Shown here: positions 1-32,000 of the stretch, piece after piece | How the letters are laid out: every line of letters starts with the position of its first letter | Position numbering within the stretch: position 1 is the first letter of the stretch | Source: Candidatus Iainarchaeum sp. | GTDB taxonomy: Archaea > Iainarchaeota > Iainarchaeia > Iainarchaeales > CSSED10-239 | Direction: 5' to 3' | Length of the DNA: 32,000 nt | Assembly (NCBI GenBank): GCA_937968065.1 | Contig: CALBUD010000033.1 | Coordinates: 632 to 32,631, forward strand | Made by a program: the position numbers and the translations under genes | Notes under the pieces: generated by a model | The model's database searches: none | Told to the model about the DNA's origin: nothing | The model's input: the letters and a program-made list of their open reading frames with translations, nothing else

Positions 1-3000
1 CATCTTAAAAGAGAAGTTGAATCAACTAAGGTGTTATCTGATGAATCTTTTAATCTATAATAAACATTTAAAGGATTTGTGTTTCTTGTTTCAACTTCCA
101 TTAAAACAGGAATTGCTTTACTTGGACTAAATATTAAATCAATTATGTTTTCTTGATATTTAACAGATAAAACATTTCCTCTACTTTCAATTGAAGAATT
201 AATCTTATAAATATCATTTGTTTTTGTAATATTTACTGTTCTTAAAGCGTTTGAACCATAATCAGGTGTTGTTACAACATTTTCTTCATCAATTCTTATA
301 GTATCTCCAGTATATGTAACTCCATACCCTTGTCTATTATACCCTGAAGTTGTTTGTCCTACAAAACCATTAAATGGAAGTCTATAAAAAACACTATCTG
401 TTTCTGGAGAAGAAATAAAACCAAAGGTTACAAATGCTTCAGCATCAATTTCTCCATTTCTTTCAAAATTCCAAGAACTATTTTCAAATAAGAAATCTAT
501 TTTTATTCTATATTTTCCTGGAACATTAATATTTACATTATTTGTTTCATCTGAATATTGTTTTATAAATAATAAATTATTTTTGAAAAGTTTAGATAAA
601 TAACCATTATTAAAGGTGGTTGGAGATGACATTATTGAAGAAGAACCTATTTGAGAACCATCTTCTCTTGAAGCAAGACCACCATATGCAGCATCAAAAT
701 CATTTATAAAATTATTATTATATTTATCTGTTATTAAATAAACTTCAAACTCTAAAAGTTCTTTTAATCTTAAAATATCTTGTTCTGTCCATTGAGAAAC
801 AACATTATCAGGATACATCTCTTTATTAAACCACATATCAAGATAACTAATTCCATTTTCTTTAACAGTTGTTGCTGGAACTAAACAATCAGAAGTTTGA
901 GATTGCTCATAAATATCAAGTGAAACTAAAGAACTAAAACTATTATTAAAAGGATCACTATCCTCTCCAGAATAGATGATTGATAAAGAAAGATTTTCTC
1001 CAAGGATTGGAGTTGTTTCATAAAATTCTAAAATAACTTCTGTTGTGGTATCTCCTGAAGTTTGTTTTAGTTCAATTGGTATACTTGAAAGATTTCCTGT
1101 AATTTCTGTTAATTCATCTGTTGAAAAATCTCTAACATATGCTTTCTTTGGTAGTTTATTATCAAGACTTGCTGCTAAGTTTCCATTTTTATTATTTCCT
1201 GTTCTATTATCTAAAGATATTTTAACAATTAATTTTTCTTCAGAAGTTAAAATACTTACTTGATCAATTCCTGTTCTTGAAGCTGAAACATTATAATCTG
1301 CATTATATGGTTGTGCATCTTTAATATAATATGAACCAATTAAAGATTGACTTGCTAAAGATTCTGAACTTATAGGACAAGAAACTGGTTTTGAAGCTAT
1401 TAGTTCTTGTGCTTTATTAATTCTATTTAAAACAACTTGTGTTAATTGAGTTGCATCACAATAGTTTTCAGAACATTTATCTATATCTTCTAAAGACCAA
1501 GACCAATCAAGAGAGATGTTTGGAACAGCACCCTCTCCAGTTTTTCCAATCTTTCCTGTGTCTGTAACACAATCAAGAAGAGTTAAATCATAGTTTGGAG
1601 TTTCTTCTGGTTTTGATATAAAATATGCAAATCTAAATTTTCCTATATTTTCTGTATTTTTAAAAGCAGGATCTTGCATATCTATAGAATCATCTAATGT
1701 TGGATTAAAATCTATTGTTTTAAAGAAATATTTTTTTGAATTATTATTTATTTGTGTATAAAAATCATCAGAAAGATTAAATTGTAAAGGTTTTATACCT
1801 GCTTGTTCAGGCCAGATAACTTCATCTGCTCTACAGGTATATCTAAAGTCTGTTTCAAGTTCTATTTTGTTTCTAGTTGGTTTTGAACCATAACACTCGA
1901 TTGTGTGTGAAAGTTTTCCATCTTCAATAATTGGTTCAAAGATACCACTACAGTTTTGGTTTTTAATTATTTGTGCATCAAACTTATCAAAAATAAATCC
2001 TGGTTGGTTACATAAAGTATAGTTTGATAAAGAAAGATTAGCATTCTTTGTAAGTTTATTTTTTGATGCAGGGTCTGTCATGGTTATAAGATCATGGTAG
2101 GTTATATATCTTGAACCTGTAATATCAAAAATATTTATATAAGAGGTGCTTTCTGAAACATCATTTATTTGTATAATCTTTGTTTTTTCATGATTTGGTT
2201 TTGTATGTTTTTGTTCAATATCTAAAAATCTATTAACTATTAAAGGATATTCAAACTCATTTTTCCAACTAGTTGCAGCCCAAGAAACTAAAGCCCCAAC
2301 TCCAATAGCTGCCCAACCATAAGGCCCAATTCCTGCAAGAGCTGTGTAGATGGCAGTTGAACCTAAAGCGGTTCCAGCTGTTCCTGCAGCTGCTGCAGCA
2401 GCTGCTGTTGCTGCACTAACACCAATAGCTCCACTATAAACACCAATTGCAAGTGTTGAGGTTGTTAAAATTCCTCCAACCCAAGGAACCCACCCAACAT
2501 CTTCATCAATAACTGTTATATATGAAAGATCTCCAAGAGCTTTAAAATTCATTTTTTTAAAAGATTCATCATTTCTATTAAAATTACTTGATAAATATTC
2601 TACAAAAGTTGAGTTTTCAGAAGAAACAGCATTAACTGTTCTATAAGATAGATCCTCTTGACTTGTAGGAATCTCTTTAACATAATCCCATGGATTTTTT
2701 TCTGTATTATTATTATATAATCTTTTTATTTCAGAAACTTTATTTTCAGAAATTTCAATAAATGGATCTTCCATCCATAAACCTGTTTCATCTTTTGCAT
2801 TTATTTTTAAGATTGAAAATGAAGAAGTTATTGTTCTTCCAAAATTATTTTTAACAGAAATTAAATTATTAAGATAATAAGCACCAGGTGCTGTTTTTGA
2901 ATCTTTTCTTTTTATAGAAACAGTTTTTTCAGAATCATTTAAAGAAAATCTTAAAATATTTCTTTCTTCAATTCCTTCTATGATTAAATCTCTACATCCA

Positions 3001-6000
3001 TAATCATCACCATCACAAAGATTCATCTCAAAGGTTGCTTTTCCAACACATTCGTTTTTAATAGTTAGTTCTTTAGAGGAAAGATTTTCTAAAACAAATA
3101 ATCCTCCTTGATTTATTTTTCTTCCAGAATCATAATAAGAGAAACAATCTGTAAGATTCATAACAGAGATATTTGTTTTTAATAATAAATCATTTGGTGA
3201 TTTATTAACATATACAGCTCCCTCTTCAGTTTCAACTTCAGCATTAAAATAAATATTTGTTTTAATATCTGCAAACTTTATACCATTGGTGTTATAAGTT
3301 ATCTCTAAGGTATACTCTTCTTCAGGTCTTATTTCACTTACAACTGTTCTATAGTAGTTTTCTGATAGTTGCACTTGATTTCCAGAACCTGGACCAATAA
3401 CTCTTAAGAAATAAACACCATATCTATCTGCTTCTGAAACTATTTTTGCTTGTAGATTTTTAATTGATATAGGAGTTCTTCCTTCTTTTGAAAGACATGT
3501 GTTTTTAATACTTAGAGAGGTTGTTTGACTTGTTGTTGAAACAACAGTTGTCCATTCTCCAAGACCACCAGTAACAACTAAACAATCATCTGCAAACACA
3601 CCTGTTCCAACAGATAATTTAAGATTTACTGGAATATTAAATAAATAATCATAGTTATTTAAAGAAACTGTTCCTGTTAAAGAACCTATGATATTCTCAC
3701 TAACAGGATGTGTTCTTGCACTCTCTGAGGGTGCAAACTTAACTGTCATTTCTCTTGTTTGGTTTGCAGGTATTGTAAATCCAGATTGTATCTGGTTATT
3801 TATATAATTTTTAGTTTGTGCAAGGTTTAATAAATAAGATTTATTAAAAGAAATATCAATATCATTTATTTCTTTTAAAGTTAATGGATATTCTGTTTTG
3901 TTTTCTAAAGTCAAAGTATATAACTCTCCATCAATATCGTTTTTATGAATAAATGCTTGAAGAGGAGAATCACTTGTTATTTTTTGAGAGTTGTGTAAAA
4001 TATCAATAATATCTTTTGTTACTGTAAACTCAACAGGCTCTGCATAATATTTAGATTTTGTAGCTTCAATTACAAAGGTTTCATTATTTCTTAAAGCAGG
4101 AAGAGAAATATTTGCTTTTCCTTCTCTGTTTGTTTTTCTACCTGTTGATATTGTTAAGTATTCATTATTTATTTTTTGTAAAACATTTATATTTGCACCT
4201 TCTATTAAACCTCCTTGACTATCTTTAACAATAACTGTTAAAATAAAAGGAACTGAAGGTATTATGTTTCTTGGTTCATAATCAATAACCATAGTGTCAA
4301 TCTCTGTTGTTGAAAAGTTAATAGGTAAGGTGTAGATAACTTCATTGTCAGAGACAAGTCTTGTGACTAATTTTGACTGTCCAAGAATTAATGGAAACAA
4401 TCCTAAATTAAAACCAATTTCTGAAAAAGGAGAAAGATTTTCTTTTAAAAGCTCTGGAGTGTTAAAAGGAATATTAAAATTATTTTCTCCAATTGGTGTT
4501 TCTCCAATAGATGAAAACTCACCAAAGATTTCATAATTTTTAATGTTTACCATAGATGTAGGATTATCATCTTTATTTAAGTTTTTAACAGAAAGTCTTG
4601 AAGATGGATAGTTGTTTGAAGAGGAGTTTGTGATTATATATTCAAGAATATAATCTGAGTTAACTTTTAAAGGTACAAGATTATTTTCTTTAATATCATA
4701 TCTTAACCCTTCTAAAACATCCACATACTGTCCTGAAAAACAAAAAGTATCATTACATAAACTTTTAGCATCCACAAAATACTGAAGTTGTGTAAAATTA
4801 TTTCCTAAAAGATTAATATTTCCTTGAGAGGATGCATAAAAGAAAGAAACAAGATCATTTGTTTTAGCATTCTTTATTCTTATAGGAATATATATCTCAT
4901 GTGTTGATGCTGGAAAATTATTTACTTGTATGTTTACAAGTTTTGATTCTAAAAAATTACCTGATTCTGTAAAAGGTTCTTTCTCATAATAGATAGAAGT
5001 TCCTAAAGTACTATTTTCAGGCATTATAAAAACAATATCTTCTTTAACATCTTCATAACTACCAGCTCTTAAAGCAAAATTAAAACCTGTTGAAGAGGGT
5101 GGCATAATAACTTTAAATCTTAAATAAAAGACTTCATTATTTTTTAAAGATTCAACCTTTTGTTCTAAAGCATTATAAAGACCAAGATATTCAACAACTG
5201 TATCTTGTGCTTGACTTGCTCTTTCTAAAACAATTTCTTTTGTAACAGTTTTGTTTTTATAGATTCTAAAAACATCTGTAAAATATGGAAGATAACCATC
5301 AGTTTCAATAAGAACATATACTCTCTTATCTGCTTTTATATCTTTAGATATTCGTCCAATATTTGTTGCAATATCAGTTCCAAGCAATTCACCTGATTCA
5401 GAATAAAAAGTAACTAATGAATTTGAAACAACATCATCTGTTTTATTTTTAATTGAAAGATTTACAGTTCCTTTTCCAATAACAACAGGTAAAGAAACAT
5501 TAGTATCTTCAGGTGGTAAGTTTCTATATTTTGAAGAAATTTCTTCAATATATAAGTTTTTAGTCTTAATTGTAAAATCAATTTCAGGAATATTTTCAAA
5601 AACAGCAACTCCGTTTTCATCAGAAACTGCATAAGAAAATAAAGGATTAATAAAATCAGCATCTCCATCATAAATCCAACTTTTAATACCAATGACAGGT
5701 TTTAAATCTTCATCAAAAATAGAAACATATATGTTTGAAACATTACTTGGTGTTATTTTTTCAAGATTAATATTATAAACTTCTAAACTAGAAGTTATTG
5801 GTATTATTTGTCCAAGATATCCTTCAGCAACAGCTTTTAGAGAATAGTTTTTATTTTTATCTATCTTAAAAATAAAACCATCTTGCTTTTCTCTTTCATC
5901 TATATTTTCAGTTCCATCTAAAAGTAAAGTTACAACAGGATATAAAGAATCTTCTAAAACCTCACCTGTATCTTTATCTTTTACAAAAACAGTAATCTCT

Positions 6001-7019
6001 CTAAGCTCTATAGCTTGATTAGTATCAGGATCTATTAAAGGATTAGAAGTGTTTTGCATATCAATAGTTAGTTCAGAAAGATAATTTTTAAAAACTTCAA
6101 CTTCTTTTTCAGATGCAAGATAATTATTCATAACATCTGTTGCTTTAACAATATATTCTCCAACAGGTATACTTGAAAAAGAACCTTGTGAATTATTTGT
6201 TTGTATTGTTCTAATTGAAGTTACAGGATCATCTTTTGAAAATAATCTTAATGTTATTGAATCATAAATATATTCTTCTCCAGAAACAACCAAAACATTA
6301 ATTGATCCAACATCTGTAACAGGACCTCTTGGTGTTAATTTTATTATTGAATCTGAAAGTTTAACAAGTAAATTTTTTTCATTATATTTATCACTTGAGA
6401 CATCAGCATACATCAGGTTACAAGAAGAAGGAATTTCTATTGCTAAAGAACCAGTTGATGTTTTTGTAAGAGAAGAGGTTACAACTTCTCTATTATCACA
6501 AACAATTGAAACTAAAAGTTCATCTGTTATTTTTTGATTTGTTAAAGTATCTTCAAAATAAATTGTTTTTTTAAAAGAACTTGGAACTTTTAAAACTGTT
6601 AATATAAAATTAAAAGTATTTCTATCAAAAACAATTTCTGTTTCAAAAAAATCATAACCTTCTTTTTCAACAATAACAGTATATAACTTTTTTTTATCAA
6701 GAGAAATTGTAAAAGAACCATTGTTATTTGTTGTATATGTGTTTGTGGTTCCATCTGATAAATTTCTTATCTTAAAATCAAAATTACTTAAGATGTTATC
6801 TTCATTATCAGCAAACCTAATAGTTATGCTTGTAAGATCTGCTTTTTTTCCAATAAAGGAATTTCCAAAAATAAAATAAAGAATAATTAAGAAAATTAAT
6901 AAAAATAAAAAAAAAGAAGTTAAAGCAAACTTTTTATCCAAAGGTGCAGTAATCTTTTTAATTGGGATTCTATCATCTACTTTTGTTAAAAAGTTTTGCC
7001 AAGATTCTTTAAAAGACAT
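1..7019 (-). CDS. Giant N-terminally anchored surface protein, paralog D. The N-terminus is in the window and the C-terminus runs off the left edge (at least 2339 codons).
   Basis: Absent from the ORF track. The minus strand has ATG at 7019..7017, preceded in frame by TAA at 7025..7023. I translated it continuously to the left edge (last full codon 5..3) without meeting a stop. It begins MSFKESWQNFLTKVDDRIPIKKITAPLDKKFALTSFFLFLLIFLIILYFIFG and the last readable residues are YYRLKDSSDNTLVDSTSLLR. The track appears to list only start-to-stop ORFs, and it lists no fragments in this frame. The module order matches the other giants. Confidence 0.9.
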   Translation of the reverse strand, partial: MSFKESWQNFLTKVDDRIPIKKITAPLDKKFALTSFFLFLLIFLIILYFIFGNSFIGKKADLTSITIRFADNEDNILSNFDFKIRNLSDGTTNTYTTNNNGSFTISLDKKKLYTVIVEKEGYDFFETEIVFDRNTFNFILTVLKVPSSFKKTIYFEDTLTNQKITDELLVSIVCDNREVVTSSLTKTSTGSLAIEIPSSCNLMYADVSSDKYNEKNLLVKLSDSIIKLTPRGPVTDVGSINVLVVSGEEYIYDSITLRLFSKDDPVTSIRTIQTNNSQGSFSSIPVGEYIVKATDVMNNYLASEKEVEVFKNYLSELTIDMQNTSNPLIDPDTNQAIELREITVFVKDKDTGEVLEDSLYPVVTLLLDGTENIDEREKQDGFIFKIDKNKNYSLKAVAEGYLGQIIPITSSLEVYNINLEKITPSNVSNIYVSIFDEDLKPVIGIKSWIYDGDADFINPLFSYAVSDENGVAVFENIPEIDFTIKTKNLYIEEISSKYRNLPPEDTNVSLPVVIGKGTVNLSIKNKTDDVVSNSLVTFYSESGELLGTDIATNIGRISKDIKADKRVYVLIETDGYLPYFTDVFRIYKNKTVTKEIVLERASQAQDTVVEYLGLYNALEQKVESLKNNEVFYLRFKVIMPPSSTGFNFALRAGSYEDVKEDIVFIMPENSTLGTSIYYEKEPFTESGNFLESKLVNIQVNNFPASTHEIYIPIRIKNAKTNDLVSFFYASSQGNINLLGNNFTQLQYFVDAKSLCNDTFCFSGQYVDVLEGLRYDIKENNLVPLKVNSDYILEYIITNSSSNNYPSSRLSVKNLNKDDNPTSMVNIKNYEIFGEFSSIGETPIGENNFNIPFNTPELLKENLSPFSEIGFNLGLFPLILGQSKLVTRLVSDNEVIYTLPINFSTTEIDTMVIDYEPRNIIPSVPFILTVIVKDSQGGLIEGANINVLQKINNEYLTISTGRKTNREGKANISLPALRNNETFVIEATKSKYYAEPVEFTVTKDIIDILHNSQKITSDSPLQAFIHKNDIDGELYTLTLENKTEYPLTLKEINDIDISFNKSYLLNLAQTKNYINNQIQSGFTIPANQTREMTVKFAPSESARTHPVSENIIGSLTGTVSLNNYDYLFNIPVNLKLSVGTGVFADDCLVVTGGLGEWTTVVSTTSQTTSLSIKNTCLSKEGRTPISIKNLQAKIVSEADRYGVYFLRVIGPGSGNQVQLSENYYRTVVSEIRPEEEYTLEITYNTNGIKFADIKTNIYFNAEVETEEGAVYVNKSPNDLLLKTNISVMNLTDCFSYYDSGRKINQGGLFVLENLSSKELTIKNECVGKATFEMNLCDGDDYGCRDLIIEGIEERNILRFSLNDSEKTVSIKRKDSKTAPGAYYLNNLISVKNNFGRTITSSFSILKINAKDETGLWMEDPFIEISENKVSEIKRLYNNNTEKNPWDYVKEIPTSQEDLSYRTVNAVSSENSTFVEYLSSNFNRNDESFKKMNFKALGDLSYITVIDEDVGWVPWVGGILTTSTLAIGVYSGAIGVSAATAAAAAAAGTAGTALGSTAIYTALAGIGPYGWAAIGVGALVSWAATSWKNEFEYPLIVNRFLDIEQKHTKPNHEKTKIIQINDVSESTSYINIFDITGSRYITYHDLITMTDPASKNKLTKNANLSLSNYTLCNQPGFIFDKFDAQIIKNQNCSGIFEPIIEDGKLSHTIECYGSKPTRNKIELETDFRYTCRADEVIWPEQAGIKPLQFNLSDDFYTQINNNSKKYFFKTIDFNPTLDDSIDMQDPAFKNTENIGKFRFAYFISKPEETPNYDLTLLDCVTDTGKIGKTGEGAVPNISLDWSWSLEDIDKCSENYCDATQLTQVVLNRINKAQELIASKPVSCPISSESLASQSLIGSYYIKDAQPYNADYNVSASRTGIDQVSILTSEEKLIVKISLDNRTGNNKNGNLAASLDNKLPKKAYVRDFSTDELTEITGNLSSIPIELKQTSGDTTTEVILEFYETTPILGENLSLSIIYSGEDSDPFNNSFSSLVSLDIYEQSQTSDCLVPATTVKENGISYLDMWFNKEMYPDNVVSQWTEQDILRLKELLEFEVYLITDKYNNNFINDFDAAYGGLASREDGSQIGSSSIMSSPTTFNNGYLSKLFKNNLLFIKQYSDETNNVNINVPGKYRIKIDFLFENSSWNFERNGEIDAEAFVTFGFISSPETDSVFYRLPFNGFVGQTTSGYNRQGYGVTYTGDTIRIDEENVVTTPDYGSNALRTVNITKTNDIYKINSSIESRGNVLSVKYQENIIDLIFSPSKAIPVLMEVETRNTNPLNVYYRLKDSSDNTLVDSTSLLR
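2266..2500 (-). other. Internal Gly/Ala-rich hydrophobic segment of about 78 aa (2-3 potential TM spans) in paralog D, about 1500 aa from the N-terminal anchor.
   Basis: My translation reads VGWVPWVGGILTTSTLAIGVYSGAIGVSAATAAAAAAAGTAGTALGSTAIYTALAGIGPYGWAAIGVGALVSWAATSW. The DNA here is a conspicuous GC-rich island of gct/gca codons in an otherwise AT-rich gene. Confidence 0.75.
5225..6850 (-). other. Array of about 6 prealbumin/CarboxypepD_reg-like repeats in paralog D.
   Basis: From my translation, examples are ITIRFADNEDNILSNFDFKIRNLSDGTTNTYTTNNNGSFTISLDKKKLYTVIVEKEGYDFF and ITVFVKDKDTGEVLEDSLYPVVTLLLDG...KNKNYSLKAVAEGYLG. Boundaries are approximate. Confidence 0.55.
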
Positions 7020-7030
7020 GTTTTATACTT

Positions 7031-7035
7031 TCCTT
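7031..7035 (-). promoter_or_regulatory. Weaker SD-like AAGGA, 11 nt upstream of the paralog D ATG.
   Basis: The minus strand reads TCTAAAGGAAAGTATAAAACATG. The gap to the 962-aa gene stop is 22 nt. Confidence 0.4.
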
Positions 7036-7041
7036 TAGATT

Positions 7042-9930
7042 TTAGTTAACAATACATGCTCCTCTAGATGCAACCCATGCATTTTGATTTTCAGAAGCCA
7101 TCTCTCCTCCAAAGAAAGGTTTGTAAACTTCTACAGGATTATAATATACTTTTAATGAACTTCCAGAATAACTTATACATGCTTGTTTATCTTTAACAAG
7201 AGAAAAGATTTCACTTACATATCTTATATCTTGTCCAAATACATTGTTAAGTTCAACTGTTTTAGAACCATTGTTATTTAAAGTATAAAACATAGCATCA
7301 TCATCAAATGCTTCTTGATGTAAAACACTAATTCCTTGTCCTGTTCTAAAATTACTTGGTGTATAAAAGATTGTTCTTAAGAAAACATTTCCTCTTCTTG
7401 TAATATTTCTCTCTTCCCATTCAACACCATATGAAACTGTTTGACTTGGTGTTACTGGTGCAAGTCTTGAAGAGATTGCATGAATATCTGGTCTTCCATT
7501 AAATGCTTCAAGAACAGAAATTCCTGAAAAGTCAAGACATTCTCCAATACCTGTCCATGGAACTAAGGTTCCTGAGGTTAATGCTGGTTCTCCTCCAAGG
7601 TTTTGTGGTCCACCAATATCAAGCTTATAGAAACTATAAGCATTGTTTGCTTGATTTGAAACTTTTAAACCAACTGGTGTTGCTCTTGAAGGTATAAAGT
7701 AAAGCTCTGGATTTGTTTTTGTTGCTGAAAGATTAATGTTAAGAAGCATACCTCTAGTATCTCCATTATTTAAGAAAGAAAACTCATTAGGTTGTTTTCC
7801 GTATTCTTTAACAGTTACTGTATTAATTGTATTTGATTGAGTAAAAGGTTCTGTTCTTAAATATTGATTTGTTGAAAGTTGATCAATAGTTACAATATCT
7901 CCAACAAAGTCAATACCATATCCTTGTCTTGCATTTTCAGAATCATATCCTACAAGACCATTAAATGGCATATAGTAAAGAGGAGAATCTCTTTCAGGTG
8001 CTTGTTCTCTTGAAAGAACTATATCAACTTTTCCTGTAATGTTTCCTGTTGTTTGATCAAATAAATTCCATTGATCATCAAATTCAACATCAATTAAAAC
8101 ATTATATCTTCCAGGGCTTTGAAGTACAAGTCTTCCTGGTTCTGAATCAAAGGTTGAAAGGAAATTAAATTTATCTGAAACAACATACTTATGATATTTG
8201 TTTAGATAATCTGTTGGTGCTGCTGTTATTGTAAATCTATAATATCTATCAAAATCTTGTTTAAAGTCATCTGAATAACCATCTTTCATTAAATAAGATC
8301 TAAACTCATAAAATGAAGTGTTTAATTTTACATTTCTTGAATAAAGATTTATATTTCTTGAATTTTTAGAAATATCACAAACTTCTGAGTTTGGTGTGAA
8401 TATATTTTCTAAAAAGTTATCAGAATCAATATCTAAATCTCTATATGCTTCTTCAAGTCTTAAAACAGCAGTAACTTTAAAGAGAGTTTCATCATCAAAG
8501 ATAACACCAACATCAAATTCTTCTTCTCCTTGATAAGCATTATCTACAAAGTCAGATATTTTTAATTGTATTATTTTTTCTTCAATTTCTACATTGTCTT
8601 TATAAACTGTTAGATAAAGCTCTCCATAATCTGCTAAAACTGGTTCGTTTTCTGGAATATTAAATGAACCTTCTATTCTATAATCTACATTTACAAATCT
8701 ATCTTCATAACTTGAATTTAAAACAGTTATTCCAAGATTATTATTTTGTGAAACTAAACTTTGAGTAACTCCTGGTGTTGGACAAGTAAATGAAGATTTA
8801 TTTGCTTGAACAAATGAATCAATCTCTCTAAGTTTATTTAAAACTTCAATTGTAAATTGTGTAGAATCACAATAAATATATGGTTTGTTATCTTGTCCTG
8901 TAAGATCAGCATCACACCAATTTCCTGTGTTTACTTGCATTCCCGAAATTGTTGAAACTTGTCCTGATTGAGAGAATGTCCAATCAAGAGCGATGTGTGG
9001 CAGAGCTTCAGAACCTGTGTTTCCTAGAATCATACCGTTATCTGCAATACAGTTAACCATATCAAGTTCTAGAGAATCTTCTATTTGATCTCTAACATAA
9101 GAGTTAAAAACTAATCTAAATTGTTCTGTTTTTATGTCTGTTGATTTATTATCATTTATTTTTTTTATAAGTTCTTTGTTTGTTCCATCTAAAAATCTAC
9201 TAATCTTTATAAAGTTTGCACCTGTTGTGAATGGTACAAAGATTATTGATGCCCAATTCATATTAAAAATATCTGAAAATGAAAGTTCATAATCAACATT
9301 TTGTGTGTATGTTGAGATTGGATATTTTACTAAAAAGTTTCTATATTCATATTGATGTTCTATAGTTCCTTTTGTATCTTCAAATAAAATTTCTCTTTTT
9401 TGTACAGATACAGGTTCATTATTTGTATCAAAGACTTTTACAAGATTTGTTCTTTCTGCAAGTCTAAATGTTGGTGAATTTTGACCATTATCAATTTCTG
9501 AAAAATTTCTAATATTTATAAATCTTGCATCTAAAACATTTTTATCTGTTAAAAGCATGTTATCAAATAAAACTTCTTGAGTGATTTTATTATTTGTTAA
9601 ATGAGTATCATAAGGTGTAAAATAATCTTGATCTTCTTGAGAGATGTTAACTTTATCTCTATCTAAAGCATAATCAATTTCAACTTTTGAAAGTTTTGAA
9701 AAAGTATTTATTGCTGAAATAGTTCCCATTAAAGCTCCATGAATGATTGGGTTAAGTCCAAAAACATTTGTTAATATTTTTTGTCCTCCATCAATTGCCC
9801 ATTCAACAACTGCTTTTTTGCCTGTTTCTGTTGCTGCATTTTGAATCTCGTTTGCAGAAATTGGAGCTACAAAAGATAGCATAAAAAGGGCTATAAGGAT
9901 TATTCCAAAAATTTTATTTATATTTTTCAT
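7042..9930 (-). CDS. Secreted 962-aa protein with a Sec-type signal peptide. It is a stand-alone homolog of the C-terminal module of the giant paralogs.
   Basis: Complete ORF, ATG at 9930 and TAA at 7042. The N-terminus MKNINKIFGIILIALFMLSFVAPISA/NE has n-, h- and c-regions. GGTG lies 8 nt upstream of the ATG. By-eye alignment to paralog D includes PGRYNVLIDVEF/PGKYRIKIDFLF, SPLYYMPFNGLVGY..RQGYGIDFVGDIVTID/SVFYRLPFNGFVGQ..RQGYGVTYTGDTIRID and ALDWTFS..YCDSTQF/SLDWSWS..YCDATQL. Confidence 0.93.
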   Translation of the reverse strand: MKNINKIFGIILIALFMLSFVAPISANEIQNAATETGKKAVVEWAIDGGQKILTNVFGLNPIIHGALMGTISAINTFSKLSKVEIDYALDRDKVNISQEDQDYFTPYDTHLTNNKITQEVLFDNMLLTDKNVLDARFINIRNFSEIDNGQNSPTFRLAERTNLVKVFDTNNEPVSVQKREILFEDTKGTIEHQYEYRNFLVKYPISTYTQNVDYELSFSDIFNMNWASIIFVPFTTGANFIKISRFLDGTNKELIKKINDNKSTDIKTEQFRLVFNSYVRDQIEDSLELDMVNCIADNGMILGNTGSEALPHIALDWTFSQSGQVSTISGMQVNTGNWCDADLTGQDNKPYIYCDSTQFTIEVLNKLREIDSFVQANKSSFTCPTPGVTQSLVSQNNNLGITVLNSSYEDRFVNVDYRIEGSFNIPENEPVLADYGELYLTVYKDNVEIEEKIIQLKISDFVDNAYQGEEEFDVGVIFDDETLFKVTAVLRLEEAYRDLDIDSDNFLENIFTPNSEVCDISKNSRNINLYSRNVKLNTSFYEFRSYLMKDGYSDDFKQDFDRYYRFTITAAPTDYLNKYHKYVVSDKFNFLSTFDSEPGRLVLQSPGRYNVLIDVEFDDQWNLFDQTTGNITGKVDIVLSREQAPERDSPLYYMPFNGLVGYDSENARQGYGIDFVGDIVTIDQLSTNQYLRTEPFTQSNTINTVTVKEYGKQPNEFSFLNNGDTRGMLLNINLSATKTNPELYFIPSRATPVGLKVSNQANNAYSFYKLDIGGPQNLGGEPALTSGTLVPWTGIGECLDFSGISVLEAFNGRPDIHAISSRLAPVTPSQTVSYGVEWEERNITRRGNVFLRTIFYTPSNFRTGQGISVLHQEAFDDDAMFYTLNNNGSKTVELNNVFGQDIRYVSEIFSLVKDKQACISYSGSSLKVYYNPVEVYKPFFGGEMASENQNAWVASRGACIVN
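9853..9930 (-). other. Sec-type signal peptide of the 962-aa protein, predicted cleavage after ISA.
   Basis: MKNINK forms the n-region, IFGIILIALFMLSFVAP the h-region and ISA the c-region, followed by NEIQ. Confidence 0.75.
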
Positions 9931-9938
9931 ATTTTTTA

Positions 9939-9942
9939 CACC
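9939..9942 (-). promoter_or_regulatory. Shine-Dalgarno-like (A)AGGTG, 8 nt upstream of the 962-aa gene ATG.
   Basis: The minus strand reads AAAAAAGGTGTAAAAAATATG. Confidence 0.55.
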
Positions 9943-10013
9943 TTTTTTTTAAATAAATTTTAAAATATTTATTCTTTTAATTTTTCACACTCATTTTTTT
10001 TTAATTTTTCATC

Positions 10014-13000
10014 TTAAGAAGTTTCATCTTCAGAAGTTTCATCTTCAGGAGTTTCATCCTCAGGAGTTTCATCGTCAGGAGTTTCATCGTCAGGAGTTTC
10101 ATCCTCAGGAGTAGCATTCAAAGAATTATACTCAGATCTCTTAAGTTCTTCTTCAAGAGCTTTATTTGCTTCTTTAATTGCTTTTGCATCATCTCCATCT
10201 TTTGCAGTCTTTACTCTATCAACTAAAGTATTTAAAACATTTTTTCTTGTATCTGAAAGTCCATCAATTGTAAGTGCTCTTTCAGCTTTATCTAAAAGCT
10301 CTGTTGAAGACTCAAGTTGTTTATTAAGATTTGCTCCAAATAACTTTCCTTGTAAAATACCAGAGATAACACCTGTGTAAAGTCCATCTCTAAAGAAAGA
10401 TGCTGCAGCTAACTTCCATTTTGCATCATTTCTTACAGTAAACTGACCATAAACCTCTTGACCATAACAAAGATTAATAATATTTGTAACATCATATGAA
10501 GATGCAGGTAAAGTTAATCCTGTATTTTCAGAATATTCAGATCTATACAAATCAAACTCATATCTTTCAAGATCTATACAATAATCTGTAGGTCTTACAT
10601 ATGCTTTTATTTGTTTAATTGGTCTTTCTGTTTGTCTTGAAACATCCATTTCAGAATAAACATTTAAGATGTATGCTCCAGGAATAGCACCCATGTTTCT
10701 TACAATGATAGGATCACTTGTCCCTGTACTTGAAACCTCTATGTTGTTTCTAGGTTCAATTACAAGACCTGCACAATCATCACAAGAGATTCTATAAACA
10801 GTATCTATTGGACATCCTTTATTTTCAATAGTAAATTCATCAACACCTTGTCCAACATTTAAGGTACTTTTTGAAAACACAACACAATCTCTTAAATTTG
10901 TAACATCAATCTCAAAATTAAACTCTGATAAGATTTCTTGCTCTCCAGTTCCAGTACTGTTTAAAGATCTAAATTGTATCTTTCCAGTAACTTTTCCTTT
11001 CATTCTTCCAACAGGTTCATATCTTAAGATTATAGGATAACTTCTATCTCTATCAACTGTGCTTAAAAGATTTCTATAGTTTCCATGTGTAAGTTCAATA
11101 AATTTATTATCAATTGTTATTAAGAATTTTCCTTGAGGATTAGAGTCAAATACAACTCTTGCATCAAGTCCATTTGAAAGTGGCATTCTTGTGTTATTTA
11201 TAGAACAATTATTTGTAATCATAAATTGTGTTTCAACAGGATTATTTAAAGAAATTTCTTTCCAAAATCCATCAGATAAAGAAAGACAATTTGAATTTTG
11301 AAGCATACCATCAAATCCAACATTTACTCTTATTGGAAGTTCTGTAACCCAACTTGAGTTTCCACTTTTTAAAACTATTTTTAAAGTAGCTGAAAGATTT
11401 TGTAATTCTCTAATAGCTTCAGATCTTGGATTAAGACTTATAGTTAATGGTATTTGTTTTGAAGAATCTGTATTATCAGGAACTTCTGAAATTGTATCAA
11501 GTCCTTTAATAACAATTCCTGCACTATTTAAAAGATCATTATTAATTCTTAAAATATCAATTATTTCAAGACCAGTTCCTTTAACCTCTAAACTCTCAAT
11601 TGTTAGATCTATTGGAGATATATTATTTATTGTAAAGGTTTCTGTTCTTTGTTTTTCTTCAAAGACATTTAAAGAGTATGCTAAAGTTCTAGGAGTAATT
11701 GTAAATAATCTATCTGTTGTTGTAATTTCTTTTATTAATGTTTCATATTCAGGAGCAGTTATATAGATATATACTTTATCATTAACTGCTTGTGCTGGAA
11801 TATTTGAAATTGTAATTTCTCCTGTTATTGGCATGTTTACAGGACCTCTAATAGTATCTTTAAATTTATCTTTAATTGTAACTGTTGTATCTTTAACTGG
11901 AAGTTTTGTTTGGAAATCTTTTGCTTTAACAACTAAATCAAAGTTTTTACCAGAAGGTATGATTTGTGGTTCAACTGAAACTTCAAATGTTTTTTCAGAA
12001 GCAACTTCAATAAATAATTGATTTACAAACCTAGTTCTTTGATCAGAAATAAATCTGATTGAAAGATTTCTAGTACCCTTCAACTTAGGTGTGAAAACAA
12101 CCTCACCTGTAACTTTTTGTCTTGAAGTAAGTTCTGATATTGGTATATCAAATCTATACTCACTAGGATTATTTTGTAAGAAAACCTCACCATTTGGTTT
12201 TACAATTCTTATACTTTTTATATCAAGACCTTCATCAAGATTTTCTAAAATAAATCTTGAAGTTATATATCTAGTTTCATTACTGTTGTTTATTAAAGTA
12301 AATGAATATTTATAATCTTTATTTGGTTTTGCACCAAAGTTATCTGAAACATCATATCTTAAATCTTCAGAAATATCTATGATGGTTGAAGTTAAACAAA
12401 AGTCAGTTGAACAGAAAAGTTCATCTCCAACTCCATAAGTATCTGTGTTATAAACATCATAATATTCAATTAAATTATTTTCACCAAAATATGGATTAAA
12501 AGTTTCATAAGCTCCTTCTTTTGTAAGACCATAACCTAAAGAAAATAATTTTAATTCCTCTCCAAACACAGCTGTATCTTTAACAGATATTATTGCTGAA
12601 ACTTCATAAACATTATAGTATCCTAAAGGACCAGTAACTTCTAAAGGACCTTGTTTTAAAGTTGCTTTTGCCCATTTAAAATCACTTTCAGTTAAACTAT
12701 CAGCATCATATCTTCCTTCTGTTTCATGAGGAGGGGTCATATTAAATTGTGTATATTTTTGTATGCTATCAAGATATGGTACATCTAAATATTTTATAAA
12801 CAAAGCATCATTTTCAATCATTGATGTTGAGCCTGTTCTTAAAATAAAACCAATCTCTTCAAACACATCATTTCCAGTTCTGTTTTGTGGAACTGATAAA
12901 TAATATCTAACTTCATAATCTTCTCCAGCCTTAAGATTATCTTTAATCTCAAGACCATCTCTAAAGATTCCAATTTTTTCAATTCTTGGTTTTGTTAAAG

Positions 13001-14825
13001 CACTATTAAAATTAAATAAAGTAACTTCAAGTTCTGTTACAACATCTCTTGAAAGTCTTACAAATCTTGATTGTGTTTTTCCAAAGTCTCCATCAATTAA
13101 TGGAGAGGCAACAACATAATAATCAACATCTGCATCTAAATTAAATTCAACTCTTCCATCTGAGTCAGTATCAATACTTCTTATAGGTATTGCTGGAAAG
13201 TTACTATAATAGCTATATCTATCATAAAGATCTACTCTTGCATAAGATACTGGATTTTTTTCTTTATCTATAACTCTTACACTTAAAGTTCCTTCACTTA
13301 TACCCATTGGAAGAATAACTGTTCCTGTAGCTTCAGGGAATTTTACATTAAATTCAAATTCAATTTCTTCTGAAACATTATTTCCTTTTACAGCTTTTGC
13401 AATATATCTTCCAGAAGAGATATTATAAACAGCATTTCCATCATAGTTTGTAACAACTGGTTTATAATCTGATAAAAAGCCTGTATCTGCATCATATAAG
13501 ATTACTTTTGCAAACTTATATCCTCTACCATCCCAACCTAAAACTCTTACATTTAATGGTGCTAAAGTTTCAGGAGTTATAACTCTTAAGTTTATAAGTG
13601 TAGGGTTTGTTGGCATAGTTTCTATTGCTTTTATAAGTTTTCTTTCTATTAAATAACCTTCAGCATCAACAACAACATTATAATCTTTAATTTCTGGAAC
13701 TGTGAAAATAACAAAACCATTTACATCTGAAAGTTTTGTTTGAAGTGTTTCGTTAATTGCATTTTTAAGACTAACTTCTGCATCTTCAACAACTCTGTTT
13801 CCTTGTCCAAGAATCTTTACATAAATATATCCTGAAACATCTGAAGATAAAACCACATTCTTTGTTAAATTTTCTGTAACAAATAACATTTCTGTTTTTG
13901 AAGAGTATAAAGGAACACTTCTCATATCTGTGTAAGTTACAGTGTAATCTCCTTTTACAACATCTAAGATATTACAAGTACCTGCAGTTGAGGTAAGACA
14001 AGAATCTACAAGCCCATAACTATTTGATAAAGCAACTTTTATGTTTGATAAAGGTTCATTTGAAGAATTTTTAATATTGAAAGAAAGATTATAACTTCCA
14101 GGAGGACCAAAATCAATATCATCTTGTTGTAATTCTATTTTTAATGTTCCATTTGTTATTGCTACATTATATCTTGATAAATATCCATTAAAACTAATAG
14201 AATCAATCATTAATTGACAAGCTGGATTTGCATCAACAGTAACATTTCCATTTGATAGGCTTTGACTATTTGGTGCTAAAACATTATTTAAACATTTATA
14301 ACTAATATTTCCATTTCTGTTAATAACTTCACCTGTCTGAGCATCAACCACACTAAAAGTATATCTTACTGTTGGTGGAGTTACGCTAATTGGTTCTAAA
14401 GCAATTGTTATGGTTTCTGATATTTCTTGTGAGAAATAAAAATTTTCATATTCTTGATAACCGTCTTTCTGTATTTTAACTTCATAAGAGGAATTTCTCG
14501 GAACTTTTATTTTTTCTGTAAGTCCAGAGGAATCTGTAAGATAGGTTGAGATTCCTTGAGTTGTGGTAACCATAACAGAAGTATCTTCTAAAAAGGCACC
14601 ACTCTCTGCATCAATCACCTTAAACTGAATATCTATAGTGTTTGCAGTTCCTTTTGGAAGCAATAATAACACTATTCCAGCAATTATAATTAATATTAAA
14701 AGAATAAATAAAATAAATGAAGGCATCACCTTATCTATTTTATCAGTGATCTTATAAAGACCAGTTCTTTCAACAAAATTATAGTATCTATCTTCTAGAT
14801 TATAGTAAAGTTTTTTAAGTCCCAT
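10014..14825 (-). CDS. Giant N-terminally anchored surface protein, paralog C (1603 aa), with a coiled-coil and acidic repeat tail.
   Basis: Complete ORF, ATG at 14825 and TAA at 10014. AGAGGT lies 8 nt upstream of the ATG. The leader is MGLKKLYYNLEDRYYNFVERTGLYKITDKIDKV, followed by the TM helix MPSFILFILLILIIIAGIVLLLL. About six 85-aa repeats of V-x-D...G..Y.....GY type follow, then Cys-bracketed modules such as TFTINNISPIDLTI and EFTIENKGCPIDTV. An ORF this long is very unlikely by chance in AT-rich DNA. Confidence 0.95.
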   Translation of the reverse strand: MGLKKLYYNLEDRYYNFVERTGLYKITDKIDKVMPSFILFILLILIIIAGIVLLLLPKGTANTIDIQFKVIDAESGAFLEDTSVMVTTTQGISTYLTDSSGLTEKIKVPRNSSYEVKIQKDGYQEYENFYFSQEISETITIALEPISVTPPTVRYTFSVVDAQTGEVINRNGNISYKCLNNVLAPNSQSLSNGNVTVDANPACQLMIDSISFNGYLSRYNVAITNGTLKIELQQDDIDFGPPGSYNLSFNIKNSSNEPLSNIKVALSNSYGLVDSCLTSTAGTCNILDVVKGDYTVTYTDMRSVPLYSSKTEMLFVTENLTKNVVLSSDVSGYIYVKILGQGNRVVEDAEVSLKNAINETLQTKLSDVNGFVIFTVPEIKDYNVVVDAEGYLIERKLIKAIETMPTNPTLINLRVITPETLAPLNVRVLGWDGRGYKFAKVILYDADTGFLSDYKPVVTNYDGNAVYNISSGRYIAKAVKGNNVSEEIEFEFNVKFPEATGTVILPMGISEGTLSVRVIDKEKNPVSYARVDLYDRYSYYSNFPAIPIRSIDTDSDGRVEFNLDADVDYYVVASPLIDGDFGKTQSRFVRLSRDVVTELEVTLFNFNSALTKPRIEKIGIFRDGLEIKDNLKAGEDYEVRYYLSVPQNRTGNDVFEEIGFILRTGSTSMIENDALFIKYLDVPYLDSIQKYTQFNMTPPHETEGRYDADSLTESDFKWAKATLKQGPLEVTGPLGYYNVYEVSAIISVKDTAVFGEELKLFSLGYGLTKEGAYETFNPYFGENNLIEYYDVYNTDTYGVGDELFCSTDFCLTSTIIDISEDLRYDVSDNFGAKPNKDYKYSFTLINNSNETRYITSRFILENLDEGLDIKSIRIVKPNGEVFLQNNPSEYRFDIPISELTSRQKVTGEVVFTPKLKGTRNLSIRFISDQRTRFVNQLFIEVASEKTFEVSVEPQIIPSGKNFDLVVKAKDFQTKLPVKDTTVTIKDKFKDTIRGPVNMPITGEITISNIPAQAVNDKVYIYITAPEYETLIKEITTTDRLFTITPRTLAYSLNVFEEKQRTETFTINNISPIDLTIESLEVKGTGLEIIDILRINNDLLNSAGIVIKGLDTISEVPDNTDSSKQIPLTISLNPRSEAIRELQNLSATLKIVLKSGNSSWVTELPIRVNVGFDGMLQNSNCLSLSDGFWKEISLNNPVETQFMITNNCSINNTRMPLSNGLDARVVFDSNPQGKFLITIDNKFIELTHGNYRNLLSTVDRDRSYPIILRYEPVGRMKGKVTGKIQFRSLNSTGTGEQEILSEFNFEIDVTNLRDCVVFSKSTLNVGQGVDEFTIENKGCPIDTVYRISCDDCAGLVIEPRNNIEVSSTGTSDPIIVRNMGAIPGAYILNVYSEMDVSRQTERPIKQIKAYVRPTDYCIDLERYEFDLYRSEYSENTGLTLPASSYDVTNIINLCYGQEVYGQFTVRNDAKWKLAAASFFRDGLYTGVISGILQGKLFGANLNKQLESSTELLDKAERALTIDGLSDTRKNVLNTLVDRVKTAKDGDDAKAIKEANKALEEELKRSEYNSLNATPEDETPDDETPDDETPEDETPEDETSEDETS
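10017..10109 (-). repeat. Six tandem copies of a 15-bp unit, in frame, encoding the acidic tail (P[ED]DET)n at the extreme C-terminus of paralog C.
   Basis: The plus strand reads agaagtttcatcttc agaagtttcatcttc aggagtttcatcctc aggagtttcatcgtc aggagtttcatcgtc aggagtttcatcctc. The protein tail is PEDETPDDETPDDETPEDETPEDETSEDETS followed by the stop. Confidence 0.95.
13020..14650 (-). other. Array of about 6 prealbumin/CarboxypepD_reg-like repeats in paralog C.
   Basis: Examples are IDIQFKVIDAESGAFLEDTSVMVTTTQGISTYLTDSSGLTEKIKVPRNSSYEVKIQKDGYQEY and LSVRVIDKEKNPVSYARVDLYDRY...TDSDGRVEFNLDADVDYYVVAS. Boundaries are approximate. Confidence 0.6.
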
Positions 14826-14833
14826 ATTTTATA

Positions 14834-14839
14834 ACCTCT
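14834..14839 (-). promoter_or_regulatory. Shine-Dalgarno-like AGAGGT, 8 nt upstream of the paralog C ATG.
   Basis: The minus strand reads CTAAGAGGTTATAAAATATG. The gap to the upstream gene is only 29 nt. Confidence 0.6.
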
Positions 14840-14854
14840 TAGTTAAAATAAAAT

Positions 14855-17800
14855 TTATTTAAATTTACTTGGATTGTGCCATAACTTAATTATAGAATCC
14901 TCTATTTTTAAACAAACATTTTCATTATTTATTTGTTCGAAAACATCTTTCATGGTTTTATATGAAATGTTTGGTGACATGTTATTCATTAACACATTGT
15001 ATATTTTAAAGTTGTTATCTACTTCATTTAGGATTGAAAACACACTCATGTTTTTAATATTTGTTATTTGTGGGTTTGAATAGATTGCAAAGTTTGAAGT
15101 TGTATCTTTAAGTAAGAATAAATTCTTACCAGAATAACTTCCAACATCTACATTTCCAGTTGCAGTATTTACAAGCTTACCAGAATAATTTTCATTAAAG
15201 TAGATTGGTCTTGAATCAATGAATCTATAGTTTGCCATATTTTCTAATGTAAAAATATATCCTTTCTGTATCTCTGCCCAATCATTTACAGTGTATGTTG
15301 TTTTAGTATACTCAGGAAGGAAAGGTGCATTTAAAGAATTATTTGTTTGTGCAAACAATGGATTTATTGGATTAAAGAATAAAGGATTTTTAGAATATTC
15401 TTCATCTAAGTCATTTACTTTATCTCCAATCTTTATACTTAAATCATTTCCATTCTTTTTTAAAATAATTAAATATTCTCCTGGAGAAGAAACATTTGTG
15501 TTTTCTGTATAAGTGTAATTATAATCATTAAAAAGACTTCTTGAAGTTTTATAACTTTTTAAAATATTTGTATTATATGGTTCATTAGTATTTGAAAACT
15601 TCTTTAATTTTGAAACAAATAAATTTGGAGAATCTCCAATAAACACTTCCATGTTTAAATAAAACTCTATTTTTTGTGCATTTGTCAAATCATCATACTT
15701 AAAAGTTTCTAAGAAATATTCAACACTCATATAATGATTTCCTCCAAGCATTATTAGTGTATCAGGTATTACAGAAATTCCTGTAACTTTTGTTTTAATA
15801 ATTGTTATCTCTCTTAAATGTTTTGGAACCTTTTCAAGAATATCTTTTGCTTGTTTTATGTATGTTTCAAGTGTCTCTTTTTCATCAAATTCATTACATT
15901 CAACACAAAGATCAAGTACAGCATCTGATTTCTTAATACTTTCACCATCTTTATAAAATAATATTTCTCCAAGTTTTACTTTATCTTGAGTATTTTCTAA
16001 AGAATCTGCTTTCTTTTTTAAATAATCATAGAATTGTTCTTGATCACAATAATATTCTTCACAAGAAGTCTCTGTTATCTTATTTGAATCATATTCAAAT
16101 AATATTTGATCAAATCCTAAAAGTTCATAATTTTCTTTTCCTGTAACTCCATCTTTTGAAGTTAAGGTAGGATCATAACAACTTAGATCTAAAGCTTCAG
16201 TTGTTACTGGTTTTGGAACACTTCCATCATCACAAACCCCTTGAACAGGTGACTTTCCATCATCACAAACTTCTTGTACAGAAACACCTGAAATTGGATT
16301 GGTTTCAATTCTTGTATCCACACCAATCAAAGTATGTCCTTGAAGAACTGATTGTTGAGTGTTTGGATTTATTTGCATAATTGTAAAATTTATTCCTTCT
16401 TTTGTATTTTTATCTTTAAAGAAATCATAAATCTCTAATTTATTATTTTCGCGTCTATCATTATCAATAGTTTCAATTGGTCTTTCAAAACATAATTTAA
16501 AATAATGTTTTTTAATAAACTCAATACTTACCTTTAAAGGAGAAGTATAACTTTCATCAAGATAGAAAAGACCTAAATCTTGTATGTGTGAAGTTTCATT
16601 AATTCCATTTATAGGGAAGTCTTTTACCATACCCATAAAACATCTTTGAGCTGTTTCTTCTAAATCAACTCTTCTAAATTTATTTTTTGTTAAAGCATCT
16701 TCAGGAACTTTAATAAACACAATGTTTCTTCCATCTCTTTGTATTTCTAAATCATATGTTAATTTGACAGAAGTATCCACAAATAATAATTCATCTGCTG
16801 TAAAAATACTATAATTTAAATCTTTTCCTAAAAACTCTTTAATAATCTCCCAGTTATCTCTATTATCTAAGATAAGCCATTGGAAATTATCTTTAAGTTC
16901 CATACCAACATTATGGTAGACTAATGAAGACATACCGTGTGGAGGTTGAAGACCAACTTGCAGCACAAACTTTAAGTTAACCTCATCTTCTACATCTATA
17001 AGCATTCTTCTAAAAGTTGAAATCACTCCTGCTGCAATTGAATTTTGACCATATTTATTCATGTATGCTTTTGCAGAAGAAGTATTTTTAATCTCAGGAT
17101 TTCTTCTTAAAGCTATATCCCATACTTCTATAGGTTTGTTTGTTTGAAGATCTGTTAAATAATCAACCTTTATAGGTTGTATTCTTCCTTGCATATCTCC
17201 AACATTTAAGAAAGAAACACCATCAAAATCAAGTGAAGTTAAATCTAAATAATTAACTTCAACAAGTCTGTATCCTTGATCAAAACAAGTGTTCATAACT
17301 TTTACTAATTGATACTTAGGATCAAAAATATTTGAAAAATCTAATTTTTGTGGAGTTACTTGTATACATTTTGAAGGCATAAAACTTAATGGTAAAGTTA
17401 CATTTACAGGAACCTCTCCAACAAGAGAATAAACATTTTCAGAAGCAAGAGAAGGTTTTGCTGTAACTGGAACTCTAAAAGTTCCCATTTCTTCTGCACC
17501 TGTAACTAAGACTTGTGTGCTTTGATTTGGTTCTAAAGTAAATTCTTTATCTGAAGAGACTACAACTCCATAGTTTTGTTCAAGTTTAATATCAACTGCT
17601 TCTAGACAATTGTTTGTAACTGTAAATGGTCTTACAGGACAGTTCATACTATTTGTAAAACCCATACCTCCATAACCACCTTGCATATAAGGATCCATGA
17701 AGTTATAATAATTATAATTACTATATTGATTTTGGTATTGTGAAGTTGGATAATTATAAGGATAAACAGTTGAAGCTTGTTGTCCAAAATATCCTGTTTG

Positions 17801-20800
17801 TCCAACTAAGTTTTGTTGTGGGAAGTTATATCCTTGTTGTTGTGTCATATATCCTGGAGCATACTGATATTGATTTAATGGATTAAATTGTCTGTTCATG
17901 TTATAACTTTGAGCATAATTTACTCCTCCAAAATATCCACCACTCATTTGTTGATTATAAAGAGCAGGATTTAAGTTTCTATTAAACTGTCCTAAAGCTC
18001 CTTGTCCATAATATTGATCATACATACCCATTCCAGAAAACCAATTACATGCAATAACAGGAACTGGTTGTTGTGGAATATCTATACATTCTGAATAATT
18101 GTTAACTATAATGTTTGTTTTTAAACTTGATTTTATTTCATCAATACCATTCATGTTTCCTTTTAAAGAACTAAAGTGAATGGTTGGAGAAGTAACTGAA
18201 GAAGTTACTTTATGAGCTTTAAACTTTAATGTTGCTGTTGTTTTTGTGTTTCTTGGCATGCTTGGAATTATTATATTTTCTTGTAAGTTTTCAAGAATAT
18301 ATTCTCTATTATTTATAACTAAAGATAAAACACCAGATTCAGTTTTATTTTCCCAATCAACCATTGCAATAATATTTCCTAAGTCAACAGCATTAAGATT
18401 TGAAGAACATTTATTCTCAATTGTAAAATCAATTGTTTTTTCTTCACTTGCAGTTGTTCTTATAGTTGCATCTAAAGGCAATATTTTCAAACAATCAAGA
18501 GAATCAAGAGCGTTTCCTAAAACAACTCTAACAGTTACAGGAATATTTATCATCCAAGTTTTATTTAATTCATCATTTCTAACTCTTACTTGAACAGTTG
18601 TTTTAATTGTTTGTTGTGTATAAAGATTAATTCCTTTTTCAGTTAAGGTTGCAACAAGTTCTACATCTGCTTGTGAATCTCCATTAATAATGTTTTCTGA
18701 AAGGTTTGTGTTTAATGTAACAAACTCATTATTTGTAGTTGTTGAAACTGAAACTATAGATAAAGGAACAGAAGTGTTATTTAAAAGACTAAAATTATAA
18801 ATCTCTCTAACATCTCTTGAAGTATCTAAATTAAGAATTATTTCTTGAGGAACAGGAGTTATAACTTTATCATCTATAACAACAGATGTATCATTCATCC
18901 TATATTCGTTTTTTGTAACTATAATTCTTAAAGTATCATTTAGATCTGGTGCTGGAAGAATAAATCCAAATAATCCTTGAGCATCTGTGTTTCCTGTTGT
19001 TATAACATAATCATTTAATAAAACATTAACATTTGCTTCAGGAACAACAGACCCTTGAGAATCTGTAACTTTTAAAATAACATCATTTGGAAGAAGAGGA
19101 ATTATTTTTCTTGGAAACATTTCAACTTGCATTTCTTTTGCTTCTTTAATATCTATTAATATGCTTTTTGAAAATACTTCTTCTCCATTTGAAATTAAAG
19201 ATATTTTTACAACATCTGAAACATCATCAATCACTCTAAAACTTAAATCTCCTGAAATAAAATCATTTGAAGTTAAAGAACCAATTTCAATTTCTGAAAA
19301 GTCAGTTCCTGTTAAAAGATTTCCTGAAACTGAATTAATACTGTATTCTTGAAGTCTTACAGAGTTTCCTGTTGTTATTGAAAGATAAGAATTTGGAGCG
19401 TTCTTTCCTTCTAAAATATTAAGATTAAATGAAAGTCTATAATCATTATTTATTTGAGCATTATAATTATCAATTATGTTTCTTGTAAGATTTGTTTGTG
19501 TGTTTCTAATACTTACACTATAACATAAAAGAGAAGAACATTGGTTTTGAGAACCTATAAATAAAATTGCTTGTTTTACTTGAGCATACAAAGGTTGTTT
19601 TGTTGAATTTGTTAAAGAATTATCAACAGGTGATCTAAAGATTGTTGAATTTTCAAAAAATTCAGCTCTATAATTTACAAATTGGTTTTGAAGAGCTGTA
19701 TCAAGAACAACTATATCTGCTTCAACTAAATAACTTCCTTCCATAGGGTTATTAATAGTTAAATTAAACCATTTTGCATTTCTTAAAGTCTTGTTTGAAA
19801 AATCAGTTGTTTCTCCAAGACAAGGTGTAAAGGTTTCAGAACCTACAAAACTTGGTTTTGCAAATCTTATTTCTTTTATGAAAAGATTATCTTCTAAAAC
19901 ATTATATGTTGTTGTTGAACAAGCAGGGCTTGGAGCATCACCGGTTCTTATGTGTGCAACTATTTTTGAATATTTTTTACTTGCATTAACAACAAACTTT
20001 GCAGTTACTTGTTGACCTGAAGTTACAGAATTTATTTTTTCTCCTAAAGAATTATAAAAACCTATAAACTCAATTGAAGAGGTGCTTGTTGTTCTTGGAA
20101 GAACAAATTCTAAATTTTTAATTTCTTCTGCTGAGATTTTATATCTTGGTGTTATTAACTTACTATCATAATTATCAATTACAAAATAAACTTCTTTATC
20201 AGCTCTTATTTTTATAAAAGTAAAACCTTCTTGGTTTGTGCTTGTTATTTTATCTTCTAAGATTAAATCATTAGAAGCATCATATACAAAAACATTTCCT
20301 TGATAATTTTCTCCAAAATCTGTTATTAAAGAAATATTAAATGTTCCTTCTCCAATAATCATTTTTATTTTTTGTTCATTTATTTCTTGTGGAACTATTC
20401 TAAATGGATTTGTGTGCTCTGATACAAAGTCTCCTTTAATAGCATCAAGTTTATATGTTTTTTCAGAATCTAGATTTGGAATAACAACTTTACCATAAAC
20501 GTCTGCTGTCATAGTTTTAATAACAATATTTTCTTCAGCATCCCAAAGTCTTACAACAGCAAAATCAATTGGTTTAAAGAAAGCATCTTCAACAGTTACA
20601 AGTAAACTATTTAGATTTTCACTTGTAAGAGGATGTAGAATAACTTGTCTTACAGTATCTGATATTTTTAAATTATTTTCTGTTTTTATAATATAATTTT
20701 CATTATTAAAAATAACTTTATAAGTAATGTTTTCTTCAACACCGAAAGTTACAAGACCTTCTATGTTTGTTTGTAAGGTTTTAACTAATGTGTTTGATTT

Positions 20801-21880
20801 ATATAAACTTACAGAAACATTTGGAATTGCTTCTTTTGAAACATTATCAATAACTTTAAACTTAAGATGTCCGATATATGCTTTTTCAAGAAGAACTTCT
20901 TTTTCTTCTAAAATATTCTCTGTAATTATTATTTGAATATTATCAAGTTCTGTTAATGGTTTATATCTATCATCAAGATCATAAGATAAAACAGTATAAG
21001 TTCCAACTAAAAGATCATTAAAAACAACAACACCATTTGAGTTTGTAACTCCTTCTCTTGCTATTTGTTTTTCTTTATTTAAAATACCAATACTTAAATT
21101 ATTAATTGGTGTTTTTAAATCTTTATCTAAAAATCTTAAAGAAACATTTCCTTTTCTTGATTCTTGGAAACTTAAGTTTACTTCTTTAACAGTATTATCA
21201 TTATCTACTAAAAAAGATTCAGTTGTATTTATTGTTGGAGAATTAATTAATATATTTAAATAACCACAATCTGTTGGAACATCAGATAAAGTTAAAGTTC
21301 CATCATTTGTTATAAGATTTGTTTTTAAATAATTTGAATTTTCAGAACAAGTTATTTCTGAAACTGTTAATGGAGAGGTAAAAAGTTCATTGTTTGATTT
21401 AAAATTAATTGTTTTTGAAAAGAAACCTGTTTTTGATGCTAAATAAACATTATAATTATTTTGAGTATTAAAGTTTACTGATAAAGGAGTTTCTAAAGAA
21501 TATTTATCACTGTTAATTGCAAAGCTTAAAGATTCTTTTTTAACACCAGTAACTGTTGAAATTCCCATCTCATCTGTAACTAATAGTTTTTCTGTATCTC
21601 CAAACATAACTCTTATGGTTTCATTTGGAATTGGATTATTAAAAGAGTCTGTAAATCTTAAGGTATAAGAATCATCTGTTACAGGAGAACTGCCTATAAA
21701 TAGATATACTAAAAATAATATTAATAAAAGAATAATAAGATTAAAAACAAAGAAAGTTGGGATTCCTTTTTTTTCTAAAGGATCAACAATCTTGTATAGA
21801 TTTATACCTTTTTTTTCAAGATTATCTAACCATTTAAAGTATTTTTCTTCTTGTTTATAATAAAAAGATCTAAGTCCCAT
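14855..21880 (-). CDS. Giant N-terminally anchored surface protein, paralog B (about 2341 aa from the ATG), containing a Q/N/Y/G-rich low-complexity loop.
   Basis: The track ORF is 14855..21883. Its first codon (21883..21881) reads TTG and the second (21880..21878) is ATG. From the ATG the protein starts MGLRSFYY, parallel to MGLKKLYY of paralog C, so I prefer 21880. The stop is TAA at 14855. It has a leader, a TM helix (IPTFFVFNLIILLLILFLVYLF), repeats and Cys-bracketed modules like the other giants. Confidence 0.93.
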   Translation of the reverse strand: MGLRSFYYKQEEKYFKWLDNLEKKGINLYKIVDPLEKKGIPTFFVFNLIILLLILFLVYLFIGSSPVTDDSYTLRFTDSFNNPIPNETIRVMFGDTEKLLVTDEMGISTVTGVKKESLSFAINSDKYSLETPLSVNFNTQNNYNVYLASKTGFFSKTINFKSNNELFTSPLTVSEITCSENSNYLKTNLITNDGTLTLSDVPTDCGYLNILINSPTINTTESFLVDNDNTVKEVNLSFQESRKGNVSLRFLDKDLKTPINNLSIGILNKEKQIAREGVTNSNGVVVFNDLLVGTYTVLSYDLDDRYKPLTELDNIQIIITENILEEKEVLLEKAYIGHLKFKVIDNVSKEAIPNVSVSLYKSNTLVKTLQTNIEGLVTFGVEENITYKVIFNNENYIIKTENNLKISDTVRQVILHPLTSENLNSLLVTVEDAFFKPIDFAVVRLWDAEENIVIKTMTADVYGKVVIPNLDSEKTYKLDAIKGDFVSEHTNPFRIVPQEINEQKIKMIIGEGTFNISLITDFGENYQGNVFVYDASNDLILEDKITSTNQEGFTFIKIRADKEVYFVIDNYDSKLITPRYKISAEEIKNLEFVLPRTTSTSSIEFIGFYNSLGEKINSVTSGQQVTAKFVVNASKKYSKIVAHIRTGDAPSPACSTTTYNVLEDNLFIKEIRFAKPSFVGSETFTPCLGETTDFSNKTLRNAKWFNLTINNPMEGSYLVEADIVVLDTALQNQFVNYRAEFFENSTIFRSPVDNSLTNSTKQPLYAQVKQAILFIGSQNQCSSLLCYSVSIRNTQTNLTRNIIDNYNAQINNDYRLSFNLNILEGKNAPNSYLSITTGNSVRLQEYSINSVSGNLLTGTDFSEIEIGSLTSNDFISGDLSFRVIDDVSDVVKISLISNGEEVFSKSILIDIKEAKEMQVEMFPRKIIPLLPNDVILKVTDSQGSVVPEANVNVLLNDYVITTGNTDAQGLFGFILPAPDLNDTLRIIVTKNEYRMNDTSVVIDDKVITPVPQEIILNLDTSRDVREIYNFSLLNNTSVPLSIVSVSTTTNNEFVTLNTNLSENIINGDSQADVELVATLTEKGINLYTQQTIKTTVQVRVRNDELNKTWMINIPVTVRVVLGNALDSLDCLKILPLDATIRTTASEEKTIDFTIENKCSSNLNAVDLGNIIAMVDWENKTESGVLSLVINNREYILENLQENIIIPSMPRNTKTTATLKFKAHKVTSSVTSPTIHFSSLKGNMNGIDEIKSSLKTNIIVNNYSECIDIPQQPVPVIACNWFSGMGMYDQYYGQGALGQFNRNLNPALYNQQMSGGYFGGVNYAQSYNMNRQFNPLNQYQYAPGYMTQQQGYNFPQQNLVGQTGYFGQQASTVYPYNYPTSQYQNQYSNYNYYNFMDPYMQGGYGGMGFTNSMNCPVRPFTVTNNCLEAVDIKLEQNYGVVVSSDKEFTLEPNQSTQVLVTGAEEMGTFRVPVTAKPSLASENVYSLVGEVPVNVTLPLSFMPSKCIQVTPQKLDFSNIFDPKYQLVKVMNTCFDQGYRLVEVNYLDLTSLDFDGVSFLNVGDMQGRIQPIKVDYLTDLQTNKPIEVWDIALRRNPEIKNTSSAKAYMNKYGQNSIAAGVISTFRRMLIDVEDEVNLKFVLQVGLQPPHGMSSLVYHNVGMELKDNFQWLILDNRDNWEIIKEFLGKDLNYSIFTADELLFVDTSVKLTYDLEIQRDGRNIVFIKVPEDALTKNKFRRVDLEETAQRCFMGMVKDFPINGINETSHIQDLGLFYLDESYTSPLKVSIEFIKKHYFKLCFERPIETIDNDRRENNKLEIYDFFKDKNTKEGINFTIMQINPNTQQSVLQGHTLIGVDTRIETNPISGVSVQEVCDDGKSPVQGVCDDGSVPKPVTTEALDLSCYDPTLTSKDGVTGKENYELLGFDQILFEYDSNKITETSCEEYYCDQEQFYDYLKKKADSLENTQDKVKLGEILFYKDGESIKKSDAVLDLCVECNEFDEKETLETYIKQAKDILEKVPKHLREITIIKTKVTGISVIPDTLIMLGGNHYMSVEYFLETFKYDDLTNAQKIEFYLNMEVFIGDSPNLFVSKLKKFSNTNEPYNTNILKSYKTSRSLFNDYNYTYTENTNVSSPGEYLIILKKNGNDLSIKIGDKVNDLDEEYSKNPLFFNPINPLFAQTNNSLNAPFLPEYTKTTYTVNDWAEIQKGYIFTLENMANYRFIDSRPIYFNENYSGKLVNTATGNVDVGSYSGKNLFLLKDTTSNFAIYSNPQITNIKNMSVFSILNEVDNNFKIYNVLMNNMSPNISYKTMKDVFEQINNENVCLKIEDSIIKLWHNPSKFK
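17639..18049 (-). repeat. Q/N/Y/G-rich low-complexity (prion-like composition) loop, 135 residues between two Cys codons, in paralog B.
   Basis: The loop reads C NWFSGMGMYDQYYGQGALGQFNRNLNPALYNQQMSGGYFGGVNYAQSYNMNRQFNPLNQYQYAPGYMTQQQGYNFPQQNLVGQTGYFGQQASTVYPYNYPTSQYQNQYSNYNYYNFMDPYMQGGYGGMGFTNSMN C. Both Cys codons (18049..18047 and 17641..17639) were checked to be in frame. Confidence 0.85.
20095..21675 (-). other. Array of about 6 prealbumin/CarboxypepD_reg-like repeats in paralog B.
   Basis: Examples are GHLKFKVIDNVSKEAIPNVSVSLYKSNTLVKTLQTNIEGLVTFGVEENITYKVIFNNENY and LLVTVEDAFFKPIDFAVVRLWDAEENIVIKTMTADVYGKVVIPNLDSEKTYKLDAIKGDF. Boundaries are approximate. Confidence 0.6.
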
Positions 21881-21896
21881 CAAATCACATTCTCTC

Positions 21897-21906
21897 TTAT
21901 ATATAA
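21897..21906 (-). promoter_or_regulatory. TATA-box-like TTATATATAA at -26..-17 relative to the paralog B ATG. No canonical SD is present, so this is a possible leaderless-type promoter.
   Basis: The minus strand reads ATATTATATATAAGAGAGAATGTGATTTGATG. It lies at the end of a 204-nt AT-rich spacer. Confidence 0.3.
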
Positions 21907-22058
21907 TATATTATAATATTTAACAACATAACCTTTTAAAAACTATCTTTATTTTTTTTATAAAGATAATTGTATATTATATATTTATGTGCTTATATAT
22001 TTAAATACCTTTTCATTAACATTAAAAAGTTAATATTTATAAAAATTCTTGTTTTTTT

Positions 22059-22066
22059 AAAAAAAA
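22059..22066 (-). terminator. T8 tract on the coding strand, 22 nt after the 558-aa gene stop. Terminator candidate.
   Basis: The minus strand reads TGATAATTTAACTTAAAAAAAAGATTTTTTTTAAAAAAAC. Confidence 0.35.
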
Positions 22067-22087
22067 TCTTTTTTTTAAGTTAAATTA

Positions 22088-23764
22088 TCAATTACCATTT
22101 CCAGCAATACAAGCAGCAGGACCTGCTGTTTGTCCTTCATAACTTATACAGCTCCAATTATTATTGTTTAGAAGAGGAGAAGTAATTGTTGTAGAATCTA
22201 AAAAATATGGTTTAAAGTTATTGTTAAAACTATTTACATAACTATTATCATAAAAAGAAAAAGAAGTAAAATTATCTCTTAATTTTATATGAATATCAAC
22301 AGAATCTTCTGAAACTATATATTTTGGATTTTCTTCTGTAAATTTTAATTCTATGTCTAATTGTGAAAGAGTATGACATACAAGATTTGAATTTAAAGGA
22401 TCTGGTGAAATACCAGAAGTTATATCTGAAATAACAGAAGTTTTATTTTCATTATCAATTTTAAGTCCAAGATTTGATGCTTTATTAAAACTATTAGGAT
22501 CAAAAGAAACAGAAGAAATTGAACCTACATTTTTTCCTGTAGCAATAGTGTTTACAACATTTTTTGTAATCTTATTACTTGAAGTTATAGAAACATTATT
22601 TATTTTAAAATCATCTTGTCCAATAGTTCCATTTGTTGTTAATGAATTATTTCCTGCTCCCCCAGAATTAATAATATCATTTCTTCCTTGAAGATTACTT
22701 CTTAAAGTTGTTTCAACAAGATTTTTATAAGTATCTCTAGAATCAAAATCAGATAAATTATAACTAAAAGAAGAACTTAAGTTAACAATTGTTCCTGCTC
22801 TTGAAACATTTATACCAGAACCATTATTTGCAGAAAAGGAAGAAACAACAGGAAGAAGATTACATTCATTTTGAAAACCATCTTTATTTGCAGTTTTAAA
22901 TAAATCTTCTCTAGGTGCACAACTATCAATATCACACACACCTATCTTTGCACTATTTAAAGTATAATGAATATTTGGATTAAAAAAACCTCTTGAGTCT
23001 AATGATCTTCTAATTATAGTTGTTGTTTCTGGTTCTTTTTCAACATCTGCTGTTAAGGAAAAATTTCTTGCAGTTCTTAAAGCTTGAAAACCTCTCCAAG
23101 GAAGATATATTCTATATTCTCTTCTTGCAAAAACAGGTCTTTGCACAACTTCATTATCTCTTAATTTTTCAACAACAACCATTGGAAGTTTTTCATAATC
23201 CTGTGAAGATAAAGTTCTAGTATCTATTGTAAAATAAAGAGAACCTAAACAAATATTATCTTCTCTTTCACATCTAACAACTTCTATTTTTTTATCTCCT
23301 GCAAGATTAAAAGATTCTTTAATAATTCTTGAAAGTTCTGTTCTATCATATTCAGGAATATTTAAAGAATAACCAATCGGTGGATTTGAATATTGTAATG
23401 ACTGTACAAGATTTTGTGCAAAGAAACTCTCAAATTGACTATCAAAAAAAATATCATTTGCAAAATACTCTATAAAATCATCCCAGCTAAGCATCAAATT
23501 ATTTCTTGACACAACAATATGATTACTAGGATCACTTCTATGTGCAGCCCATTTTTCTCTAAAAGAAACAACAAAAATATTAAAAGCATCTGCTCTTGAA
23601 AGATCAGCAATTGTTAAAAGATCTGAATTATTTGATTGATCTTCAATTAATGCTAAATAATTTTCTTCAGTTTGTACCATGTTGTAGATAAAAACTATAG
23701 TTATTGAAACAAGCATTAATGCAATCATTGCTGTAAAAAGATTAAATCCTTTTTGATTAAACAT
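22088..23764 (-). CDS. Type IV pilin-like / class III signal peptide-like protein (558 aa), a large minor-pilin or tip-adhesin candidate.
   Basis: Complete ORF, ATG at 23764..23762 and TGA at 22088 followed immediately in frame by TAA. The N-terminus MFNQKG/FNLFTAMIALMLVSITIVFIYNMV has a short basic leader ending in K-G and then about 23 hydrophobic residues. That is the prepilin peptidase substrate pattern, with Thr rather than Glu at +5. AAGGA lies 9 nt upstream. The C-terminus has a Cys-x12-Cys loop (CISYEGQTAGPAAC). Confidence 0.9.
   Translation of the reverse strand: MFNQKGFNLFTAMIALMLVSITIVFIYNMVQTEENYLALIEDQSNNSDLLTIADLSRADAFNIFVVSFREKWAAHRSDPSNHIVVSRNNLMLSWDDFIEYFANDIFFDSQFESFFAQNLVQSLQYSNPPIGYSLNIPEYDRTELSRIIKESFNLAGDKKIEVVRCEREDNICLGSLYFTIDTRTLSSQDYEKLPMVVVEKLRDNEVVQRPVFARREYRIYLPWRGFQALRTARNFSLTADVEKEPETTTIIRRSLDSRGFFNPNIHYTLNSAKIGVCDIDSCAPREDLFKTANKDGFQNECNLLPVVSSFSANNGSGINVSRAGTIVNLSSSFSYNLSDFDSRDTYKNLVETTLRSNLQGRNDIINSGGAGNNSLTTNGTIGQDDFKINNVSITSSNKITKNVVNTIATGKNVGSISSVSFDPNSFNKASNLGLKIDNENKTSVISDITSGISPDPLNSNLVCHTLSQLDIELKFTEENPKYIVSEDSVDIHIKLRDNFTSFSFYDNSYVNSFNNNFKPYFLDSTTITSPLLNNNNWSCISYEGQTAGPAACIAGNGN
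23678..23764 (-). other. Prepilin-type (class III) signal and N-terminal hydrophobic helix of the 558-aa protein.
   Basis: The leader MFNQKG is followed by FNLFTAMIALMLVSITIVFIYNM. It has a basic residue at -2 and Gly at -1. Confidence 0.6.
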
Positions 23765-23773
23765 TTTTATTTT

Positions 23774-23778
23774 TCCTT
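23774..23778 (-). promoter_or_regulatory. Weaker SD-like AAGGA, 9 nt upstream of the 558-aa gene ATG.
   Basis: The minus strand reads CTTAAAGGAAAAATAAAAATG. Confidence 0.4.
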
Positions 23779-23810
23779 TAAGTTAAATATCTTTAATTTA
23801 AAAATATTAA

Positions 23811-23820
23811 TTATATAGAA
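23811..23820 (-). promoter_or_regulatory. TATA-box-like TTCTATATAA about 47-56 nt upstream of the 558-aa gene ATG.
   Basis: The minus strand reads TTCTATATAATTAATATTTTTAAATTAAAGATATTTAACTTAAAGGAAAAATAAAAATG. This would give a leader of about 25 nt carrying the SD-like motif. Confidence 0.25.
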
Positions 23821-23872
23821 GTAGTTTATATTTTTATAAGTTTCTTTTTTTAATTAAAAAATATTTTTTAAT

Positions 23873-23899
23873 AAAAAATAAAAAAAATTAATAAAAAAA
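23873..23899 (-). terminator. Oligo-T tracts (T7, T8, T6 on the coding strand) directly after the paralog A stop, an archaeal-style intrinsic terminator candidate.
   Basis: The minus strand after TAA reads CTTTTTTTATTAATTTTTTTTATTTTTTATT. No stable hairpin is needed for archaeal termination. Confidence 0.4.
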
Positions 23900-23900
23900 G

Positions 23901-26900
23901 TTATTGTTCTTCTAAAACTACAGAACAATTATCAACATTTACAATTTCACTTGTAAAATCTTGAGTGTTAACTTCAGTATATGGAATAATATCTATTGTA
24001 TATCTTGACTCATATTCATTATCTAAAGGTTCAATATAATTCATTTCTACAACATACAAGACATTCTTTTTAAACTCCATATTTTTTAAAAATTCAATTG
24101 AATAATTAAGATTTGTTTTTCCTGAACTTTTTAAATAATTATTTCCAGCAACATTTCCTAAAATACCACATCCAAGTCCTCTTATAAGTCCTGCTGAAAA
24201 GTTTGCTGTTTTTGCCCATCTTGTTTGTTTTGCTAAAAGAGGTATTTTTCCACTTGAATGAATATTTGTCATTTTAGTTACAACATCATTTGGTATATGC
24301 ACTTGTGTTCCAACTCTTGTACCAGATCTTAGACCAGTTACAATATCATCTATTTGACTTTTTGAAGACTCTAGTGCACTTTTTGTTTTATTTAATTGTG
24401 CAATTTTTTTAGCTCTGTTTGAAGTATATTTTTTAGATTGCAGATCTTTTATTTGTGTATCTATTTTTGCAAGATCATCAGAAAGTGTTTTTGCATGTCC
24501 ATCAAATGTTTTTAAAAGATCATCATAATCAGTTGCATCAATTGCTTTAAGGTTTGGATCTATAGTTGCAGGAGGAGTTGTTCCTGGTGTTGCAGGTGTT
24601 GCAGCTCTAGAAATTTCATAATTATTTAATTTATTAAGATAACTTGTATCTTTTCCTTTAAAATATTTTATTATATCTTCTTGAGATGACATTGTAGGAG
24701 GATATCCTTGTATACTACCATCAAATTTAGATCTACCTATAATTTCTAATAAATCATCTAATTGAGCAGATGATATTTCTCTAAAATTTACTGTTGCAGC
24801 AGCTCCACTTCCTGTAACCACTTTAGGGTTGTCTAATAAAGACTTTACAGTATTATCTATAACATTAGGAGGTTTTGAAAAAGTAAATTGGGCTTGATTA
24901 ATATTAAGTCCTGGAACAAGATTTCCATTTACATTTATTGTATTTGGATTTGGAAGATAGTTATTTGACATTGTTTTAACATAATTATTTAAATGATTAA
25001 CCATTTTTCCACTTGGTGCTCTTGGTCTATTAACAATTGCAACACCAGTTCCACCAGTTCCAGGAGTTGTTGTTCCAGGAACTACAACATCTGCTGTTGC
25101 AGGCAAAGCATCAATTGCAGCTAAGTTCTTTGCAGAGAACAAAGCATCTTTACTTGTTGAAACACCAGCATGCACACCACCAAACAAAGTACTTATTTTT
25201 TGAAGTGCATTTCCAAACACTTCAACAGTACTTGCAAGAGGACTAACTTCTGTTGCTAAGATTCTACTGAAAAAATCATCAATAGAATCAACAACACTTC
25301 CATCAGTCATAACATTCATCATTATTCCTGCAGCAGGTATACCACATGCAAACACACCACAATCAAAAACAATTCCTTTAAACAAAGCAATCTGTCCAAT
25401 AATAGGGATTAAAGAAAGTCCTGCATTAACACCAATAGAACAAAGAGCACAAGCTCCAAAGCAAGTTGCAAAGTAAGTTCCAGAATTGGTCAAAGCTTTA
25501 TTCCATTTAGAGGTTGTTTTTTGAGAAGGATCTTTAATATCACATCCTAATTTTTCATATTCATAAAACAATCTTTCATTATATTTATCACTAAGTATAA
25601 ATTTTTCAAGAGAAGAACATAGAGCTTCTTTATCTTGGTTATTATAACCAGCAGACCAATCAACTAAAGCAGAAGCATATTTTGGAAATTGTTTATTTTC
25701 ATTTTTATTATGTTCTGTTAAAATAATATTATAAGTTTCTTCAAGTAATTTTTCAGGTGTGATTGCACAAGTTTCAAGTTTAATAACTGATGTTGCATTT
25801 CTTTGTCCAATCTTACCTTCTCCAGAATAAATACTGTTTGCAACAACTTCAATTTCTTTACCAACAAGTTCAGGAATGTTATTAACAGACTCTGGTTTTA
25901 CACAAACAAAAAAGTCAGCTTCTTTATTTTTTAAAACATTAACATTTATTGTTTCAGATAAAGAATCATCAGCTCCTTTTTTAAAACCAACTGAAAGATT
26001 TGGAACTTGTGTTGAACTAATTCTTAATACTTCATCAATTGAAGAACTTATCTTTAAGTTAGTACAAGATAAATCTTCATTTAAAGGTAAAGAAACATTT
26101 CTTGTTGTAAATTTTAAATCTCCAGCTTCAATAACTTTTAAGATAAGCATATAATCTTTATTTTCAGAAACACAAACATCTGTTAAATATTCATTTTTAA
26201 CAAACATAGAGCTTACAACATTTATAAAGTTTCTTGAAACATCTTCTGAAATTCCAAGTTCTGAAAGTTTATATTTTTCATTTAATAAAACATTTATTTG
26301 TTCAGGATTTGGAGTTTCAAGAACACGAAGATCATTAAAAGATATTTTTGCAAGAGCATTTTCATTTTCAGAAATATTTCCAACAGAGATGTTTAAGAAA
26401 TTATTTCTTGTAGCACCTTCGCTTCTTCCAGAAACATAACGAAGATCAGGATCACTTCCAAACTTTCCTATACCTTTAATCAAACCTTTTGAAAGTTCTT
26501 CATCTCCTGTAAATAATGTAAGCCAAGTTCCTTCTCTTTGATTCTTTGAAAGAGGAATATCCCAAGGAAGATAATTTAGATAATTAATAATATTTTTTTC
26601 ACAAGTTTCTGTTTTTTCATAATCAACAACAGTTATATAATAGTAAGCTCTTTCAGGATAAATATAATCTGGACTTGCTGCAACAAAACCATCTATCTCA
26701 ACTTTATATCTTCCACAACTTGTAAGTTCATTTGAAACAAAGATTTTATTTCCACCAGCATAAACACCTAAAGAACTAAATCCTTCAGTTGTCTTAAAAG
26801 GATTAACATCAATTAAATAATTTTTAAAATCATAATTTGATTTTGAAAGAACATGACGTATAAGATCTTGTGAGATTGAATCATTTTGCATATAGAAAGT

Positions 26901-29900
26901 AAACTCTAAAGGTCTAATATTTCCTCCAAGCTCAGATATTTTACAGAAACCTCTTTGTGCATCAACTAAAGAACAACCAGTGTTTAAAGTTTTTGCTTGT
27001 GCTTGAGAAGAAACTTGTTTAATTTGACTTTGAAGTTCATTTATCTTTTTTAAAATTAATTCTGAAGAAGAGTAAGCATCACAATAACCTGAGTTTTCAG
27101 TACAAAGATTTGAAGAAATTACAGGTCTTGAAAAAGAAGTTGTTTGTGTAACATCTTCACAGATAGGTATTGTTGAAATTATTGAAACTTCTCTATCTCT
27201 TATTTGATCTGAAGTTAAATCTTCTATGTTTATAGAAACTAAGAAATCTTCAGAAGTTACAGGAAGTCTTGAAGTTAATAAGCTTCCAATTAAGATAACA
27301 GGCATGCTTGGAGAACCACCAAGTGCTGTTGCTCTAAGTTCTAAATTATAAGTTGCTGTTTGATTAGGGTAAATAATATTATTTCCACTTAAAGGAATTA
27401 TTCTTAAAGGATTTGCACCAAATGTTTCAAAGTAAGAATCTTGTTTTTTATCAATACCGATAATTGAAACAGGTTCTGCACAATAGTTTGTAACAGAAAC
27501 ATTTCTTGTTCTAACTTCTCCAACCTTTAAACTAAAATCTATTTTTTTATTACTTATCTTTAAACAGTTTGGAGAAGATATTGAAAAGATTAATTGTGTG
27601 GTTGCATGTATAGGGTTATTAACACCCATTGCTTTTCCTGTAACTGTTATAAGTCTATTTTCCATGGTTGATTGTGCAATATTTACTTTAAATTTTAAAT
27701 CAACAGGAACTGACTTTCCTGGTTCAATAATTCCAATCTCTAAAGGGAAAGGTGTAACCTCTATGTTTGAAGTTACCATTTTTGGAGTTTGTCCAACATG
27801 AATATCTGTTATTGGAACAGAACCTATATTTTTTATAAAAAATCTTGCTGAGTTTTCTGCAGCTCTTTGTGGATGAAGTTGAGTCATTGGAACATTTACA
27901 ATATCTGGAGTTATCATTAAAGCTCTACTTAAATCTATAAGATCAACATTTAAAGTTGAAGGAGAGATTGAATAAAAATTATTATGCCATAGGATATTAT
28001 ATTTATAAGTTATTGGTCTTGTTCTATTTGAACTATTTCTAATAATAACATCATATGCTTTTTCTTCACCTGGAAGAATTGTCATGTGTGCTAAAGAAAT
28101 TTCTAAATCATTGTTTGAAGAAGAAGAAGTTAAAACAGATTGTGGAGTAAAAGTTACTGCTTGTTCACAATTGTTTTTAATAATATAAAAAGTTGTGTTT
28201 TCTGTACTCTCAGAAGTTGTAATTGGTTTTGAAGAATAATAAGTATAATAGTTTGGATCATTATAAACTAAAGTATTATCATTTCCAGTATAGTTTTGAA
28301 CATAGTTTTGAGAGGTTAGATAATCATTATATGTGCTTTCTGTTTGATAAGGTGAAAGTAAAGGATTTTGTTGTTGGTTAATACCTGTATAATCATAATT
28401 ATTTATTGGTGTATTAAAAATATCAGGAGGTGTATATTTAAGATTTAAACCAACAAAAGTATTTGCATGTTCTGTTATCTCTATACATTCATTTAAAAGA
28501 AGTCCTTTATTTATTCTTATAGGAACAACAGTTGTAACCTCTCTTGAACCAATAGTTGAGATTATTGGAACATATGCAAAAGCTGTTGTAAAATTAAGAT
28601 TGTTTGAAATAGTTACAACCACATCAAAATTCTGTGAATTTTTTCTATTAATAACATTTGCTCCTCTAACATCTATAAAGATATCACTAGGACCATCTAT
28701 CCAGATTGGTTCTCCAAACCTTATGTTGTTTGCAGGATATTCAGAATTATTATAAAGTGAAAAAAATTGTTGAGAAATCATCTGATCAAGACCAAAATTA
28801 ATAACTATTTCTTTTGGTGTTAAAGTTAATAAAGAATTATCAACAATAAAGATTTCTTTTTCATAAGGGATATATCCATAGCTTTCAACAACAACTAAAA
28901 CTCTTGAAACATTAAATTTATTATCAATTGTATATCTTCCAGCTCTTCCAATAGTTCCAGAAGCTTTTGTTGAAGATATAAACGTTCCTCTCTCATCATA
29001 AAAACTAATAAAAGCATTATCTATTGGTGTTGAAGTTACTGAGTCAAAAACATCAATTGAAAATCTTGAACCATAATCAATAAAAACATCAGGATTAAAT
29101 ATTACTCTCATTTCTTTATTATCATAAACATTAAAACTTATTCTTTCGTTGTATATCTCTTGATCTGTTAAAACACCTTTTGCTTTAAGATCAATATATG
29201 AAGTTCCTATCTCTTTTGCAATAAATGATAAATAAACTTTTTTTAAAACTCCTTCTGAAACATTTATTCCTTCTCTTGAAGCTTCAAAAATTGTAGTATA
29301 AAAATCAGGATTAATATTTTCAAATTTAGAATCTGAAAATAAATTTAATGAAACTAGAGGAAATGTTTTTGAAATTTCTGCAAAAAGACTTACTTGATTA
29401 TTTTTTAATGAAAAGATACTTGTTTCAAGAACATAACTTTTATCTTTAATTGCAAAGAAATCTTCAACTGAAAATTCATTATCTCTATCATCAATAAACT
29501 TATGTGAGAAACAAAAGTCTCCTTTACAATCTAAAGGAACATCAAATAGATTAATTGAAACTTCTTTGGTGTCTGCATAAAGTGCTTCTTTTTGATTATT
29601 TGAATAACTTTGATTTAAGATAGGATCAATTGGATCTCTAAAATATAGTTTGTTTTCTTCAAATAAAACTCTATAATTAAATTTTAATTTTGTGGAAGAT
29701 AAATCAACAGCTCTAACCTTTACTCTTATTTGTTTGTTACCTAAAGAAACATCATCTATCCATTTTATCTCAAGCCATTTGTTTAAGACTTGTGAAGAAC
29801 CTTCGTTTAAAACATCTATTGATTGTCTTCCTGGTAGTGGAGAAGGGTTATAGGTTGTCCCATATTTAAAGCTTGTAGAATCCATGGCACTAAATCCTGT

Positions 29901-31934
29901 TATACCATAACTCATCTCTTCAGAATCATTTTGATAATCTTCACCAGCTCTTATATGCACTTCTCCTTTGTATACATTTTCAGGGAAAAGAATATCAAAA
30001 ACAAGATAATAATCTTTATTTGGTGTTATATAATTTGTTTTAATTCCTTTATCATCTAAAACACTTACAAAATCAATGATTGGATAATCAGAAGCATTTG
30101 TTGCTTTTGAAAGATCTATTCTTAAGTATCCATCTTGTTCAGCATCATCTGAACTAAAGTTAACTGTTGTTCTATTAAAGTTTTCATCAGTTATCTCTGC
30201 AATTAAATCTTTATATCCTTCTGTGTTAAAAACAACTTCTTTTCCTAAAACTAAATCTTCATCATATAAAACAGTTCCATCTTTTGTTTTTATTAAAAGA
30301 TTTCCTGAAGTTATTTTATTTCCATTTTCATCATAAAGATCAAGCTTTAATATTTTTGAAGCTCCATCTATAACAAAGATAATTTTGTTTTCTCTTAAAG
30401 GATCTATCTTTATATCATAATAGTCAAATATCTCTCCAACATATGCATAGACTCTATAAGTTTTATCTATCCTTAAAGGAATTCCTAAAGAACCTGTAAG
30501 ATCTGTTTGAAGAGAAGTGTTATAAGGTATCTCTGTTGTTGTTTCTAGATCTAGATTTATAAGTTCATATATCTTTATGTTTGATTTAGAAACTGGCATA
30601 TTTTTTTCATCAACAACAAAGATGTTTAAAACAGCACTGTTAATAACATCTATTCTTTCTAAAATAAATTCTATTTTTGATTCGTTATCTAAGTTAACTA
30701 TTTTATGTTCACAAAGATAATCTTGTTTACAAGCAGTTACTATTATTTCTGAATTAGAATCTAATCCTTCAAACTTTACTTGTCCAAGATTATTTGTATT
30801 TCCAGAATCTATAACATTATTATTTAAAGAATAAATAGTTACTGAAACATCTTCTAAAGATAAAAAGTTAGATTTTGATCTTGTCTCGACATCTAAAAAG
30901 TTTCCACCAAGTTCTAAAACAACTGTAAAGGTTTCTTCTAAGTTATTCACTCTTATTGAAAGTTCTTCATCACTTACATATGTTTTATATCCTTCTTTTT
31001 TAACTCTATATGAAATTGTTTCTCCAAAATCAACATATGCAAGAGCTTTTCCATCTATTGTTTTTTGAGAAGCTATCTCTTCTCCTTGGAAATTAAAAAC
31101 AGAAACTTCAGCGTCTTCTACAAAATTATTAAAAATATCTAAAACAACAAAAGTAACTTTACTTTTTCCTTCAAGATAAAGTCTTGAAACATCCATTTCA
31201 ATTATTTTTTCTTGTTCAAATGAAGTTAGTCTAAAATTTGTTTCTTTAAAGTCTTCATAGTTATCTGCTTTAACTATAAGTTCTATATCTTTGTTTAATG
31301 GAAGTTCTAAAATAATATAATGATCATTATAAATATCAACAACTTCTTCTGAAACAACTTTTTGATTACTAATAAAATAACTTGCAGTTAATTTTCCTGA
31401 AGAAATTGTTCTTTTGTTTTCTCTATCTTTTAGTTTTACTTTTAAAAAACCATATTCTACATTTTCTTCAAAAATAATTGAAACTTGTTGATTTTTATTT
31501 GTTATTAAAAGAGATTGAACTTTATCAGGATAACCATCTTTTGTTGCTGTTAAAGAATAGGTGTTTCCTATTTTTAATTTTGCTTTTCTTGAAGAATTGT
31601 TTTCAACAATTCCTGAAAAAATTGTTTTTTGAGAATCTGTAATGGTTACAAAAACATTTGTTAAAGGATTTCCTTGATAATCTCTAAAATCATAAGTTAT
31701 GGTTGTTTGACCTGACATGAAGAATAATAAGAATATAAGTATTATTAAAATTAGTAAAAAGGTTGATAGAACTATTGGAAAGGCAGGAAGTCCTTTTTCT
31801 TCTATATAGTTATTTAATTTATTTAAAGGAATTCCTTTTTCTGTAAACCAATCACTCATCTTAAGATAACCATTTTCTAAAGAATTATAAAATCTTGAAA
31901 ATATGTTTTGAGGTGGTTTATTTTCTAGAACCAT
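23901..31934 (-). CDS. Giant N-terminally anchored surface protein, paralog A (2677 aa), with an internal Cys-rich hydrophobic hairpin and a distinct C-terminal region.
   Basis: Complete ORF, ATG at 31934 and TAA at 23901. The leader includes FSRFYNSLENGYLKMSDWFTEKGIPLNKLNNYIEEKG, followed by the TM helix LPAFPIVLSTFLLILIILIFLLFF. About seven 85-aa repeats and Cys-bracketed modules (TFYIIKNNCEQAVTF, RFFIKNIGSVPITDI, RNVSVTNYCAEPVSI) follow. Confidence 0.95.
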   Translation of the reverse strand: MVLENKPPQNIFSRFYNSLENGYLKMSDWFTEKGIPLNKLNNYIEEKGLPAFPIVLSTFLLILIILIFLLFFMSGQTTITYDFRDYQGNPLTNVFVTITDSQKTIFSGIVENNSSRKAKLKIGNTYSLTATKDGYPDKVQSLLITNKNQQVSIIFEENVEYGFLKVKLKDRENKRTISSGKLTASYFISNQKVVSEEVVDIYNDHYIILELPLNKDIELIVKADNYEDFKETNFRLTSFEQEKIIEMDVSRLYLEGKSKVTFVVLDIFNNFVEDAEVSVFNFQGEEIASQKTIDGKALAYVDFGETISYRVKKEGYKTYVSDEELSIRVNNLEETFTVVLELGGNFLDVETRSKSNFLSLEDVSVTIYSLNNNVIDSGNTNNLGQVKFEGLDSNSEIIVTACKQDYLCEHKIVNLDNESKIEFILERIDVINSAVLNIFVVDEKNMPVSKSNIKIYELINLDLETTTEIPYNTSLQTDLTGSLGIPLRIDKTYRVYAYVGEIFDYYDIKIDPLRENKIIFVIDGASKILKLDLYDENGNKITSGNLLIKTKDGTVLYDEDLVLGKEVVFNTEGYKDLIAEITDENFNRTTVNFSSDDAEQDGYLRIDLSKATNASDYPIIDFVSVLDDKGIKTNYITPNKDYYLVFDILFPENVYKGEVHIRAGEDYQNDSEEMSYGITGFSAMDSTSFKYGTTYNPSPLPGRQSIDVLNEGSSQVLNKWLEIKWIDDVSLGNKQIRVKVRAVDLSSTKLKFNYRVLFEENKLYFRDPIDPILNQSYSNNQKEALYADTKEVSINLFDVPLDCKGDFCFSHKFIDDRDNEFSVEDFFAIKDKSYVLETSIFSLKNNQVSLFAEISKTFPLVSLNLFSDSKFENINPDFYTTIFEASREGINVSEGVLKKVYLSFIAKEIGTSYIDLKAKGVLTDQEIYNERISFNVYDNKEMRVIFNPDVFIDYGSRFSIDVFDSVTSTPIDNAFISFYDERGTFISSTKASGTIGRAGRYTIDNKFNVSRVLVVVESYGYIPYEKEIFIVDNSLLTLTPKEIVINFGLDQMISQQFFSLYNNSEYPANNIRFGEPIWIDGPSDIFIDVRGANVINRKNSQNFDVVVTISNNLNFTTAFAYVPIISTIGSREVTTVVPIRINKGLLLNECIEITEHANTFVGLNLKYTPPDIFNTPINNYDYTGINQQQNPLLSPYQTESTYNDYLTSQNYVQNYTGNDNTLVYNDPNYYTYYSSKPITTSESTENTTFYIIKNNCEQAVTFTPQSVLTSSSSNNDLEISLAHMTILPGEEKAYDVIIRNSSNRTRPITYKYNILWHNNFYSISPSTLNVDLIDLSRALMITPDIVNVPMTQLHPQRAAENSARFFIKNIGSVPITDIHVGQTPKMVTSNIEVTPFPLEIGIIEPGKSVPVDLKFKVNIAQSTMENRLITVTGKAMGVNNPIHATTQLIFSISSPNCLKISNKKIDFSLKVGEVRTRNVSVTNYCAEPVSIIGIDKKQDSYFETFGANPLRIIPLSGNNIIYPNQTATYNLELRATALGGSPSMPVILIGSLLTSRLPVTSEDFLVSINIEDLTSDQIRDREVSIISTIPICEDVTQTTSFSRPVISSNLCTENSGYCDAYSSSELILKKINELQSQIKQVSSQAQAKTLNTGCSLVDAQRGFCKISELGGNIRPLEFTFYMQNDSISQDLIRHVLSKSNYDFKNYLIDVNPFKTTEGFSSLGVYAGGNKIFVSNELTSCGRYKVEIDGFVAASPDYIYPERAYYYITVVDYEKTETCEKNIINYLNYLPWDIPLSKNQREGTWLTLFTGDEELSKGLIKGIGKFGSDPDLRYVSGRSEGATRNNFLNISVGNISENENALAKISFNDLRVLETPNPEQINVLLNEKYKLSELGISEDVSRNFINVVSSMFVKNEYLTDVCVSENKDYMLILKVIEAGDLKFTTRNVSLPLNEDLSCTNLKISSSIDEVLRISSTQVPNLSVGFKKGADDSLSETINVNVLKNKEADFFVCVKPESVNNIPELVGKEIEVVANSIYSGEGKIGQRNATSVIKLETCAITPEKLLEETYNIILTEHNKNENKQFPKYASALVDWSAGYNNQDKEALCSSLEKFILSDKYNERLFYEYEKLGCDIKDPSQKTTSKWNKALTNSGTYFATCFGACALCSIGVNAGLSLIPIIGQIALFKGIVFDCGVFACGIPAAGIMMNVMTDGSVVDSIDDFFSRILATEVSPLASTVEVFGNALQKISTLFGGVHAGVSTSKDALFSAKNLAAIDALPATADVVVPGTTTPGTGGTGVAIVNRPRAPSGKMVNHLNNYVKTMSNNYLPNPNTINVNGNLVPGLNINQAQFTFSKPPNVIDNTVKSLLDNPKVVTGSGAAATVNFREISSAQLDDLLEIIGRSKFDGSIQGYPPTMSSQEDIIKYFKGKDTSYLNKLNNYEISRAATPATPGTTPPATIDPNLKAIDATDYDDLLKTFDGHAKTLSDDLAKIDTQIKDLQSKKYTSNRAKKIAQLNKTKSALESSKSQIDDIVTGLRSGTRVGTQVHIPNDVVTKMTNIHSSGKIPLLAKQTRWAKTANFSAGLIRGLGCGILGNVAGNNYLKSSGKTNLNYSIEFLKNMEFKKNVLYVVEMNYIEPLDNEYESRYTIDIIPYTEVNTQDFTSEIVNVDNCSVVLEEQ
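25305..25485 (-). other. Internal Cys-rich hydrophobic hairpin (about 2 TM spans) in paralog A, near aa 2150-2210.
   Basis: The track protein reads GTYFATCFGACALCSIGVNAGLSLIPIIGQIALFKGIVFDCGVFACGIPAAGIMMNVMTDG. This is two hydrophobic stretches of about 25 aa containing 6 Cys. Confidence 0.7.
28205..28436 (-). repeat. N/Y/Q/T-rich low-complexity loop in paralog A, lying within the Cys-to-Cys interval 28167..28487.
   Basis: The loop reads YTPPDIFNTPINNYDYTGINQQQNPLLSPYQTESTYNDYLTSQNYVQNYTGNDNTLVYNDPNYYTYYSSKPITTSESTEN. It is flanked by ECIEITEH upstream and TFYIIKNNCEQAV downstream. Confidence 0.8.
30150..31700 (-). other. Array of about 7 prealbumin/CarboxypepD_reg-like (PEGA-like) repeats in paralog A.
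   Basis: Segments of about 85 aa recur by eye. Examples are KVTFVVLDIFNNFVEDAEVSVFNFQGEEIASQKTIDGKALAYVDFGETISYRVKKEGYKTY and KILKLDLYDENGNKITSGNLLIKTKDGTVLY...EGYKDL. Boundaries are approximate. Confidence 0.6.
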
Positions 31935-31953
31935 ATTTATTTCTTTTTTTAAT

Positions 31954-31963
31954 TATATTAAAA
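31954..31963 (-). promoter_or_regulatory. TATA-box-like TTTTAATATA at -29..-20 relative to the paralog A ATG. No SD is present, so this is a possible archaeal promoter for a leaderless or short-leader mRNA.
   Basis: The minus strand reads TTTTAATATAATTAAAAAAAGAAATAAATATG. The context is very AT-rich, so specificity is low. Confidence 0.3.
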
Positions 31964-32000
31964 TATTATATATATATATTCATAAGATATATAAAGTTTT

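Follow-up and report, generated by a model that had tools for sequence, protein, structure and literature searches.

We propose that the locus encodes one conserved cell-surface set, made up of four paralogous stalk-head fibril proteins and a protein with a prepilin-type signal, which would bind something external; we give this reading about an even chance of being correct. The window, that is, the whole 32,000-nt stretch analysed here (GC about 27%), contains six co-directional ORFs, all on the minus strand, with about 10,480 codons that fill 98.3% of it, close to the 98% given in the earlier note on this DNA. These are gA (23901-31934; 2677 aa), gB (22088-23764; 558 aa), gC (14855-21880; 2341 aa from the ATG at 21880, or 2342 aa from an in-frame TTG at 21883), gD (10014-14825; 1603 aa), gE (7042-9930; 962 aa) and gF (1-7019; more than 2339 aa, the window edge cutting the 3' end; orthologs have 2426-2466 aa). 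The giants gA, gC, gD and gF have masses of 180-300 kDa. All six proteins are acidic (pI 4.6-4.9), and N-glycosylation sequons are not enriched in them. The source is an archaeon of the Iainarchaeota (Diapherotrites, DPANN) whose relatives include Ca. Forterrea and Ca. Iainarchaeum: orthologs of gD, 62-63% identical to it, are encoded both by the complete Ca. Forterrea multitransposorum genome (CP045477.1) and by MAGs of Ca. Iainarchaeum. These orthologs, together with the lineage, support an ultrasmall DPANN archaeon as the source.

In the all-against-all HHalign comparison that the earlier note had called for, gC aligned with gD over residues 1-1535/1-1456 (E 3e-94) and gA with gC over 12-1063/3-1035 (E 9e-44); gD also aligned with gF (E 9e-64), gC with gF (E 8e-60) and gA with gD (E 1e-26). 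Overall, the stretch of gA covered by its alignments with gC and gD was aa 12-1069. Collinear homology is far above chance, as expected from the earlier description of four deeply diverged collinear paralogs. Because the alignments (E 1e-26 to 3e-94) are in register from the leader onward, the profiles indicate that the giants are true paralogs and collinear homologs, more than carriers of generic Ig repeats. The alternative that they share only generic Ig-type repeats is ruled out.

All four giants carry an N-terminal leader, a single hydrophobic TM helix, six prealbumin-like repeats, a CxxxxC region and a seventh repeat. The conserved leader and TM helix were found as had been claimed; the leader consensus is kept family-wide, and gE and gB also have N-terminal hydrophobic segments. 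A common module order, assigned earlier to all four giants, holds for gC, gD and gF to about residue 1300-1500 but for gA only to about aa 1070, where its in-register alignment ends; beyond, only a short 'YCD' neck motif, near aa 1611-1635, was detected. An iterated repeat HMM found 5-6 prealbumin/CarboxypepD_reg-like units in six slots of each giant (aa about 65 to about 605) and another unit at about 930-1050, so that the earlier count of six to seven repeats stands as six slots, of which only five to six are detectable, plus a separate seventh. The four Cys signatures noted before are all present within a few nucleotides of their given positions (aa 755 in gF, 805 in gD, 782 in gC and 803 in gA). 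The region closes with this near-invariant CxxxxC, in which C, F and C each reach at least 90% conservation among 24 homologs and paralogs, and Cys residues are conserved at paired, bracketing positions. Pfam matches in the rod were to CarboxypepD_reg, SpaA, bMG3, Big_1 and SdrD_B.

The C-terminal modules, described earlier as variable, are more than that: gF and gE share a head, gC has a degenerate copy of it, and gA has a conserved region of its own. In gA, the leader and TM helix (aa 1-75) are followed by prealbumin-like repeats (aa about 82-525), the CxxxxC motif (aa 803-808), the seventh repeat (aa 960-1046) and a C-terminal region peculiar to gA (about 1600 aa), which has 46% identity to its counterpart in locus L021 and 23% (E 3e-26) to a gA-like protein in L022. 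The order in gC is leader and TM helix, six repeats, CxxxxC at aa about 781, seventh repeat and Cys-bracketed beta-sandwich modules, with head remnants appearing in profile comparison at aa about 1895-2340. In the headless 'stalk' gD, six repeats (aa 68-605) and the CxxxxC region (aa 606-810) follow the leader and TM helix (aa 1-60); the beta-sandwich rod then runs to aa about 1420, the segment CxDLERYEFDL (aa 1416-1426) is highly conserved, and the C-terminal tail after it, which is poorly conserved, ends with an acidic repeat, TPEDETPDDE. A 15-nt tandem repeat in seven copies lies at 10007-10112. The full architecture is seen in gF, with leader, TM helix, repeats, CxxxxC, rod, neck (aa about 1849-1870) and head (aa about 1771 to the end; E 7e-84 to the head HMM).

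The core of gD (aa 590-1470) was modelled with AF2 at a mean pLDDT of 82.9 and is predicted to be an all-beta rod of Ig/ASH/MG-like sandwiches. Foldseek searches with this model returned only multi-Ig/ASH/MG arrays (Hydin, PrgB, complement, alpha-2-macroglobulin, cadherin), the top analogues being the ASH arrays of Hydin/CPC1 (E 1e-17 to 5e-21), with TM-scores of 0.12-0.17 and 9-11% identity. The matches to bacterial and eukaryotic alpha-2-macroglobulins and complement, weak Pfam matches to bMG3 and MG4, an N-terminal membrane anchor and a size similar to that of bacterial alpha-2-macroglobulin raise the idea of anchored MG-domain protease traps that guard the envelope, as do ECAM/YfhM. Proteins of this type are likewise strings of MG/prealbumin-like sandwiches, and their bacterial forms are anchored at the N-terminus. 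The giants, however, have no CxEQ thioester motif, conserved Cys residues being at CxxxxC and Cys-bracket positions instead, and show no evidence of a bait region; the modelled core lacks a helical thioester domain, all MG matches are below the Pfam cut-offs, and the TM-scores reflect generic beta-sandwich similarity. The absence of thioester motif and domain largely refutes a protease trap, which we regard as very improbable.

HHalign matched gE 271-947 to gF 1781-2462 (E 6e-40), in line with the earlier view of gE as a fifth related protein; gE is a copy of the gF C-terminal head that stands on its own. Its N-terminal hydrophobic segment is probably a cleavable Sec-type signal (MKNINKIFGIILIALFMLSFVAPISA|NE). 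The gE core (aa 540-962) is the best conserved part (mean conservation 0.77, against 0.61-0.71 elsewhere); the AF2 model of gE reached a pLDDT of 40. A profile search found 595 clusters with the head, which nearly always forms the very C-terminal end of giants, most of these having 2200-3250 aa and coming from Diapherotrites or Micrarchaeota MAGs; no relative was found in Pfam or the PDB, making the head an orphan domain. Stalk and head are separable, since they are fused in distant relatives (P0017-P0021) and since gF rather than gD is split in L020 (1451 + 976 aa); gD and gE together are a split giant. Neither this split, nor the family of conserved heads, nor how deeply gene order is kept had been noticed in the earlier note.

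Could the heads be effectors, the giants acting like polymorphic toxins whose C-terminal modules pass into neighbouring cells on contact? Such a role would suit proteins that are so large and have a stalk anchored at the surface and a C-terminal module that can be separated, and in some of the distant loci the giants are accompanied by a small membrane protein that one might take for an immunity protein. Yet the head is conserved across about 600 clusters rather than polymorphic, no toxin domain is recognisable, no small immunity-like gene follows the heads within the window, and different lineages have kept the small membrane protein too (31% identity). We consider toxin delivery improbable.

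More than 10 loci with 33-63% identity share the order gA-gB-gC-gD(-gE)-gF, as do L022 and L027 at about 25%. This retention of gene order supports the view that the giants, as ancient paralogs, are non-redundant. The fixed order and the conservation of each paralog over deep divergence also suggest obligate co-assembly, and this favours the main competing possibility: that the giants are structural envelope proteins rather than adhesins, forming an S-layer-like or tetrabrachion-like canopy or a membrane-to-S-layer ruler, with the paralogs in one hetero-oligomeric lattice. For a reduced genome the outlay is very large (about 33 kb, an estimated 4% of 840 kb), the leader and membrane-proximal parts are strongly conserved, and the loci examined have no S-layer family match elsewhere. 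Orthologs show faint NOMO1-like Pfam matches, and in eukaryotic NOMO rods of prealbumin-like domains serve as spacers. On the other hand, Micrarchaeota, a related phylum that also carries the giant family, have a separate and abundant 101-kDa S-layer protein of the PF05123 type, S-layer proteins are typically of 40-200 kDa (bioRxiv 10.1101/2021.04.28.441871), and the giants, at 180-300 kDa, show no PF05123-, PF05124- or TIGR01564-type match. A structural role seems to us possible but rather unlikely, at about one half the weight of the stalk-head reading. No thioester or S-layer signature was found in the proteins of the window, and neither the databases nor the literature searched contained a characterised adhesin or S-layer operon matching the locus, a match of the kind that the earlier note had named as refuting its proposal.

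The N-terminus of gB is a class III (prepilin-type) signal, MFNQKG|FNLFTAMIAL..., with a short basic stretch, Gly at -1 and a hydrophobic helix of about 20 aa. Among 15 homologs (23-55% identity), G6, F7, N8, L9, F10, T11 and A12 are at least 90% conserved, and the consensus [KR]G|FNLFTA is near-invariant, as befits the pilin-like protein announced earlier. With 558 aa, gB is 3-4 times the size of a typical pilin; the globular part of about 530 aa after the signal has conserved Cys residues and is a Pfam orphan, and gB had no match in Pfam, NCBIfam, PHROG or PDB sequences. Class III signals in archaea also occur on non-pilin surface proteins, some of them large. All related loci have gB between gA and gC, and in distant loci a gB-like gene stands ahead of giants; in L015, gB is not adjacent to giants, and in L016 the gene immediately after a giant is of the Peptidase_A24/Arc_PepC type. 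Genes for a pilus assembly ATPase or platform were absent up to 10 kb from the cluster in all related loci examined; reference Diapherotrites and Micrarchaeota genomes have been reported to carry type IV pili (PMC8561730).

It is also conceivable, and in our view rather improbable, that the set serves nutrient scavenging by an auxotroph, the stalk-held heads being novel enzymes or substrate binders and gB a bindosome-like binding protein. The existence of large non-pilin class III proteins is compatible with this, DPANN archaea rely on outside metabolites (PMC5905446; PMC8561730), and the highly conserved head core, in which D, R, Y and W residues are invariant among 34 diverse members, fits a defined ligand or active site. 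The same alignment, however, has no invariant His, Ser or Glu, no enzyme or solute-binding family was matched in Pfam, NCBIfam or PDB sequences, and the neighbourhood of the giants in the loci examined is devoid of transporter genes. More generally, Pfam, NCBIfam, PHROG and PDB sequence searches detected no enzyme, ATPase or transporter domain in the proteins of the window, as the earlier note had concluded.

For stalk-head fibrils, we envisage that the conserved leader of about 45 aa is cytoplasmic and precedes the single TM anchor. The rod would then consist of about 13-14 beta-sandwich domains (six prealbumin-like repeats, the CxxxxC-containing region, the seventh repeat and Ig/ASH-like modules), topped by a C-terminal head; if extended, it could span tens of nanometres and place the head at or past the outer face of the envelope. 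One fibril is split here into the anchored stalk gD and the separately secreted head gE, which presumably re-join outside the cell. gB is probably cleaved by prepilin peptidase and may act as a fibril partner in or beside a type-IV-pilus-like structure. The likeliest task of the whole set would be the binding by the heads of an external target, for example a surface or another cell, either host or partner. Of the earlier proposal of a cell-cell contact apparatus, the surface architecture is supported; contact or adhesion is a plausible function suggested by that architecture, and no known adhesive, lectin or receptor-binding domain was identified in the locus proteins. For Iainarchaeota, episymbiosis is a prediction and host attachment a possibility: earlier proposals of a free-living existence have been cited and a symbiotic lifestyle predicted (PMC5905446).

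Several known systems resemble parts of this set. The SPEARE proteins of Nanohaloarchaeota and other giant DPANN/CPR surface proteins are likewise very large predicted surface proteins of ultrasmall archaea with reduced genomes, and a host-interaction role has been proposed for them, unproven. The defining domains of SPEARE proteins are of the serine-protease, adhesion and restriction-endonuclease types, and these proteins are larger; the giants have no protease or nuclease domain, and it is their family alone that has this leader, CxxxxC region and head. Tetrabrachion of Staphylothermus marinus is an archaeal membrane-anchored protein whose very long stalk raises functional modules to a height of tens of nanometres over the membrane, but it has a coiled-coil stalk and a C-terminal anchor and forms an S-layer canopy, whereas the giants have a stalk of beta-sandwich beads and an N-terminal anchor, with no sequence similarity detected. 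gB shares its signal with archaeal class III proteins (type IV pilins and the sugar-binding proteins of the Sulfolobus bindosome) and its large size with the latter; its globular part is unlike any pilin or solute-binding family, and no assembly ATPase or platform gene is adjacent. Eukaryotic NOMO and Hydin, rigid spacers or scaffolds built from prealbumin-like/ASH rods, resemble the rod in fold and architecture only, their cellular context being unrelated. Bacterial fibrillar adhesins of the SdrD/SpaA/PrgB type, with a stalk of Ig- or prealbumin-type repeats and a tip domain, are likewise surface-anchored long beta-sandwich arrays with a globular module distal to the anchor, a likeness that shows in the Pfam matches to SpaA, SdrD_B and Big_1 and the Foldseek match to the Ig-like domains of PrgB. 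The polarity is reversed, however, the giants having an N-terminal TM anchor and a C-terminal head in place of the C-terminal LPXTG or T1SS anchor, and they differ further in their archaeal host, their orphan head, their 4-5 ancient paralogs in fixed order and the separability of stalk and head as genes. The locus, uncharacterised in the literature searched, would be a new variant among fibrillar surface proteins.

The window (GC content about 27%) is filled to 98.3% by six long minus-strand ORFs, with gaps of 22-207 nt between them. In the order of transcription, they are gA (23901-31934, 2677 aa), gB (22088-23764, 558 aa), gC (14855-21880, 2341 aa), gD (10014-14825, 1603 aa), gE (7042-9930, 962 aa) and gF (1-7019, more than 2339 aa), whose 3' end lies beyond the window edge and whose full-length orthologs have 2426-2466 aa. 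That gA, gC, gD and gF (the giants) are diverged, collinear proteins arrayed in tandem with a pilin-like protein had been proposed in the earlier note, and this observation was confirmed. In BLASTP, gC, gD and gF already share alignments longer than 1000 aa, with identities near 23% and E-values from 1e-22 to 5e-30. Family profiles built from orthologs in related loci aligned in register from the first residues for all pairs of giants in HHalign: gC with gD (1-1535 and 1-1456, E 3e-94), gD with gF (9-1389 and 2-1393, E 9e-64), gC with gF (12-1267 and 5-1301, E 8e-60), gA with gC (12-1063 and 3-1035, E 9e-44), gA with gD (12-1069 and 3-1075, E 1e-26) and gA with gF (35-665 and 18-658, E 3e-12). 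Off-diagonal alternatives stem from internal repeats. Because the main diagonal is far stronger than these, the homology goes beyond generic Ig repeats, and we could rule out that such repeats are all that the giants share.

An iterated HMM seeded on one repeat detected five to six prealbumin/CarboxypepD_reg-like units in every giant, spread over six slots, each of about 88 aa, from residue ~65 to residue ~605, as well as a seventh unit at ~930-1050; Pfam repeat matches also support tandem units. About 200 aa past the sixth repeat lies a CxxxxC motif, whose C, F and C columns show conservation of 90% or more in a set of 24 orthologs and paralogs; the four Cys signatures given in the earlier note were all found, within a few nucleotides of where it had placed them. 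Past residue ~1070, gA diverges from the other giants, and its remaining 1600 aa are specific to it. This region is itself conserved, at 46% identity in the ortholog of one related locus (L021) and at 23% (E 3e-26) in a distant one (L022).

Each giant has a single N-terminal hydrophobic helix, as assessed by hydropathy, and this holds family-wide. The helix is preceded by a leader of 27-46 residues with the consensus MG..LKDFYY.LEDKYY.FLDKLD..GIPVYKIVDPIDK.[IV]PSF, which is common to the window paralogs and to giants of distant lineages and has no Pfam family, relaxed thresholds giving noise only. From these features we infer both the orientation and the non-cleavage of what would be a signal-anchor with a conserved cytoplasmic module. 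A class III signal at this position, suggested by 'KG|IP' before the TM helix in gA and gC, was rejected, since the consensus 'DK.[IV]PSF' lacks a Gly at -1. The giants in the window carry no C-terminal hydrophobic sorting signal. The count of N-glycosylation sequons is not above the shuffled expectation.

Residues 590-1470 of gD were modeled with AF2 from an alignment of 24 sequences that included paralogs and distant homologs. The model is all-beta (mean pLDDT 82.9) and, in our reading of its strand pattern, comprises about seven beta-sandwich modules, with the CxxxxC motif in a short turn joining two strands. With the six N-terminal repeats added, the whole rod is predicted to consist of roughly 13-14 sandwiches and, judging from the usual dimensions of Ig domains, could reach tens of nanometres in an extended state, which we put at 30-60 nm. 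Foldseek searches of the gD core against PDB and BFVD gave no functional lead, only generic multi-domain Ig/ASH/MG arrays with TM-scores of 0.12-0.17. Among them were Hydin/CPC1 of ciliary central pairs, PrgB Ig-like domains, complement C3/C5, cadherins, bacterial and animal alpha-2-macroglobulins and viral DUF11/Ig proteins. The alpha-2-macroglobulin matches raise one of the smaller rival explanations, that the giants are traps of that kind. However, CxEQ is not among the conserved Cys positions and motifs of the giants (CxxxxC, Cys brackets, YCD), the gD-core model has no helical thioester domain, and the MG matches all fall under Pfam cut-offs. The likeness is thus at the level of fold only, and with no thioester motif among these positions and no thioester domain in the model we rejected this reading.

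In HHalign, gE 271-947 corresponds to the C-terminal end of gF, at residues 1781-2462 of its full-length ortholog (E 6e-40), and less strongly to gC 1901-2225 (probability 92%). This C-terminal module, which we call the head, is present in gF and gE, degenerate in gC and absent from gA and gD. In five homologs from distant lineages (P0017-P0021, 2209-2689 aa), a gD-like N-terminal part of about 1450 aa is fused to a gE-like C-terminal part of about 700 aa, and in another related locus (L020, 13033-20399) the split affects the gF ortholog instead and falls at the equivalent point, giving pieces of 1451 and 976 aa. On these comparisons gD, an anchored stalk, and gE, a head carrying an N-terminal hydrophobic signal of its own, form the two halves of a split giant (window 7042-14825), the boundary between stalk and head being a recurrent fission site. 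One MAG (L009, 14911-19742) has two additional genes, of 279 and 1329 aa, lying between its gD and gE orthologs. A neck motif, C...LDW...C...YCD[AS]TQ[FL], followed by a helix-like amphipathic stretch, is common to gE (aa 339-375), gF (1849-1870), gC (1941-1960) and gA (1611-1635). The neck opens the head region in all five related proteins, including gA despite its otherwise unrelated C-terminal region.

When the gE profile was run against 1.84 billion representative proteins, 595 matched at E <= 1e-3 and 291 at E <= 1e-30, most of them proteins of 2200-3250 aa matched at their extreme C-terminus. The head carriers sampled came from Candidatus Diapherotrites archaeon MAGs, one Candidatus Micrarchaeota MAG and unclassified 'archaeon' MAGs, and all were named either 'hypothetical protein' or 'carboxypeptidase regulatory-like domain-containing protein'. 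Conservation within gE peaks in the head core, gE 540-962 (0.77, versus 0.61-0.71 elsewhere). This core contains invariant D, R, Y, W, G, P and C residues but no H, S or E that is invariant. Neither enzymatic nor thioester nor S-layer signatures were found in the window proteins (Pfam, NCBIfam, conserved Cys motifs). A further minor rival reads the locus as tethered enzymes or binding proteins. No relative of the head turned up in Pfam or in PDB sequences, a search with a 34-member profile included, and this conserved distal module matches no known adhesive domain there. An AF2 model of gE built from a shallow alignment of 11 sequences reached a pLDDT of only 40, and the one generic sandwich that Foldseek returned for it carries no weight here. 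The main rival explanation is that the giants serve as a structural canopy or spacer; we think it improbable, if less so than the minor rivals.

The protein encoded by gB begins with MFNQKG|FNLFTAMIALMLVSITIVFIY, that is, a short charged start, a Gly at -1 and a hydrophobic helix of about 20 aa. Across 15 homologs of 23-55% identity, conservation of residues G6-A12 is 90% or higher, with a near-invariant [KR]-G-F-N-L-F-T-A. By its sequence, this is a textbook class III (prepilin-type) signal with a predicted cleavage site. The remaining ~530 aa, conserved Cys included, match nothing in Pfam, NCBIfam, PHROGs or PDB sequences. At 558 aa gB is far larger than a fibre pilin, and archaeal class III signals are also found on large non-pilin surface proteins, such as components of the Sulfolobus bindosome. 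Thus, the term 'pilin-like' used in the earlier note holds for the signal of gB and does not necessarily make it, with its orphan globular part, a fibre subunit. No genes for a PilB/FlaI ATPase, a PilC/FlaJ platform or a transporter were found within 10 kb in L001, L015-L017, L020-L022 or L024-L027. In L016, a Peptidase_A24/Arc_PepC (archaeal prepilin peptidase) gene (11976-13046) begins 8 nt past the stop codon of a distant giant, P0021; no other direct connection between the giants and pilin-processing machinery was seen. Type IV pili have been reported in reference Diapherotrites and Micrarchaeota genomes (PMC8561730). For the predicted cleavage of gB by a prepilin peptidase (PibD/FlaK/EppA, Peptidase_A24), both observations are circumstantial.

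A genome scan with the gD profile, using one genome per species, found a match of 62% identity in the complete genome of Ca. Forterrea multitransposorum (CP045477.1, 839,632 bp), which belongs to Candidatus Iainarchaeota (Diapherotrites), kingdom Nanobdellati (DPANN). Further matches lie in Ca. Iainarchaeum and 'Ca. ainarchaeum' MAGs and in unclassified archaeal MAGs. A genome scan with gB alone gave no match, and a metagenome scan with gA gave one 4-kb fragment. Gene order was assessed by BLAST of all locus ORFs against the window proteins. The order gA-gB-gC-gD-gE-gF is found in L001/L003, L002, L010, L017 and L021 at 50-65% identity and in L006, L008, L009, L011, L013 and L020 at 33-48%; at about 25% identity, L022 keeps gA-gB-gC-gD. 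L027 has gB-like, gC-like, fused gD+gE and gF-like genes in that order, and L024 and L025 each have a gB-like gene ahead of a gC-like giant. That the order is kept at three levels of divergence means that each paralog is old and separately maintained, which argues for non-redundant roles or co-assembly over recent duplication or simple antigenic variation. We estimate that the locus, at about 33 kb, takes up roughly 4% of the Forterrea genome.

As the source contig is 32,631 nt long, the surroundings of the locus are seen through related genomes. In these, downstream of gF and thus just past the window's end (L017 20388-22898; L020 20413-22892), are genes for a small secreted protein of 122-142 aa and a secreted protein of 806-893 aa, neither with a Pfam match, which may belong to the same surface island. 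The larger one has Gly-rich GGxGG repeats that look beta-helix-like by eye. The context upstream of gA comes from two loci only: in L021 it comprises a wHTH-like protein of 154 aa and a membrane protein of 111 aa, and in L022 an Exosortase_EpsH-like membrane protein of 190 aa (766-1338) lies directly upstream of the gA-like giant. In distant loci, a polytopic membrane protein of about 155-160 aa, absent from the window, stands beside the giants (L015 44-508; L024 9742-10224; L027 9474-9941; the L015 and L024 copies are 31% identical, E 1e-16). JGI automatic names on four orthologs of 1800-2200 aa (P0005, P0006, P0009 and P0021), e.g. 'nitrate reductase NapAB chaperone NapD / YqgV' and 'RNase P/MRP subunit p29', are evidently spurious for surface proteins.

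Within the window, the mechanical gC ORF opens at a TTG at 21883 and the next in-frame codon is an ATG at 21880; since 'MGL...' opens the conserved leader, translation likely starts at the ATG. The sole plus-strand ORF of at least 100 aa, a GTG-initiated one of 115 aa (18246-18593), is antisense within gC and most likely spurious. A 15-nt unit repeated 7.1 times (10007-10112) codes for the acidic tail of gD (TPEDETPDDETPDDETPEDE...); gD orthologs range from 1603 to 1935 aa, mostly through this poorly conserved tail (conservation 0.38). Scans for tRNAs and Rfam families were empty, and scans for bacterial promoters and terminators carry no information in an AT-rich archaeon. Long T-runs, which may be archaeal oligo-T terminators, follow the stop codons of gA and gB (regions 23765-23900 and 21881-22087), and TATA/BRE-like AAAnnTTTATATA elements lie upstream of gA and gC (regions 31935-32000 and 21881-22087). 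Together they suggest that gA, gB and gC-gF may be separate transcription units, such matches being weak evidence at 27% GC.

We conclude that this is a conserved DPANN surface locus of four collinear, anchored beta-sandwich rods, with an orphan, conserved distal head that can exist as a separate secreted protein and a partner protein, gB, bearing a prepilin signal. The earlier note had seen in it a candidate cell-cell contact apparatus; this reading is supported in part, in that the architecture stands and contact is a proposed function. In the reading that we favor, and for which we see the balance as even, the rods would carry the heads to or past the envelope surface, the heads would bind an external partner, e.g. 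a host cell or a surface, and gB would be an accessory displayed by the type IV pilus pathway. More speculatively, and with real doubt on our part, the locus might encode an undescribed, ancient, multi-component surface organelle of Iainarchaeota and Micrarchaeota, made of leader-targeted stalk-head fibrils and gB. Dedicated targeting or assembly machinery would then recognize non-interchangeable fibrils via their shared cytoplasmic leader and organize them together with gB, and the orphan head would be the host-recognition module of these lineages. If so, partner attachment in a phylum of debated lifestyle would have its molecular basis in this organelle.

Knowledge of how DPANN archaea contact and recognize partners is confined to a few cultured Nanoarchaeota and Nanohaloarchaeota, and for Iainarchaeota (Diapherotrites) even a free-living versus a symbiotic lifestyle is disputed: earlier proposals had them free-living, and the Forterrea genome paper, which does not mention the genes of this locus, predicts symbiosis (PMC5905446). 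Occupying about 4% of an 840-kb genome and keeping its order down to about 25% identity, the locus, which presents a conserved orphan domain at the tip of long rods, is a testable candidate for the most important surface structure of these cells. Residues 540-962 of gE offer a defined domain for binding or imaging work, and the stalk/head split a natural handle. The family signature consists of the leader and TM helix, six prealbumin repeats, CxxxxC, the YCD neck and the C-terminal head, and in public databases the family appears as Diapherotrites/Micrarchaeota 'carboxypeptidase regulatory-like domain-containing' giants. Leader, CxxxxC and head together could annotate several hundred 'hypothetical' giants in public MAGs. 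If the giants were only envelope scaffolding, the locus would still reveal how the envelope of an uncultured phylum is built.

Several known systems invite comparison. When profiles of gD, gE and gB and a head profile were run on PDB sequences, one borderline pilin-like Ig match was all that appeared at E <= 0.1-1; Pfam at relaxed thresholds gave noise on all C-terminal halves, gB and gE, NCBIfam gave only generic repeat matches on the window proteins, and PHROGs nothing meaningful. The domains of archaeal S-layer proteins (PF05123/PF05124, TIGR01564/TIGR01567) are absent from all six window proteins (Pfam, NCBIfam), and the Micrarchaeota S-layer is a different, 101-kDa PF05123-type protein (bioRxiv 10.1101/2021.04.28.441871). 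The SPEARE proteins of Nanohaloarchaeota carry serine protease and restriction-endonuclease domains within a giant adhesin-like protein, whereas no protease or nuclease family was detected in the window proteins (Pfam, NCBIfam). Effector delivery by the giants is the last of the minor rivals. Alpha-2-macroglobulins have CxEQ within a helical thioester domain, unlike the giants in their conserved Cys and in the modeled gD core. With type IV pilins and other class III proteins gB shares the signal, but not the association with an ATPase and platform within 10 kb. The earlier note had recognized no described system here, and our literature searches likewise found no description of the giant family or the locus; nor did the Tiddalikarchaeum paper prove to describe giant surface proteins. 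Like fibrillar adhesins, the giants have a stalk of tandem Ig-like/beta-sandwich domains (Pfam, repeat HMM, AF2, Foldseek) and a cell-surface anchor, which is their N-terminal helix, unlike the LPXTG or T1SS anchors of bacteria. What is new here is a variant of the fibrillar surface-protein theme; it includes a domain family that is itself new, and its organization in multiple paralogs is unusual and deeply conserved.

Follow-up and report, generated by a model that had tools for sequence, protein, structure and literature searches.

Giant surface proteins have been described in both archaea and bacteria. The SPEARE proteins of Nanohaloarchaeota are 3,000-8,500 aa long, mostly extracytoplasmic and membrane-anchored; they take up several percent of a tiny DPANN genome, and a role in host interaction has been proposed for them (Hamm et al. 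2019, PNAS; PMC6642349). Serine protease, laminin-G and type III restriction-enzyme domains occur in them, and their C-terminal part is conserved and cytoplasmic (PMC6642349). Apilactobacillus kunkeei has five consecutive genes, Giant1-5, encoding extracellular proteins of 3,000-8,000 aa that account for 6% of a 1.5-Mb genome (PMC12863079). Bacterial fibrillar adhesins, such as Bap, SdrD and PitA, are likewise very long and combine beta-sandwich stalk domains with a distinct terminal globular region. Closest to the locus considered here is Ca. Forterrea multitransposorum, an organism without lipid and nucleotide synthesis that is predicted to be host-dependent, and whose giant proteins are mentioned in one sentence and a cartoon of the genome paper (PMC5905446). 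That account gives no domain architecture, family for the C-terminal module, internal hydrophobic segment or functional test; the gene family is widespread, and it is noted in the literature this once, without characterisation.

The window (the whole 32-kb stretch of DNA that was analysed) is occupied from end to end by a single block of genes for giant surface proteins, of which G1, at the left edge, is the subject of this work. G1 resembles the SPEARE proteins in being a giant, membrane-anchored and mostly extracytoplasmic DPANN protein; however, its cytoplasmic portion is confined to an N-terminal leader of 30 residues, and no serine protease, laminin-G or type III restriction endonuclease domain was found in it with Pfam and NCBIfam. 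With Giant1-5 the cluster shares a tandem arrangement of paralogous giant surface-protein genes that takes about 5% of the small genome of a symbiont, but those proteins are bacterial and belong to unrelated families, so that the analogy is one of organisation only. G1 differs from the bacterial fibrillar adhesins in being archaeal and in having as its anchor an N-terminal transmembrane helix, preceded by a conserved cytoplasmic leader, whereas the adhesins rely on LPXTG/sortase, T1SS or autotransporter routes (a motif scan found no LPxTG in G1). It is further set apart from them by an internal hydrophobic segment, and Pfam together with a fold search of the C-terminal module recognised no adhesive (ligand-binding) domain.

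The open frame at the left edge

The first 7 kb of the window look empty in the ORF track, where, as the initial annotation had remarked, only three small ORFs stand in 1..7020; the lister reports precisely these three (72, 63 and 76 aa) with a lower limit of 60 aa. This apparent gap arises because the lister, by its own description, omits ORFs that run off an end. Translation of the reverse complement confirmed the proposed frame, which runs on the minus strand from the ATG at 7019..7017 to base 3 and comprises 2,339 codons with 0 stops, its product starting MSFKESWQNF; an in-frame stop between 7016 and 3 was specifically looked for and none is present. The run had been judged very long for AT-rich DNA, and with the minus-strand composition of the window (27.5% G+C; stop probability of 0.0898 per codon) the chance of 2,339 codons in a row without a stop is ~10^-95.6 (~1e-96). 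The remaining five frames of 1..7019 contain 85-338 stops each, with a longest open run of 89 codons, and the G+C content of the G1 codons is 9% at the third position against 38% at the first, which is a coding signature. No start earlier than the ATG (7017..7019, minus strand) is possible, since the frame is closed by a TAA two codons before it, at 7025..7023; a purine-rich AAAGGAAAG is found ~8-16 nt upstream of the ATG, which is separated by 22 nt from the stop codon of the gene that precedes G1.

That the gene is truncated by the window edge was established by a public full-length protein, P0001 (2,492 aa), which is encoded on a public contig of 32,631 nt and is 100% identical to G1. The window holds the first 94% of the gene, and 153 codons and a stop (462 nt) lie beyond the left edge, a length and stop that are taken from the protein record P0001 and not from DNA. 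The last two bases of the window (minus strand 'tg') agree with the next codon, W2340 of P0001; an exact 47-mer from the left edge had no match in the JGI metagenome collection, and exact-sequence look-ups of the contig by way of G2 and of P0001 gave no record. The predicted size of roughly 2500 aa or more was thus right in its figure, the 'or more' being unneeded, and the extrapolation from the 962-aa paralogue correctly had the protein continue beyond the edge, although by some 200 aa where 153 are missing.

Eight collinear orthologues show 34-60% identity over the whole length and a conserved C-terminus; pairwise comparison was made between P0001 and seven orthologues of 2,392-2,487 aa, and more relatives, of 2,438-2,525 aa, came from the profile search. 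The segment 3..7019 of the minus strand is the coding sequence of G1, namely the first 2,339 codons (codons 1-2339) of an intact gene of 2,492 codons, from an archaeon that its orthologues place in the Iainarchaeota (DPANN), as supported by the 0 stops, the identity to P0001 and the eight collinear orthologues. A frame without function (an ORF open by chance, a pseudogene in decay or a chimeric assembly) has in its favour only that the window does not contain the stop codon; against it stand the chance value given above and the strong codon-position bias, the occurrence, in assemblies independent of one another and from different sites, of full-length collinear orthologues (2,426-2,525 aa; 33-63% identity), and the conservation across them of 17 invariant cysteines and of the C-terminus. 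This explanation, refuted by the open frame, P0001, the orthologues and the coding statistics, is vanishingly improbable, and it is practically certain that G1 is a real gene cut by the window edge.

Architecture of G1

The protein has, very probably, a leader, one anchor, a series of beta-sandwich domains, a Gly/Ala-rich hydrophobic segment and a C-terminal module (C-module), in that order. The cytoplasmic leader (aa 1-30, MSFKESWQNFLTKVDDRIPIKKITAPLDKK; 6930..7019, minus strand) was recognised by its conservation in orthologues and paralogues, and aa 1-50 are the best-conserved stretch of G1 among orthologues (74%). Its motif, (W/Y)QN(F/I)L..(I/V)(D/N).RIPIK.IT.PLDKK followed by one transmembrane helix, is present in G1 at aa 7-53 and also in the paralogues G3, G4 and G6; a genome scan with exactly these leader patterns returned 8 loci. 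The transmembrane anchor (aa 31-53; 6861..6929, minus strand) reaches a Kyte-Doolittle 19-residue mean of 2.88.

The anchor is followed by a presumably extracellular region of ~1,400-1,450 aa (2670..6842, minus strand) assigned to diverged beta-sandwich domains by Pfam matches and by homology to the N-terminal halves of G3 and G4. It is comparable to the stalk of fibrillar adhesins: a CarboxypepD_reg domain (aa 71-127; 6639-6809, minus strand; Pfam E 1.6e-11) and a SpaA/prealbumin-like domain (aa 256-320; 6060-6254, minus strand) score above the Pfam cutoff, and a Big_1 match (aa 926-987; 4059-4244, minus strand) falls below it. Beta-sandwich domains are demonstrated up to about aa 1,010, and aa 1,000-2,492 matched no Pfam family. 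Self-BLAST detected no internal repeats, and hhalign gave weak signals of them (P 0.004-0.02). Weak MG3/MG4 matches raised the possibility of an alpha-2-macroglobulin-like identity, which was rejected, since there is no C.EQ motif and MG4 scored 18.8 bits against a cutoff of 24.7. No archaeal S-layer domain family was matched in Pfam or NCBIfam, and scans of G1 for thioester, HExxH, GxSxG, RGD, LPxTG and Ca-binding motifs were all negative; no His occurs after residue 1705. N-glycosylation sequons are not significantly enriched (46 vs 37.6 +/- 5.4). All eight orthologues keep 17 of the 22 cysteines, and the other five occur in six or seven of them; invariant pairs lie within the beta-sandwich region, and conserved cysteines flank the hydrophobic segment on both sides. 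The variable regions among orthologues are aa 1451-1700 and 1901-2000.

The hydrophobic segment (aa 1508-1586; 2262..2498, minus strand), delimited by hydropathy and composition, comprises 78 residues without D, E, K or R, of which 43% are Ala or Gly, with two hydropathy peaks of ~1.5 and 17 small-xxx-small motifs. The conserved cysteine pairs on either side argue for a hairpin or a surface-associated element and not for a single membrane crossing. The segment differs in sequence and length among orthologues and is missing in two of the eight (the natural forms P0004 and P0007), which indicates that it is not strictly required. An internal hydrophobic peak precedes the C-module in 80 of 110 long relatives, and free-standing relatives begin with a signal peptide. 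In a subset the putative hairpin has flanking cysteines that may staple it (CxW ... DPC), with CPPC/CPxC at the centre of the segment; under a strict regular expression this pattern was found in 10 of 109 long relatives and in none of the G1 subgroup, so that it is supporting evidence for one sub-branch only.

The C-terminal module and its family

The C-module of G1 spans aa 1587-2492 (~906 residues), of which the first 753 lie in the window (3..2261, minus strand), and was delimited by homology to G2 and by conserved cysteines. The family is defined here by the profiles A3/A4. Exhaustive searching of representatives with the C-module profile (~900 positions) gave at least 665 sequence clusters at 50% identity (E<=1e-3), replacing an earlier word-indexed profile search that had returned two matches. 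G1 aa 1586-2339 match profile positions 2-753 with a score of 1139.8, a value that is partly by construction because the G1 C-module is a row of profile A3; independent support for its membership comes from the pairwise match of G1 and G2 (28% identity, E 4e-22) and from the columns invariant in the family, which are kept across the other members, namely D..F..FD, PG.Y, Y..PF.G.VG, RQGYG, GSN, RG, W.G.G, LRT..Y.P and a C-terminal C...N. A Pfam scan of 48 members yielded scattered single matches and no family, and profile searches of PDB sequences gave 0 matches.

A first AF2 model of the C-module, built from 8 sequences, reached a pLDDT of 64 and a pTM of 0.42; a second, from 48 sequences, gives a confident prediction of residues 230-903, all-beta-rich and with a single Ig-like insert. 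Foldseek comparison of the confident model with PDB and BFVD returned generic beta-sandwich matches only (TM <= 0.17) and no specific lectin or adhesin domain. The best, though weak, fold matches of the C-module are to adhesins, namely the Bap BSP domain (E 2.6e-4), SdrD, PitA and FnBPA, with TM-scores of 0.1-0.2 that are no evidence of homology with the C-module. The C-module family is therefore a large one, without a Pfam entry and without a fold relative in PDB or among viral proteins (BFVD).

The initial annotation had also ascribed to the product the leader, anchor and module order of its family. Leader and anchor are indeed common to the 1,603-, 2,342- and 2,677-aa neighbours, but the C-module is detectably shared only with the 962-aa gene: hhalign of the C-terminal halves of G4 (probability 20%) and G6 (probability 6%) against the C-module was not significant in either case, and a C-module common to all paralogues was rejected. 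As the C-module is undetected in the 2,342- and 2,677-aa genes, the family module order holds for the N-terminal half only across most paralogues.

The gene cluster and its possible role

The window contains six co-oriented genes, G1-G6, on one strand with intergenic gaps of 22-204 nt, within a conserved cluster of ~42 kb that represents ~5% of a tiny genome. G2 (962 aa; 7042..9930, minus strand) consists of a signal peptide, a Gly-rich amphipathic stretch and a free-standing C-module that is 25% identical to G1 aa 1590-2492. G3 (1,603 aa; 10014..14825, minus strand) is by alignment a paralogue of the N-terminal half of G1, with the common leader and anchor, its aa 93-1388 aligning with G1 93-1384. 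G4 (about 2,341-2,342 aa; 14855..21880, minus strand) has, on the evidence of alignment and Pfam, a G1-like leader, anchor and beta-sandwich N-terminal half; the N-terminal ~1,400 aa of G1 align with G3 and G4, and its C-terminal part with G2. G5 (558 aa; 22088..23764, minus strand) also belongs to the cluster; its N-terminus, MFNQKGFNLFTAMIALMLVSITIVFIY, resembles that of type IV pilins, and it has no Pfam or NCBIfam match. G6 (2,677 aa; 23901..31934, minus strand), the first cluster gene in the window, has a related leader and anchor, CarboxypepD_reg and MG3-like domains. Taken together, G3 and G2 look like a G1-type protein divided into two, which implies that the N-terminal half and the C-module work together.

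The cluster is present in every Iainarchaeota genome recovered. In three other genomes the order is ~2320 / 1700-1926 / 964-973 / G1 / 120 / 805-816 / 2130-2148 / 120-123 aa, and the window order G3 (1,603), G2 (962), G1 agrees on the upstream side of G1 with the loci L001, L002 and L004. In its full-length collinearity and size (about 2,430-2,530 aa in the group), its leader and anchor and its upstream neighbourhood, G1 corresponds to an Iainarchaeota 'G1-type' orthologous group. The complete Forterrea genome (CP045477.1, L004) encodes a collinear orthologue of 2,466 aa, 54-55% identical to G1 and with the same leader and anchor, in a neighbour order like that of the window (1,867 / 964 / 2,466 / 120 / 809 / 2,147 / 123 aa); the window organism is nevertheless a different one, the closest orthologues of G1 being ~60% identical. 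DPANN archaea have tiny genomes, yet ~5% is spent on this cluster, which bears on how they attach to hosts and take up resources from them. The family now has a defined architecture, in which the leader and its transmembrane anchor are followed by a beta-sandwich stalk, a hydrophobic hairpin and the C-module. Cryo-ET, proteomics and structural work thereby gain a concrete target, and the natural split (G3 and G2) and the hairpin-less variants can serve as built-in experiments.

Judged from sequence, G1 is probably a giant cell-surface contact or envelope protein. Its N-terminus would lie inside the cell and the rest outside, the hydrophobic segment forming a hairpin or surface-associated element and the C-module serving as a binding head and not as an enzyme, since the motif scan found no catalytic motifs. 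G1 and its paralogues may form a large cell-surface assembly that mediates contact with other cells (a presumed host) or builds the cell envelope. For a cell-contact role of G1, suggested by the architecture and by the one sentence in the genome paper, the case stands evenly balanced.

Two other explanations can be weighed against cell contact. The products of the cluster might be S-layer-like or canopy proteins that make up the envelope of the cell, with a structural task and without a specific host-contact role; this is unlikely, and so is the corresponding arrangement of G1, held at its own membrane by the N-terminal helix and the internal hairpin so that the beta-sandwich region forms an arch of 1,450 aa. 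The hydrophobic element or signal peptide that precedes the C-module suggests a C-module at the cell's own membrane, the cluster is conserved in every Iainarchaeota genome recovered, and an anchor common to several paralogues is as expected of a multi-component envelope. However, an S-layer is normally made of one or two abundant proteins, for which six or more different giant proteins would be unusual; moreover, no S-layer family was matched, and the variable regions of G1 suit an interaction surface equally well. G1 might instead engage the membrane of the host, the N-terminal helix staying in the DPANN cell, the stalk spanning the gap, the hairpin inserting into the partner membrane like a fusion loop or pore-former and the C-module binding the partner. 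This is very unlikely, as is the suggestion that G1 thereby contributes to forming the cytoplasmic bridges or pores that are assumed to supply DPANN archaea with metabolites. It would accommodate the uncharged, Ala/Gly-rich composition of the segment with its small-xxx-small motifs, the retention of an internal hydrophobic element in most long relatives, the cysteine-flanked segment with CPPC/CPxC in a subset, consistent with a stapled hairpin, and the predicted host dependence of Ca. Forterrea (PMC5905446). Against it, the C-module model has no fold similarity to viral or cellular fusion or pore-forming proteins in PDB and BFVD, no other part of the protein is as poorly conserved as the hairpin, which two of the eight orthologues lack, and the hydropathy of this segment in G1 is only moderate.

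While a giant cell-surface contact or envelope protein is the preferred reading, a bolder one of slim probability makes the hairpin the working part of a new archaeal intercellular connector, which would enter the membrane of the host as the C-module takes hold of the host's surface; the accompanying geometry, improbable to the same extent, would have the protein anchored by its N-terminus in the DPANN cell, with a stalk of some tens of nanometres bridging the gap. If this were true, G1 would be the first molecular candidate for the breaching of, or fusion with, hosts by DPANN of the Iainarchaeota type, and the split G3 and G2 pair would represent a two-chain version of the same device.

An open giant gene at the left edge

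For positions 1..7020 the ORF list gives exactly three ORFs of at least 60 aa (72, 63 and 76 aa), and the initial annotation read this apparent 7-kb gap as an open giant gene cut at the window edge; both the observation and the interpretation are correct. Translation of the reverse complement of 3..7019 yielded 2,339 residues, beginning MSFKESWQNF, with no in-frame stop on the minus strand below the ATG at 7019..7017. This ATG is the earliest start possible for the gene (G1), since an in-frame TAA lies two codons 5' of it (7025..7023); it comes 22 nt after the stop codon that ends G2, the 962-aa gene upstream, and is preceded by the purine-rich AAAGGAAAG. The G+C content of the window is 27.5%, and with a per-codon stop probability of 0.0898, derived from the minus-strand composition, 2,339 open codons would arise by chance with a probability of about 10^-95.6. 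Over these 7 kb, the remaining five frames contain 85-338 stops each, with a longest open run of 89 codons. In addition, the G+C of G1 by codon position (first 38%, second 34%, third 9%) is a clear coding signature. By its own description the ORF list leaves out ORFs running off the source ends, and the gap is therefore a listing artefact, a point that is trivial by itself.

A public protein search recovered a full-length product (P0001, 2,492 aa, on one NCBI/ENA contig of 32,631 nt) with 100% identity across all 2,339 residues, which bears out the length of roughly 2500 aa anticipated for the complete protein. G1 thus runs for 153 further codons plus a stop, 462 nt past the left edge, the stop being deduced from the deposited product; the leftover window bases (minus strand 'tg') are compatible with W2340, the next residue of P0001, to which residue numbers refer here. 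P0001 ends in ...SDSLRCD and this is its natural C-terminus, because the orthologues end alike (...SDSLECS, ...NALECS, ...DALKCN). A 47-mer from the left edge of the window had no exact match in the JGI metagenome collection.

Anchor, beta-sandwich region, hydrophobic segment and C-terminal module

The protein starts with a Lys/Arg-rich leader (residues 1-30) followed by a strong transmembrane helix (residues 31-53, hydropathy 2.88), and residues 1-50 form its best-conserved 50-residue block among orthologues (74%). The same design, with the pattern aromatic-x-x-L ... IP(I/L)xK(I/L)xxP(L/I)(D/E)KK..P(S/T)F before the helix, is found at the head of the cluster genes G3, G4 and G6 and of distant relatives; by the positive-inside rule, the N-terminus would be cytoplasmic. 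Beta-sandwich domains occupy residues ~60-1450, where Pfam recognises CarboxypepD_reg at 71-127 (E 1.6e-11), a SpaA/prealbumin-like domain at 256-320 and, below cutoff, Big_1 at 926-987. Residues 93-1384 align with G3 93-1388 (23%), and the region also aligns with the N-terminal half of G4 (18-1177, 24%). BLAST detected no internal repeats in G1, these being too diverged, and profiles gave weak repeat signals at ~62-150, 161-227, 245-330, 314-425, 428-546, 518-604 and 926-1010; the entire stretch is probably a chain of ~100-aa beta-sandwiches with a reach of some tens of nanometres.

This region is followed by an internal hydrophobic segment (residues 1508-1586) in which 78 residues are free of D, E, K or R, with 43% Ala+Gly and two hydropathy peaks of ~1.5. 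It is the least conserved part of G1 (13-29% identity), variable in length and missing in two of the eight orthologues. The segment is nevertheless a widespread architectural element, with an internal hydrophobic peak shortly N-terminal of the C-terminal module in 80 of 110 long relatives, often much stronger (up to 2.9). The 22 cysteines of G1, none of them in the leader or helix, lie on both sides of the segment, and 17 are invariant across orthologues, in apparent pairs; this supports an extracellular location of both large parts, in which case the segment would be a hairpin or peripheral rather than a single crossing. In a sub-branch of relatives the segment is flanked by CxW...DPC and carries a CPPC/CPxC motif at its middle, an arrangement suggestive of a hairpin whose two ends lie on the same side. 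CPPC, CPVC or CVPC is found mid-segment in the distant family members P0053, P0060, P0066, P0068, P0071 and P0126, and the flanks CxW(E/D)EA... and ...(D/E)DPC are also conserved in P0053, P0066, P0071 and P0126; the motif could represent a membrane-hairpin turn, or a redox or metal site. An internal hydrophobic segment, in this case Cys- and Gly-rich, is present in G6 too (aa 2161-2210, window 25305-25454, minus strand, ACALCSIGVNAGLSLIPIIGQIALFKGIVFDCGVFACGIPAAGIMMNVMT), ~470 aa from its C-terminus; it may correspond to the G1 hairpin, in a paralogue with a C-terminal part not detectably related.

The C-terminal module (residues ~1587-2492) shares 25% identity over ~890 residues with the free-standing G2, in which an N-terminal signal peptide leads into a Gly-rich, amphipathic stretch that is conserved. 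An exhaustive HMMER search with the module profile against 1.84 billion cluster representatives retrieved 665 proteins at E<=1e-3, 402 of them at E<=1e-30. Most are 2,300-2,650 aa long, with an N-terminal helix and the module at the C-terminal end, and a minority consists of the module alone in a ~1,000-aa protein; a distant groundwater-metagenome member adjoins giant paralogues of 2,627, 1,540, 2,335 and 2,419 aa. The family is an orphan in sequence and fold: no Pfam family matched consistently across 48 members, NCBIfam gave no match, and profiles run against the complete set of PDB sequences had no hits. An AlphaFold2 model built from 48 sequences was confident over module residues 230-903 (mean pLDDT 76, pTM 0.66, most blocks >85) and is beta-rich, with a few helices and one Ig-like insert. 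Foldseek comparison with the PDB and viral predicted structures gave generic partial beta-sandwich or lectin-like matches and nothing specific, the best being the Bap BSP domain (E 2.6e-4, TM 0.12-0.17). A motif scan for protease, thioester, LPXTG and Ca-binding signatures was negative, no histidine occurs past residue 1705, and Asp, Arg, Tyr, Trp and Gly are among the invariant positions of the module; taken together, these features are better suited to a head that binds or has a structural role than to an enzyme.

A conserved co-oriented paralogue cluster

G1 is the last of six minus-strand genes in the window, following G6 (2,677 aa, 23901..31934), G5 (558 aa, 22088..23764), G4 (2,342 aa as listed, about 2,341 aa at 14855..21880), G3 (1,603 aa, 10014..14825) and G2 (962 aa, 7042..9930), with gaps of 22-204 nt. 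G1 is a genuine, intact and conserved gene. Seven more proteins of 2,392-2,487 aa are collinear with it end to end (34-60% identity); one member of an orthologue cluster bears the name 'Candidatus ainarchaeum sp.'. When one genome per GTDB species was scanned for the leader motif, eight loci emerged, every one of them in an Iainarchaeota-type MAG; among these are the complete genome of Candidatus Forterrea multitransposorum (839,632 bp, CP045477.1) and a Ca. Iainarchaeum contig of 671 kb. Three orthologous loci (L001, L002 and L004, the last from Forterrea) keep the order ~2,320; 1,704-1,926; 964-973; G1 orthologue 2,426-2,487; 120-125; 805-816; 2,129-2,148; and 120-123 aa, of which the window holds the upstream part. 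Since lengths and order agree, the giant-protein region mentioned in the Forterrea genome paper is this cluster; beyond that paper, no further characterisation was found in the literature. G1 is orthologous to the proteins of Forterrea, with which it shares full-length collinearity, leader motif and gene neighbourhood, and belongs to a known, so far uncharacterised kind of protein. The family is large, and the cluster takes about 5% of minimal genomes.

Four more cluster genes follow on the downstream side of the G1 orthologues (L001 17538-27170; L004 19509-29138). They encode a secreted protein of 120 aa, a Cys-rich secreted one of ~805 aa, a protein of ~2,148 aa that begins with ~110 Lys/Glu-rich residues in which no transmembrane helix is seen, and a multi-helix membrane protein of 123 aa; their equivalents would fall beyond the left window edge.

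The two halves of G1 also occur within the cluster as adjacent separate genes, G3 (homologous to the N-terminal half) being directly followed by G2 (homologous to the module, with its own signal peptide) at 7042-14825, minus strand, and likewise in L001, L002 and L004. The pair has the appearance of a G1-type gene split long ago by fission; alternatively, G1 has that of the two genes fused. The acidic (E/D)(E/D)TP tail at the C-terminus of G3, ...ETPDDETPDDETPEDETPEDETSEDETS, stems from a 15-nt tandem repeat at 10007-10112 (7.1 copies, 94% matches); with 1,603 aa in G3, compared with 1,704-1,926 aa and another C-terminus in its orthologues, this gene end is evolutionarily unstable. For G4, the ORF lister picks a TTG (21878-21883, minus strand; LMGLRSFYY...), and the true start is probably the following ATG at 21880, as the resulting MGLRSFYY resembles the starts of G3 (MGLKKLYY) and of distant relatives (MGLKE...). 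A 115-aa GTG ORF antisense within G4 (18246-18593, plus strand) is most likely spurious, coding in the window being uniformly minus-strand. G5, which lies within the giant-gene cluster, combines a type IV pilin-like N-terminus (MFNQKGFNLFTAMIALMLVSITIVFIY, class III signal peptide-like) with an unusually large size, and has no Pfam or NCBIfam match.

Proposed role and likeness to known systems

We propose that the G1 product is exposed at the cell surface and that the 30-residue leader alone stays within the cell. A cytoplasmic partner would recognise this strongly conserved sequence there, and could be the insertion machinery or a scaffold. The N-terminal half and the module may act together, as their separation in G3 and G2 and their joining in G1 suggest by the Rosetta-stone argument, and the assembly could serve contact with other cells or construction of the outer envelope. 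Cell-cell interaction has been suggested for the Forterrea giant proteins (PMC5905446); this suggestion, not itself evidence, is plausible because Forterrea is devoid of lipid and nucleotide synthesis (PMC5905446). The chief alternative is a role in the envelope that is structural alone, and the membrane-proximal position of the module would be in keeping with it. Insertion of the hairpin into a host membrane is a more adventurous reading, made less likely by the poor conservation of the hairpin, its absence from two orthologues and the failure of the PDB and viral-structure searches to find a fold resembling fusogens or pore-formers. The family as a whole gives testable handles on DPANN cell-surface biology.

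G1 resembles fibrillar adhesins in its stalk domains and terminal head, but lacks two of their defining features: it has no recognised adhesive domain and is not anchored to a cell wall or outer membrane. Its likeness to the nanohaloarchaeal SPEARE proteins is confined to size, DPANN origin and proposed role (PMC6642349), and the protease, laminin-G and restriction domains of the latter were not detected in G1 by Pfam or NCBIfam. The Giant1-5 genes of Apilactobacillus kunkeei are similar in organisation, forming a tandem cluster of giant paralogues (PMC12863079). In the distant groundwater-metagenome cluster (L011), a DDE_3/HTH_32 transposase gene (7953-8969) is located between giant genes, which recalls the genome of Forterrea, described as transposon-rich (PMC5905446).

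Follow-up and report, generated by a model that had tools for sequence, protein, structure and literature searches.

A conserved protein with a prepilin-like N-terminus is encoded between giant surface protein genes in Iainarchaeota

Gene content of the locus

The window (the whole stretch of DNA analysed here, 32 kb) comes from a tiny symbiotic archaeon (DPANN, Iainarchaeota) and carries six genes and no more: four encode giants, one a 962-aa Sec-type protein (protein E) and one is gene B, and every one of them lies on the minus strand (Table 1). Gene B has an ATG start and a TGA stop, and its 558-aa product begins MFNQKG/FNLFTAMIALMLV, where the slash marks the predicted cleavage site. The open reading frame is as the original prediction described it, with Gly at -1 and Thr at +5.

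Table 1. Features of the window and the basis on which each was assigned
Feature	Position	Strand	Basis
Gene B, 558-aa pilin-like protein	22088..23764	-	ORF and translation, homolog clusters
Putative class III leader MFNQKG, predicted cleavage after Gly6	23747..23764	-	Family alignment
Hydrophobic alpha1N-like segment FNLFTAMIALMLVSITIVFIYNMV, +1 to +24, Thr at +5	23675..23746	-	Hydropathy, conservation, HMMs
Predicted continuous N-terminal helix, residues 6-77	23534..23749	-	AlphaFold2 model
Conserved N-terminal module, residues 29-305	22850..23680	-	Common to all family members
Variable beta-rich C-terminal module, residues 306-558	22091..22849	-	Model secondary structure, family comparison
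C-terminal Cys539-x12-Cys552 loop	22109..22150	-	Family alignment, model
Upstream spacer, 136 nt, 7% GC	23765..23900	-	Sequence inspection
Downstream spacer, 204 nt, with T8 tract	21884..22087	-	Sequence inspection
Giant A, 2677 aa	23901..31934	-	
Giant C, 2341 aa counted from ATG	14855..21880	-	
Giant D, 1603 aa	10014..14825	-	
Protein E, 962 aa, ordinary Sec-type signal peptide (…VAPISA/NE)	7042..9930	-	
Giant F, 2492 aa when complete, truncated here at the end of the window	1..7022	-	

Giant A combines an N-terminal cytoplasmic motif, a transmembrane (TM) segment (residues 47-81), Ig-like repeats and an extra hydrophobic hairpin (2161-2206). In giant C a TTG codon lies one codon upstream of the ATG, at 21883. 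Giant D is TM-anchored, with CarboxypepD_reg repeats and an acidic ETPDD tail. Homology between gene B and protein E, both of which have Cys-containing tails, was considered and rejected, as BLASTP gave no match. The giants themselves were considered as long-leader class III substrates (site KG/IPTF), but this was rejected because the residue before the TM segment varies among the paralogs (G, N, V, F) and their leaders would be 35-60 residues long.

The spacer upstream of gene B has T7/T8 tracts beyond the stop of the giant A gene, the sequence TATATAAT 45 nt before the gene B ATG, and AAGGA at 23774-23778, 9 nt before it. Downstream, a T8 tract is found at 22059-22066, 21 nt past the stop. 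The spacer, Shine-Dalgarno-like motif and T-tract on which the gene had been credited with its own expression signals are all present and would suit an independent transcription unit; in DNA this AT-rich (7% GC upstream), however, they do not discriminate. Hairpin "terminators" near gene B were rejected since they are located within the coding region.

The position of gene B between giant surface protein genes proved to be real and ancient. Of 41 loci, 30 have the giant A ortholog class (c2) as the immediate upstream neighbour of gene B, and 24 of 34 have the giant C ortholog class (c0) immediately downstream. Some 30 loci keep the giant-B-giant order, even where identity has fallen to 24-27%, and they come from genomes with widely differing GC content. 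Because B is inserted between the same two giants throughout the phylum, a direct functional link between them is suggested.

Family, modules and predicted structure

The gene B family comprises 237 distant homolog clusters (50% identity) and 16 close ones. It is unnamed, and nearly all members come from Iainarchaeota MAGs. Pfam families were absent from all 16 family members examined, and searches of Pfam and NCBIfam with the whole of gene B and these 16 members gave nothing except weak N-terminal pilin matches. Past residue ~50 of gene B neither database contains a matching domain, including any of the GspK type.

The protein has a single hydrophobic segment (residues 6-32; maximum of 2.49 in a Kyte-Doolittle scan with a 19-residue window). 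Beyond it, the segment predicted to form one long helix (6-77) includes the invariant Glu33 and a conserved ADLxRADAxQxFN...R motif. The conserved module 29-305 is made up of helix, a helical loop region and a 5-stranded sheet, with the cysteine pairs C165-C172 and C277-C282, whereas the C-terminal module 306-558 differs in both sequence and length between family members. Cys539 and Cys552, in the C-terminal module, are invariant or nearly so across the family and lie in a predicted beta-hairpin (538-542/551-554), so that the terminal Cys-x12-Cys loop read from the single sequence holds for the family as well. In total, eight cysteines are conserved, and 10 of the 12 N-x-S/T sequons of the protein fall within residues 306-558. 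The conserved cysteines and the 12 sequons point to an extracellular ectodomain.

The AlphaFold2 model of gene B has a pLDDT of 92.2 and a pTM of 0.88 (pLDDT 88.8 for module 29-305). In the model a 72-residue helix (6-77) is followed by the helical loop region and then the 5-stranded sheet. This predicted order of elements, helix before sheet, is the one expected of a pilin fold, in which a long alpha1 helix packs on an antiparallel beta-sheet, but Foldseek returned no pilin match. With the full model no hit of E < 0.1 was found in PDB or BFVD (best 0.43), and module 29-305 gave none in PDB (best 0.33). Full-family and N-terminal profiles likewise found nothing among PDB sequences. The ectodomain is thus predicted to be a novel fold.

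A conserved prepilin-like N-terminal motif

The family shares the N-terminal motif [KR][GA]/F[NT]LFTAL[VI][SA], which is kept in every cluster having a complete N-terminus. With 237 homologous clusters and the motif in all complete N-termini, the N-terminal signal is above chance. Position -1 is Gly in 77 and Ala in 35 of the 112 aligned members, which were picked with a pattern demanding one of these two residues there; no listed full-length member deviates. In the same alignment Lys or Arg occupies position -2 in 109 members, with Lys5 in that place in the window protein, and all 112 have Phe at +1. The rare residues at -2 are T, N, G, L and S, with Leu or Ser in two members. Positions +1 to +9 are almost invariant. 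The case for a prepilin substrate is consequently stronger family-wide than in the one sequence from which it was first made.

Leaders are mostly 4-12 residues long; that of gene B has six, including one Lys. Its predicted site is followed directly by some 20 hydrophobic residues without a charge (within residues 7-30). At +5, 124 of 138 members have Thr (Thr11 in the window protein) and 14 have Ser; Glu and Asp are absent there (T/S in 138/138). Information content is maximal at -2 to +9, at the cytoplasmic end of the helix, which fits processing by a class III (prepilin) peptidase, as such an enzyme acts in the same place. A crude, home-made FlaFind-like rule was positive for 41 of 46 B-family ORFs; it also fires on some giants (KG/IPTF...), among which the site is not conserved.

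Archaeal substrates of this kind have G/A/S at -1 and a charged residue at -2 and do not need Glu at +5 (PMC4371748). The gene B motif, with G/A at -1 and K/R at -2, agrees with this published pattern, and the missing Glu5, which had been likened to archaeal class III substrates, is normal for substrates in archaea.

The curated models that score best with the gene B N-terminus are pilins and pseudopilins, all of them below threshold. Among 30 natural N-termini of the family, 25 matched ComGF (NCBIfam; best E 7.3e-6), 14 ComGE, 6 ComGD and 5 ComGC; PilV and GspG/H/I were matched as well. All of these alignments begin at model position 1. The ComGF scores are far under the 80-bit cut-off because matching is limited to the first ~40 positions. 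As controls, 10 TM or signal segments were taken from the cluster's own giants and Sec proteins, protein E included, and none matched a pilin model. The family consensus reached 10.3 bits with N_methyl (PF07963), below the threshold of 21.2, and an in-silico T5E substitution raised it to 23.6 bits, above the threshold. The N-terminus of the window protein had no Pfam match, and neither TIGR02532 nor Class_IIIsignal (PF04021) was matched by the gene B N-terminus. The suggested kinship with the GspK/PilX class did not extend beyond the N-terminus, as the searches of Pfam and NCBIfam revealed no such domain and Foldseek no structural match.

By eye, archaeal class III-like N-termini were also seen in two proteins of the Iainarchaeota flanks, GQSSLDYLMTYG in locus L017 and KAQAALEYLITYGWA in locus L026; in a comparison with Pfam Class_IIIsignal they were not confirmed (best E 1, 9.8 bits).

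Pilus machinery and partner pilins

As first noted, genes for a pilus ATPase, a platform protein and an A24 (prepilin) peptidase are all missing from the window. In 51 loci, motif scanning and gene mapping, taken as far as 10 kb past the last giant, detected none within 10-27 kb either. Type II secretion and competence genes were absent near gene B. A small pilin sharing the gene B motif was not found nearby in ~800 kb of related DNA: a regular-expression scan of all loci recovered only B genes and two remnants, and a search for a small "major pilin" with a 45-aa gene B profile yielded four tiny fragments. No literature specific to Iainarchaeota pili was found.

Archaeal pilin genes are often located away from pilB/pilC (PMC4371748). 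Linkage to the ATPase and platform genes is not obligatory in archaea. Type IV filament systems are common in DPANN archaea (bioRxiv 10.64898/2026.04.22.720090), and the Forterrea genome is reported to contain a "secretion-related ATPase" (PMC5905446).

Interpretation

In our best explanation, which has roughly an even chance of being right, gene B encodes a surface protein with a class III (prepilin-type) signal peptide, and this protein is the only small subunit that the giant cluster of Iainarchaeota conserves. It would probably act as a pilin-style anchor or adaptor of a host-attachment apparatus formed by giant adhesins. The protein would be inserted N-in/C-out, with its one hydrophobic helix, at the N-terminus, crossing the membrane, and an archaeal prepilin peptidase of the PibD/FlaK type would cut the 6-residue leader after Gly6 at the cytoplasmic face, leaving Phe7 as the mature N-terminus. 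The retained helix of ~70 residues, the first 24 of them hydrophobic, could then serve as a pilin-style anchor and stalk, while the disulfide-stabilised and probably glycosylated ectodomain would bind or organise giants A and C, which together with gene B would make up the attachment surface of the cell. The leader cleavage, the peptidase and the contact with the giants are inferred. The prepilin reading is favoured by the pilin-model matches, the motif, the effect of T5E and the lack of a Sec motif. Even if this explanation holds, incorporation of gene B into a type IV-like filament is doubtful, and the suggested roles as tip adhesin or filament nucleator are best regarded as conceivable.

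The same N-terminus could instead be a signal anchor that is never processed, which we consider somewhat unlikely. Gene B would then be a bitopic type II membrane protein that helps to assemble the giants or serves as their stalk in the membrane, functionally analogous to an S-layer stalk such as SlaB, with its conserved residues devoted to membrane helix-helix contacts with the TM segments of the giants or to recognition by an insertase. That a single TM segment lies at the N-terminus and continues outside the membrane as a long helix agrees with this, as do the strict coupling to TM-anchored giants, the failure to find a pilin fold, scores under every curated pilin threshold and a neighbourhood without pilus machinery or partner pilin. 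An uncleaved anchor leaves unexplained why G or A precedes Phe+1 in all aligned members and K/R occupies -2 in 97%, why conservation is focused on the cytoplasmic end of the helix, and why the pilin models match specifically here and not in the giants' own anchors. Cleavage by signal peptidase I, as in an ordinary Sec protein, is highly improbable. A short positively charged N-terminus followed by a hydrophobic stretch would suit it, but that stretch is ~24 residues long, the NMVQTEE after it offers no conserved small-x-small site, conservation lies ahead of the hydrophobic core and not behind it, and the typical Sec signal of protein E is quite unlike the gene B N-terminus and matches no pilin model. 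The Sec-type cleavage motif that would have counted against a prepilin is accordingly absent from gene B.

Gene B might also be a true minor or tip pilin, the first subunit of a filament with the ectodomain as adhesin. The machinery and major pilin would lie elsewhere in the genome, and the giants would share a function with it (host attachment) without being physical partners. Tip pseudopilins such as GspK also lack Glu5, as gene B does, and its N-terminal signature is prepilin-like. Large modular pilins are known, for example PilB of S. sanguinis (PMC8179133), and archaeal pilin genes are frequently unlinked from pilB/pilC. We nevertheless judge a minor or tip pilin quite improbable: placement between the same two giants across the phylum points to a direct functional link, no pilin fold was found, no motif-sharing partner pilin occurs in ~800 kb of related DNA and no machinery was seen in 51 loci. 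Unlikely as well, although less so, is that gene B belongs to a surface organelle yet to be described, as a pilin-like subunit that nucleates or anchors it; a prepilin-type helix would there hold or prime the TM-anchored giants that grip hosts. Such an organelle would either lack a pilus motor of its own or use one encoded elsewhere in the genome, and the presence of a bacterial-type, N_methyl-like motif in a phylum of archaea would mean that a pilin N-terminus was captured long ago for a new assembly principle.

Relation to known systems

Under the prepilin-type reading the closest counterparts are archaeal class III proteins (substrates of PibD/FlaK/EppA). Like gene B, these have a short charged leader with K/R at -2 and G/A at -1, followed right after the site by a hydrophobic helix of ~20 residues; they do not need Glu5, can reach several hundred residues and may be encoded far from the machinery. 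Large substrates outside filaments, such as bindosome sugar-binding proteins, are handled by the one archaeal prepilin peptidase as well (PMC4371748), and gene B can be likened to those of Sulfolobus. It differs from archaeal class III proteins in that Class_IIIsignal is not matched, the ectodomain contains no known domain and cleavage is predicted. After the site, its F-[NT]-L-F-T-A-L is of the kind seen in bacteria (GFTLIE) and not of the archaeal Q-x-S-x-E-Y-L type.

Bacterial minor pilins and pseudopilins (ComGF/ComGE/ComGD, GspK, PilX; PF07963) provide the best-scoring models for the N-terminus, and GspK shares the non-acidic +5. The match covers only the first ~40 residues, and the host of gene B is archaeal. 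Modular type IV pilins, of which PilB and PilC of Streptococcus sanguinis are examples (PMC8179133), are also large and combine a pilin-type N-terminus with extra, presumably adhesive extracellular modules. PilB and PilC have a recognisable pilin module with a grafted vWA or lectin domain, which gene B lacks, and are encoded in a pilus locus, unlike gene B.

DPANN archaea rely on cell contact, and the gene B family offers a handle on how giant proteins are anchored and assembled. It is the sole small, strictly conserved partner of the giants across the phylum and pairs a recognisable processing and assembly signature with a confidently predicted novel fold. The attachment apparatus could thereby be approached through one 558-aa protein with one predicted cleavage site and one predicted set of partners. 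If the prepilin-type reading is true, archaeal prepilin-type N-termini have broader uses.

In Candidatus Forterrea a 42-kb cluster with five membrane-anchored proteins of >1,800 aa has been proposed to function in cell-cell interaction (PMC5905446, available part). This is the same gene cluster as the one analysed here. In that part of the description only giants appear and the pilin-like 558-aa gene is absent; on the Forterrea chromosome (CP045477.1, locus L005) a B ortholog with 52% identity lies between the giants.

Gene content of the window and the wider cluster

Six genes fill the window, every one of them on the minus strand, and its GC content is 27%. Genes A, C, D and F encode giant surface proteins of common architecture: a cytoplasmic N-terminal motif (30-60 residues), one transmembrane (TM) helix and long CarboxypepD_reg/Ig-like arrays. 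Protein E carries a Sec signal peptide of the ordinary kind, and B is the pilin-like protein under study. For gene C the ATG at 21880 is a likelier start than the TTG at 21883 chosen by the ORF lister, because orthologs begin at the next codon, ATG (MGL[RK]SFYY).

Homologs carry the names Candidatus Iainarchaeum or ainarchaeum. Candidatus Forterrea multitransposorum, whose genome is complete, has the same gene cluster; the names and this shared cluster place the organism among the DPANN archaea, in the Iainarchaeota (Diapherotrites). From Forterrea a 42-kb cluster of five membrane-anchored giants of >1,800 aa has been described; the available part of that paper does not mention B (PMC5905446). 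The full order in close relatives is an HTH protein and a small membrane protein, A-F, two Sec-type proteins, a fifth giant and two small membrane proteins. In L047 (17352-27281), L048 (17530-27306) and L051 (17538-27464), F is followed by Cys-rich Sec-type proteins of 120-155 and 724-816 aa, the fifth giant (2113-2148 aa), whose cytoplasmic N-terminus is longer, and two small multi-TM proteins, one of which starts NK(E)KGF, a loose likeness to the B leader.

Genes and sequence features of the window
Feature	Position	Strand	Length or remark
Gene A	23901-31934	-	2677 aa
Gene B	22088-23764	-	558 aa
Gene C	14855-21880	-	2341 aa
Gene D	10014-14825	-	1603 aa
Gene E	7042-9930	-	962 aa
Gene F	truncated by left window end	-	full length 2492 aa
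Spacer	23765-23900		136 nt
Spacer	21884-22087		204 nt
Spacer	31935-32000
N-terminus with cytoplasmic motif, A	31800-31934
N-terminus with cytoplasmic motif, C	21760-21880
N-terminus with cytoplasmic motif, D	14720-14825
N-terminus with cytoplasmic motif, F	6900-7022
Second hydrophobic region, A	~25317-25454		residues 2161-2206
Acidic tandem repeat, D	10014-10110		C-terminal end
C-terminal Cys motif, C	14855-14930
C-terminal Cys motif, E	7042-7190

The B gene and its family

Translation of the ORF agreed with the original prediction of a prepilin-like N-terminus, Thr at +5 and a Cys-x12-Cys end: the protein begins MFNQKG/FNLFTAMIALMLVSITIVFIYNMV, with Gly at -1, Phe at +1 and Thr at +5 relative to the predicted class III (prepilin) peptidase site, has a single hydrophobic segment and ends in Cys539-x12-Cys552. 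Both spacers flanking B contain oligo-T tracts, and AAGGA lies 9 nt ahead of its ATG. The separate spacer, SD-like motif and T-tract attributed to B are present, but at 7-12% GC they do not discriminate as evidence for a terminator or unit. Consensus promoter and terminator scans are uninformative in the three spacers, since their GC content is only 6-12% against 27% for the window. A separate transcription unit for B is compatible with these elements but not proved by them.

A word-index search found 16 relatives of B, none with a Pfam domain when scanned. Exhaustive profile searching extended the family to 237 clusters at 50% identity, with E < 1e-30 for 164 of them. With one genome scanned per species, 43 B loci were obtained, nearly all in Iainarchaeota MAGs; the gene order is unchanged in the few under other taxon labels. 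The first ~300 residues are common to all members and the C-terminal half is variable. Invariant or near-invariant positions are F7, E33, D59, R69, P194, P222, R224 and eight cysteines, a number that fits four disulfides. The window B has 12 N-x-S/T sequons, and together these features are consistent with a glycosylated protein outside the cell. Short remnants of the B N-terminus (KAFTLFTAL...) were seen upstream of the full gene in L028 (~548) and L046 (~2402), two contigs of one MAG (SMAG_U8205); these may be pseudogene fragments or assembly repeats.

The N-terminal signal of B

Among 112 aligned B members, position -1 is G in 77 and A in 35; these members were picked by a pattern demanding G/A there, and the full-length sequences listed show no departure from it. 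Position -2 is K/R in 109 of the 112 and +1 is Phe in all. Across 138 members the sequence continues with N/T, L and F (+2 to +4), T (124) or S (14) at +5, A at +6 and L at +7, behind leaders of mostly 4-12 residues. Information content peaks at -2 to +9. These positions form the cytoplasmic helix end, where a class III peptidase reads its substrate. Prepilins all have G, A or S at -1 and archaeal ones a charged -2 (PMC4371748), and the B family conforms at both positions. A home-made rule of FlaFind type was positive for 41 of 46 B-family ORFs; the five negatives comprise two mis-called long starts, one truncated ORF and two ORFs in which -2 is L or S. Judged at family level, the B N-terminus is a predicted prepilin-type signal.

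With NCBIfam, the N-terminus of the window B matched only the ComGF minor-pilin model (E 0.006-0.1). The family consensus matched ComGF (1.2e-5), ComGE (5.8e-4), ComGD (0.017) and a prepilin-type cleavage/methylation model, all alignments starting at model position 1. Of 30 natural B N-termini, 25 matched ComGF, 14 ComGE, 6 ComGD and 5 ComGC, and smaller numbers matched PilV, GspG/H/I, XpsI and HpsB; natural B sequences reached none of the curated pilin thresholds. A control of ten segments (TM or signal), taken from giants and Sec proteins of the gene cluster, gave zero pilin-model matches. The resemblance to pilin N-termini is specific at the sequence level. Pfam N_methyl scored the consensus at 10.3 bits, and an artificial T5E change raised this to 23.6 bits against a threshold of 21.2; Pfam Class_IIIsignal did not match B. 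The pilin-model matches and the T5E gain place the motif in the bacterial GFTLIE type, minus its glutamate; it is not of the archaeal QxSxEYL type.

Predicted structure

AlphaFold2 with the 112-sequence alignment gave a confident B model (pLDDT 92.2, pTM 0.88). Helix 6-77 is unbroken in it and leads through a helical loop region into a sheet of five strands at 160-221, after which come further helices and a beta-rich C-terminal half. In this model the helix-loop-sheet order is that expected of a pilin module. Foldseek found nothing significant for the full model (best E 0.43 in PDB, 0.15 in BFVD) or for residues 29-305 predicted as a module of their own (pLDDT 88.8; best E 0.33), and pilins were absent from the match lists. 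On this comparison the modelled structure leans against a pilin fold. B-family profiles had no match among PDB sequences, and by the Foldseek and profile searches run the predicted ectodomain appears to be a new fold.

Genomic context and interpretation

Where upstream sequence was usable, B is preceded by a giant of the A ortholog class (2500-3300 aa) in 30 of 41 loci; where downstream sequence was usable, it is followed by one of the C class (2100-2700 aa) in 24 of 34. The exceptions are for the most part contig ends or split genes, and the giant-B-giant order is kept in relatives at 24-27% identity. As originally noted, the six window genes include no pilus ATPase, platform protein or peptidase; in ~800 kb of related DNA neither a T2SSE-type Walker A motif, a GxGD peptidase motif nor a second gene with the B N-terminal motif was found. 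Bearing indirectly on peptidase availability, type IV filament systems are common in DPANN archaea (bioRxiv 10.64898/2026.04.22.720090), and the Forterrea genome is reported to hold a secretion-related ATPase (PMC5905446). Pilin genes of archaea often lie unlinked to pilB/pilC, and flagellins and the large bindosome sugar-binding proteins are served by one peptidase as well (PMC4371748). By eye, two ORFs in the flanks of Iainarchaeota loci, a 157-aa minus-strand ORF in L017 (EEGQSSLDYLMTYGMALVLIA) and a 297-aa ORF downstream of B in L026 (KAQAALEYLITYGWALVAIA), resemble archaeal class III signals at their N-termini; Pfam Class_IIIsignal did not confirm them, one scoring at E 1 only. If they are real, the lineage would also possess prepilin-peptidase substrates of the kind usual in archaea.

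We give about even odds to B being a prepilin-type surface protein: it would be cut after Gly6, its long N-terminal helix would be retained as a pilin-style anchor or stalk, and its novel ectodomain would organise or anchor giants A and C. The main alternative, a less likely one, is that the same protein is never cleaved; it accounts for the genomic context equally well but leaves the G/A and K/R rule and the specific pilin-model matches without explanation, and a plain membrane anchor has little cause to conserve the cytoplasmic helix end, where the -2 to +9 peak lies. Rather unlikely is a further reading, in which B would be a genuine pilin at the tip of a pilus produced elsewhere, with no functional tie to the giants. 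A Sec-cleaved secreted protein is very improbable.

On present evidence B should not be termed a type IV pilin. The N-terminal signal type and large modular pilins are already known. Three things are new: the B family and its fold had not been described, a bacterial-type motif lacking Glu5 is fixed throughout an archaeal phylum, and the B gene is coupled to giant adhesin genes and not to pilus machinery.

Other features of the giants and their neighbours

The conserved cytoplasmic motif of the giants, also seen in L003 and L047, reads F/Y-Y-x-x-L-E-D-K-Y-Y ... D-K-[IL]-[DE]-x-K-G-[IL]-P-[STA]-F and is continuous with the TM helix, which starts with [IVLM]-P-[STA]-F. No Pfam family covers it, and it may be a common targeting or anchoring signal. 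The second hydrophobic region of giant A, ~470 residues ahead of the C-terminus, contains Gly- and Cys-rich TM-like segments that overlap, and the protein may dip into or re-cross the membrane there. At the C-terminus of giant D stands an acidic tandem repeat (TPEDETPDDETPDDETPEDETPEDETSEDETS).

Giant C, E, the fifth giant and the 496-514-aa c13 proteins (also in L036, L039, L045, L047 and L048) have a C-terminal motif in common, A-C-x(7-10)-[IL]-x-[WY]-[NHD], frequently accompanied by another Cys. It may be a capping or assembly element that they all use. B and E both contain C-I-S-Y-x-G and a terminal A-C-I-x-x-N; BLASTP between them gave no significant match.

No C-terminal sorting signal is obvious in any cluster protein. 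In 10 loci (L003, at 766-1338, L014, L015, L017, L023, L037-L039, L043 and L045) the gene immediately upstream of the A-class giant is a mini exosortase/archaeosortase-like one. ORF calls give its product 172-305 aa (~190 aa in L003; the 305-aa call looks mis-started), and it retains conserved Cys (IS.LC.G), Arg (N..R) and His (H..LFR) motifs. In the window's clade its place is taken by genes for an HTH protein and for a membrane protein of 111 aa.
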